Of a DNA stretch of 64,000 nt, positions 1 to 64,000 are shown one piece after another. The stretch's first letter is position 1. Each line of letters starts with the position of its first letter. The DNA comes from Heterodontus francisci (lineage: Eukaryota). Location: contig NC_090399.1 in NCBI RefSeq assembly GCF_036365525.1, positions 19,912,529-19,976,528 on the forward strand, in the 5' to 3' direction. The translations under genes and the position numbers were made by a program. The notes under the pieces are model-generated. The model was not told where the DNA came from, searched no databases, and was given only the letters and a program-made list of their open reading frames with translations.

Positions 1-360
1 TGCTTGTTTCCCCTGGAGGAAAGGAAATTGAGGGAAGATTTGATAGAGGTGCACGAGATTATGACAGGCTTAGACAGGAGAGACAAGGAGAAACTGTTCA
101 CATTAACTGATGGTCTATGTACTAGTGGACACAGATTGAAATTTTCAGGCAAGAAATGCGTGGGGACTATGAGAAACAACTCTTTACACAGTGAGTGGTA
201 ATGTCCTGGCACTCTCTGCCCAAGACAGAGGTGGAAGCAGAGACAGTCAATGATTTCAAAAAGCAAGTGTAAAGGAACTTGATGGAAATAAACTTGCAGG
301 GATCCGGGGATTGAACATGGGAATGAGACTGACTGGATTGCTCCTTGATGAGCTGAATGA
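1..360 (+). mobile_element. CR1 LINE 3' fragment (degenerate)
   Basis: Translates to the CR1 ORF2 C-terminus (LFPLEERKLREDLIEVHEIMTGLDRRDKEKLF), followed by 3'UTR-like sequence. Confidence 0.85.
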
Positions 361-855
361 CTCCATCACAATCATCTTGCGTTTCTAGAAAATTCCAGAA
401 CGAAGGAACACAGGACAGGGCACCAATATATGCAGAAAGTGGAGCAAGAAACGGGGAATTGAATTCCAATTAATAGGGTTCCATAACTGACATTTATGTT
501 CGTTTACTCTGGAACTGGTGAAAACATTAATATTTAAGAGGAATAAATAGGATCAATGAGATATAATTTGACATGGTACATTTATCATGGAAATTTCCCC
601 TTCAGCAGATTGAAACGGCAGTTCGATAACTTCAGGAATGTGCCAGCAAAATCTGTGAGATGTTTCGAATTACTCAGACTGACAGTTACCACAGTGCACA
701 GCCACGATGGTAATTGTGACAATCTCTTTCCCAAGCAAAATTCATCACATTGCATGTAGTCAGGACACTGTAACCTGGCAACGGATTGGGAGATGGAGAA
801 ATCAATGAGCCTGAAAGGTCTCATATGTACGGCACACTGCATTCCACCACTGAGA

Positions 856-977
856 GATCGGTGAGATCACTTCAATCAGAAAGTAATGCTGTAATATGTT
901 TGTTAAAATGCCTGTAACTAATATCAGTTGTTATGTAACTCCCACTGTCCCACTGGAGGATTGCCTCAGGTATTAAT
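856..977 (+). promoter_or_regulatory. Putative proximal promoter of GPCR gene A
   Basis: Blocks GATCGGTGAGATCAC (856-870), TGTTTGTT (897-904) and CACTGGAGGATTGCCTCAGGTATTAAT (951-977) occur in the same order upstream of exon 1 in genes D and E. The last block ends in a TATA-like element. Confidence 0.55.
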
Positions 978-1063
978 AAGGATCTGGATCCCGCTCACAG
1001 TCTCACTGTGTGCCAGTCAGATATTGAGCTTGCTGTTCATACTGGCATCACTTCACTCCGAAA

Positions 1064-1133
1064 ATGGGACGGGCTCCAATTCTGTATGTTAAAGAAATTG
1101 GCTTTCCTATGCTGACAGTGTTTGGCGTCCCTG
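1064..1133 (+). CDS. GPR139/GPR142-like GPCR gene A, coding exon 1 (MGRAPILYVKEIGFPMLTVFGVP-, N-terminus and first half of TM1)
   Basis: ATG at 1064, 23 codons + 1 nt, then donor G|GTAAG. Homologous to exon 1 of genes D and E. A phase-1 join to 6753 restores the TM1 motif GVPANL. Confidence 0.85.
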
Positions 1134-1789
1134 GTAAGGCATAATGATTACTTTTCATTTTGTGTGTTATTGTTCTTGTGTTGAAAATGAAGCGGATTTA
1201 TCTGGGGGTACTCTGTTGCCATGCTACCTGTGCTCTGCTTTCACTTTCCTGAACCGCTTCTTCTATTTTATGTGTTATTTGCATTGACGTTACATTGTTT
1301 CTATTTCACTTTCTCAAACCTTCTCAGTGGAAGCATGCACCCTCTAAGTCAGTAAGTTATATTTCGCACTCTCGATAGCCCAGGCAAGTAGAGACTGGAA
1401 TGTGGCCTTCATCGCTGTATTGGTGTCCAGCCGATTAACCGTGTCTGCCTCTGAGTCAGAGTGTTTGGTTTCGGGTCCCACTCCAGATTTCTTGACTAAA
1501 TAGTGGTCAGAGCGTCGGGTCTGAATGCTGGATTGGTGTCCAGCGTGGGTGTTTGACCTGGATGCGTGTGGGTGAGTCCACCCACCATTATAACGGCCAT
1601 TTCTTTGTATTCTTGGCTTTAGTACAGCAGAAGGTATTCTGAGAATAAACAGCGCCAGCAGGAACGCACCAGCAACGCATGTGATATACTATTCCCAACA
1701 AGTGGCTCAAAAACCTTGGGTCAGTAGTCGCAGCACATTTACCGCTAAGTCAGGTTCAAGTAAAACTCGGTTCAAATCGCGATTGCAAA

Positions 1790-2020
1790 GGCATGTTCCG
1801 GAATGATTCTTCAGCGCAGCGCTGAGCGAGCGCTGCACTGTCGGATGTGCCATTCTCCAGGCGCGGTTTGCCTTTTGGGCGGACGTAGAAGATCCTATGG
1901 CACTTTTCAAAGAGCAGGGAAGTTCTCCAGCAATCATTATCCCTCAACCAACATCTAAAAAGCAGTCATTATCTAACTGTTGTTTGTTCAAGTTTGTTGA
2001 ACCAAATTGACCTCTGAATT
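1790..2020 (+). mobile_element. DeuSINE (SacSINE1/AmnSINE1-like) fragment
   Basis: GCTGCACTGTCGGATGTGCC...GGACGTAGAAGATCCTATGGCACT...TATCCCTCAACC resembles the Deu-domain core and the copy at 57380-57760. Confidence 0.6.
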
Positions 2021-2309
2021 GTGTATGTTTCGTTGTTCATTTCTTCCTTCTTTTCATTTTATATTTTTTCTTTCTTTTTGTCTGTCTTTCTTGCTTTTGT
2101 AATGCATTATCAGGAATTCAATGCTCCGACTTAACCACACGCTGCACAGCAGCCTGTCACTGTGGTTGTGCCAATACATTTTAGGCAATGATTAATAACT
2201 TACAGGTTGCATGGCTGCATACCAGATCATTCTTCTCTTTTCTTTCAGTGATTTGTCTCCATTAAAGTAATTGATACCAAAACAATCAGCTACCTAGACA
2301 GCGCATTTG

Positions 2310-3545
2310 CTTATGAGACTGCCAACTAAAGATGAATCTCATGGAATTAAAGGAAAATTATCGAACCGATGAGGAAAATAGCTGAGCAAAAGGAGACAGA
2401 GAGTAGAGATACTGGGCAGGTACTCTAATTGGCAGGATGTAACTAGTGTCCCACAATAATCTGTGTTTGGGCTTCAGCTATTCACTGTATTCATTAGCGA
2501 CTTATGTAAATGTTACATATCCAAATTTGCTAATTACCCAAAGATAGACCGCATTGCAATGGAGATGGAATTGTATTCTATCTGCCACCATCTAGTTGGA
2601 AATATATAGAGGACCATATTTACAGGGAAGTTACAGGGAGATGCAAAAACTATACATTAGTAATAATGGTGTTGGGGCCATAATTATCCTAATATAAATT
2701 GGGATGGTAATAGTGTATAGGGCGAAGCGTTTCTAAAGAGTGTTCAGGAGACCTTTCTTGATCAATATGTTTCTGGTCCAAAAGGAATGAGTATTCACTG
2801 GATTTGTTTCTGGAGAATGAGATGGGTCAAGTTGATCGAGTGTCAGTCGGGAAATAATCAGGGAATAGCGATCATTGTATCATAGGGTTTAGGTTGGCTA
2901 TGGATTCTAGAGTAGCAGTACTTAATAGGAGGAGGGCCAATTTCAGTGGGGTAGGAACTGATCTGGCCCAGGTAAATTGGAATGAAAGATTGGCAGGCAA
3001 TACTGCAATGGAACAATGGGCTGTCTTTAAAGATGAGCTAGTTCGGGTATTGTCAAGGTATATTCCCATGAGGAGGAAAGGTAGACTGACCAAAACCAGA
3101 GCTCCCTGGATAACTAAAGAGATCACGAGTAAGATAGAGCAGAGAAAAGTGGGTACATGACAGATGTCAAATCGATAATACGTGAGAACTAGGCTGAATA
3201 TATTAAAAAATCAGAGTGGAAGTGAGAAAGAAAATAAGAAAGGGAAAGAAAGAGGACGAGGACAGATTGTTAGCTAGTATAAAAGAGAATCCAAAAGATT
3301 TCTATAGTCATATAAAGAATAAAGATTAGTAAAAGGATGAATGGGGCTGATGAGGGACCAAACAGAGGATCTACACGTAGAGGCAGAGGCCAGACTGAGG
3401 GACTAAATGAATACTTTGCATGTGTCTTTACTGAGGAAGAAGATGCTGCCGAAGTCATAGTGAAAAGAGAAGCTAGTTGAGTCACTCGATTGGGCTTAAC
3501 ATTGATACAGAGGACTCGAGAATTGGAAATGTTACATTGTTGTTT
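2310..3545 (+). mobile_element. Degenerate CR1 ORF2 fragments
   Basis: CR1-type motifs in fragmented frames (SDHCIIGF, ANFSGVGTDLAQVNW, RAPWITKEI, LNEYFACVFT). Confidence 0.8.
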
Positions 3546-3559
3546 AAAAAAGAAGAGTT

Positions 3560-4270
3560 GTTCTGAAGGTTTCTATTATGAATGTTTTTTGAGGACTTGT
3601 GTTTAAAAGACTGTGAGGAGATGCGGACTTTTTTTTAAGGGATCACTGGAAGGGCACTAGGGACTTTGTTTAAAAACAAACACTTATTGGAAGAGGCAAT
3701 AACGTTAAATAAACATAAGGAGCCTTGATGTCTATTGGAATTGTTTACAGAGAAGTCACATTTCTGTGTTTATGGCTCAGGAGTTTTGGTTTCATTTTTG
3801 GTTATTGTTTGAGTTCAGTTGGGATGTAAACCTGCTAAGAGATAGAAGCTACCAGCTTATCCTTTTCTACCTCTTTGAGAAACCCTGAGAATCTAACATG
3901 ATAACTAGAGAAACTGATGCAGCATTTCTCCTAAAAAGCCTGCCAGACTAACCCTCGACGTCGCATGAAGAGAACTGCTTCAATAAGATCCTTGCGACAG
4001 CCTTCTACATATACCTGGATGCCACACCAAAGGGCCATTTCGTATCCTTTTAATTGAAAAATTAACAAGTATTTTGAAAAGTTTTTTTAAAGATCTTTTT
4101 TGTAAAGTGATCTCTGCAGAGAAAACTTTTTTCTTTTCTTTCTTTTCTGTATGTGTGTGTGCGTGTGTGTTGGGTTATTTTGGAAGGATAAATATTTATA
4201 CTTTCATATTTCAAACATGTGTTAAAGCTTTGCATCTTTATTGTATGGTCTTGTTTTATAATACATTATA
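3560..4270 (+). mobile_element. LTR-like fragment (possible Gypsy/ERV LTR)
   Basis: Non-coding AT-rich insert between CR1 pieces. Its composition resembles the LTR-like segment at 51691-52380. Termini are not clean. Confidence 0.35.
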
Positions 4271-4424
4271 AGGGAGAGGCAATATAAAATAAAGGGTATA
4301 ATTCTGAATGGGTTTTTTTTGCACAAATTGTTGAAGGTGGCACCGCAGTTTGAGAGAGTGGTTTAAAAGGCATACGGGATCATCAGCTTTATTAATAGAG
4401 GCATTGAGGACAATAACAAGGAAG

Positions 4425-5747
4425 TGTAACTCATGAACTGTTACGAGGAATCGGACTCGAATAGAATCAATAATGACACTGGCAAAGGCATAGAATTACA
4501 AAATTCTGCAACTAACTTGGGTTCACTATTCTTCTAAGTAACAAGGATATGAATTGCACACTGATAGATGATGAGCAGGCGAAATGCACCATGCAGGGCC
4601 TATTAATGGAAAACAAAACAGACAAAAATGACAACTTTCAATTCAGTTGTGTCCTCATTTTATAAATACCCCACAGAAGATGAATCTTCCCTATCCCCAG
4701 GGCAACTAGCCTGTCTTACTTTAAACTATGAGATCAAAAGTTTGCACATCCAGTTGTCTAGATGCTATCCACAAAGCTAAGTCATCTACACAGTCCCCAG
4801 CCTTGCCCTTCAATCACTTTAACTCAACTGCAGAAAACTGGCCCTTCCCCTTCAGCTCTCCACTTTAACTCAACCAGGAGATTAAAGGATTACAAGTTCC
4901 CTGAACGAAACTCACAAGCTTTTCTCTTATCCAGGCCAGCTGGTCCCCTCTAGTCTCTGTTCACACCTAGAGCGCTGGTTGGACGTCCAGAGAAAAAGAT
5001 ATAACTTATTATGCATTGGCCAACAGTCCGTCTGTACAGCGAAGAACAAAGGAATGCACAACTTTCTTATAGCCCTCTGTGTACATGTGTTCATAACCTG
5101 TGGCGATCAGGGATTGGTTATTCCCTGCATGGTCAGCTCTGTCAGGGTGTTGTTACCTCTCCTGGTCAGAGTTCCTAGAAGATGCTAGTGACAAGGACAA
5201 AGTAGGTGGCCTCTGTTGCCAACCATGCTGTGAATGTCTGTTCCTCCCTCAATCAATCAGGTGTCTTCCATCACACTGTATCAAGGTTCCTCCCTCCTCT
5301 GACCATAGTGATGACCATGGAACCAGAAGAAGTTACAATATTGCCTTAATGAGGTTCATCCCACCAGTGTTTTGATAATTATAGGTATTTATACCATTGG
5401 AATATTTACGATAAGAACAGATCCCATACCTGATTTCTTATAATTACAGCCTTTTGGCCATTTTATTGCCCATATCCTGCCTTAGGAATGTAGCACACAG
5501 GACATTCCATGTTGATTTCTGTTAAATATTTGCTTGCACAAGTGAATTGTCCAGGTCTTCCATATAATTTTTTACTTCCTTAACCCTTGAGTTCCCACAA
5601 ATATCAAACTAGCAAATTCAACAGTGGCTAATTCGATTTAATATTTCATGCGTTATGTACATTCTCATAGCATAACAGGCATAACTGTAGTCAATCTATG
5701 CAGCCGTAAATTGATCAGTTACATTATAATTTCAGCCCATATTTACA
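4425..5747. mobile_element. Solo LTR (~1.32 kb) inserted in a CR1 fragment within the intron of gene A
   Basis: Begins TGTAA and ends TTACA, flanked by GAAG/GGAG (imperfect 4-bp TSD). CR1 sequence ...AACAAGGAAG | GGAGTTATGGTGAATCTCTAT... resumes on the other side. Confidence 0.7.
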
Positions 5748-6710
5748 GGAGTTATGGTGAATCTCTATAGAACACTGGTTCGGCCTCAACTGAAGTATTG
5801 TGTCCAGTTCTGGGCACTGCACTTCACCAAGGATGTGAAGAATTTAGACAGGGTGCATTAGATACTTGGAGTTGTTCCCATCCAAGAAGAGAACGTTGAG
5901 AGGACATTTGATTGGTTGAACTGTTCAAAATCATTAAGGGTCCAAACAGAGTAGATAGAGAAAAACTGCTCCCATTGACAGAGGGGTCGAGATTGATTTA
6001 AGGTGAATGGGAAAGGAACCAATGGCGACATGAGGGGAAAATTGATCATGCAGCAATTGGTTAGCGTCTGGAATGCAATGCCTAGGAGTGCGGTGGAATC
6101 AATTTGAATCATGGCTTTCAAATGAGATTGGTTGAGTACCCAAAGAGAAAAAATGCAGGGCTGTGGGAAAAGGGCGGGGGCGGGGGCGGGGGACTAGCTG
6201 ATTTGCTCTGACAGAGAGCACATACTGAATAGTTTCCTTCTGTGCTGTAGCCATTCCATATTTCGATGATTCCCATTAGGAGGAGAGATTGCACAAACTC
6301 AGGTTGTATTCCTTGGAATTTGTAAGGTTAAGGGGCGATTTGATCAAAATTCTCAAGATATTACTGGGAACACATCGGGTAGATTGGGAGAAACTATTTC
6401 CATGAGCTGAAGAGTCTAGGACCAGGGAACATAGTCTAAACATTACAGCCAGACATTTCAGGAGTTGCATTGGGAAGCACTTCGTCACACAAAGGGTGGT
6501 AGAAGGTTTGACCTTTTGTCCTCAAACATCAATTGATGTTGATCAATTGCTAATTTCCAAATTGCGATTAATGGAGTTTTGTAAGCCAAATTTATCAAGG
6601 GATATTGGGCAAATGCAGGTATAAAGAGTTATGTCTTAGATCATCCCAGATCTCATTGGCGGAACAGGCTCAAGGGGCTAAATGGCCTACTCATGGTCCT
6701 ATGTTCCTAT
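5748..6710 (+). mobile_element. Two degenerate CR1 3' fragments
   Basis: Motifs for [13 protein letters not shown] and GDLIKILKIL, plus CR1 3'UTR tails (CCTATGTTCCTATG). Confidence 0.8.
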
Positions 6711-6752
6711 GTTTTCGCCCTTTAATTGATCTGTTGTTTTGTGTCCTTTCAG

Positions 6753-7684
6753 CGAATCTGATGACGTCTGTGATCCTGTCCCGGGGAAAGTGCGGTCTCT
6801 CCAGGGGAATCACTCGTTACATGGTGGCGATGGCAATCTCAGACCTCATGGTGCTTATCGTTCATGTACTGCTGCAAGAAATCTTTGCTTATCATTTCCC
6901 CTATTCATTCCTGTCCCAAACTTTAATCTGCCCTTCACACACCTACCTGAAAATCATTTCTCTGGATTACTCCGTCTGGTTAACAGTGTCGTTCACCTTT
7001 GACCGTTTCATCAGCATTTGCTGTCAGAAATTGAGGCTCAGATATTGCACGGAGAGAACTGCAGCTGTGGTTATTGTGTCCATGTTTGTGCTGAGTTGTT
7101 TAAAATTCATCCCCTTCTACTTCATGTATGAGTCCAAGTTTATGATGGACAACGTATGGTGGGGTTGCAAGACAAAAAAGATCTTTTTTACTTCTGCAGG
7201 GTGGGTGACTTTCTCCTGGATTTGCAGTCTCTCCCTCTCATTCCTCCCGTTCTTTCTCATCTTGCTGCTCAATGGTCTCACGGTCAGGCACATCCTAGCG
7301 GCCAGTCGGGTCCGCAGGGTCCTGAAGGGACTGGGTAGCGGACAGAACCAGAGCGACAGCGAGATGGAAAATCGGCAGAAATCCATCATCTTACTCTTCG
7401 CTGTGTCCGGCAGTTATATACTGTTGCGGATGACGGGAACGGTGACTTTTATTTGCACTCGAATCACAGTCAATGGTTTGGACCAGAATTACACAAGTCC
7501 TGTGTACATCGCCAATGAAGTTGGTTTCTTTCTCATGCACCTGAGCTCCTGTACAAACACGTATATTTATGGTTTGACCCAGGGCAAGTTCAGAGAGGAG
7601 GTGAAGAAATCAGTTAAATATATGTTAACTCCAGTTATTAAAATAATGAAATTCAAGCGACAGCAGCCTCGGGCTCACATCTGA
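6753..7684 (+). CDS. GPR139/GPR142-like GPCR gene A, coding exon 2 (spliced product ~333 aa)
   Basis: Acceptor GTCCTTTCAG|CG. Intact frame with class A features: AMAISD (TM2), C...FTFDRF (TM3), WGC (ECL2), LPFFLILLLN (TM5), SSCTNTYIY (TM7), KFREE (helix 8). The 5' part of the ORF-track call (6605-6752) is intronic. Confidence 0.92.
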
Positions 7685-8479
7685 ATATAAGGAAACTATT
7701 CTCTCTATTCCTTCCCATCGCTTTAGTGTCCGCTTCTTTCAATGCTAACCAGATTATATTCCTTAAATAGGATCCTGCCTTTGCGTTGCACTCAAACACA
7801 ATCTTTAATCTATGCAATGAGTAGTATTTGTGTTGAATACACGCTGATGTAAAGGAATGATGAAACTGGAAGGTGTCGCAGGTTACTGTTTATTTAATAT
7901 AATAATTTGCTTTTATTTTACTGTTTATTTAATGCTTGCTTGCTTGCATCATAAGGGACATACTTTGTACAACCAATCCACGCAAACAGTGTTCAATAAC
8001 GGTAGAATGGTAACATATTCAGGCAATTTTAACCTGGTCCATCCATTAGGAAACTATTGGGATTAATTGCCAGTTTAAACCCAGTCCTATTTTGAGCTCC
8101 AGTACAATTAATATTGGACGGGTTGCAAAGCTGGTGTAACATCACATCACTGAAGATTGCAGTTGTTGGCATAAATACAAATTACACTATAAACTATTCG
8201 GTCTGAAATTGCTTAGCATAAGGATAACATATGGTGGCATTTCAATAGTGAGGCCATCATGACGCTTTGCAGCCTGTTATAGGTTCCTCGCTTTTGCCTC
8301 TTCCTACAGACAACTGTGTTGTACTAACTTGGTGAAAATTATAGGGGAACCCGTCACCCACCTGTTTGCATGGCTCCGTAAAAGTGCTTCTTGTCGCCTG
8401 GGTTAAACTGGGCAATATCAATTGAGTGAGAGTTAATGATATAGTTCACACCTTGAACACGTGGCGCTGTGCGCAACAG

Positions 8480-9990
8480 GATCCAACAGGGAAGAGATTG
8501 CCGCGCCTTTGACGATGATCTTTGCGTCCTCACTGTCCACTGGAGTAGTACCAGATGATTGGAGGGTGGCAAATGTTATTCCCTTGTTCAAGAAAGGGAA
8601 TAGGGATGACCCTGGGAATTATAGTCTTACGTCGGTAGTGGGCAAATTATTGGAGAGGATTCTGAGAGACAAGATTTATGATTATTTGGAAAAGCGTAGT
8701 TTGATTAGAGACAGTCAGCATGGCTTTGTGAGGGGCGGGTCATGCCTCACAAGCCTTATTGAATTCTTTGAAGATGTGACAAAACACGTTGATGAAGGAA
8801 GAGCAGTGGATGTGGTGTATATGGATTTTAGCAAGGCGTTTGATAAGGTTCCCCATGGTAGGCTCATTCAGAAAGTAAGGAGGCATGGGATACAGGGAAA
8901 GTTGGCTGTCTGGATACAGAATTGGCTGGCCCATAGAAGGCAGAGGGTGGTAGTAGATGGAAAGCATTCAGCCTGGAGTTTGGTGACCAGTGGTATTCCG
9001 CAGGGATCTGTTCTGGGACCTCTGCTCTTTGTGATTTTTATAAATGACTTGGATGAGGAAGTGGAAGGCTGGGTTAGCAAGTTTGCCAATGACACGAAGG
9101 TTGCTGGAGTTGTGGATAGTGTGGAAGGCTGTTGTAGGTTGCAACGGGACATTGACAGGATACAGAGCTGGGCTGAGAAGTGGCAGATGGAGTTCAACCT
9201 GGAAAAGTGTGAAGTGATTCATTTTGGAAGTTCGAATTTGAATGCAGAATACAGGCTTAAAGACAGGATTCTTGGTAGTGTGGAGGAACAGAGGGATCTT
9301 GGGGTCCATGTCCATAGATCACTCAAAGTTGCCACCCAAGTTGATAGGGTTGTTAAGAAGGCATATGGTGTGTTGGCTTTCATTAACAGGGGGATTGAGT
9401 TTAAGAGTCGCGAGGTTATGCTGCAGCTCTATAAGGCCCTGGTTCGACCACACTTGGAACATTGTGTTCAGTTCTGGTCGCCTCGTTATAAGAAGGATGT
9501 GGAAGCTTTAGAGAGGGTGCAGAGGAGATTTACCAGGATGCTGCCTGGACTGGAGGGCATGTCCTACAAAGAAAGATTGAGGGAGCTGGGGCTTTTCTCA
9601 TTGGAGCGAAGAAGGATGAGAGGTGACTTGATAGAGGCGTACAAGATGATGAGAGGCATAGATAGAGTGGATAGCCAGAGACTTTTTCCCAGGGTGGAAA
9701 GGGCTATCACCAGGGGGCATAATTTTAAGGTGATTGGAGGAAGGTTTCGGGGAGATGTCAGAGGTAGGTTCTTTACACAGAGAGTGGTGGGTGCGTGGAA
9801 TGCGCTGCCAGTGGTGGTAGTAGAAGCAGATACATTAGGGGCATTTAAGCGACTCTTGGATAGGTACATGGATGATAGTAGAATGAAGGGTAGGTAGTTA
9901 GTTTGATCTTAGAGTAGGTTAAAGGTTCGGCACAACATCGTGGGCCGAAGGGCCTGTGCTGTGCTGTACTGTTCTATGTTCTATGTTCTA
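8480..9990 (+). mobile_element. CR1 (HER1-like) LINE, 5'-truncated, RT domain
   Basis: 478-aa ORF with QHGF, DFSKAFD, PQGSVLGP and FAND (catalytic FADD mutated). (TTCTATG)n tail at ~9972-9990. Confidence 0.95.
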
Positions 9991-10074
9991 ATTGGATGGG
10001 CTGGTAAGATGGGCAGAGCAGTTGCAAATGGAATTCAACCCTCAGAAGTGTGAGGTGATGCATTTCGGGAGGAC

Positions 10075-12246
10075 ATTGCACTTTGAACTACAAGAAAGCC
10101 CCCAGCGATTTAACATCCGCAGCACTTAAAGCAGCCAGAAGTACTGCACAAAGAACAGCTAGGCGTTGCGCAAACGACTACTGGCAACACCTATGCAGTC
10201 ATATTCAGCTGGCCTCAGACACCGGAAACATCAGAGGAATGTATGATGGCATGAAGAGAGCTCTTGGGCCAACCATCAAGAAGATCACCCCCCTCAAATC
10301 TAAATCGGGGGACATAATCACTGACCAACGCAAACAGATGGACCGCTGGGTTGAGCACTACCTAGAACTGTACTCCAGGGAGAATGCTGTCACTGAGACT
10401 GCCCTCAATGCAGCCCAGCCTCTACCAGTCATGGATGAGCTGGACATACAGCCAACCAAATCGGAACTCAGTGATGCCATTGATTCCCTAGCCAGCGGTA
10501 AAGCCCCTGGGAAGGACAGCATTACCCCTGAAATAATCAAGAGTGCCAAGCCTGCTATACTCTCAGCACTACATGAACTGCTATGCCTGTGCTGGGACGA
10601 GGGAGCAGTACCCCAGGACATGCGCGATGCCAATATCATCACCCTCTATAAAAACAAAGGTGACCGCGGTGACTGCAACAACTACCGTGGAATCTCCCTG
10701 CTCAGCATAGTGGGGAAAGTCTTTGCTCGAGTCGCTCTGAACAGGCTCCAGAAGCTGGCCGAGCGCGTCTACCCTGAGGCACAGTGTGGCTTTCGTGCAG
10801 AGAGATCGACTATTGACATGCTGTTCTCCCTTCGTCAGATACAGGAGAAATGCCGTGAACAACAGATGCCCCTCTACATTGCTTTCATTGATCTCACCAA
10901 AGCCTTTGACCTCGTCAGCAGACGTGGTCTCTTCAGACTACTAGAAAAGATCGGATGTCCACCAAAGCTACTAAGTATCATCACCTCATTCCATGACAAT
11001 ATGAAAGGCACAATTCAACATGGTGGCTCCTCATCAGAGCCCTTTCCTATCCTGAGTGGTGTGAAACAGGGCTGTGTTCTCGCACCCACACTTTTTGGGA
11101 TTTTCTTCTCCCTGCTGCTTTCACATGCGTTCAAATCCTCTGAAGAAGGAATTTTCCTCCACACAAGATCAGGGGGCAGGTTGTTCAACCTTGCCCGTCT
11201 AAGAGCGAAGTCCAAAGTACGGAAAGTCCTCATCAGAGAACTCCTCTTTGCTGACGATGCTGCTTTAACATCTCACACTGAAGAATGCCTGCAGAGTCTC
11301 ATCGACAGGTTTGCGTCTGCCTGCAATGAATTTGGCCTAACCATCAGCCTCAAGAAAACGAACATCATGGGGCAGGATGTCAGAAATGCTCCATCCATCA
11401 ATATTGGCGACCACGCTCTGGAAGTGGTTCAAGAGTTCACCTACCTAGGCTCAACTATCACCAGTAACCTGTCTCTAGATGCAGAAATCAACAAGCGCAT
11501 GGGTAAGGCTTCCACTGCTATGTCCAGACTGGCCAAGAGAGTGTGGGAAAATGGCGCACTGACACGGAACACAAAAGTCCGAGTGTATCAGGCCTGTGTC
11601 CTCAGTACCTTGCTCTATGGCAGTGAGGCCTGGACAACGTATGCCAGCCAAGAGCGACGTCTCAATTCATTCCATCTTCGCTGCCTTCGGAGAATACTTG
11701 GCATCAGGTGGCAGGACTATATCTCCAACACAGAAGTCCTTGAAGCGGCCAACACCCCCAGCTTATACACACTACTGAGTCAGCGGCGCTTGAGATGGCT
11801 TGGCCATGTGAGCCGCATGGAAGATGGCAGGATCCCCAAAGACACATTGTACAGCGAGCTCGCCACTGGTATCAGACCCACCGGCCGTCCATGTCTCCGT
11901 TATAAAGACGTCTGCAAACGCGACATGAAATCGTGTGACATTGATCACAAGTCGTGGGAGTCAGTTGCCAGCATTCGCCAGAGCTGGCGGGCAGCCATAA
12001 AGACAGGGCTAAATTGTGGCGAGTCGAAGAGACTTAGTAGTTGGCAGGAAAAAAGACAGAGGCGCAAGGGGAGAGCCAACTGTGCAACAGCCCCAACAAA
12101 CAAATTTCTCTGCAGCACCTGTGGAAGAGCCTGTCACTCCAGAATTGGCCTTTATAGCCACTCCAGGCGCTGCTTCACAAACCACTGACCACCTCCAGGC
12201 GCGTATCCATTGTCTCTCGAGATAAGGAGGCCCAAAAGAAAGAAAG
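10075..12246 (+). mobile_element. RTE-clade (BovB/Expander-like) LINE, 5'-truncated, uninterrupted 701-aa RT ORF (10083-12188)
   Basis: NYRGISLLS, QCGFR, IDLTKAFD, GVKQGCVLAPTLF, LLFADD, C-terminal CxxC...HxxxC zinc finger, short 3'UTR with (AAAG)n tail. Confidence 0.95.
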
Positions 12247-13317
12247 ATCAAGGCAAGGGACTATACAATAGATGGTAGGACCCTAGGAAGTACAAAGAGT
12301 CAGAGGGACCTTGATGCACTTCTTCACAAATCACTGAAGGCAGCAGCAGTGGTAGATAAGGTGGTTAGGAAGGCATTTGGGATACTTGCCTTTATTAGCC
12401 GAGGCATAGAATATAAGAGCATGGAGGTTATGCTGGAGCTGTATAAAACGCTAGTTAGGCCACAGCTGGAGTACTATGTACAGTTCTGGACTATAGAAAG
12501 GATGTGATTGCACTGGAGAGGGTGCAGAGGGGATTCACCAGGACGTTGCCTGGGCTGGAGTGTTTCAGCTATGAAGAGAGACTGAAAAGGCTAGGGTTGT
12601 TTTCCTTAGAGCAGAGAAGGCTGAGGGGGGACCTGTTGGAGGTATACAAGATTATGAGGTGGTTAGGAAGGCATATGGGATACCTGCCTTTATTAGCCGA
12701 GGCATAGAATGCAAAAGCAGGGAGGTTATGATGGAACTGTATAAAACGCTAGTTAGGCCACAGCTGGAGTACTGTGTACAGTTCTGGGCGCCACACTGTA
12801 GTAAGGATGTGACTGAACTCGAAAGGATGCAGAGGAGATTCACCAGGATGTTGCCTGGGCTGGAGAATTTCACTATGAAAAGAGACTGGATAGGCTAGGG
12901 TTGTTTTCCTTAGAGCAGAGAAGGCTGAAGGAGGATCTGATTGAGGTATGAAAAATTATGAGGGGCACAGATAGCGTAGATAGGTAGAAACTTTTTTTCC
13001 CTTAGTGGAGCCGTCAATAACCAGGGGACATAGGTTTCAGGTAAGGGGCAGGAGGTTTAGAGGGGATTTAAGGAAACATGTTATCACCCAGAGGGTGGTT
13101 GGAATCTGAAACGCACTGCCTGAAGGGGTGGTAGAGGCAGGAACCCTCACAACATTTAAGAAGTATTTAGATGAGGACTTGAAACGCAATAGCATACAAG
13201 GCGACGGGCCACGTGTTGGAAAATGGGATTAGAATAGATAGATGCTTGACGGCCGGTCCGGACACGATGGGCCGAAGGTCCTGTTTCTGTGCTGTGTAGT
13301 TCTATCACTCTATGACT
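12247..13317 (+). mobile_element. CR1 3' portion (continuation of 9991-10074, split by the RTE) with an internal ~300-bp duplication
   Basis: Collinear with the CR1 at 19260-20108 once the RTE is removed. The block GTGGTTAGGAAGGCAT... occurs at 12361 and 12659. Confidence 0.9.
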
Positions 13318-14058
13318 GTAGGAGACTAGAAGACACTGATTTAAGGTGAATGAGAAAAGAACCAAGGGCAACAGTGAGTAGTATCTGGAATGCAGTGCCT
13401 GAGAAGGTGGTGGAACCAGATTGAATCATAGCTTTCAAAAGAGAATAGGATGAGTAGCAAAGAGAAACAAAAATCAGGGTTCGGGGAAAGGGCTCGGGGT
13501 GTGGGACTAGCTGAGTTGCTGTGACAGAGAGTCGGCATGGACACCGCGTACTGAATGGTCTCCTGTGCTGCAGCCATTCTCTATTTCCACGATTCTAATT
13601 ATGGGATGAGATTACACAAAGGCAGAGGCAATTTCATCGAAATTCTCAAGATATCACTGGGAACAGGTAGGGTAGATTGGGAAAAAGTAACTATTCCACT
13701 ATTTGAGGAGTCTAGGACCAGGGAACATAGTCTAAAAATTACAGCCAGCCATTTCAGGACTGACATTGGGAAACATTTCTTCACAGGGTGGTAGAAGTTT
13801 AGACCTCTCTTCCACAAACAGCAATGGATGTCGATCAATTGTTAATTTCCAAACTGAGACTGACAGATTTGTTTGTTAGCTAGAGGTATCAAGTGATATT
13901 TGGGCAAATTCAGGTACACGGAGTTAGGTCTTCGATCATCCCAGAGACCACTAAATGGCGGAACCAGCTCGAGGGTCTAAATGGCCTACTCATGGTCCTA
14001 TATTCTTCTGTTTGCTCCTTTTAATTGATCAATTTCCTGCTGATTGCCATCCTTTCAG

Positions 14059-15273
14059 CGAATCTGATGACGGCTGTGATCCTGTCCCGGGGAAAATGCG
14101 GTCTCTCCAGGGGAATCACTCGTTACATGGTGGCGATGGCAATCTCAGACCTCCTGGTGATGATCTTTCATGCACTGCTGGGCCAAATCTTTACTTACCA
14201 TTTTCCCCTATTCATTCCTGTCCCAAACGTTAATCTGCCCTTCATGCGCCTACCTGAGAATCATTACTCTGGATTACTCCGACTGATTTATTATTTAATT
14301 ATTTAGAGATACAGCACTGAAACAGGCCCTTCGCCCCACCGAGTCTGTGCCGATCAACAACCACCCATTTATACTAACTTTACAGTAATCCCATATTCCC
14401 TATCACCTAGGGGCAATTTACAACGGCCAATTTACCTACCAACCTGCAAGTCTTTGGATGTGGGAGGAAACTGGAGCACCCGGCGAAAACCCACGCAGAC
14501 ACAGGGAGAACTTGCAAACTCCACACAGGCAGTACCCAGAATTGAACCTAGAGCTGTGAGGCTGCGGTGCTAACCACTGTGCCACTGTGCCACCCACCTT
14601 CAACCGTTTCATCAGCATTTGCTGTCAGAAGTTGAGACTCAGATATTGCACGGAGAGAACTGCAGCTGTGGTTATTGTGTCCATGTGTGTGTTGAGTTGT
14701 TTAAAGTTCATCCCCTTTCACTTCACGTTTGAGCCCCAGTTTATTATTGACAATGTACACTGGGGCTGTCGGCCTAAACCGATCTTCTTTACTGCTGCAG
14801 GGTGGGTGACTTCCTCCTGGATTTTCAGACTCTCAGTCTCATTCCTCCCATTCTTTCTCATCTTGCTGCTCAATGGTCTCACGGTCAGGGAGATCCTAGC
14901 GGCCAGTCGGGTCCGCAGGGTCCTGAAGGGACTGGGCAGCGGACAGAACCAGATCGATAGCGAGATGGAGAATCGGCAGAAATCCATCATCTTACTCTTC
15001 GCTGTGTCCGGCAGTTATATACTGTTGTGGATGACGGAAACGGTTACTTTTATTTGCACTCGAATCACAGTCATTGGTTTGAAGCAGAATCACACCAGTC
15101 CCGCCTTCATCGCCACGGATGTTGGACGTCTGCTCATGCTCATGAGCTCCGGTGCTAACACCTGTATTTATGGATTGACCCAGAGCAAGTTCAGAGAGGA
15201 GGTGAAGAAGGCGGTTAAATATCTGCTAATTCGAGTTACTAAATTAATGAAATTAAAGCTAGAGTCGGGCTAG
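14059..15273 (+). pseudogene. GPR139-like pseudogene B (duplicate of gene A exon 2)
   Basis: Acceptor CCTTTCAG|CG. Closely similar to 6753-7684 but has an extra T at ~14201-14204 (frameshift), a SINE inserted in TM3 with loss of ~15 bp, and DRF changed to NRF. No own exon 1 found. Confidence 0.9.
14286..14594 (-). mobile_element. HE1-like tRNA-derived SINE
   Basis: Reverse complement begins GGTGGCACAGTGGCACAGTGGTTAGCACC (A-box) and ends in the CR1-like tail GAAGGGCCTGTTTCAGTGCTGTATCTCTAAAT. Matches the copy at 23885. Confidence 0.9.
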
Positions 15274-15529
15274 AGCTCATATCTGAATAAAACTGGACTG
15301 TTCTCTTCACTCCTCTCTATCACTTCACCAACCGATTCCTTCTACGCTAAGCGTATTTTATTTCTTGAGTAGGGTCCTGGTTGTACGTTGTACGAAATGT
15401 AAACGTGACTCTATGCAATGAGTAATGTGTAAGGGAATGGCGAGACCGACAGGTGTCACAGGTTTCTGCTTATTTAATGTTTGCGTGAACCTTGGCGGAT
15501 ACATCGTGTAACAAGCGACCACTGCATCA

Positions 15530-16285
15530 TAGGATTACACAGGATTACATGCACATAGGCAGGGAAACAGGCAATTCGTCCTAACCAATCCAGGTCATCG
15601 TTCATGGTGCACTCGATCCAGCTCCCATTTTCCACATCTAAATCTATCACTGTACCCTTCATATGATCGTCCAGCTTCTCTTTAAAAGCATCTATACTAT
15701 TCACTTCAACCACTCACCGTATTAGCAAGTTCCACAATCTCACCACTCTTTGCGTAAAGAAGTTTTGTTCTGAATTCCCTATTGAATTTCTTGGTGACTA
15801 TCCTATATTAATGGCCTCTAGTTTGCTCTTCCCCACAAGTTGAAACTTTCTCTCTGCATCAATTCTATCAAAGACTTTCATAATTTTAAAGACCCTTCTC
15901 AGGTCACACCTCAGTCTTCCTATTTCAAAAGAAAAGAGAACCAGCCTATTTATCCATTTCTGGTATCATCTTGAAAATCTTCTCTGCACCCTCTCCAGTG
16001 CGTATATATCCGTTTTATAATACGACAACCAGAACTGAATGCAGTTCTCTTACTGTGGTCTAATCAAGGTTCTTTACAGGTTTCGCATAACTTACCTAAT
16101 TTTTAATTCTATCCCTCTGGAAATAAAGCCCAGTGCTTGGTTTACTGTTTTATGGCCTTGCTAACATGTAGTGCAATGTATAGTCGGTGGTGCATTTGTA
16201 CTCCGAGATCCCTTCCTTCCTCTACTCCGCCTAGACTCGCACCTTCGAAGTAATCAGTGAGCTCCCTGTTCTTCCGAACAAAATG
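15530..16285 (-). mobile_element. Degenerate CR1 3' fragment
   Basis: Minus-strand CR1 C-terminal motifs (VVEVNSIDAFKEKLDDHM; RDLGVQMH). Confidence 0.8.
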
Positions 16286-16348
16286 TAACTCACAATAATT
16301 GTTCCAGGGTGAGGATGCACCTGGGAAAGTGCGTATAGTTTTAGGCAC

Positions 16349-17750
16349 TAAAATGAAAGCAAAATACTGCGGATGCTGGAAATCTGAAATAAAAACAAGA
16401 AATACTGGAACCACTCAGCAGGTCTGGCAGCATCTGTGGAAAGAGAAGCAGAGTTAACGTTTCGGGTCAGTGACCCTTCTTCGGAACTGACAAATATTAG
16501 AAATGTAAAAGGTTATAAGCAAGTGAGGCGGGGGTGGGGCAAGAGATAACAAAGGAGAAGGTGTAGATTGGACAAGGCAACATAGCTGACCAAAAGGTCA
16601 TGGAGCAAAGGCAAACAATATGTTAACGGTGTGTTGAAAGACAAAGCATTAGTACAGATAAGGTGTTAACGGCCTGAATATTGAACAGCAGCAAGTGCAA
16701 ACCTGAAAAAAAAAAACAGTGGGTAAGCAAACTGAACAAACTAAGATGAAATGAAATAAATGCAAAAAAAAAGATTGTAAAAAATGTAAAAAAGAAAAAA
16801 ATTGAGAAGGCAAAGTAACTAAAAATGAAAGTAAAATGGGGGCTGTCATGCTATGAAATTATTGAACTCAATGTTCAGTCCAGCAGGCTGTAGTGTGCCT
16901 AATTGGTAGATAAGATGCTGTTCCTCGAGCTTGCGTTGATGTTCACTGGAACACTGCAGCAATCCCAGGACAGAGATGTGAGCATGAGAATAGGGAGGAG
17001 TGTTGAAATGGCAAGGAACCGGAAGCTCAGGGTCCTGCTTGTGGACTGAGCAGAGTTGTTCCGCAAAGCGGTCACCCAGTCTGCGCTTGGTCTCCCCAAT
17101 GTAGAGGAGACCACACTGTGAGCAGCGAATACAGTATACTACATTGAAAGAAGTACAAGTAAATTGCTGCTTCACCTGAAAGGAGTGTTTGGGGCCTGGG
17201 ATAGTGAGGAGAGAGGAGGTAAATGGGCAGGTATTACACCTCCTGCGATTGCAGGGGAAGGTGCCCTGGAACGGGGACGAGGTGGTGGGGGTAATGGAGA
17301 AGTGGACCAGGGTGTCGTGGAGGGAATGATCCCTTCGGAATGCTGACAGGGGAAGGGAGGGGAAGATGCATTTGGTAGTGGCATGACGCTGGAGGTGGCA
17401 GAAGTGGCGGAGGATGATCCTTCGGATATGGAGGCTGAAGGGGTGGAAAGTGAGGACAAGGGGAACCCTGTCACGGTTCTGGGAGGGAGGGGAAGGGTTG
17501 AGGGCAGAAGTGCGGGAAATGGGCCGGACACGGTTGAGGGCCCTGTCAACAACAGTGGGGGGGAATCCTCGGTTGAGGAAAAAGGAGGTCATATCAGAAG
17601 CACCATCATGGAAGGTAGCATCATCAGAGCAGATGCGTCAGAGACAGAGAAACTGGGAGAATGGAATGGAGTCCTTACAGGAGGTAGGGTGTGAAGAAGT
17701 GTAGTCGAGGTAGCTGTGGGAGTCGGTGGGCTTATAATGGATAGGTTGTC
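16349..17750 (-). mobile_element. Penelope-like element, 5'-truncated (RT thumb + GIY-YIG endonuclease + pseudo-LTR)
   Basis: ORF 16846-17592 contains NVVYCIRCSQCGLLYIGETKRRLGDRF...GLN (GIY-YIG). Upstream frame has YKPTDSHSYLDYTSSHP. Terminal repeat at 16349-16490. Confidence 0.92.
16452..16488 (-). ncRNA. Minimal type I hammerhead-ribozyme-like motif in the Penelope pseudo-LTR
   Basis: Minus strand reads AGUU-CCGAAGA-A-GGGUC(ACU)GACCC-GAAAC-GUU-AACU: stem I, core with a U4>C variant, stem II, palindromic stem III. Confidence 0.55.
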
Positions 17751-18099
17751 TACTAATTTGCATAAATTTGGCGGTAATTTGCATTGGCCAGCTGGTAAAG
17801 TCGAGCAATAGATCACTCGGCCATTGATGAGCTCGTCCGATTTTGGCCCCCATTGATTTTTATGTTAATGGCATCGGTCCGGTTCTATATCACTGGGCAG
17901 GCAGTCAACGCCTCCAAATTACAAAGCATGTGATGAAAGTGAAAATGGACCCTCTGTCATTTGCCTTTAGTACTGAGCTGTGGCTCAGTCGGTCGCAATC
18001 TTTCCTTTGAGTCGGAATATCTTGCGTTCCCCTCCCATTTAAGTGAGTTGAGTCCATACTGTCAGCGGCCGTTTTGGTGCAATATTTGTGAAGTGATGC

Positions 18100-18880
18100 G
18101 ATATTGTAGAATCATGGAATGGTTACAGCACAGAAGGAAACCATTCTTCACGTCGTGTCCATGCCAGTTCTCAGGGAGTGCAGCACAGCTAGTCCCATTC
18201 CCCTCTCTTTTCCCCTGAGCCCAGCATTTTTCTCTTCAGTTGAATATTGAACTCACATTTGAAAGCCACGATTGAAACTACCTCCCAGATTCCCAGACAG
18301 TGCATTCCAGATCCTAACCACTCGCTGCTTAATATTTTCCCCATGTCGCCTCTGGGTCTTTTCCCAATCACCTTAAATCGGTATTCTCTGGTCTCCACTT
18401 TTTTGCCAATGAGAATTGTTTCTCCCTATCTATTTTGTCCATTCCCCTCATGATTTTGAACACTTCTATCAAATCTCCTCCCAACCTTCTCCTCTCAAAC
18501 CCGAACAGTCCCAGCATCGCCAAGCTATCAATGTAAATGAAGTCCTTCAGCCCCAGAATCATTCTCCAAAACTTTGTCTTCATCCTCTTCAATTCCTCAC
18601 ATCATTCCTAAAGCATGCTGCCCTGAATTGGATTCAATAATCCAGTTGAGTCCGAGTCAATGTTTTATAATGGTTTTACATAGCTTCCTTACGCTTCTAC
18701 TCTATGCCTCTCTCTCTGAAGCCCAGGATCCGTACACCTTATTAACCAAATTCTTAACCTGCCCTGCAAACATAAACAAAAGTGCACATATACCTGCAGG
18801 ACCCTCTGCCCCTGTCAATCCTTTCGAATTGCATCCATTATTTTATATTGTCTTTCCTCATTCTTCCGACCACCTTTTTA
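18100..18880 (-). mobile_element. Degenerate CR1 3' fragment shared by paralogous introns
   Basis: RRLGGDLIEVFKIMRGMDKIDREK. Homologous copies at ~47560-48330 and ~60790-61560. Confidence 0.85.
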
Positions 18881-19194
18881 ATGAAACGTTTAAAAAATAA
18901 CTGATGCGATTTAATTTGCATACAAATACAATACAGGTTCTGCTGGCCATAATCGTCACACTGCGAAAGTTTGAATAAATATAGTACTATTCACGTATGG
19001 GGTAATGTTCACTTTCCATTAACATCAATGAGCAAGAAATATGGAAGAGGTGCAAAATGTAGGGTCTATTTGATATCAGTTGTTTTTTTGCCTGGCAATG
19101 GAAGTTAAAAATGTTTTCAATGTTTCTATTTACATTGAATGGGAAATAAACAGCACTAATCTGTAATAGGAAAATAACATTTTTATATTTTTAT

Positions 19195-20108
19195 ATTTGA
19201 CACGAAAATTGGTAGTGTTGTAAATAGTGAGGAGGAAAGCCTTAGTTACAGGACGATATAGATGGGCTGGTAAGATGGGCGGAGCCGTGGCAAATGGAAT
19301 TTAATCCTGAGAAGTGTGAGGTGATTCATTTTGGGAGGATTAACAAGGCAAGGGAATAAACAATGGATGGTAGGGCCCTAGGAAGTACAGAGGGTCAGAG
19401 GGACCTTGATGTACTTGTCCATAAATCACTGAAGGCAGCAGCACAGGTAGATAAGGTGGTTAGGAAGGCATTTGGGATACTTACCGCCATTCGCCGAGGC
19501 ATAGAATATAAGAGCATGGAGGTTATGCTGGAGCTGTATAAAACGCTAGTTAGGCCACAGCTGGAGTATTATGTACAGTTCTGGACGATAGAAAGGATGT
19601 GATTGCACTGGAGAGGGTGCAGAGGAGATTCACCAGGACGTTGCCTGGGCTGGAGCGTTTCAGCTATGAAGAGAGACTAAAAAGGCGAGGGTTGTTTTCC
19701 TTAGAGCAGAGAAGGCTGAGGCGGGACCTGTTGGAGGTATACAAGATTATGAGGGGCATTGAAAGGTTAGATAGGAAGAAACTTTTTCCATTAGCAGAGG
19801 GGTCAATAACCAGGGGGCATAGATTTAAGGTAAGGGGCAGGAGGTTTAGAGGGGATTTGAGGAAAACAATTTTCACCCAGAGGGTGGTTGAGATCTGGAA
19901 TACACTGCCTGAAGAGGTGGTAGAGGCAGGAACTCTCACAACATTTAAGAAGTATCTAGATGAGCACTTGAAATGCCATAGCATACAAGACGACAGGCCA
20001 AGTGCTGGAAATGGGATTAGAGTAGGTCGGTGCTTGATGGCTGGCATAGACACGATGGGCCGAAGGTCCTGTTTCTGTGCTGTACAACTCTATGACTCTA
20101 TGACTCTA
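19195..20108 (+). mobile_element. CR1 3' fragment inserted only in the intron of copy C
   Basis: CR1 C-terminal ORFs (19363-20159) and a (CTATGACT)n tail. Absent at the homologous positions in genes D and E. Confidence 0.9.
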
Positions 20109-20591
20109 TATCTTAACGTAATCGAACCGGAAGAAACTGAACAACATTGGGCTGAATGAACATCCCACAGAGTCCATGAGCTTCTGAACCAGCATGTTTT
20201 ATTAACAATGCTCCCATTGATTGTTTCATATCAGGAAATCATAAAGTTACCACAGGGAAAAAATGTTTGGCAAAGAGAGGGCGAACGTTACACCAGCTGC
20301 TATGTGACACGTTATTATAATCGAGGTTCACGATTAGCTAAAATAAAAGCAAAGGACTGCAGATGCTGGAAATCTGAAATAAAAACAAAAAGTGCTGGAA
20401 ATATTCAGCAGGTGTGGCAGGATCTGTGGAGAGAGAAGCAAAGTTAACCTTTCAGGTCTGAGAGCTTTCATCCCGCCCCCGCCCCCGCAAATCCAAGTCT
20501 TGTCATTCTTCACACCAGATTTCCAACTTGCTGTCAGTGTTCATCTCTGTTGAATGTTCTGTTAAATTTCCTGTTTTTGCATTTCTCCCAG

Positions 20592-21490
20592 CAAACCTCC
20601 TGTCAGTTTTGGTTCTTTTCCAAAGGAAATGCGGTCTTTCCAAAGGAATCACTCGTTATATGATGGCCATGGTAGTGGGAGACCTCATGGTCCTTATCTT
20701 TAATGTTATTGTGAACCAAATCATCAAGTATCATTTTCCAGATTCACTGCTGAACTACACTTCCGCGTGTCGTTTTACTGTCTTCATGCAAGGGTTTAGC
20801 ATTCAGCTCTCTATCTGGTTCACAATGTCGTTCACCTTTGACCGTTTCGTCACAATTTGTTGCCAGAAATTGAAATCAAGATATTGCACCGAAAGGACAG
20901 CCACCATGGTTGTAACGACCATGTGTGTGCTCAACATTTTGATCAATATTCCCATGCCTTTCCGCTATGAACCCGATTATATTCTCAACAATATACAGTG
21001 GGGCTGCCGCACCATCACAGGATATTTTACTTCACCCGCATGGAAGGTTCACCAATGGATTACAAACCTCTCAAGTACATTACTTCCAATTCCTTTGCTG
21101 CTGCTGTTGAACTCTCTCACCGTCAGGCACATTTTATTAGCCAGTGGAGCTCGCAAAACCCTGAAGAGCCACAACAATGGAAAAACCGGCAGTGATCCCG
21201 AGATGAAGAACAGAAGAACATCCATCATTCTACTCTTTGCTATCTCGGGCACTTTTATTGTGTTGTCGGCGCCTATTACCGTAATACACATCTGTGTCGG
21301 TGTCACACAGACAGTCACTTTCCAAGGTTCAAACTCACTTTATTTAGCAATTAGAATCACATTTCTGTTGATGTGCTCCAGCTCCTGTACAAACACTTGT
21401 ATTTATGCACTGACACAAAGGAGATTCAGAGCGGAGATCAGGAATATGGTGAAATATCCGTATTATCTCATTGTTAAATTATTTAAATAA
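20592..21490 (+). CDS. GPR139/GPR142-like GPCR copy C, intact coding exon 2 with no adjacent exon 1 (orphan exon or young pseudogene)
   Basis: Acceptor TTTCTCCCAG|CA, open frame to TAA, highly similar to genes D and E (AMVVGD, FTFDRF, WGC, SSCTNTCIY, RFRAE). Confidence 0.75.
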
Positions 21491-23884
21491 TTTTTGAATA
21501 AAGTAAGTGAAATCAAACTTAAATTAATTGCCTGGCATTTTCTTTGCAAATTTGCACAATGTCTTTTAAAGTTCTACGGGTAACACATCTCACAGTTTGG
21601 AAGAGTCCACTTGATTTATAAATTTATAAGAATTTGAACAAGTTGAGGAGGCAGAATCATCCCCTTCAGAATCTCTGGTTACGGTTGTTTTTCCGGTTAT
21701 TAATGTCCACGCACTTTGAATGCCGAATTGCAGGATGATGTGACATAGCAGAGCGCCTTGACAGGTTCAAATAATAAAGATCTTTCAACACACTGACATC
21801 CGAATTTGGAGCAGGAGTAGGCCTGCTGTTCCTTCGAACCTGCTCCGCCATTTGATAAGATCATGGCAGATCTGGTTATGGCATCAACTCGACCTTTCTG
21901 TTTACCTGCTATAACCTTTAACTCCCTTGTCAATTAGGAATCTATCGAAATCATAACCTCAAGAGTCAGACCACCATAAAAACAATGTAATATTGTGTTT
22001 GATGGCAGGTGTTATGGAATATAAATATAGAGATTTAGTGGTGAATCTATACCAGACCTTTGTGAGACCAAACCTGCAGTATTTTGTGCTGTTTTGGACA
22101 CAACACTGTTGGCCAATTTGGATGTAATAGTGAGGACACAGCGTAGTAAACTCACTAGCATGATGTCGGACATGAATAAATCCAAATATGAAAAATGAGT
22201 TCGTTTTCAATCAGAAGAGAAGAGATTTCAGGCTGAATTAATAGAGATGGTTGCAGTAATGAAAGCCTGGAGCAGAATAGATAGATGCAACGATTGATGG
22301 GTCTATCAGCAGTGAACATAGATCTTGAGAGTAAATGAAAGAGATTTAGGACAGAGAACAGAAAAAACTTTGTGACACCTAGAATTGTGAAGTTGTGGCT
22401 TGGATTTTTGGAGTTATTGATTGAAGCAGAGACTGTGACAACTTTGACGGGTTTGATATGATGTTTAAAGACCAATGAATAAAGTAATATTGGAGCAGTG
22501 CGACCAGATATGATTAAAACTATTGCTTATGTAGATGACAAATACAGACATGGGTTGATCTGCCCCAACGACCTGCTTTCGTGTTGCAATTTCTATGAAA
22601 TTCATTTTTTCGTGCGGTAATTGATTTGTTTTCTTGTGCTGGCAAGGCTTCATGTCTGGCCAATTCCTTGCAGCCCTGAGGATGTGATGGCCAGCCTTCA
22701 ATTTTACCTGCTGCTCTCCTTCTGATGGTGCAGCAGCGATGATGCCAGGAAGGGAATCCCAGGATACAGATACAGTCACCTTGAACAAATTGTGACATAT
22801 GTCTAAGCTAGAATGCTATGTGACTTACAAATGATGATGTTCAAATGACATTTTGTTCCTGTGCTTCTCGTTGGGAGAGGTTACAGGTGAGGAAGGTGCT
22901 GTCGATTTAAACTTGATGGTTTGCTGCAGTGCATCCGATAAACTGTATTTTCAGGAACCATCGTGTGTCAGCTGCAAAGGGAAGGACACTGAGCTCAGGG
23001 ACATGGGCACTGATGAAGGGAACTGCTCTGTCCCGTATGAGATCGAGCTTCTTGAGTTGTATAGTTCCTGCACCCATCCTGTCGATTGGTCTATATTCCC
23101 TCACACACCTGACTTGTGGCCTTTACTTGATGTTGAGGATTTGGAATGGGATCGGGGTGAAGGGAGAGGTGCGAGCGGATATGTGCCACTCGGAGACGCC
23201 ATGGTACTGATAGTTAGCGGGTAAAACAATATCAAATTGATGCAGTACGTATTGCTGTTCTGAGATTTCAACTGAAGAAATGGGTTGCAGCAAAGTAGAG
23301 GAAGTTTTATTTTCAGTCTCCATTTCAGCTGTGCTCCAGCTGACCTCAGCGTGGCTCCATGCAAAACTGTGAAAATTCTTGGCAATGCTTACAAGCTCAA
23401 TCGTGCTGATCATATAAGGTATTCTATTCTCTCATTAATAGTGAATCTTTTACAAAGGCAATGATGCAAAGATGGTGTTTGGAGGATCCATATTGTTAGT
23501 TAGGTGAGCAATGGGCTCGATATGAATTTTCGTGTCATCTTAATCCATATTTCTGCGAAGCCTTTGTGCTCTTTCAGCTGAGGGCGCCAGTAGTTCAGGA
23601 TGGCACTCAAAATGCATCTGTAAGGCTTCATAAGGACATGAAATTCGCCGGTAACCTGATTTTTTCCCACAGATGTTTTCCCTTCCCCAGAAGGATGAAT
23701 GTCATCGTTTGACGCTTCTCGGGCACATCAAAGAAGCTTTCTCCATGTCACAGAAGCCCAGAAATAAGTCACTTCAGTGACCTGATTTCTTGCTGGGAGA
23801 ATGGCCCCACAGACTAAACAGACAACAGCTTGGCATAGTCAGACGCATCATATTGTGTGGCACTACCACCATGCACTACCACCA

Positions 23885-24207
23885 GGCGGCACAGTGGTGC
23901 AGTGGTTAGCACCGCAGCCTCACAGCTCCAGCGACCCGTGTTTAATTCTGGGTACTGCCTGTGTGGAGTTTGCAAGTTTTCCCTGTGTCTGCGTGGGTTT
24001 TCTCCTGGTGCTCCGGTTTCCTCCCACAAGCCAAAAGACTTGCAGGTTGGTAGGTAAATTTGCCATTATAAATTGCCCCTAGTAGGGAAATATAGGGACA
24101 CGTGGGGATGTGGTAGGAATATAGGATTAGTATAAATGGGTGGTTGATGGTCGGAACAGACTCGGTGGGCCGAAGGGCCTGTTTCAGTGCTGTATCTCTA
24201 AACTAAA
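23885..24207 (+). mobile_element. HE1-like tRNA-derived SINE, full length
   Basis: GGCGGCACAGTGGTGCAGTGGTTAGCACC head and GGGCCGAAGGGCCTGTTTCAGTGCTGTATCTCTAAACTAAA tail, which is shared with CR1 3' ends in this window. Confidence 0.9.
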
Positions 24208-24229
24208 TGAGATAAATTAGGAGCAGATC

Positions 24230-26640
24230 TAGCAACTCAAAACTGAGCATACAGGAGGCGCTGTGGGCCATCAGCAACAGCAGAATTGTGTTCCACCAAA
24301 TCTGTAGCCTCATGGCCTGCAAACTCTTCCCCTGCCCCGCCCCATTGCTATCAATATCAAGATAAGGGACCAATCCTTGCTCAATGAGCAGTGCAGAAGA
24401 GGTATAGGAACAGCACAAGGCATACCTAACACTGAATTTCCAACCTGGTAAAGCTACAACACAAGGCTACATACGTGCTAAACAGCAGAAGCACCATACT
24501 ATCAATAGAGACAGCAGAATGTACCATCTACAAGATGCACTGCGGCAACTAACCAACTCCTTCGCCAGCACCTTCTAAATCCGTGACCCCTACCACCTAG
24601 AAGAACAAGGACAGAAGATGCATAGGAACACCACCATTTGCAAGTTCCCCTGTAAGTCACACCAACATCTCTTGAAACTGTATCACCGCTTTTTCACCGT
24701 CACTGAGTCAAAATCCTGGAACTCCCTTCCGAACAGCAGCATGGGTGTATCAACATCCCAAGGACTGCAGCCATTCAAGAAGGCAGCTCACTACCCCTTC
24801 TCAAGGGCAATGAAGGATGGGCAATAAATGCTGGCCTAGTCAGTGATGCCCACATTCCATGAATGAATAAAAAAGGTAAGTGATCCTACAAGCAATGGAT
24901 CAGATCAAAGACCGGCAGTCCCACAAAATCCAGTATAAATGGTCATGTACAATTAAACAGCTCACAGCGTTAGAAGGTTCCATAAACAGCCCCATCCTCA
25001 AGAAATAGCAGTGCTTTGCACGTGATGAGTGATTTAGATGATGGGATAGGAAGCCACATGTCCAAATCTGCTGCTGGCTCATAGTTAGGCGGCAGTGTAA
25101 GCAGTGTAGATGGAAGCATAAAATCACACATAGATATTGGTAGATTAAGTGAATGGACAAAACTGTGGCAAATGAGCTTCAATGTAAGCAAATGTTCAGT
25201 CATCCACTTTGTGCCTGAAAAGATAGAATAGGGTAATTTATAAATGGTGAAAAGCTAGAAAGAATGGATGGCCAAAGAGAGGTGGGGGTCCAGGTATGCG
25301 GATCATTAAAATGCCATGGACAGATACAGAAAATAATCAAAATGCTCCTGGAATCCTGGCCGTTTTATCTAGAGAACTGTAATATAAGGGGAGAGAAGTC
25401 ATATTTAATCTGTACAAGCCTTGGTTGGTCCACACCTAGAGTGAGGTGAGCAGCTCTGCTCATCAAACCTTAGGAAGAATATATTGGCATTGGAGGTAGT
25501 ACAGTGTCGGCTAACAGGAATGATAACTGGACTGACTCCAAGGGTTAATTTACAAGGAGAGGTTATACTCACTGGGGTGGTATTTCCCTGGAATTTAGAA
25601 GGCTAAGTGGTGATTTGATCAAAGCTTTCAAGACATTAAGGAACTTAAGGGAAAAGATTGGTTAGACAGAGGGAAACCTTTTCTGCTGCTTCAGGAGTCT
25701 CGGACTTGGGGGCATAATCTAAATAATAAAGACAGACCTTTCAGGAGTTAAATCAAGAAGCACTTCTATGCATGAAGGGTGGTAGAGGTTTGGGACTCTC
25801 TTACAGAAATGACAATTGATGCTAAGCTAGCCAACTTGATTAACAACCCATTCAGACACTTAAACATGCAGTCCCTTCATAATTGCTGCTTTGCTTTGTA
25901 GCTGCAGTGTGTACCATCTAAAAGATGCTCTGCAACAATTCATCACGGCTTCTTCAAAAGCACCTCCCAAACCTACAACCTCCACTGCTCACAAAAATGA
26001 AGGCAACAGGTACCTGTCCCAGCAGTTCCCCTCCATGGTACATGCTATCCTAACTTGGGAAAATATCGCCGTTCCTTCATCATCGCTGGGTCAAAATCTG
26101 GAACTCCCTCCGTATTAGCACTGTGGGAGTGCCGACACCATATGGACTGCAGTGGTTCAAGGAGACATCTCACTAACACCTTGGCAAGGGCAGTTAGTGA
26201 TGGCCAATATATACCAGCCTCGACACCGAAGCTAACGTCCCATAAGAAAAGTCTATTTAACAGAAAGTCGTTGAAGACCTTAGCAGGAGAATATTTGTGA
26301 AAGCTGTTCAACAACAAAATCTTGCATGTATATAGTGCCTTCACAATAGCAAAGCATTCCAAACGCTTCACAGGAGCATAACAAACAAAAGTTGACACTG
26401 AGCCATACAAGAAGACATTAAGGCAAGTGGCCAAAAGCTTGATCAAAGAAGTACGTTTTTTAAAGAGGAAACAGCAAGAGAGAGAGAGCGCGCGCAGGGA
26501 GGTTTTCTTGGGGGGTGGGAGGCAGTGGGTGAATTCTAGAACTTGGGAGCTCGGCAGTTTAAGGCACCACTACCAATGGTGGAGTGAATAAAATTAAAGA
26601 TGCACAAGCAGTCAGAATTGTAAGAGGGAAAATATCCCAG
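24230..26640. mobile_element. Patchwork of old LINE fragments (CR1 and L2-like)
   Basis: Recurrent LINE 3' motifs (AAAATCCTGGAACTCCCT...GGACTGCAG...GATGGGCAATAAATGCTGGCC) and a CR1 fragment at 25080-25830. Confidence 0.65.
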
Positions 26641-26894
26641 AGGAATGTTTGATTGAATCAAATATGGCAAGGGCAGGGTGAACCTTTACCAGTTCGGATA
26701 CTGTACGGATTCTCTCACCTGTAATCAGTTAAATCTGTGGCCACTGAAGTTCGTACCTTCTCGTTCTACTTGACCTAGAACTGTACCAGTGAGACAGAGA
26801 GGGATGTGCAATGGGTGCCACTTTACATCACTGATCTATTTCTTCGGTAATTTTCTTATTTCCAATTTCTTACAGTCATCTTGATCTCAGTTGT

Positions 26895-27105
26895 GAGCAG
26901 CCCACTGTCTTCTGTCAGTAATATAGTGGGGCTCATAACGGAAATAAATGGCAATGTTCAGAAAAAAGCTGAGTGCACACACCGCCGTTAGAACCACAGG
27001 GACAGCTCTTTCGTTGCATTATTTTAATTTTAGTTTCTAACAACAAATGGCTACGAAATGGTCAAAAGTGAACAGCGTTGAAGATCAGACAGAGAATTGG
27101 ATGCT
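26895..27105 (-). pseudogene. Highly decayed GPR139-like exon 2 fragment F (TM3-ECL2)
   Basis: Minus-strand translation SIQFSV*SSTLFTFDHFVAICC*KLKLK*CNERAVPVVLTAVCALSFFLNIAIYFRYEPHYITDRRQW aligns with copies C-E. Three in-frame stops. Confidence 0.85.
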
Positions 27106-27599
27106 AGATTGAAACGGCAGTACTCTAACTTCAGTTATGTGTCAGCACTGACTGTGAGATGCTTAGAATTGCTCAGACTGACACCAACCTGTCAAGGTCC
27201 TGTGTTTTTTTTTCTCATCAGGAAATATTGCAGTGCACCTTTAAGGCTGTAAAATATCAATACTTCTTTAATGGAGCGAGCTCCAGAGTCAGTGAGCCAA
27301 AGCGTTGCCAAGTAACAACCATACAGAGAGAGAGAGAAAACAGAGCTTCAATGTATCCATTTTGACTTTGAAACAGTCTTTGACTTTGACAGTTCGGAAG
27401 AAGGGTCACTGACCTGAAACGTTAACGCTGCTTCTCTCTCCACAGATTCACCAGAATGATACTGGGGTTTATGGGTTAAATTATAAGAACAGATTGCATA
27501 AGTTTGGCCTGTATTCCCTTGAGGAGCTTAAAACGATAAAGGGATTGATGGGGTAAAGCGAGAGAAACTATTTCTTCTGTTGGGGGAATTCAGAACAAG

Positions 27600-30150
27600 G
27601 AAGCACAAGCTTCTTACCTTCCGGGAGCGGAGCGGACCTGTAGGGAGAACGCCGAGAGCGGAGCCTATAAATTAATCCCAAGGATTGAGGCCCAGTCTCT
27701 TACCTTCAGGAGCAGAGTGGAGAGGAGCGGACAGCAATGGAACCTCTTCCAGCGCGCCAGAGTTTTGAAAATAAAAAGCTAACAGTGACACCATAGGAAA
27801 GCTGCACGGTGTTTGGTTGGTGAGTCACTGCTGTTAGGGAATAGCTCTAAATAGCTGGGTAAGTCTCTTAGGTAAGAAAAGTTTAAAAGTTTAAAGTGTA
27901 TTTCAAATATAGTAAGTAGTGGTCTTTTTTAGGGAGTTCTGTAGTAACGAGGACCAGGGAAGAAGGGCCCTAGAGTAACTGATATTATTGGACATGAAGA
28001 TCTTCCAGAAGGTTTAATTTAATTGAAAGGATTAAGTTATGGCAGGAGAGCTCAAAGCCGTGGTGTGCACCTTGTGCTCCATGTCAGAGGCCGGGAACAT
28101 TTCCAGTGTCCCAGACTAGCACGTGTGCAGGAAGTGTGTGCAGCTGCAGCTCCTGGAAGCCCAGGTTTTGGAGCTGGAGTGGCAGCTGGGGACACTGTGG
28201 AGCATCCACTAGGTGGGAGAGTATCGTGGATAGCAATTACAGAGAGGTGGTCACACCGCAGGCTCAGACCCCACAGGCAGGAGGGGAATGGGTGGCCACC
28301 AGGCAGAGCAAGAGGACTGGGCAGGCAGTTCAGGAATCTTCTGTGGCTATTCCCTTGAAAAACAGGTATATTGCTTTGGATACTGTTGGGGGGAATGGCC
28401 TCTCAGGGGAAAACAGCAACAGCCCAATTCGTTGCACCACGGTTGGCTCTGCTGCACAGGGAGGAGTAAAAAGTGTGGGAATGCAATAGTTATAGGGGAT
28501 TCAATTGTAAGCGGTACAGATAGACGTTTCTGTAGCCGCAAAAGAGACTCTAGGATGGTGTGTTGCCTCCATGGTTCTCGGGTCAAGGATGTCTCAGATC
28601 AGTTACAGGACATTCTGAAGGGGGTGTGTGAACAACCAGTGGTCATGGTACACATTGGTACAAACGTCATAGGTAAAAAAAAAGGATGAGGTCCTAAAAG
28701 CAGAATATAGGGAGCTAGGAAGTAAGTTGAAAAGTAGGACCTCAAAGGTAGTGATCGCAGGATTACTACCAGTGCCACGTGCTAGTCAGAGTAGAAATAG
28801 CAGGATCTTTCGGATGAATATGTGGCTGAAGAGATGGTGTGAGGGAGAGGGTTTTAGATTCCTTGGGCATTGGGACCGGTTCTGGGGGAGGTGGAACCAG
28901 TACAAACTGGACGGGTTACATGTGGGCAGGACTGGGACTGATGTCCAGGGGAAGTATTTGCTAGAGTGGTTGGGGAGGGTTTAAACTAAAATGGCAGGGG
29001 GATGGGAACCTCTGCAAGGAGTCAGAGGAGGGAGGATCAAAAACAAGAACAAAAGACAATAAGGGGAATAATAAAAGTGATAAGCAGAGAATTCAAGGGC
29101 CAGAATCAAAGAGGGCCACAGTGAAAAATAGTGGGAAGAGGATAAGTAATGTTAAAAAGACAAGCCTTAATGCTTTGTGCCTTAACATGCAGAGCATTCG
29201 CTATAAAGTGGATGAATTAATCGGGCAAATAGATGTAAACGGGTATGATATAGTCGGGATAATGGAGACCAGGGATGGGAAATGAGCATCCAGGGATATT
29301 CAGTTTTTAGGAAGGACAGACAAAAAGCAAAAGGCGGTGGAGTTGCATTGCTGGTTAAAGAGGAAATTAACGCAATAGTGAGGAAAGATATTAGCTCTGA
29401 TGATGTGGAATCTGTATGGGTAGAGCTGAGAAACACTAAGGGGTAAAAAACGTTAGTGAGGGTTGTATATAGAGCCCCAAACTGTAGTGGTGATGTTGGG
29501 AATGGCATTAAACAGGAACTTAGAGATGCATGCGATAAATGAACATCTGTAATTATGGGTGACCTTAATCTGCATATAGATTGGGCAAATCAAATTAGTC
29601 ACAATACCGCAGAGGAGGAATTCTTGGAGTGTTTCCGGGATGGTTTTCTGGACCAATACGTTGAGGAACCAACTGGAAAACAGGCCATAAAAACAAGAAA
29701 TGCTGGAACCACTCAGCAGGTCTGGCAGCATCTGTGGAAAGAGAAGCAGAGTTAACGTTTCAGGTCAGTGACCCTTCTTTGGATCTCTTTCCACAGATGC
29801 TGCCAGACCTGCTGAGTGGTTCCAGCATTTCTTGTTTTTATTTCAGATTTCCAGCATCCACAGTATTTTGCTTTTATTTTAGAGAACAGGCCATTCTAGA
29901 TTGGGTATTGTGTAATGAGAGAAGAATATTTGACAATCTAGTGGTGGGAGACCCCTTGGGGATGAGCGATCATAATATGATGGAATTCTATATCAAAATG
30001 GAGTGTGATGTAGTTGATTCTGAGACAAGGGTTCTGAATCTTAGTCAAGGAAACTACGAAGGTATTAGGCGCAAGTTGGCCATGACGGATTGGGAAACGT
30101 TACTTAAAGGGATGATGATGGATAGGCAATGGCAAATGTTTAAAGAGCGT
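27600..30150 (+). mobile_element. CR1 LINE 5' half: 5'UTR, ORF1 (zinc finger/leucine zipper + SGNH esterase) and start of ORF2 (APE endonuclease), degenerate
   Basis: ATG at 28039 gives MAGELKAVVCTLCSM...CRKCVQLQLLE. IGDS, HIGTN and DGLH esterase motifs; MGDLN and SDH endonuclease motifs; several frameshifts. Confidence 0.9.
29687..29880. repeat. Penelope-derived palindromic (hairpin) insertion
   Basis: Inverted arms of ~57 bp (ATAAAAACAAG...GTGGAAAGAGA / TCTCTTTCCAC...CTTGTTTTTAT) matching the Penelope terminal repeat. Flanked by duplicated AACAGGCCAT. Confidence 0.85.
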
Positions 30151-33123
30151 TAAAGCAGTTAAAAAGAGAGTTGAAAAGAGTTAAAGCAAGAAAGTCCAGT
30201 AGACAGGCCGGGCAGGGGCAGGACAGAGAGTGTGGAAGGTCTGATAGGCTAAACTGCATTTACTTTAATGCAAGAAGCCTTACAGGTAAGGCAGATGAAC
30301 TCAGAACATGGATCAGTACATGGGATTCTAATATTACAGCTATTTCGGAAACGTGGTTGAGCGATGGGCAGGACTGGTAGCTCAATGTTCCAGGGTACTG
30401 CTCCTTCTGGCGTGACAGAGGTGGAAGTAAGAGAGGAGGGGGAATTGCATTATTGATTAGGGAGGACATCACGGCAGTACTTAGAGAGGATATCCCAGGG
30501 GCAATGTCCAGCGAGGCCATATGGGTAGAAGTTAGAAATAAGAAAGGGGTGATCACTTTGATGGGATTATACTATAGGCCCCCCAATAGTCACAGGGGAG
30601 TGGAGGAGCATATAAGTAGGGAAATCAAAGATATATGTAGGAATTATAGGGTTGTTATAGTAGGTGATTTTAACTTCCATAATACTGACTGGGACTGCCT
30701 TGGTGCTAAGGGATCAGGTGGGGAAGAATTTGTTAAGTGTGCCCTGGAAAATTTTCTGAAGCAGTATGTGGATGGCCCCACTAGAGAAGGGGCTACACTC
30801 GACCTCCTCTTTGGAAATGAGGATGGGCAGGTGGTTGATGTGTCAGTGGGGGAACACTTTGGGACCAGTGACCATAACTCTATTAGCTTCAAGATAGTTA
30901 TGGAAAAGGATAGAACTGGTCCTCAAGTTGAAGTCCAAAAATGGGGGAAGGCTAATTTCGATGGCATCAGACAGGAACTCTCAAAAGTTGAATGGGAGAG
31001 GCTGATTGCAGGTAAAGGGACGTCTGGCAAGTGGGAGTCTTTTTAAAAGTGAGATAGGAAGAGGTCAGGGCCGGCATGTTCCTGTTAGATGGAAGGACAA
31101 GACTGGCAAGTTTAGGGAACCTTGGTTGATGAGGGATATTGAGGGTCTGGTCAGGACAAAGAAGGAGGCATATGTCAGGTATAGGCAGCTGGGATCGAGC
31201 GAGTCCCTCGGAGTATAGGGGATGTAGGAGTACACTTAAGAAGGAAATTAGGAGGGCAAAAATGGGCCATGAGATTTCCCCAGCAGATAAGATAAAGGAG
31301 AATCCTAAAAGATTCTATATGTATATTGAGAGTAAAAGGGTAGCTAGGGAGAGAGTAGGTCCCCTTAAGGATCAGTGTGGCAATCTATGTGTGGAGCCAC
31401 GGGAAATGGGCGAGGTCTTAAATGAATATTTATCATCAGTATTTACTGTGGATAAGGTCATGAAAGCTAGTGAGTTCAAGGGACAGAACAGCGATATCCT
31501 GGAGCATATCAACATTACAAAGGAGGACGTGTTGGAGGTTTTGAAGTGCATTAAGGTGGATAAATCCCCAGGGCCTGACCAAGTGTATCCCAGGATGCTA
31601 TGGGAAGCAAGGGAGGAGATTGCTGGGACCCTGGCAGAGATTTTTGTATCATCGTTAGCCATAGATGTGGTACCAGAAGACTGGAGGAAAGCTAATGTTG
31701 TGCCTTTATTTAAGAGGGCAGCAGGGATAATCCAGGGAACTACAGGCTGCTGAGCCTGACATCAGTGTTGGGAAAGTTATTGGAAGGGATTCTGAGAGGC
31801 AGGATTTATATGCATTTCGAAAGGCATGGTCTGATTAGGGATAGTCAGCATGGCTTTGTGCGTGGGAAATCATGTCTCACGAATTTGATTGAGTTTTTCG
31901 AGGAGGTGACCAAGAGGATTGACGAGGGCAGGGCGATGGACGTTGTCTACTTGGACTTTAGCAACGCCTTTGACAAGGTCCCACATGGTAGGCTGGTCCA
32001 GAAGGTTCAAACACATGGGATCCAGGGTGAGCTAGTAAATTGGATACAAAATTGGCTTGGTGCTGGGAGGCAGAGGGTGGTAGTGGAGGGTTGTTTTTCA
32101 GATTGGAGGCCGGTGACCAGTGGTGTGTCGCAGGGATCGGTGCTGGGCCCTCTGTTGTTTGTCACATATATTAATGACTTGGATGTGAATGTAGGGGGCA
32201 TGATTAGTAAGTTTGCAGATGACCCCAAAATTGGTTGTATAGTGCACAGTGAAGAAGGTTGCCTAAGGTTACAACAGGATATAGATCAACTGGGAAAATG
32301 GGCAAAGGATTGGGAAATGGAATTTAACCCAGACAAGTGTGAAGTGATGCATTTTGGGAAGTTAATTCATGGCAGGACATATACAGTGAATGGCAGGGCC
32401 CTGGGGAGTGTTGTTGAGGAGAGAGACCTTGGAGTGCAAGTACATAGTTCCTGAAAGTGGCAACACAGATAGACAGGGTGGTGAAGAAGGCGTATGGCAT
32501 GCTTGCCTTCATCAGCCGAGGCAATGAGTACAAGAGTTAGGACGTCACATTACAGTTGTACATAACGTTGGTTAGGCTGCATTTGGAGAACTGCGTGTTC
32601 TGGTCGCCACACTACGGGAAAGATGTGATTAAGCTGAAGAGGGTGCAGAAAAGATTCACAAGGATGTTGCCTGGTTTGGAGGGCTTGAGTTATCAAGAGA
32701 GATTGGATAGGCTGGGTCTGTTTTCCCTGGAGCGTAGGAGGTTGAGAGAGAACATGATAGAGGTATATAAAATTATGAGAGGCATAGATAGGGTAGATAG
32801 CCAGAGTCTGTTTCCCATAGTAGTGGTGACTAAAACTAGAGGGCATTGATTTAAGGTGAGAGGGAGAAGGTTTAAAGGGGATTAAAGGGGTAAATGTTTC
32901 ACACAAAGAATTGTGGGTATCTGGAATGAGCTGCCTGAGGAGGTAGTGGAGGCAGAAACAGTAGCAGCATTTAAGAGGCATCTGGACAGGTACTTGAATG
33001 AGGAAGGCAAAGAGGGATATGGAATTAATGCAGGCAGGTGGGATTAGTAGAGATAGGCATTATGGTTGGCATGGACCCGGGGGCCGAAGGGCCTGTTTCT
33101 ATGCTGTATGACTCTATGACTCT
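30151..33123 (+). mobile_element. CR1 LINE with near-complete ORF2 (APE + RT), disrupted by stops and frameshifts
   Basis: YFNARSL, ISETWL, YRPP, VGDFN, SDH, KSPGPD, QHGF, FADD motifs and a (CTATGACT)n tail. Confidence 0.95.
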
Positions 33124-34209
33124 TTATGTCCTCTTGACAGCTTACTTTCCAACAGATCATTGGACAGACACAGGGCAGGTCAACTTTAATGCTGAGAAGT
33201 GGGAAGTGATAGATTTTGGAAGGAAGGCTGAGCGATATAAACTAAATGGTACAATGGTCGAATGGATACGAGGACAGAGAGAACTGGGATTTCACTTCTG
33301 TTACTTTTTCTATCTTCAAGATTCAATTTGGGGGTTGGAATCTGTCAGTTAATTCCAGTGTTAGCAAACGTGTTGGGAAATGTGTCAAAAGCTGTTTCTA
33401 TTTAGACATTCCTGCCTTGCGAAAGTGTGAGCTATCTTTGCAGACACGGGAAATAGATGTGTTTGAATGGGCTTGCAGATTTTGGTTGATGGCATAAGGT
33501 GAGAATTTGTGTCCCTTGCAGATACATAGAATTGAAGGTATTTGGACTACACTACACGAAGGGAACAATATACAAAACCTCAGACAGTCAGGCAATAGCA
33601 GTAAGAAAGTGAATCTCTTTTTATTGGTTTTAATTTGAAGGCCTGAGCTGATGATTGAAAAAGCAGGAGGTGAATGTGCTAAACTGTGGTGGATGGATTT
33701 CAATGTCAGCAAAAAACAGAACAGAGTACTTTATAAGTGATGAAAAATTAGAAACAGGGGAGGTGCAAAGACACTTGCAGGGGGCGGGATCCATGCCCAT
33801 TTGACGGCAGTGAAGATTTACCAGAAGGAGAACTGGACTCCAAGGTTTAAATTACGAGGTGATATGACACAAACTAGGGATGTATTCCCCAGAATTTAGG
33901 AGGATCAGTGGTGTTCTGATCAAATTTGTTAAGATATTAAGGGGAACTGATGGGGTAGTTTGGAAGAAACTATTTCGGCAGCTTGGGTAATCTGTGACTA
34001 GTGAGCATAGTCTAAAATTTAATGGCAGACATTTCAGGAGTGAAGTTAGGAAACACATCTGCACGCAAAAGGCGGTGTTAGTTTGGAACTGTCTTCTGCA
34101 AACGCACATTGATGCGAAATCAATTGTTCATTTTTAAATCTAAGATTGACCTCATCAAATGCCTTTTGAAATTGAAATATACTTCTATCGCTCTCTGTCT
34201 CTTAGACAC

Positions 34210-34335
34210 CCTGTTTCTCTGTGTGTGTTTGCGTCTGTGTGTGTGTGTTCTGGTGTGATTGTGTGCGTGTGTTTCTGTGTGTGTGCGTGTGTTTCTGTGT
34301 TTGTGTCTCTGTGAGTGTGTCTCTGTGTGTGTGCC
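34210..34335. repeat. Imperfect (GT)n microsatellite
   Basis: Directly visible. Confidence 0.85.
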
Positions 34336-34807
34336 TGTTTCTCTTTCCTCTCTCAGAACCTCAGTAAAACTACATATACATCTGTTCGCAATTTTAAGTC
34401 GGCTACTTTTAGAGATGCCACAACTGCAGATGGTGCACTTCCTTGTACAGGTTGGTAAGAAACCCATATTCGCAGCTGGCGCCAATGTTCCGATTAAAAT
34501 TTTGTTGTTGTTCGTTACCAGTTTTTTTTATTTTTTTCGTGAGCAGTCCTTTGAAATATTTGAAGACTCATTGCAGATGTGTGTAATTTATCACGGAACA
34601 GAATCTGTGTGGTACCATACACGCTGCTGCACACAGCTTTGCAGGAACACTGACTGACACTCTCCATCCCAGTCTCTTCCTCTTTCTCTCTGGTATTTTC
34701 TCCCCGATGCTATCCTTCCCTCTCTCTGTTATTCTCTCTCCATCTCTGTCTTTTGTCTTTCTCAGTGTTATCTCTCCATCTGGATGGAGGATGAGAAAGG
34801 GAGGCAT

Positions 34808-34968
34808 ATATAGAGACAGCTTTACTCTGTATCTAACCCACATCCTATCTGCCCTGGGAGTGTTCGATAGAACAGAGAAGGCAGAGATTTACTCTGTAGC
34901 TGACTCCAGACTGTACTCGGCTTGGCAGCATTTGGTGGGACAGTGTAGATGGAACTTTACTCTGTATA
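34808..34968 (+). repeat. 2-3 degenerate units of a ~68-bp shark-type satellite
   Basis: TTTACTCTGTA recurs at ~34821, ~34888 and ~34956, with GCCCTGGGAGTGTT and GGGACAGTGTAGA motifs. Confidence 0.7.
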
Positions 34969-37411
34969 CATGGAATTTAGAAGGTTAAGGGGTGAACTGA
35001 TCAAAGTTTGTAAGTTTACAAGATAATAATGGAAACTGATGGGGTAGGAACAGAAAAACTCTTCTCACCAGTTCGGGGAGTCTCAGACGAGGGGCGCTGT
35101 CTAAAAATCGAACATTAGGCCGAAGGGCCTGTTGTAGCTCTAAACTAAACTAAACTAAACTAGTCTAAAATCCTTTAAAAAGTGAAATTAAGACACACTT
35201 CTACACACAAAGTGTGGTAGAAATTTGGAACTGTCTTCCACCAATGATCCCTCCCTATCTCTGCAATCTCTTCCAGCTCCTCAATCCTCCAACCCTCCGA
35301 TCTTCTAATTCTGGACTCTTGCCCATCCTTAATTTGAATCGTTCCACCATTGGTGGCCGTGCCTACAAGCTGCCAAGGCCCTAACTCTGGGAATCCTTTT
35401 CCACACCACTCTGTCTCACTACCTCTCTTTCCTCTTTGAAGACACTCCCTAAATCCCACCTCTTTGATCAAGATTTTGATCATCTAGCCTACTATCTGCT
35501 TAAGTGGCTGGGTGACGAATTTTTATTTTTTAAAATTAATTCGAGTGACGTGCGTGTAACTGGCAAGGCCAGCATTTATTGCCCATTCCTAATTACCCTT
35601 TGAGAGGGTGGTTTGCTCTTGAACCATTGCAGTGCATATGGGGTAGGTGCACCAACAATGCTGTTAGGAAGGGAATTTCAGGATTTTGACCCAGTGATAG
35701 TGAAGGAACGGCGATATAGTTCCAAGTCAGGATGGTGTGTGACTTTATTTGTTGTGTGTGACCATCTTTTTCAGTGCACAGTTCCTTTAAATTTTTGATA
35801 TTTTTTAACGCAGTTAGCTGTGAAATTCATCCTACAATTTGCCTGTCCGCCCTCTTTCTGCCCATCTCTCCCTACCTCTCTGACGACCAAGATCGCATAT
35901 GTTTTCTTAATTACTGTTTTAATCTGTCCTGCTGCCTTCAAAGATCACTGTTCGTGAACCTCCAGCTCCCTCTGTACCAGCACACTCTTGAAAAATATAC
36001 CATAGTGTAATCAAACAAGGTCAACGTGGTTTCACGAAAGGGAAATCTCTGTTTAAGCCTCTCTTCTCTCAGGAGAAAAATCCCAGCTTCTCCAGTCTAT
36101 CAGCATAACTGTAATAAACTCATCCATGGAACCGTTCTGGTAAATCTCTTCTGTACATTCACCAAAGCCTTCATGTCCTTCCTAAGTGTGGTCCCAGAAT
36201 TGGACCCAATACTCCAGCCCTGAACAAACTATTATATTATAAAGCATCACCTCCTGACTTTTTTATGCTGGACCTCTGTTTATAAAGCTTAGGATCCCAT
36301 ATGCTTTACTAACCCATCAGCAAAGAGGGAAATTCTACCAGAGCCATTAACCGGTTCCATTCGACATGAACCCATGAGTCATTCCAAGGCTGGCGGCAGG
36401 GTTTAGGGGAGTCCAGAGAGAACACCGACCTGATCATCTTTTTTTCAAACAGAAATTCATCAGTGTATTGGCACCAATAGCCTGGAAGGAGGCTTCCTAA
36501 AGTGGCATTATTTCCAGGTGTGAATCAGCGGATACAATGTTCAAATCCATCTTCACACCATCCCAGTGACTGCACACTGGAGATCTGCCGCTGAATTCTG
36601 TGTAGACATCTAGCGAGCTACTCAGTTGTGTGATCTATCCCACCTTTCTCTCACTACCTCTCCATCTCGCCCTCTGCCTCTCCCCCTCACTCGCTGTGTC
36701 TTTCCCTCCTTCAGCACCACTTTGTCCTTATCTTCCTTCCTGTCATAAGAACAAGACGAGGCCATACGGCCCATCAAGTCTGCTCTGCCATTATCTGATG
36801 AACGTTTGTTGCATTATATCTCAGACAAGTATATCCATCCTTCAGTACTGAGACCAGGACTGTACACAGTACTCCAGGTATGGGCTCACCAAACCCTGTA
36901 CCACTGCAGCAAGACTTCCTCACTCTTGTATTCTAACCCCCTTGGAATAAAGACCAACACCCAATTAACCTTCCTAATTCATGGATGTATCTGTGTGTTA
37001 AATTTTTAAGATTTGTGCACAAGGATTCCCAATTGCCTCTGAACAGCAACATTTAATAGTTTCTTAGCATTTGAAAAATGTTCTGTGTGTGTATTCTTCC
37101 TCCCAAAGTGAAGAACCTCACATTTCTCCACATGATATTCCAGGTGCCACTTTCTTGCCCACTCACTTAACCCGCCCATCTCCCTTTGAAGCCTCACAAA
37201 TTACTGTCCCAGCTGACTTTGTATCCCTCCCCTTCGCCCCAATTCTCTCTCTCTCTCGCTCCCTCACCCCAATGCACTAGGTAAGACAGTATTTGACCAT
37301 GTCTCTGTTTATATTATTCTCGGCCTGTCTCTGGTATAAAAATGGTTAAGAAGTGTTGTAAAAAGGTAGAGGTGTCTGTGGGATCCCCTTTCATTTCACA
37401 CGTACAGGTGG

Positions 37412-37870
37412 AACTCCCTCCATTTTATATGTAGTGGGGAAGCTCATTCTATTTCCTTTATAGACAGGGATCTCCCTCCATTTTATACATAGAAGGTTAT
37501 CTCCCTCCATTTTGTACGTCGGGGGTGGAGGGGGGTGGGGGCGGTGGTGGCGGGGAAGCTCGCTGCTTTTTATACATTGAGCAGGAGCCCCATCCATTTT
37601 ATATGTAGAAGGGGAGCTCCCTCCATTTTATATGTAGAGGGGTAGCACCCTCCATTTTATATGTAGAAGGGGAGCTCCCTGCATTTTATACATAGTGGTG
37701 GAGGTCCCTCCATTTCATACGTAGAGGGGGAGCCCCCTCCATTTTATATGTAGAGGGGGAGCTCCTCCATTTGATATGTAGTTCGGGAGCTCCCTCCATT
37801 TTATACATAGATGGCGAGTTCCATCCATTTTATACGTAGAGCGGGAGCTCCCTGCACTTTATATGTAGAC
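37412..37870. repeat. 29-bp minisatellite (CTCCCTCCATTTTATATGTAGARGGGGAG)n, ~14 diverged units
   Basis: Head-to-tail units, interrupted once by a G-rich insert at ~37520-37556. Confidence 0.9.
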
Positions 37871-38404
37871 AGGAAGAGTGAGTCAATGGTTATAACGTTA
37901 CCCTAGGGACTCCACACAGCCTTTCCCTATCTCCCTGCTTCCAACGTGTCTCAGCATATTCTGGCACGTCTCTCTCTCTCTGCTTCTGTCTCTATCCCTC
38001 ACTCTGTTCTCTCTCCGTTTCTATCTCTCCCTATCTCTCTGTTACTGTACTTCTGTTCGTCTCTCTCTGTCTATTACTCTCTCCCACCATGTTGGTTATC
38101 GTTAGGGGTCAAGTTACAACACAGACAAAATGAATACTTCACCTGTCTGCTCCGGCATAAATAGCACAATTTGTGGCTATTTTGTGTCTGCATTCAGGCA
38201 ATATAGACAGCAAAGTATATTATATGAGTGGAAACTGTAAGCATTACACTCAGTACACACAGCACCTTAATGTTGTAATAAGCTAATATAGATTCTATTC
38301 ATCCCACTGGGGCAAAATGTCACCGGATCAACATTCTCGTCAAGTACTAAAGCATTCCACACTGCAAAGCTCACAAATTCAAAACAGATTTCCTTTTTTA
38401 ATTC

Positions 38405-39760
38405 TCCCTGGTCTCTCCGTCTCTCTCACACGCCCAAACTCTCTTCAACTCTCTATCCCTCCATCTGGTTCTCTCTCTCTCTCCCTTTCTGTTTCTCTAT
38501 GCCTCCCTCTCTTCATCTCTCCCTCCCTCATTGTCTCTCTCTCTCTCTCCCTCTCTTTGTCTCTCCCTCTGTCTCTCTTCCTCTGTCTGTCTCTTTCTCT
38601 CCCTCTCTGTTTATCCCTCCCTCTCTCTCTGCTTCTATTTCTGTCTCTTTCTCTCCCTCTCTCTCTCTGTGCCTCCCTCTCTCTCCCTCTATCTATGTCT
38701 TTCTCTTTATCTCTGTCTCTGCCTATCTCTCTGTCTCAGCTGTTCTGTCTGTCTCGGTCTCTCCCTCACTCTTTGTCTCTGTCTCTCCCTCTATCTCTGA
38801 CTCTCCATCTATCCCTGGCTCACCCTCTCTCTGTCTTTCCCTCTCTCTGTCTGTCACTATCTCTCTCTCCCTCTCTGCCACTGCCTCTCTCCCACCCCCA
38901 CCCCTGTCTTTCCCCGTCTCTCCCTCTCTCTCTGTTTCCCTCTCTCTCTCTGTCCCTCTCTCTCTTTGTCTCTCCCTCTTTTTCTCCCTCTCACTGTTTC
39001 TTTCTCTGCCTCTGTCCATGACTCTGTCGGCATCTCACTCACATCATCCCTCACTCGCTCTCTGTCTCTCTCTGTCTCTCTCTCTCTCTCTCTGTCTTTC
39101 CCTGTCCCTCCCTCCCTCACTGTTTCCTCCTCTCTCTCTGTCTCTCTCTCTCGTCTCTCCCTCTCCCTCTTTGTCTCTCCCTCTTTCTCTACCTCTCATT
39201 CGCTCTTTCTCTGTCTTTGTCCATGACTCTGTTTGTGTGTGTCTCTCTCACCATCTCTTCCTCACTCTCTGTCTCTCTATCTCTCTGTCTGTCCCTCTCT
39301 CTCTCTATGCCTCTCAATCTCTCTCTGTCTCCATCTCTCTGCCTCTCTCTCTCTGCCTCTCTCTCTGTCCCCCTCTCTCCTTCTTTTACTCTGTCTCTCC
39401 CTATCTTTTTCTCTCCCTCTGTCCATGACTCTGTTTGTCTCTCTCGTACCATCTCTGCCTCTCTTGCTCTATCTGTCTCTCTGCCTCTCTCTCCGTCCCT
39501 CCTTCTCTTTCCCTTTGTTGCTGTCTGTTCCTATCCATCTATCCCTTCCCTCTATATCTCTCCCTCTCTCCTTGCAGTGCGCCAATAGTCACAGCCTGCC
39601 TACCTGTAAATGACCAATATATTCCCACTCCCTGTTCCCTGTCCATTAACTAGTTCTCAACCCATGTCAGTATATGCCCCCCTATCTCATGTGCTCTCTC
39701 TTTCTGTCTCTCTCTCCCTCTGTCTGTCTCTCTCCCCTTTCTCTATCTCTGTCTCTCTTT
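38405..39760. repeat. ~1.35-kb (CT)-rich polypyrimidine low-complexity tract
   Basis: Directly visible. The S/L-rich and E/R-rich ORFs called here are artefacts. Confidence 0.95.
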
Positions 39761-41409
39761 CAGTGCCCACTCGTCACAGTCTGCCAACCTGAAAATGACC
39801 CATTTATTCCTACTCTCTGCTTTATGTCCGTTGACCAGTTCACAATCCATGCCAGTATATTCCCTCACCCCACCCCCCCAATCCCATGTGCTCTAATTTT
39901 GTTTAATAATCTCTTGTCTGGGACCTTACTAAAAGCTTTCTGAAAATCTAGATCGACCACATCCATTGGTTCCCCCTTATCAAATCCGCTAGTTACATCC
40001 TCAAAAAACTGCAACAGGTTTGTTAAACATGATTTCCCTTTCATAAATCCATGTCTACTCTGCCCAATCCTACCATTATTTTCTAAGTGTCTACTTATCA
40101 CATCCTGGTCTTTCTAAATAGAGACATAGAGTATAAAATGAAGGTGGTTATGACAGACCTATGTAAAACACTGGTTTGGCCTCAACTGGAGTATTGTGAG
40201 GATATTGAGGCATTAGAGAGGGTGCAGAAAAGATTCACGAGCATGGTTCCAGGCATTAAGGACTTCAGTTACATGGATATATCAGAGAAGCCAGAGGAGA
40301 TTTGACAGAGACGTTCAAAATCATGAGGGGTCCAGACAGGTTACAAGGTTCGGACAGTTCTGGCAGTGCAGGGCCCGTTTATTCGAGGCAAAATACTATG
40401 GATGCTGGTAATCTGGAAACTGTCGAGCTGAATCACCAACTCTGTTTCTCTCTCCACAGATGTGGCCTGACCTGCTCAGTATTTCCAGCATTTTCGACTG
40501 GGATTTCATTGTCTGAGGAGGTGTCAATGGAACTAAACACTGTGTAATCATCAGTGAACATCCTCACTTCTGACCTTACAATGGAGGGAAGGTCAGTGTT
40601 GAAGCAGCTGAAGATGCTTGGGCTGAGGATGCTACCCTGAGGAACTCCTGCAGTGACGTCCTGGGGCTGAGATGATTGGCCTCCAACAACCACAATCATC
40701 TTCCTTTGTGTTCAGTATGACTCCAACCAGTGGAGAGTTTTCCCCCTGATTTCCACTGACTTCAATTTTACTCGGGTTCCTTGATGCCACACTCGGTCAA
40801 ATTCTACCTTGATGTTAAAGTCAGTCTCACTTACCAGTAGCAGGCAGGAATGAATCGTTCCCTTGAACCTGTTGTGTACTGAACATGCTCTGCTTCTTCA
40901 CAGTCTGATACAGGACTGTACACAGCCGATTAATGTAGCCCAGCAAACACTCCGAGAGCAGTTTCAGCACAGCTTAGGAACAGATATTTTCTCTCTCTGT
41001 CTTCCTCTCTCTGGCTCTCCCTCCTGCTATCTCTGAAAGTAGAAGAGAGAGAGGGAGAGATAGATAGATATGAAGGCAGTGATATATTAATTTGATGTAA
41101 TCCTTCATCGCTGTGTGCACAAACATACAAAAGATAGGTATTGAGAGAGAAGCATCAGGAGAGAGGGGAAAAATGTAGATGAAGTTGGGATCCAGGAGGC
41201 CACTTCTGATGATCCAGCAGGAGTACCTTCCATTTTAATCATCCAGCAAGATATTCCATTGTGGGAGCCAACAGGTCCTCATGATATTGGTTGTGTAAAT
41301 TTTAAAATGTATGCCCTCTGTTAGGAACGTCTGTGCGAAGGCAAATAGGTATTTCTTATCCACTCCATCGAGGCCTCACATAAATTCATCAAAGTGATTC
41401 TTGACAACG

Positions 41410-41880
41410 CAGCCGGCCGCTGACGTCTTCTGACACCGCCAACAGCGCACATGCGCAAACGGGCTCCTGCTCTCTGCGCGAGCACTGTGCGCCAGATTAC
41501 CAGGACTGGTTCCGCATGTGCAGATGACGTTAACGTGCGTTACCCGGGAAGAGAGCGTGGGGGACAGCGGCCAAACACCTTGGTGGCAACGGATGCGGGT
41601 GTGCTCTCCTCGTTCCCTACTCCACCTCCTCCCACCCGCTGTACAACTTCACCCACCTCCCCACACCCGCCGCCTACTAAAACGTCACTGTCTGCGACAT
41701 TCAGGCAGCTGCCAGGACTATAGATGGCGCTGCTCAAATAATCAGAGCAAGGCAACCTAAACACATGGCAGCACACAATGGCAGGAGAGAGCGGGCGGCG
41801 GAAGAGGAAAGAGGGTGGGTGCGGGGAGAGAGCGGGCAGGTGAAGCGGGAAATGGGTGGGGGAAGCGGGAAGAGGACCTT
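41410..41880. promoter_or_regulatory. CpG-rich segment with promoter-like motifs
   Basis: Locally high CpG content. TGACGT (CRE-like) twice, GCGCACATGCGCA (NRF1-like), AGATGGCG (YY1/CTCF-like). No associated gene identified. Confidence 0.35.
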
Positions 41881-44800
41881 TGATGGGTTGGATCTTGGCC
41901 TGCAGGCCATTTGCTGGACAACTCTGTTGCAAAAACTCTTACAATCTGTTTTTATGTTCCTGGCTAGTTTGATTTCATTCTATTTTCCCTTTTTAATCAA
42001 CATTTTGGTTGTCCTTTTCTGGTGTCTAAAACACCCCCAATCCTTAGGCTTACTACTATTCTTCAAAATATAGAAAGCTTTTTCTTTAAATCTAATGCTA
42101 TCTGTAACTTCCACAGTAAGTGACAGATAGAGCATCTACACTGAAATTTATTTTTAATAGAATATATTTTTGTTGAATTTTTAAATTGTTTAAAAAAATA
42201 TTTCCCATTGTTTATTTCCCACCATACCTTTTAGTCTATTTACCAAATCAACCTTAGACAGCTCTCCTGTCATACCTAAATAATTAGCTTTGTTTAAGTT
42301 TAGGATTCTTGGTTTGAACTCAAGTATGTCACTTTCAAACTTAATATGGAATTCAATTGTATTATGATCACTTTTTCACAAAGGATCTTTTACTATGAAA
42401 TTATTAGTAAACCATGCCTCAGTATGCAATACTAGATCTAAAATAGCTTTATCGCTAGTTGGTGCCACAATGTATTATTGCAGAAAACTGTCCTAAAAGC
42501 ATTCTATGAATTCATCTTCCAGACGACCCTTGCCAATTAGCCTCCACAGATTAAGCACGACGTTCATTGGTCGTTCCATACATTTTTTTCCTCAAATGAT
42601 TGATTCACTATTTGTTGCTAACATGGTTTACTGCACATTTAACCTGCGGACTATTTAGTATTTCATGCTTCATGGAATGGAGCTAAAGTTTCAGGATAGT
42701 GCGAATGCTTTCCCTCCAGTTTCACCAGACTGCGGCCATTGCTGAAATAGTTAAATTATGAGGGCATGTTGCATATATTAAACTTGTAGTCCATTGAATA
42801 TAGATTAAGTAGTGATCTAATTGAGGCATTTACAATGACAAAATAGTTAATAGGATAGCTAGAAAGAAACCATTTATTCTGGTGGGAAAGTGCAGAACAA
42901 TCGGATGTAACCTTAAAATTAGAGCTAAGCCGTTCAGGGGTGTTGTCAGAAGGATTACATTACACAAATGGCAGTGGAAATCGGACACTCACTCCACACA
43001 AAATCTGTCCAGGATGGGTCAATGGATAGTTCCAAACCTGAGAGTGATAGATCTCTATAAAGCACGAATATTAGGCGTCATGGAACAGGACAGGTAGATG
43101 AAGTTATGATACACATCAGTCATGATCGAATTGAATGGCAGAACAGGTTGGAGGAGCTGAATGGCCGAACTCCTCTTTTCTGTGCCCATTTATTTATTCT
43201 GCACATGTTTACGGAGTACAACTGCTGAACTTTACTGTCATTCTGCTGATTTCCCGGGTTTTTATGTTCTCCTGCTACAAAGAACAAATTCAAGCAAATA
43301 ATCAGGTCGTGGAAGTGACTTGCTTCGGGGCTTTGGTGGCATGGACAAAGCTACTTAGAAGCATCAAACGATGACATTCGCCCTCTTGGGGAAGAGAAAA
43401 CAGTGGCGGGAAGAAATTCAGGTTACAGGCGAATTTCAGGTCTCTTTGAAGTGTTACAATTGCATTAATGAGTGCCATCCTTCACCATTGGCGCTCTCAG
43501 CTGAGATCGCACAAAGACTTCGGAGAAATATGGATTAATACGGCTCAAAAATTTGAATCGAGCCCATTGCTCACCTGACTAATGATATGGATCCTCCAAG
43601 CACCATCTTTGCATTATTGCCTTTGAAAAAGATTCGCTATTAATGAGAGAATAGAATACCTGACACGATCAGCACGATTGAGCTTGTAAGTACTGCCAAG
43701 CGTTTTCATAGTTTTGCATGGAGACATGCCGAGGTGAGCTAGAGCACAGCTTAAATAGAGACTGAAAAGCTTCCTCTACTCTGCTGCATCCCATTTCTTC
43801 AGTTGAAATCTCAGAAGAGCAATACGTACTGCATCAATTTGATATTGTTTTACCCGCTAACTATCAGTACCAAGGCGTCTCTGAGTGGCACACATCCGCT
43901 CGCACCTCTCCCTTCACCCCGATCCCGTTCCAAATCCTCAACATCAAGTAAAGGCCACAAGTCAGGTGTGTGAGGGAATATAGACCAATCGACAGGATGG
44001 GTGCAGGAACTATACAACTCAAGAAGCTCGATCTCATCCAGGACAGAGCAGTTCCCTTCATTAGTGCCCATGCCCCTGAGCTCAGTGTCCTTCCCTCTGC
44101 AGCTGACACACGATGGTTCCTGAAAATACAGATTATCGGATGCACTGCAGCAAACCATCAAGTTTAATTCGACAGCACCTTCATCACCTGCAGCTTCTCC
44201 CACCATGAAGCACAAAAACCAAATGTCATTGGAACACCATCCTTTGTAAGTCAGACACCATTCTAGCTTAGATGTATGTCACCATTTGTTCAAGGTTGTT
44301 GTTTCTGTATTCTGGGATTCCCTTCCTGCCATCATCAGAAGGAGAGCAGCAGTTAAAATTGAAGGCTGGCCATCACATCCTCAGGGCTGCAAGGAATTGG
44401 CCAGACATGAAACCTTGCCAGCACAAGAAAACAAATCAATTACCGCACGGAAGAAATGAATTTCATAGAAATTGCAACACGAAAGCAGGTCGTTGGGGCA
44501 GATCAACCCATGTCTGTATTTGTCATCTACATAAGCAGTAGTTTTAATCATATCTGGTCGCATTACTCTAATATTACTTTATTCATTGGTCTTTAAACAT
44601 CATATCAAACCCGTTAAAGTTGTCACAGTCTCTGCTTCAATCAATAACTCCAAAAATCCAAGCCACAGCTTCACAATTCGAGGTGTCACTGAATTTCTTC
44701 TGTTTTCTGTCCTAAATCTCTTTCATTTACTCTCTATCTCTGTGTTCACTACTTATAAACCCATAAATCTATTCTACTCCAGGCTTTTATAACTGCAGCC

Positions 44801-45546
44801 ATCTCTATTAATTCAGCCTGAAATCTCTTCTCTTCTGATTGAAAACGAATTCATTTTTCATATTTGGATTTATTCATGTCCGACATCATCCTAACCAGTC
44901 TACCACGCTGTGTCCTCACTATTACATCCAATTTAGCCGACAGTGCTGAGCCCAAAACTACACAATCTACTGCAACTTTGCTCTCACGAATGTCTGATAG
45001 AGATTCACCACGAAATTTTGATACTTATATTCTGCAACACCTGCCATAAAACAAAATATTCCATTGTTTTTATGGTGGTCTGACTCTTGAGGTTATGATT
45101 TGGATAGATGCCCGATTGACAAAGGAGTTAAAGGTTATAGCAGGTAGACAGAAAGGTCGAGTTGAGGCCATAACCAGATCTGCCATGATCTTGTCAAATG
45201 GCGGCGCAGGCTCGAAGGAACGACAGGCCTACTCCTGCTAAAAATTCGTATTTCAATGTGTTTAACGATCTTTATTATTTGAACATGTCAAGGCGCTCTG
45301 CGATGTCACATCATTCTGCAGTCCCTCATTCAAAGTGCGTGGCAATTAATAACCGGATAAACAATTGTAACCAGAGATTCTGAAGGGGATGACTCTGCCT
45401 CCTCAACTTGTTCAAATGCTCAGTGGAATTTATGTGGACGCTTCCAAACTGTGGGATGTGTTGCCCTTAGAACTTTAAAAGACAATGTGCAAAGTTACAC
45501 CGAAAATGCCAGGTAATTAATTTTAGTTCGATTTCACTTACTTTAT

Positions 45547-46451
45547 TCAAAAACATTTAAATAATTTAACAATGAGATAATACGGATATTTCACCATATT
45601 TTTGATCTCCGCTCTGAATCTCCTCTGTGTCAGTGCATAAATACAAGTGTTAGTACAGGAGCTGGTGCACATCAACAGAAATGTGATTCTAATTGCCAAA
45701 TAAAGTGAGTTTGAACCTTGAAAAGTGACTGTCTGTGTGACACCGACGCAGATGTGTATTACGGTAATAGGGGCCGACAACACAATAAAAGTGCCCGAGA
45801 TAGCAAAGAGTAGAATGATGGATGTTCTTCTGTTCTTCATCTCGGGATCACTGCCGGTTTTTCCATTGTTGTTGCTCTTCAGGGCTTTGCGAGCTCTACT
45901 GGCTACTAAGATGTGCCTGACGGTCAGAGAGTTCAACAGCAGAAGCAAAGGAATTGGAAGTAATGCACTTGAGAGGTTGGTAATCCATTGATGGACCTTC
46001 CATGCGGGTGAAGTAAAATATCCTGTGACGGCGCGGCAGCCCCACTGTATATTGTTGAGAATATAATCGGGCTCATAGCGGAAAGGCATGGGAATATTGA
46101 TCAAAATGTTGAGTACACACACCGTCGTTAGAACCATGTTGGCTGTTCTTTCGGTGCAATATCTTGATTTCAGTTTCTGGCAACAAATTGTGACGAAGCG
46201 GTCAAAGGTGAAGGACATTGTAAACCAGATAGAGAGCTGAATGCTAAACCCTTGCATGAAGGCAGTAAAACGACACGCGGAAGTGTAGTTCAGCAATGAA
46301 TCTGGAAAATGATACTTGATGATTTGGCTCACAATAACATTAAAGATAAGGACCATGAGGTCTCCCACCGCCATGGCCATCATATAACGAGTAATTCCTT
46401 TGGAAAGACCGCATTTCCTTTGGAAAAGAATCAGAAATGACAGCAGGTTTG
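45547..46451 (-). CDS. GPR139/GPR142-like GPCR gene D, coding exon 2 (spliced product ~322 aa)
   Basis: Minus-strand acceptor TTTCTCCCAG|CA and intact TM1b-TM7 frame. The ORF-track extension to 46695 is intronic. Confidence 0.92.
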
Positions 46452-46755
46452 CTGGGAGAAATGCAAAAAACAGGAAATTTAACAAAATATTTGGCAGAGA
46501 AGCACATTGGCAGCAAGTTGGAAATTTGGTGTTAAGAATGACGAGACTGGGATTTGCGGGGGTGGGGTGGGGGCTGGGGGGAGCGGGGGTGGGGGGGGGG
46601 TGGGTAATTTTAGCCTTGTGTGACAGTGTAAAATAGCAGTATCTAATTGGCCATCCATTTTCTTTTCCATGGAAGTAATTGAAAGGGAATAACAAGCATA
46701 ATGTACAATGGGTGGTGAATTCATATTACTCATTTCACAATAAAGCTAAAGTTAA

Positions 46756-46998
46756 TAAAAACAAAAAGGTGCTGGAAATACTCAGCAGGTCTGGCAGCAT
46801 CTGTGGAGACAGAAGCAAAGTTAATGTTTCCGGTCAGTGACCTTTCATCAGAACACATCAGTTCTGAAGAAGGGTCAGTGACCTGAAGTGTTAACTTTGC
46901 TCCTGGCTCCACAGGTGCTGCCAGACCTGCTGAGTGTTTCCAGCACTTTTTGCTTTTATTTCAGTTTTCCAGAAGCTGCAGTATTTTGCTTTTATTTT
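46756..46998. repeat. Penelope-derived palindromic insertion in the intron of gene D
   Basis: Two inverted copies of the Penelope terminal repeat, flanked by AGCTAA(T)AGTTAA. The empty site is present in gene E at ~60170. Confidence 0.85.
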
Positions 46999-48755
46999 AG
47001 CTAATAGTTAACCTCGATTGTAATAAGGCGTCACACAGTAGCTTCTGTAAAGTTCGCCATCTCCTTGCCAGACATTATTTCCCTGTGATAATCTTATGTT
47101 TTCCTGATATGAAACAATCAATGGGAGCATTTTTAACATAACGTGCTGGGTCTGAAGCTCATGGATTCTGTTGGATGCTTGTTGTCCTGTGACTTCAATG
47201 GAGAAGAAAATCAAAGTTGCACCCAGTCCAGTCGTTTCTTACGGTTGGATAAGGTTAAAACATAAACATGTTACTTTCCTATTACTGATTAGTGCTGCTT
47301 ATTTCCCATTCAATGTAAATAGAAACATTGGAAACATTTTAACTTCCATTGCTGGGCAAAAAAACAACTGATAACAAATGGACCCTGCATTTTGCACCCC
47401 TTCCATCTTTCTTGCTTATTGACTTTAATATAACGTGGAAATTACTCCATACTTAAATAGCATTAGATTTAATTTAGTAGTGCGACAATTATGGCCAGCT
47501 GAACCAGTACTGAATTAAAAAAAAAAAATGAAATCACATCATTTTTTAAAAACGTCTCATAAAATAGATGGTTGGAAGAATGAGAAAAGGCAATATAAAA
47601 TAATGGGTGCAATTCTAAAGAATGTGCAGGAGCAGAGGGTCCAGCAGGTATATGTGCACTTTCGTTTACAGGGCAGGTTGAGAATGTGGTTAATAAGGTA
47701 TATGGATCCTAGGCTTTATAGATAGAGTTATCGAGTATCAACGTAAGGAAGCTATGTAGAACCATTATAAAACACTGGCTTGGTCTCAGCTGGAGTATTG
47801 AATCCAATTCCGGGCAGCATGCTTTAGGAATGATGTGGGGCATTGAAGAGGATGAAGACAAAATTTACAAGAATGGTTCTGGGGATGAAGGACTTCATTT
47901 ACATTGATAGATTGGCGATGCTGGGACTGTTCGGGTTGGAGAGGAGAAGGTTGAGAGGAGATTTGATGGAGGTGTTCTAAATCATGAGGGGAGTGGACAA
48001 AGTCGATAGGGAGAAACTGTTCCCACTGGCGGAAAAATGGAGAACCAGAGAACAACGATTTAAGGTGATTGGAACAAGACCCAGAGGCGACAGTGGGAAA
48101 AATATTAGGCAGCGAATGGTTAGGATCTGGAAGGTACTGTCTGGGAATGTGGTGGAGGTAGATTCAATTGTGGCTTTCAAAGGAGAATTCAATATTTATC
48201 TGAAGGTTAAAATGCCGGGCTCATGGGAAAAGAGAGATAATGGGACCTTCTGAACTGCTCTCACTGAGAACTGGCATGGACACGACCTGATGAATGGCTT
48301 CCTTCTCTGCTGTAACCATTCTATAATTCTGCAACATCGCAGCACTTCATCTATATTGCACCAAAATGGCAGCTTACAGTATTAACTCAACTCACTGAAA
48401 TGGGAGGTAACCTCAAGATATTCCAACTCAAAGGAGAGATTGCGACCGACTGAGCCACAGTTCAGTACTAAAGGCAAATGCATAGAGTCCATTTTCACTT
48501 TCGCCACCTGCTTTGTAATGTGGAGGCATTGACTGTCCGCCCAGTGAAATGGAAGCGGAACGATGCCATTAACATTAACACCAGTGGGGCCGAAAATTCT
48601 GACGAGCTCATCAATCAGCAAGCGATCTATTGTCGTATTTACATCCTGGTCAATGCAAATTATCGTTACAAAGGCAACAACAACAACAAAAGGGGAAATA
48701 GTAATGCAGTTTAGCAATGGTGCACTAAATTTCAGGATGGTTTGCAATTACTTAC

Positions 48756-48819
48756 CAGGCATACCAACAGCGGCAAGAATGAGGTGGAAAATTTCTATCG
48801 GAAGTGTTTGTCGTCCCAT
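48756..48819 (-). CDS. GPCR gene D, coding exon 1 (MGRQTLPIEIFHLILAAVGMP-)
   Basis: ATG at 48819, 21 codons + 1 nt, donor G|GTAAGT. Phase 1 matches exon 2. Confidence 0.9.
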
Positions 48820-48872
48820 ATTCTCCGAATACCAGGAGCGGTTGATACGAGGCAATGCACTGAAACAACCTC

Positions 48873-49001
48873 ATTTATACACGAGCCAATCGTCCAGTGA
48901 GAGAGTGAGGCCACAGAACCGGTGTCATTAGCTTTATGCTTTCGAACAAACAAGTTACTACATCTCTTCATAAACCAGCAATTAACGTGAACTCACCGAT
49001 C
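48873..49001 (-). promoter_or_regulatory. Putative promoter of gene D (TATA box, CCAAT box, conserved upstream blocks)
   Basis: TATAAAT at 48879-48873, CCAAT at 48886-48890, TGTTTGTT at 48952-48945, GATCGGTGAGTTCAC at 49001-48987. Conserved in genes A and E. Confidence 0.65.
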
Positions 49002-51690
49002 CCCTGAGAAATGATAACAGTGTCCAATCTCAGGCGAAATACATCCTCGCCTCTGAGACTGTTGCAATGTTGCTGCATTTAGATCGAAGTAGCTCAGCGT
49101 TAATGGGACATTGGGTGAAGTTGGAACCGAGAAGTGGATGTAGACCGCCAAGTTTCACCTTCGTAATGTTGTCGAACTCCAGTCTTTAGTCAATTCATCA
49201 GACCGTAGTCATTTAAACCCTCATTCATCCCTTGGACAGCAACAGCGCTAACGGGGGTAATTTCAACTTTGATGGAAACAAAAATCAGGAAAGCTTCATG
49301 GCGAGTGTTTCAGCCCGTACCACAGGCTTCATACGATGGTCTAACGTCAAATTTGCGCCCAATTATTCCTGCCCACATTCCTATTATCCACCCTCCCTGA
49401 GCTTCAGCCCATTCTCTCTTCCTGTCTCTTGTGATCTGCTCCATGCCTAACATCCAATCTGTCTTGCCTCTTCAATTATGGCCTCTTGAGCAATGACTCC
49501 CGATTGGATCCCCTCTTGCTGTCAAGACTGGAGCCACAGACACCCGCTCTGTGGAATTGCTGCTCTAAACCACTCCACCTTACTGCCCCTTAACTTCTTT
49601 AAGACCGTCCCTAACACCTACCTTTTTGACTAATCCTATTCTAATAATTATTCTTGGCTCAATATCTATTGTTATTTGATTCGGCCTCTCTGAGCTGCCT
49701 TGGGGTGGTTTTCTACATTGAACTTGCTATACAAGTACACGGGGGTGAAACTGGACATTGACAAAGCAGGTGGCATCACATTGGTGGCTCGTTATACGCC
49801 CCTGCCGATATTCAGTCCATTTTATTGGTACAATGGGCAGCAAAAGTAATTCTGCCTGTTTTGTGTCCCCGAGGGTTGTTGCTGATGTCTATGTTATTTT
49901 AAGAAGCAATTTAATTATAACGCAGGTTGTCTTTGCTGCAGTTTTAAAAAGGAAAAAAATATAAATCAAAAGGAATACAAGGTGGATCTGTTATTTCCCA
50001 AAAGAAGTCCATATATGTATCAGAAAACAATTCGTCTCAGGCATGAGAGAAAATTGGGGGGCATGGAATTGACCGCTCTTTATGCGCCCTATCCAATATT
50101 CAGTTCCATTGACTTCCATTGGCTCAATCCATGATCGACTATAAGGTCTTAAAACTGTTCTGGACGACCTATCCACGCTCCCACCAGCCGCCCCCATCCC
50201 CCCTCCCCCCCACCACCCCGCCGACCCACATGCTGGAGCTGGATTTTTCCATGTTCTCTGCCATTGTGTGTCGTATCGCAGGCAGACTGCCCAAAGTACT
50301 GAAAAAGCCCTGGTAAATAGGAATCAGTCTTTGAATGTTGACTGTGTCCTCGAAATTTCCCTAAGATGCTAGCTCTTCCCACAGAAAACTGCTTCCTAAC
50401 CATGCTATCCCGCTGCCCAACTTTCCATTCTGTGGTGCTCCTTGACACGACCAGTCCAGAACCGTCTAGCATAACAACTAAAGTACACGCAATGCCAGTC
50501 TCTGAGCTGGTGCTTGTTGAATTCCCCTGCGCGATCATTATTGCTACTCAATTCCCGCACCTCATGTTACGGGCACATTTTATTGCCCTGAAACAAAAGA
50601 GAAGGACAAGAATTAGAGTTTAGTGCTGAGGTTAAGCAAAGACAGATGAGAGTCAGCTGAAAGCAGCTGCATTTTGCACTGCATAGTGTGTCAGGGTGAG
50701 ATTTCCTTCAGAACGGGCACACTGTAAATTAGCCAGAAAACCTGCAGGATATATCCTCCAGCCTTAACACTCGCCATTATTTGCAAGAGCACCTCCACGA
50801 TTAGCGGAAGGGCCTTCATGGGCGCTCTCGCTCTTCGTGAAGGAAGCAATTCGGCTCATCCAGCCTGCGTCTACTCTCTGCAAGAGCAATTTATCTAGCC
50901 CCACATCCGGTCCTTTCCCCGTATACTTGCATTTCTTTTCCCTTCAAGTATTTATCCCATTTCCTTTTGAAAGCCACGATTGAATTTGCCTCCACCACCC
51001 TTTCAGAAAGTGCAATAACCACTCACTGCGTAAAAAAATGTTTTTCCTCAAGTCGTTGTATTTGTTCCCTTGCTAAGCACTTTTAATCTGCATCCTCTGA
51101 TTCGTGACCCTTCTATTTCTCCCTCGTTACTCTGTCTAGACCCCTCATGATTTTGAATATCTCTATCAAATCTCTTCTCATCATTCTCTGCTCTAATGAG
51201 AACTAACCCAGCCTCTCCAAACTATTCACGTAATTGAAGTCGCTCACAAGATAATCATAAGAAATAGTAGCTGGAGAAGGCCGGAGTGATCAATAAGATC
51301 ATCTCTCGTTCTTCCAAACCCCAATGAGAATAGGCCCAAACTGCTCAAACGTTACTCATAAGTCAACCCCTTCATCTCAGGTATCAGCCGAGTGAAACTT
51401 CTTTGAACTACTCCCAATGCCTGCTTAAGTAAGGAGACTAAAACTGTACGTAGTTCCCCAGGTGCATCCTCACCCCGGAGCCATTATTGTAAATCTTTTC
51501 TGTACTGTCGCTGAAGCCTTCAAATCCTTCCCACAACACAGTGCCCAGAATTGAAAACAATACTCCAGTTGAGGCTCAATCAGTGATTTACAATATGAAT
51601 CATAACTTGCTTGCTTTTGTAATCAATGCATCTATTTATAAATCCCAGGATCCCATATTCCCTTTTTATCACTTTCTTATTTCACGGACC

Positions 51691-52943
51691 TGTAATTATT
51701 TTTCTCTTCAGATTTAAAACAGTGTGTGTGCCTTTAAGACTGTTAAAAACAGTTCACTTTTAAGGGACTGGAAACACCATGTGCCACAGTTGCATTTTTG
51801 TTACCATGGGCAACAGCAGGAGAGAGAGGAGTCACATGGTAGTTATTCCACTTGGCTGTGTGTGAAACTGGCAGAAACGAATTGAAACGGATTAGTTTTG
51901 AGAGACTTTCCAGCAAAGCGAACTGACGAGAAAGGAGCTGTTTATTCTCTCTCAGCAAAAAATCTACAAGAAACTACGAGCCAAGTTAATTCCCTGAGTA
52001 AAGAAGAAAAGCCATTTTTTTCAACAAACCGATGGTATTGCTGTGCTCATCGTTCAAAGAACTGTTTACGGCTTCCTGCAGCCAAAGAGTTGAATGCTTA
52101 TCTACTGAAGGACTATTTTCATCAAATCCGGATGAAGACTTCAAGTGACCTTTGATTATTTTCAACTTTAGAAGACCTCATCCACCAGGAATGTAACCTA
52201 CAAAAATTACTTATTTTATTTATTCTTAAGAGACAGCAGATTATCAAACAAATAGAATTGTTTAAAGGTAAACCAATATCTAAAGACCTTATAACTTTTT
52301 ATTTATAAAAAAATCTAACACGCATTAGCACACATGTACTCAAACTAACAGTAGTTTGGTTTTTAATTAGCTGCCTGAAAAAATGAAAATAAAGTGTTTG
52401 CAAGTTACATTCCTGATGAATGGTCTTCCAATACAACACAGTCACAGTTCACTTGCAGTCTTCCAAGGCCTGATGAAACAGAAGGTCCTTCCAAACATAA
52501 GGGTTCAACAGTTCAGCTGTTGTAGTAATAAACTCCTCCTTTTTCCCAGCAATGAACGTAGCAGATATCAATCATTTGTTGTGAAAGGAAAAAGCCTTTT
52601 TCTTATTGCTTTATGGAATTAATTTGGCTTGACGCTTTGCAAACTTTTGAGAGAGAAACAACACAGCTTTTCTTCCTTCAGTTTAAACTGTCTCAGAGAG
52701 CTCTCCTTTCTTCAATTGCCTGGAACAGTCTCTCAACTGACTGCTGCTCAGCTAATTTTAAAAAGTCAAAATTGCAACATTGAATCTCTGTCCTCTCTCT
52801 CTCTCTCTCTGGCTGTTGCTTGGTAACCAGAATGCAGTTTGGCTCACTGAGCTTCCAGAACATGCTGCCTTAAAGATGCAATGATCTTTTACAGTCTTAA
52901 AGGTGCACCACAATATTTCCAAGGAGAAAAAAAAACCGTGACA
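51691..52943. mobile_element. Two related LTR-like fragments in opposite orientation
   Basis: Both ends read inward as TGT...TTTTTCTC...CCTTTAAGACTGT. The right one is also homologous to 27190-27375. Confidence 0.5.
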
Positions 52944-53099
52944 AGAGTGTGGCATTAGGAGCAGAGGAGATGGTTTCAAATGCCCAGCAGTGAATGGAGA
53001 GGAATTCTGGTAATCATGGAGGGAAGGATTATGAGTGGTGCAGCTTCAGTCAATACAAGTTTATGCAGACAGTGATGGAAGTTTGGAGTTAGGAGTCTT

Positions 53100-53320
53100 A
53101 CCTTAGCAGTGGTGATCAGGTCATTCAACCTTTTCGTACTGTCTATCCAAGTGCTGCACAAGATGCTCCTGGCTTTGACCTACTCCTCCACCTGTGTCCA
53201 CTTCTGTCAAGTAGCATGGTGGGATACATTCCTGCTGCTTGGACAGAACAGGATGTAACTTCTGCTGACCTTTTCTGGAAATATGCAATGCTGTATCCAC
53301 AAAGCAGGGGACACTTGAAG
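53100..53320 (-). mobile_element. Degenerate Myb/SANT-like DNA-binding exon of a Harbinger-type transposon
   Basis: Minus strand gives VPCFVDTAL...VSRSYILFCP...KWTQVEE*VKARSILCSTWIDSTKRLNDLITTAK, then donor GTAAG. Fits the W...V..RS...TW...KR.NDL pattern. Confidence 0.65.
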
Positions 53321-55439
53321 CCTCTCATTGGCCAATCAACAGCATTACTACTTCTACATCAGTAGACTGTAGAAATGAGATGAAACTGATATCCCCTTGT
53401 AATCGCTGGTAGGGCGAGGGACACTGAAGATATAAGTTCTTGGCACAAAGGGGCTCAAATCGTCACAGGAATGTGAACAGAATGAGCAATAGCGAATCAG
53501 TGGCTATTGAAATCACTGAAATAAAAATTGGGCGGAGTGTAAAACAGACTACCAATTCACTGTCGTCCGTTATCTGAAACGTACTAATGAGAATTTCTAA
53601 CCCATAGTTCTATCAGCTTCATATTGTTGACGGATAGAACTTACACAAGGATTTGACTATTGGCAAAAGTTAACATTTCGTTGTTTCCGTAAACTAGCAA
53701 GGTAGTTAACGTCCACAGCAACGCAGCTCCTAAGGCAGGCATATACAAGTCAATTCAACATCCTCTGTCTTATTGTTGTTGGCAAATAACTGCTTGATTT
53801 CGTTGCAATAAATTGTATCAACTGACACGGTCGAACACGTTACACCCTTCTGAATGGTGAGCAGGTGAATTCCTAACAATCCTTTACCAATGTAACTTTG
53901 TACTTGCTAACTGGGATGTGATCCAGATGTGCCTGGAGTGACTGATTTGGCCATTTCACACCGTAAACACTAAAATTACGGTAACAAAATGGTCAAATGC
54001 CATCTGAAGCACAGATGGTAACAGTCAGGAATTGCAAGAATAACAATTTGAACTTCAATCCTTTGAGATCGATTCCAGCTTGTCAATGAATGCTGCTCCG
54101 AGTTACTTAATTCAGAACATAATAGGAATTGAGTTTAGGACTATGCTGGCATCCTTAGGTTGCGAACAGTATTTAATTTTCTCATATTTATAAGTATCTT
54201 TAAAACCCAAAGCTCTATTCCCCAGCAGACATTCATCCTGATACATTTTAATGTGTTCAACTACAACACAATAACTACAGGATCGAAATATCAACTGGGA
54301 GTTTGGGAGAAATGGCCTGGTATTTCATATTACCCTTAGGTGTGTTAATGTTACAAATATGCCCTCTTGGTATGGACTCACAGTCCAAGTCAAAAGATTT
54401 GTTGCTGTCAAAATTGTCAATTTCTGACAGAATTTTTTTGATGAAAGTCACTTCCCTTCTCAATCCTCTTTTTAATGAAAACCCACAGTTTTGACAGATT
54501 AAATTCTGGGACTATTCCTTAATTCACTGAATCCCACGTAGTGAGCATCTATAAATTTAAATGGTTGCCTCAGAATTGAATGTAGCTTTAATTTTGCGTG
54601 ATCAGGTACAACGGTATCCCATGAGAAATCTACACTGGAAAGTTCAGAATGATTAGTTTTCAAGGGATGTAGGTGAGTACTACAAGTGAGTTATAAACTC
54701 TATGTCATGGCTTAATTTTCTGTCCACATCATCTGAAAAACCTTTTCTCAGAAATCTAAAGAAGTTTTCCACTGGGAGACTGGCTGAACCCGCATAGGGA
54801 TAGCAATTTGCTAAACTCTGCTATATGGGCTGATTCTCGGGGGGCGGGGTGGTGGGGGGGGGGGGGGGGTGGTGAGGGGGTGGGGGGTGTGCCTACACCT
54901 ATCTTCTATGGTCGTTGCCATTGAAAACCGGAAATGCATTCTGGAACTTCAGAGCCCCAACTCACTGTTGTTATGTTTCTGTCACAACTCTCTGCTAACT
55001 TTTATTCATTACAAATTCCATTCTCTACATATATAGCAGAAAATGTCCAAGTGGGTATTATGTTACCCTACCCCAAATAAATAGATCCAAATGTTTTCTT
55101 AAGATTTTGTCTGAACAATTTTCAAACCTCATTTTTTTCCCGAGTCACTGAAAATTCTTCAGTACAAATAAAGAATTTCACCAATTATAAACGTACCAAA
55201 ATGCATACTCCAGAAGTATGTTGTAAATTGAAGGCATTCTCTGTCTTTAATACTTTCATTAAGATTTCATTTGCAGTCTCTAGTCTGCTCCGACAATATC
55301 TGAATGTTTTGATTATCTGTAATAGCTTTCAAGTGTGACAAAGGGTCCACAGCTGAAACATTAAATGTTCTGTTCTCCTCAATGTTGTTGACCAGACTCA
55401 ATATTTGTTTAAAATTTGGTCACCGTTTCATTATATTCA

Positions 55440-57370
55440 TTGCCTATCTCCAGGTGCCTTGAAAAGCAAATGATGATAATTCTCCTTGGAATACTCCACT
55501 CCCTGTTATGGTGGATCCCACAATTATGACTGAAATTCCTGGCTCCTTCTGGGTCATAGAAGTCGTAGGCAATGGATTCACTGCTGAATTAACCTTAGTG
55601 TATCCCATATATCATATATTTTGCTGTCACAATGTGCTGATGAAAGAAGGGGTGTCTGACGGCTTTTGTGACTGTATTTCTGTCTGCATCCATCAGCTGA
55701 TCGGTGAGTATTCCATGGCTGTCAGACCTTGAGTCTTCTGAATGGTGGACAAGCTTTGACAGATGAGGAGGAGAGCCATTCTTTGTAGAGCGCCAAGCAT
55801 CTGCCCTACTCATAAATAATTTGTTCATACGGATGGTCCAATTCAACTGCTGGTCAATGGGAACCAACTTATGCAAGGGGATAAACAATATCGGTGCCAG
55901 TGAAGATCATGTGAACATGACTGGGCTTTTCCTTGTTAAAGTTGATCATGCCCTGGCACTTATATGACACAAATGATGCATGCAACTTGATCCATGTCGA
56001 CGCGTTTCCTGAAACATATTATATGCTAGCATGGGTTGTTGCGTTATGGGAAGATTTGTGAAATGAATCTGAACGCTGCCCAATCATCAACAAACAGTCC
56101 TGCACTTGACCATATGATCGAGGACAGGCCATTCATGGAGCAGCTGAAGGTGGTTGAACTGATTACTTCTTGCAATGCAGTTCTAGGATTATTATGGCAA
56201 GTGTCTGTCAACCAAACATGCTCCTGCACATCAGGATTGACTCTAGTCATGAGAGGGACTTCCCTTTATCCCACATTGAAGCCGGAGTCATTGGGCTAAA
56301 GGGCCTTCTTCTGTGCTATTATGACTCTATGAATAGATGATTTCAGTTTGCTAGATGCTCTTTGTATCTCCGTTGAAATCAACTCTTGAATCCAAATCTG
56401 TACCAAGGGTTTGAGTGGGTCTTGAGACAAAGATTTATCTAAAATATGAATTATGTATTGGTAAGAAAGTTATCGATGTCTAGTTTATGCTTCACCACTT
56501 TACGATGATTCGGAGAAGGCAGATGTACCTGCCGCTGGCCAGGTTTGATTTCTCCTCCATTTGCTTAGTTGAGGTCGTATCGAGCTCGATTATACATGTT
56601 TACAGCATTGAAGACTGCATGATCTCATGGCCAATTATCTTTGCGATGTCCAGATATTACTCTCACGTGGAGAGAGCTGAATCTGCTGGACGCTGATACG
56701 CTTAATATTAGGAACCTCAGGCAAAGAAGGACTGAGAGCTCTGACTCGGCACTTTTGACTGAAGGTGCTAGCATTAACTTCAGTCTTGTTTCTTGCATTC
56801 ACATCCTAGTCTCCAGCATTATTGAGGATGTGTTGGTCATGGAACCACCTCCTAGTATTGTTAGTTGTCTGATTGTCCAATACAAACTTTGTCTAGATGT
56901 GCTTTTGTTACAGAAATTTGCTCTGGTCGATCTATTCTATGCTATACCTGGTGCTGCGACTGGGATGCCATCTAAACTTTAAACAAAGGCTGGTCTACTG
57001 CTTTGATAGCGATGATAACAATGAGGAATATGTTGGATAATGAAGTTACAGATTGTTTTGATACCCAACTCTGCTGCTGATGATGCTACCCCACAGGGCC
57101 TCATGACTTTGCGTACTGAGCTCCCAGATAAGTCTTTCATTTTTCCCAAATAGCACGGCCTTATTGCCTCACTACATATTAGAGAATGCCCTCGTTGTAG
57201 AGATGGGTCCTTACCTTCACACAGCCAGTGTAATTGCCATTTCTGCCCATGCTACCACAGGCGGATGTGTTGATGATTGATAGGTTGATGAGGAAGAAGT
57301 CAATTAATTTGCTGCCCGGATTGGTTCCCTCAACAACTGATGTTAGCCTAACCTGACTGTTGTATTCTTT
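55440..57370 (-). mobile_element. Old, heavily decayed LINE ORF2 fragments
   Basis: Fragmentary similarity to the LINE pieces at 24230-24500 and 40500-40830. Confidence 0.5.
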
Positions 57371-57379
57371 CTTGCTGCA

Positions 57380-57760
57380 GAGTCAAATGTTTGTGGGGTC
57401 AAATCTCACTCCAGGACATGAGCACAAAGAACAAGGCTGACATTGTAGTTCTGTTGTGATTGAGTTTTAGAGGTGCCATCTTCCAGATGAGACGTTAAAC
57501 TAAGACCATGCCTACCCTCTCCGGTGGATTTAAAAGATTTCTTGGCACTATTTCAATGAAGAGTTGCAGAGTTATCCCCGGTGTCCAGGCCAATAGGCAC
57601 ACCACAATCAACATTACGAAAAGGGATTATCACATTGCTGTCTATGGGAGCTTGCTGTGCGCAAATTAACTGCTGCCTTTCCTACATTACAATAGTGACT
57701 ACACTTCTGAAAGTACTTCATTGTCTATAAAGCGCTTTGGGACATCCTGGTTTCGTGAAA
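57380..57760 (+). mobile_element. DeuSINE (SacSINE1/AmnSINE1-like)
   Basis: GAGGTGCCATCTTCCAGATGAGACGTTAAAC...CACATTGCTGTCTATGGGAGCTTGCTGTGCGCAAATT...AAAGCGCTTTGGGACATCC. Confidence 0.75.
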
Positions 57761-59004
57761 GGGATTACATATCAAGCCATTTTGTGAGTTGGGCATTGAA
57801 GTTCACTTCTGTCCCTCGCTTTCCTCCAAGTTTCCTGCTATCAAATTGATCTGCAGAAATGCAGATTTACCAGTTAGGTGCAGGTGGTGATCAGAATGCG
57901 AGATCCTCGACCTTACTTCACCCAAGGCCACGGCAATCCATATTGATGGTTCCCAGCAGTTGTTTTCTGTTTCAGATTTCTGGCATTTGGAGTCCTTGAG
58001 ATTTGTTTTTTCCAGTAAAGAAAATCAGTCTTTTTTCTAATTTGAGTTATATAAGTATGTTTGTATTTTTTCATGGCATTTGAACGTTACTGTCAAAGCA
58101 AAAAATCGTAGCCTGTCTCCCCAGGCACAGATAAGTTATATTTTCTGTCCTAAATCTCTTTCATTTACTCTCTAGATCTATGTTCACTACTAAAAGACCC
58201 ATCAAACTTTGCATCTATCTATTGTTTTCGATCCTTTCATAACTGTAAACATCTATATTAATTCAGCCTGTAATCTCTTCTGATTGAAAACGATCCATTT
58301 TTCACTTTTGTATTTATTCATTCCGACATCATCCTCGTGAGTCTACTACGCTGTGCCCTCACTATTACATCCAACTCAACAACAGTAATGAGTCCAGAAC
58401 GGCACACATGTCTGCCACTTGGGTCTCACTAAGGTCTGGTATAGATTCACCACTAAATCTCTACATTCATTTCTATAACACCTGCAATAAAACACAATAT
58501 CACATTGTTTTTATGGTGATCTGGCTCTTGAGGTGCTGTTTTAGATAGATTCCTGATTGAAAAGGGAGTTAGAGCTACATCAGGTAGACAGGAAAGTAGA
58601 GTTGAGGCCACAACCAGATCTGCCATGATCTTATCAAATGGCGGAGCAGGCTCGAAGGAACGAATGACCTGCTTCTGCTCCAGATTCGGATGTTAGTATG
58701 TTTAAAGATCATTTTAACCTGCCAAGGCGCGCTGCTGATTCACGTAATCCTGCAATCCCGCATTCAAAGTGCGTGGACATTAATAACCGGAAAACGAACA
58801 GTAAACAGTAAAGAACAGTAACCAGAGATTCTGAAGGGGATGATTCTGCCTCCTCAACTTGGTCAAATTCTTTGAGGAATTTATAAATCAAGTGGATTTT
58901 CCCAAAATATGAGATGCGATGCAATTAGAACGTCAAACGACATTGTGAAAGTTGCAACGAAAATGCCAGGTAATTAATTTTAGATTGATTTCATTTATTT
59001 TATT

Positions 59005-59906
59005 TCAAAAAAAAAATAATTTAACAATGAGATAATACGGATATTTCACCATATTTTTGATCTCCGCTCTGAATCTCCTCTGTGTCAGTGCATAAATACA
59101 AGTGTTTGTACAGGAGCTGGAGCACATCAACAGAAATGTGATTCTAATTGCCAAATAAAGTGAGTTTGAACCTTGGAAATCGACTGTCTGTGTGACACCG
59201 ACACAGATGTGTATTACGGTAATAGGCGCCGACAACACAATAAAACTGCCCGAGATAGCAAAGAGTAGAATGATGGATGTTCTTCTGTTCTTCATCTCGG
59301 GATCACTGCCGGTTTTTCCATTGTTGTGGTTCTTCAGGGCTTTGCGAGCTCTACTGGCTACTAAGATGTGCCTGACGGTGAGAGAGTTCAACAGCAGCAG
59401 CAAAGGAATTGGAAGTAATGCATTTGAGAGGATAGTAATCCATTGGTGAACCTTCCATGCGGGTGAAGTAAAATATCCTGTGATGGTGCGGCAGCCCCAC
59501 TGTATATTGTTGAGAATATAATCGGGCTCATAGCGGAAAGGCATGGGAATATTGATCAAAATGTTGAGCACACACACGGTCGTTATAACCATGGTGGCTG
59601 TCCTTTCGGTGCAATATCTTGATTTCAATTTCTGGCAACAAATTGCGACAAAACGGTCAAAGGTGAACGACAGTGTGAACCAGATAGAGAGCTGAATGCT
59701 AAATCCTTGCATGAGGGCACTAAAACGACACGCGGAAGTGTAGTTCAGCAATGAATCTGGAAAATGATACTTGATGATTTGGCTCACAATAACATTAAAG
59801 ATAAGGACCATGAGGTCTCCCACTGCCATGGCCATCATATAACGAGTGATTCCTTTGGAAAGACCGCATTTCCTTTGGAAAAGAACCAGAAATGACAGCA
59901 GGTTTG
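59005..59906 (-). CDS. GPR139/GPR142-like GPCR gene E, coding exon 2 (spliced product ~321 aa)
   Basis: Acceptor TTTCTCCTAG|CA and intact frame with the same 7TM motifs. Confidence 0.92.
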
Positions 59907-61987
59907 CTAGGAGAAATGCAAAAACAGGAAATTTAACAGAACATTCAACAGAGATGTACACTGACAGCAAGTTGGAAATCTGGTGTTAAGAATCATAAGA
60001 CTGGGAGTTGCAGGGTGGGGGAGCCGGGGGTAATTTTAGCCTTGTTTGACGGTGTCAAATAGTGGTATCTAATTAGCTATCCATTTCCCCCCCAAGGAAG
60101 TAATTGGAAGGGGGTAACAGGCTGAATGTTCAAGGGGCGGTGAATTCAATATTACCCATTTCACAATATAGCTAATAGTTAACCTGGATTGGAATAAATT
60201 GTCTCATAGCAGCTGCTGCAAACTTCCCCATCTTCTTGCCGTACATTTTTTTTCCCCGTGGTAACTTTATGATATCCTCACATGAAACAATTAATAGAAG
60301 CCATTTGGAAGTAACTTGCTGAGTTGGAAGCTCATGGATTCTATGGGATGCTCGTTCCACCCAATGTTGTCCTCAGTGACTTCAATAGAGAAGAAAATCA
60401 GGCGGGACGTAAAAGCGGACTTGCATCCAATGCCATCAGTTTCCTACGGTTGGATTAGGTTAAAACATATAAATTTTCTTTTTGTATTGCTAATTAGTGC
60501 TGTTTATCTCCCTGTCAATGCAAATCGAAACATTGGGAACATTTTTAACTTCCAATGCCGGGCAAAAAATCAATTGATATCAAATGGGCCCCGTATTTTA
60601 CAGCCCTTCCGTCTTTCTTGCGCATTGATGTCAATACAAAGTGAAAATTACCCCATACGTGAATAGTGCTAGATTTAATTCAACATTTAGCAGAATGATG
60701 ATTGTATCCAGCTGAACCAGTACTGCATTTTTATTAAAATAAAATCACATCAGTTAATTTTTAACGTCGCATAAAATGATGATTTCAAGAATGAGGAAAG
60801 GCAATAAAAAATAATGGTTAAACAATTCTAGAGGTGGTGCAGGAGCAGAGGGTTCTGGCGGGAATGTGGGGGACGGGTGTATGAGCACAAATCGTTGAAG
60901 GTGACAGGGCAGGTTAAGAAAGTGGTTAATAAGGAATACGGATCCTGGGCTTTATAGATAGAGGCATAGAGTAGAAAAGCAAGGAAGTTATGTCGGGCCA
61001 TTATAAAACACTGGCTCGGCCTCAGCTGGAGTATTCTATACAATTCTGGGCGCCATGCTTTAGGAAGGATGTGAAAGCATTGAAGAGAGTGCAGAAAATA
61101 TTTACAAAATGGTTCTGGGGATGAGGGACTTCATTTACTGCTCTGTTGGGACTATTCTGCTTAGAGAAGAGATAATTGAGAGGAGATTTGATAGAGGTAT
61201 TCAAAATCATGAGGGGACTGGACAGATTAGATAGAGAGAAACTGTTCCCATTGGCGGGAGGGTCGAGAATCAGAGGACACCGATTTAAGGCGTTTGGTGA
61301 AAGAATGAAAGGTGACACGAGGAAAAGTTAACTTACGCGGTGAATGGTTTGGATCTGGAATGTACTGCTGAGAGTGTGGTGAAGGCAGATTGAATTGTGG
61401 CTTTCAAAAGGGAATTGAATATTTATCTGAAGAGAAAATTGCTGGGCTCAGGGGGAAAGACAGGGGAATGGGAGGAGCTGTGCTGCACTCCCTGAGACCT
61501 GGCATGGACACGACATGATGAATGGTTTCCTTCTGTGCTGTAACCATCCTATAATTCTACAATATCGCATCACTTCACCAATATTGCATCGAAATGAGGG
61601 CTTACAGTATGAACTCAACTCACGGACATGGGAGAGAAACGCAAGATTATCCAAATCAAATCAAAGATTGCGACCGACTGAGCCACAGCTCAGTACGAAA
61701 GGCAAATGCCATCGGGTCCATTTTCACTTTCACCACCAGCTTTGTAATGTGGAGGGGTTGACTGCCCGCCCAGTGATATAGAACCGGACTGAGCCATTAA
61801 CATAAAAATCAATGGGGACGAAAATCGGACGAGCTCATCAATGGGCGAGCGTTCTATTGCTCGACTTTGCCACCTGGCCAATGCAAATTACCGCCACAAA
61901 GGCAACAACAACAAAAACACGTATGGAAAATAATAATGCAGTTTAGTAATGGTGCACTAACTTCCAGGATGGCTTGCAATTACTTAC

Positions 61988-62051
61988 CAGGAATGCCAAC
62001 AACTACGAGAATCGGATACAAAATTTCTATCGGAAGTGCTTGCCGTCCCAT
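61988..62051 (-). CDS. GPCR gene E, coding exon 1 (MGRQALPIEILYPILVVVGIP-)
   Basis: ATG at 62051, 21 codons + 1 nt, donor G|GTAAGT. Confidence 0.9.
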
Positions 62052-62104
62052 TTTCTCCGAAAACCAGGAGCGGTAGATGCGAGGCAATGCACTGAAACAA
62101 CCTA

Positions 62105-62235
62105 ATTTATACACGAGCCAATCGTCCAATGAGAGAGTGAGGTCACTGAACTGGTGGCATTAGCTAGATGCTTTCGAACAAACAAGTTACTGCATCTCTC
62201 CATAAACCAGCAATTAACGTGAACTCTCCGATCCT
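62105..62235 (-). promoter_or_regulatory. Putative promoter of gene E
   Basis: TATAAAT at 62111-62105, CCAAT at 62118 and 62126, and TGTTTGTT and GATCGGAGAGTTCAC blocks as in gene D. Confidence 0.6.
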
Positions 62236-64000
62236 AAGAGAATTGAAAACAGTGTGCAATCTCAGGCGGAATAAATCCTCGCCTCTGAGACTCTTGTTCT
62301 GTTATTGAATTTTGATCGCAGCAGCTCAGTGTTAATGGGACATTGGGTGTCGTTGGAACCGAGAAGTGGATGTAGACCACCAAATTTCACCGTCTTAATG
62401 TTGCCGAACTCCAGCCTTTAGTCAATGCACCGATCGTTCAAACCCTCGTTCAGGCCTTTGACACCAGCAGAGCTAACGGGGCTAATTTCGACTTTGATGG
62501 AAGCAAATATCAGGAGAGCTTCTTGCTGAGAGGTGCAGTCCATGCCACAGATTTTATACGATGGTTTAACGTCAAAGCTACGACTGATTGTTCCTGCCCA
62601 GATTCCGATTAGCCACCCTCCCGGAACTTCAGCCCATTCTCTCTTTCTATCTCCGTGACCTGCTCCAAGCCTAACATCCCATCTTTCCTCCCTCTTTCTT
62701 CAATTATGTTCTCTTGAGCAAAGACTTCCCATTCGATCCGCTCTTGCTGTCAACCCTGGAGCCACAGACTCCTGCTCTGTGGAATTGCTGCTCTAGACCG
62801 CTCGACTTTACTGTCCCTCAACTCCTTTAGACAGTCCCTCACACCTATCTTTCTAACCAATCCTATTCTTATAATTATTCTTGGCTCAATATAGATTGTT
62901 GTTTGATTCGACCTCTCTGAGGTGCCTGGGGATGGGGTTCTGCATTAAACATGCCGCATAAGTACACGGGGGTGAAACTGGGCATTGACAATGCAGGTGG
63001 CATTGCATTGGTGGCTCGTTATACGTCCCCACTGCGATTCAGTCCATTTGACTTCAATAGCACTGAATATCGGCATCTGGCGGAAAAGACAGCAAAAGTG
63101 GTTCTGCCTGGTTTGTGTCCCCGCAGCTCGTTGCTGATGTCTCTATCGTAAGAAGCAGTTTAATTGTAGCGCAGGCTGTCTTTGATGCATTACTAAAAAG
63201 GAATAACATAAATCAGCAGGAATACAAGGTGGATCTACTATTTTCCTAAAGCAGTCCATATATCTGCAGGATAATAGTTCGTCTTAGGCATGAAAACAAA
63301 GTGGGTGGCATGGAATCGACCGCCCTTTATGCGCCCTATCCAATATTCAGTTGCACTGACTTCCATTGACTCACTCCATGGTCGACTACAAGGTCTTAAA
63401 ACCATTCTGGATGATCCATCCATACGCCCCCCAACCCACAAACACACCCCACCTATCAACCCCGCCCCCATCACCACCGCACCCAGCCTCCCCGGCCCCC
63501 AACCACCTCTCCCCACCAGCTAGAGCTGGATTTTTTCCATGCTCTTTGCCATTATGTGTCGAATCGCAGGCAGGCTGCCCAATACACTGAAAAAGCCCTG
63601 GTAAATCGGAATCAGTCTTTGAATGTTGACAGTGTCCTCGAAATCTACAACTGTGCTCTTTAAGATGTTAGCTCTTCCCACAGAAAGCTCCTTACTAACC
63701 ATCCTATCCTGCTACCCATTTTCCATTTATTGCCCTGAAACAGAAGAAAGGGACATGAATTGGAATTTAGTGCTGAGGTTAAGCAAAGACTGATGAGCGT
63801 CAGCTGAAAGCAGCTGCATTTTGCGATGCATAGTGTGTCAGGGTGAGATTGCCTTCAGAACGGGCACACTGTAAATTTGACAAGAAACCTGCAGGATTTG
63901 TCCTCCAGCCTCAACACTCGTCATTATTTGCACGACCTCTTCCTCGATTAGTGGTAAACCTTTAATGGGCGCTCTCACTCTTCGTGAAGGAGGTGATTCA

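Follow-up and report, generated by a model that had tools for sequence, protein, structure and literature searches.

Receptor genes and gene remnants in the window

The window analyzed here, a 64,000-nucleotide stretch of Heterodontus francisci contig NC_090399.1, contains six receptor units, and tblastn with the window's own exons detected no others at E<1e-4. Units A, D and E are complete genes, unit C consists of exon 2 alone, and B and F are pseudogenes (Table 1). The five long units match the Pfam model 7tm_1 above its cut-off, and E-values between units reach 1e-89, so that their kinship is not due to chance. The tblastn and Pfam results confirm the six units of the original prediction (three complete genes, one orphan exon and two pseudogenes), and its two subfamilies (A/B and C/D/E/F) in both orientations are borne out by the strands and by the protein identities, which are 49–50 % for A versus C/D/E and 93–95 % among C/D/E.

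Table 1 Receptor units and associated features in the 64-kb window
Feature	Position	Strand	Remarks
Gene A, exon 1	1064..1133	+	Carries the start codon and a GT donor; 23 codons plus 1 base, covering the first half of TM1
Gene A, exon 2	6753..7684	+	Encodes the remainder of the receptor (7TM); reading frame open as far as the stop codon
Pseudogene B, exon 2	14059..15273	+	Frameshift of 1 bp near 14201; carries an insertion
Repeat inserted in B	14289..14594	.	~300 bp; 83 % like the copy at 23885-24202
Retroelement-like ORF	16846..17637	-	Occupies the expected place of C exon 1
Remnant intron 1 of C	17769..20591	+	D/E homology begins ~90 nt inside the D/E intron
Unit C, exon 2	20592..21490	+	Intact, open, with acceptor
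Pseudogene fragment F	26890..27105	-	72-codon TM3-ECL2 remnant, in-frame stops, C/D/E-type
Gene D, exon 2	45547..46451	-	
Gene D, exon 1	48756..48819	-	
Gene E, exon 2	59005..59906	-	
Gene E, exon 1	61988..62051	-	

In all three complete genes, a GT-AG phase-1 intron lies inside TM1, and the TM1 proline is preceded by only 21–23 residues. Splicing, predicted from consensus sites and database models of relatives, yields putative products of 333 (A), 322 (D) and 321 (E) amino acids. The AlphaFold model of E is a 7TM protein (pLDDT 87), and the fold search gave TM-scores of about 0.7 to peptide receptors. Elsewhere in the window, retroelement protein matches span 16,103 of the 64,000 bases, 21 further ORFs yielded no host gene and two sub-threshold Pfam matches, and Rfam produced no match.

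The duplicates and broken copies in the window support the birth-and-death mode of evolution proposed for this cluster, which would have grown by segmental duplication and lost copies through truncation and repeat insertion. Motif scan, blastn and tblastn found no exon 1 of C in the window. The ORF that takes its place has no Pfam match and is, from one of its motifs, presumably Penelope-like. Splicing of A exon 1 to C exon 2, which agree in strand and phase, was considered and is unsupported; because C retains an intron remnant of the D/E type, it is more likely that C simply lost its first exon. Pseudogene B, which lacks exon 1, is a partial duplicate of A exon 2 with its flanks (13384-15478) and carries an insertion that we take from its size to be SINE-like; with a dN/dS of 0.64 against A, it looks dead on arrival. 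Fragment F is 48–51 % like C/D/E versus 39 % for A. The coding exons of C/D/E are 95–96 % alike versus 82–88 % for the flanks, and the pairwise dN/dS values, from only three close coding sequences, range from 0.19 to 0.65, all below 1. Differences among these three sequences fall on 5 of the 24 pocket positions versus 22 of the 274 others (P=0.053), and the E lineage shows, in small counts, 10 nonsynonymous versus 2 synonymous changes.

A receptor family of cartilaginous fishes

A protein search produced 1602 matches at E<=0.001 among 3212 candidates, and the best 120 were examined and counted by hand. All but one of these 120 are named elasmobranch proteins (16 species, 48–84 % identity), in support of a shark origin and of the predicted expansion in that lineage. 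At least 39 of the best 120 matches belong to Heterodontus francisci, where they lie on 14 different sequences, and at least 29 to Heptranchias perlo, numbers drawn from database proteins, some of which may be models of pseudogenes or of allelic copies. When two single-copy relatives were searched in the same way, 145 and 25 matches were obtained. A member from the chimaera Callorhinchus falls inside the family core (support 99/98) and, judged from sequence, the family is chondrichthyan-wide, its members being automatically named ‘probable GPR139’. Both the A-type and the C/D/E-type subfamilies have ray or skate counterparts in the tree and thus have been maintained since the shark–ray split. 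With the two deepest rows included, support for monophyly of the family is weak (81/63). Atlas searches returned ‘probable GPR139’ clusters along with Srw/FMRFamide-type neighbors, which we treat as leads only. We found no published description of the family in the open-access literature searched.

Relationship to GPR139 and to single-copy paralogs

The description of these receptors as GPR139/142-like holds insofar as GPR139 is the nearest solved receptor by family profile (82.7 bits, with the next at 61.8), but they are not GPR139 co-orthologs. Profiles of two related clades, I and II, also rank GPR139 first, a result in keeping with membership in the GPR139/142–MIP/FMRFamide/proctolin receptor superclade; gene A alone does so only marginally (E 1.6e-6), and fold searches, which establish class A and no more, place GPR139 at ranks 15 and 21, not separated from other peptide receptors. 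Orthology is rejected given the structural-alignment identity of ~22 % and the existence of a true catshark GPR139 that is 81.3 % identical to that of mouse; zebrafish GPR139 is reported to be 70 % identical to the mammalian protein. Furthermore, GPR139 and GPR142 are present in one copy per genome, as against dozens for the shark family. The likenesses include the two coding exons reported for GPR139 and the missing proline 7.50, which is threonine in the shark family. Residue 1 of the shark model aligns to GPR139 residue 44, and the C3.25-ECL2 cysteines, present in 98 % of the family, find no cysteine opposite them in the aligned GPR139 chain. None of the six GPR139 ligand residues (E108, F109, H187, W241, R244, N271) is found in A, C, D or E, and W6.48 is the only one common across the family. 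As the aromatic amino-acid site is not kept, amino-acid sensing, one of the functions originally proposed, is not transferable from GPR139/142.

In trees built without canonical GPR139/142 or named invertebrate references (a motif check found no GPR139 or GPR142 among the 432 proteins compared), clade II is the sister of the shark family (support 99/97), and a grouping of the family with clade I to the exclusion of clade II is rejected (p-AU 0.0065). Clade II comprises amphibian and sturgeon proteins (e.g., XP_069092602.1), with one match per species among the matches listed; clade I includes sharks, coelacanth, bony fish, amphibians and reptiles (e.g., XP_005988539.1). Both clades are likewise automatically named ‘probable GPR139’, and share about 30 % identity with the shark family. 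The phylogeny thus places the window genes as descendants of a separate paralog that is still carried by amphibians and sturgeon. The single-copy paralogs of clades I and II have an equally short N-terminus, so this feature is ancestral; the near absence of an extracellular N-terminus is real, but we reject it as a sign of chemosensation.

Predicted pocket and cytoplasmic face

The predicted diversification was examined at 24 standard pocket positions, numbered sequentially from anchor residues, as mean pairwise identity. In the family (141 rows), the predicted pocket is 0.26 identical versus 0.55 for all TM columns, in a sample biased toward matches of A and E; none of 10,000 random TM sets was as low, and against outer-TM columns P=0.0004. 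The single-copy relatives, for which orthologs are compared instead of paralogs, in contrast show a conserved pocket: 0.75 versus 0.68 for TM in clade I (92 rows), and 0.96 versus 0.80 in clade II (23 rows). Pocket hypervariability persists when the rows are thinned to <70 % and <55 % identity and is also seen among 41 Heterodontus paralogs and 9 Pristis paralogs, and the 141 family members have 138 distinct pocket strings. Identity is 0.68 in the cytoplasmic half and 0.40 in the outer half. The signaling motifs are kept: D2.50 in 92 % of members, DRF in 99/99/93 %, P5.50 in 98 % and Y7.53 in 97 %, with N7.49 also retained. P6.50, by comparison, survives in 6 %. Position 6.48 is Trp in 94 % of members and Arg in gene A, and 84 % have Asp at 3.37. 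A hypervariable predicted pocket above a conserved cytoplasmic face is the signature of a repertoire.

Possible functions of the family

Taken together, these observations suggest that the window holds a tandem cluster of two-exon class A GPCRs of cartilaginous fishes that serve as a repertoire for sensing outside chemicals, a reading to which we assign a probability of roughly 50 %; that the family is an undescribed set of chemical sensors appears likely from its sequences. Each copy would bind different small ligands, as the pocket divergence implies, and the intact motifs suggest coupling to G proteins, so that all copies may signal through one such pathway in chemosensory cells. Asp 3.37 and the ligands of the GPR139/MIP-receptor clade point to amine- or peptide-like ligands. 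By analogy, the site would be a sensory epithelium (olfactory, oral or skin), and for olfactory or taste use we see about even chances. A look-up with E exon 2 listed no RNA data set that carries it. Three possibly-RNA contig sets aligned to gene A (80 % likeness) gave mostly matches to repeats and reach depths of 0.3-10.6 over part of exon 2; exon 1 is uncovered, and no exon 1-exon 2 joint is among the joints listed. In a catshark library of brain plus olfactory epithelium, the 50 most specific genes include no GPCR, and known olfactory receptors are likewise absent (PMC11979771). Text matches to the family were absent from the supplements of PMC13188829 (8 files), PMC8455134 (12 of 24), PMC5568229 (10 of 20) and PMC12361510 (11 of 12), which cover few tissues.

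Clustering, pseudogenes and pocket divergence would also fit a barrier or immune repertoire that corresponds to the MRGPRs and formyl-peptide receptors of mammals and detects microbial or irritant peptides, its cells being granulocytes, mast-like cells or somatosensory endings. The turnover within single species, exemplified by the distinct pockets of the Pristis paralogs, suits a host–microbe race, and MAS1 and related receptors are reported to be missing from cartilaginous fishes (PMC8455134), which leaves an MRGPR-like role vacant. This alternative is nevertheless rather unlikely because class A is all that the family shares by sequence with MRGPRs, FPRs and chemokine receptors, with GPR139 leading by 21 bits, and because it goes unmentioned in the supplements searched, few as the tissues covered were. 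A set of internal sensors for nutrients or peptide hormones, comparable to GPR142 in gut and islets or GPR139 in brain and diversified toward endogenous peptides or the contents of the gut, is less probable still. The nearest characterized relatives are Trp/Phe sensors of gut, pancreas and brain (PMC7318219), aromatic neuropeptides are ligands in the wider clade (PMC8557429), and the nearly fixed pocket of the single-copy sister is what one conserved ligand would produce; however, the window proteins lack the GPR139 ligand residues, and the number of pocket strings far exceeds what an unchanging set of endogenous ligands would require.

A mostly non-adaptive origin of the copies, amplified in repeat-rich DNA while constraint on the pocket was relaxed and few of them worked, would account for the three of six units that are broken or partial, the retroelement content of the window and the apparent death on arrival of B. 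We regard it as very improbable, given that divergence is concentrated in the pocket, where identity drops below that of neighboring outer-TM columns, the cytoplasmic face is conserved, coding exons are more conserved than their flanks, and the subfamilies persist in sharks and rays. Fast-evolving clustered receptors are often reproductive, and chemosensing in sperm, testis or oviducal gland, or of mate cues outside the nose, would be compatible with membership of the sex peptide receptor in the invertebrate clade (PMC12208981), but nothing in our analysis points to gonads and this role is the least probable of all.

The repertoire for outside chemicals might extend much further. Tentatively, and with the balance of probability against it, the family could be the seventh of the vertebrate chemoreceptor families: a GPR139-related gene, still single in amphibians and sturgeon, would have multiplied to tens or hundreds of copies that form the main odorant or taste repertoire of sharks, rays and chimaeras, in which it would outnumber OR, TAAR, V1R and V2R. 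Cartilaginous fishes have a mean of 43.8 complete genes for olfactory-type receptors, fewer than any other vertebrate group (PMC10869828). They have also been described as having few GPCRs overall. Were the family their main odorant or taste repertoire, the mismatch between keen smell and a small known repertoire would be resolved. Expression in sensory cells would establish a new vertebrate chemoreceptor family and help explain shark smell; immune or somatosensory expression would reveal an independent counterpart of the MRGPRs. In either case, the automatic label has concealed at least 39 distinct proteins of one shark, and the single-copy sister gene of Xenopus and axolotl makes the ancestral ligand approachable in the laboratory.

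Comparison with known chemoreceptor families

All 45 aligned members match 7tm_1, one of them also weakly matching the olfactory model 7tm_4 (E 0.0013), and none matches the Pfam V1R or taste models, so membership in the OR, V1R or taste families is rejected. No amine receptor is among the 60 best PDB matches of the family profile, TAAR being a group that lacks its own Pfam model. The shark family belongs to none of the OR, TAAR, V1R/ORA, V2R/OlfC, T1R and T2R families, which it resembles in its tandem clusters, pseudogenes, variable pocket and constant cytoplasmic face, and differs from them in its coding intron within TM1. The nearest invertebrate matches score on Srw, the Pfam model of a nematode chemoreceptor family, whereas the shark proteins themselves do not (0 of 45). 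The expansions of MRGPRs and FPRs in mammals and of srw receptors in nematodes are precedents for the conversion of a peptide-receptor lineage into a sensory repertoire, each of an origin independent of the shark family.

Receptor units and repeats in the window

The six related receptor units claimed in the original prediction were recovered: A, D and E are complete, C consists of exon 2 only, and B and F are pseudogenes. No other genes besides these units and retroelements were found within the 64-kb window. In A, D and E, a short exon 1 with a phase-1 GT donor within the first transmembrane helix (TM1) is followed by an open exon 2, the splicing being predicted from sequence. No exon 1 for C was detected in the window; its homology to the D/E intron begins ~90 nt past the D/E donor, directly beside a retroelement-like ORF. 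Given that exon 2 of C is still open and that its private changes (8 synonymous, 10 nonsynonymous) yield a ratio of 0.39, exon 1 might have been lost recently, or else gene conversion or an alternative first exon might preserve C. Unit B duplicates only part of A and carries both a ~300-bp repeat insertion and a frameshift of 1 bp; its dN/dS of 0.64 against A matches the expectation for a copy dead from birth. F is a 72-codon remnant carrying stops. C and D are copies of one block in inverted orientation (90 % over 3.3 kb); for D and E the copies are direct (79–85 % across several kb).

Coordinates of receptor units and other elements in the window
Feature	Exon 1	Exon 2 or extent	Strand
Gene A	1064-1133	6753-7684	+
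Gene D	48819-48756	46451-45547	-
Gene E	62051-61988	59906-59005	-
Unit C, open		20592-21490	+
~95 bp 5' of exon 1		886-981, 48870-48960, 62100-62200	
485-aa RT ORF, then 709-aa RT ORF		8440-12188	
29-bp minisatellite, at least 11 copies, between F and D		37380-37869	
1-kb CT-rich microsatellite tract, between F and D		38470-39514	
Short inverted-repeat elements, 155–208 bp		46754-46960, 29687-29841	
Related copies of inverted-repeat elements		16348-16490, 20338-20472	

Exon 2 of gene A encodes Arg at position 6.48, which is Trp in 94 % of the family and in the pseudogene copy B; activation of A may be impaired or altered. In the ~95-bp segments 5' of exon 1, A matches D/E at 70 % even though the two subfamilies are older than the shark–ray split, making these segments a candidate shared promoter element. 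Both RT ORFs match Pfam RVT_1; we take the 485-aa ORF to be CR1-type and the 709-aa ORF, which is open and probably a young insertion, to be of the RTE type. The inverted-repeat elements are 85 % self-complementary, and one lies within the D intron.

Family size and relation to GPR139

A search with the A exon 2 protein produced 1602 matches at E ≤ 0.001 among 3212 candidates. Of the best 120 of these, to which the taxonomic assignment refers, 119 are named elasmobranch proteins from 16 species, nearly always labeled 'probable G-protein coupled receptor 139', in agreement with the predicted lineage-wide expansion. By hand count, these 120 include at least 39 90 %-identity clusters from Heterodontus francisci, spread over 14 sequences, and at least 29 from Heptranchias perlo. 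An exhaustive search with E exon 2 gave 94 representatives (50 % identity) at E ≤ 1e-30. Among the 30 looked up, all 17 named ones with at least 34 % identity are chondrichthyan (including one from Callorhinchus milii), 1 further is unnamed, and those at ~31 % or below come from coelacanth, salamanders, teleosts and invertebrates. Several public gene models (P0014, P0041, P0050, P0122) join pieces of adjacent paralogues, so that family counts and lengths in databases are unreliable. No published account of the expansion was found in the full-text literature searched, mostly without subscription journals; one genome paper excluded families of >100 copies ahead of its expansion test (PMC12361510), a possible reason why such a family went unnoticed.

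Distant matches of the shark family led to two conserved genes, clade I and clade II, both annotated as 'probable GPR139'. The clade I search gave 145 matches, of which the best 120 listed span sharks, coelacanth, sturgeon, teleosts, amphibians, turtles and squamates, with none from mammals or birds. Clade I (P0220, P0285, P0234 and relatives) is a conserved, apparently single-copy GPR139-like orphan that retains R6.51 (100 %) and an acid at 2.61, as in GPR139; two of its models are fused to TMEM183A, suggesting that the genes adjoin. Clade II (P0225, P0403-P0422) is a second unnamed orphan, whose pocket hardly varies among frogs, salamanders and caecilians; sturgeon has a copy too. Its search returned 25 matches: 20 amphibian clusters at 66–100 %, one per named species, the sturgeon protein at 46 %, and four shark/skate family members at 32–33 %. 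P0249 from Engraulis represents a third GPR139-like type, 34 % identical to clade I and above the Pfam Srw cut-off.

In trees built without canonical GPR139 and GPR142, clade II is recovered as the sister group of the shark family, with clade I outside (support 99 in a 73-row quick tree and 99/97 in a 32-row careful tree); the alternative grouping of the family with clade I was rejected (p-AU 0.0065). Support is 99/98 for the family core and a weak 81/63 for monophyly once the two deepest rows, from catshark, are included; both window subfamilies have partners in ray or skate. Judging from these sequence comparisons, the lineage reaches beyond chondrichthyans, with a sister gene in amphibians and sturgeon that is testable in Xenopus.

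Human GPR139 is the best solved-structure match of the family profile (82.7 vs 61.8 bits) and likewise of clades I and II. The family is nevertheless not GPR139 itself because the catshark carries a separate true GPR139, 81.3 % identical to that of mouse according to the supplement of PMC13200729. Together with the trees, these observations indicate a GPR139-related paralogous lineage.

Divergent predicted pocket and conserved cytoplasmic face

E is confidently modeled as a seven-helix bundle that, in a fold search, resembles peptide receptors generally. None of the six GPR139 residues reported to bind Trp/Phe and agonists (PMC7318219, PMC12775434) is kept in any window protein (0/6 in each). 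Across 141 rows (family proteins of length 280–400, at least 90 % covered, plus four window exons), mean pairwise identity is 0.26 at 24 standard positions of the predicted pocket vs 0.55 over TM columns. The single-copy controls show the reverse, with 0.75 vs 0.68 in clade I (92 rows), whose overall divergence is close to that of the family (0.60 vs 0.53), and 0.96 vs 0.80 in clade II (23 rows). The low pocket identity of the family persists after thinning, against outer-TM columns only, and within one species; of 14 TM2–TM5 pocket positions compared between A and E, none is shared. Conversely, the cytoplasmic half, the DRF motif and the TM5–TM6 junction are conserved. Such a combination would fit many ligands across copies feeding one output. 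Pairwise dN/dS among C, D and E is 0.19–0.65, with a borderline pocket enrichment of differences; these values do not demonstrate positive selection. We put the probability that the family is a functional, ligand-diversified receptor repertoire at about 0.85. The short N-terminus noted originally is present but loses its value as a functional clue because clades I and II have it too (median of 23–25 residues before the TM1 proline in all three groups).

Possible role

For the proposed use in external chemosensation we see roughly even odds. Analogy speaks for it, as does the small size of the olfactory-type receptor repertoire known from cartilaginous fishes (PMC10869828). The main rival is a barrier role like that of MRGPRs, which gains weight from the reported absence of MAS1 relatives in cartilaginous fishes (PMC8455134); gut or endocrine sensing, comparable to that by GPR142, ranks third. 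According to the whale shark paper, GPCRs are scarce in this group of fishes.
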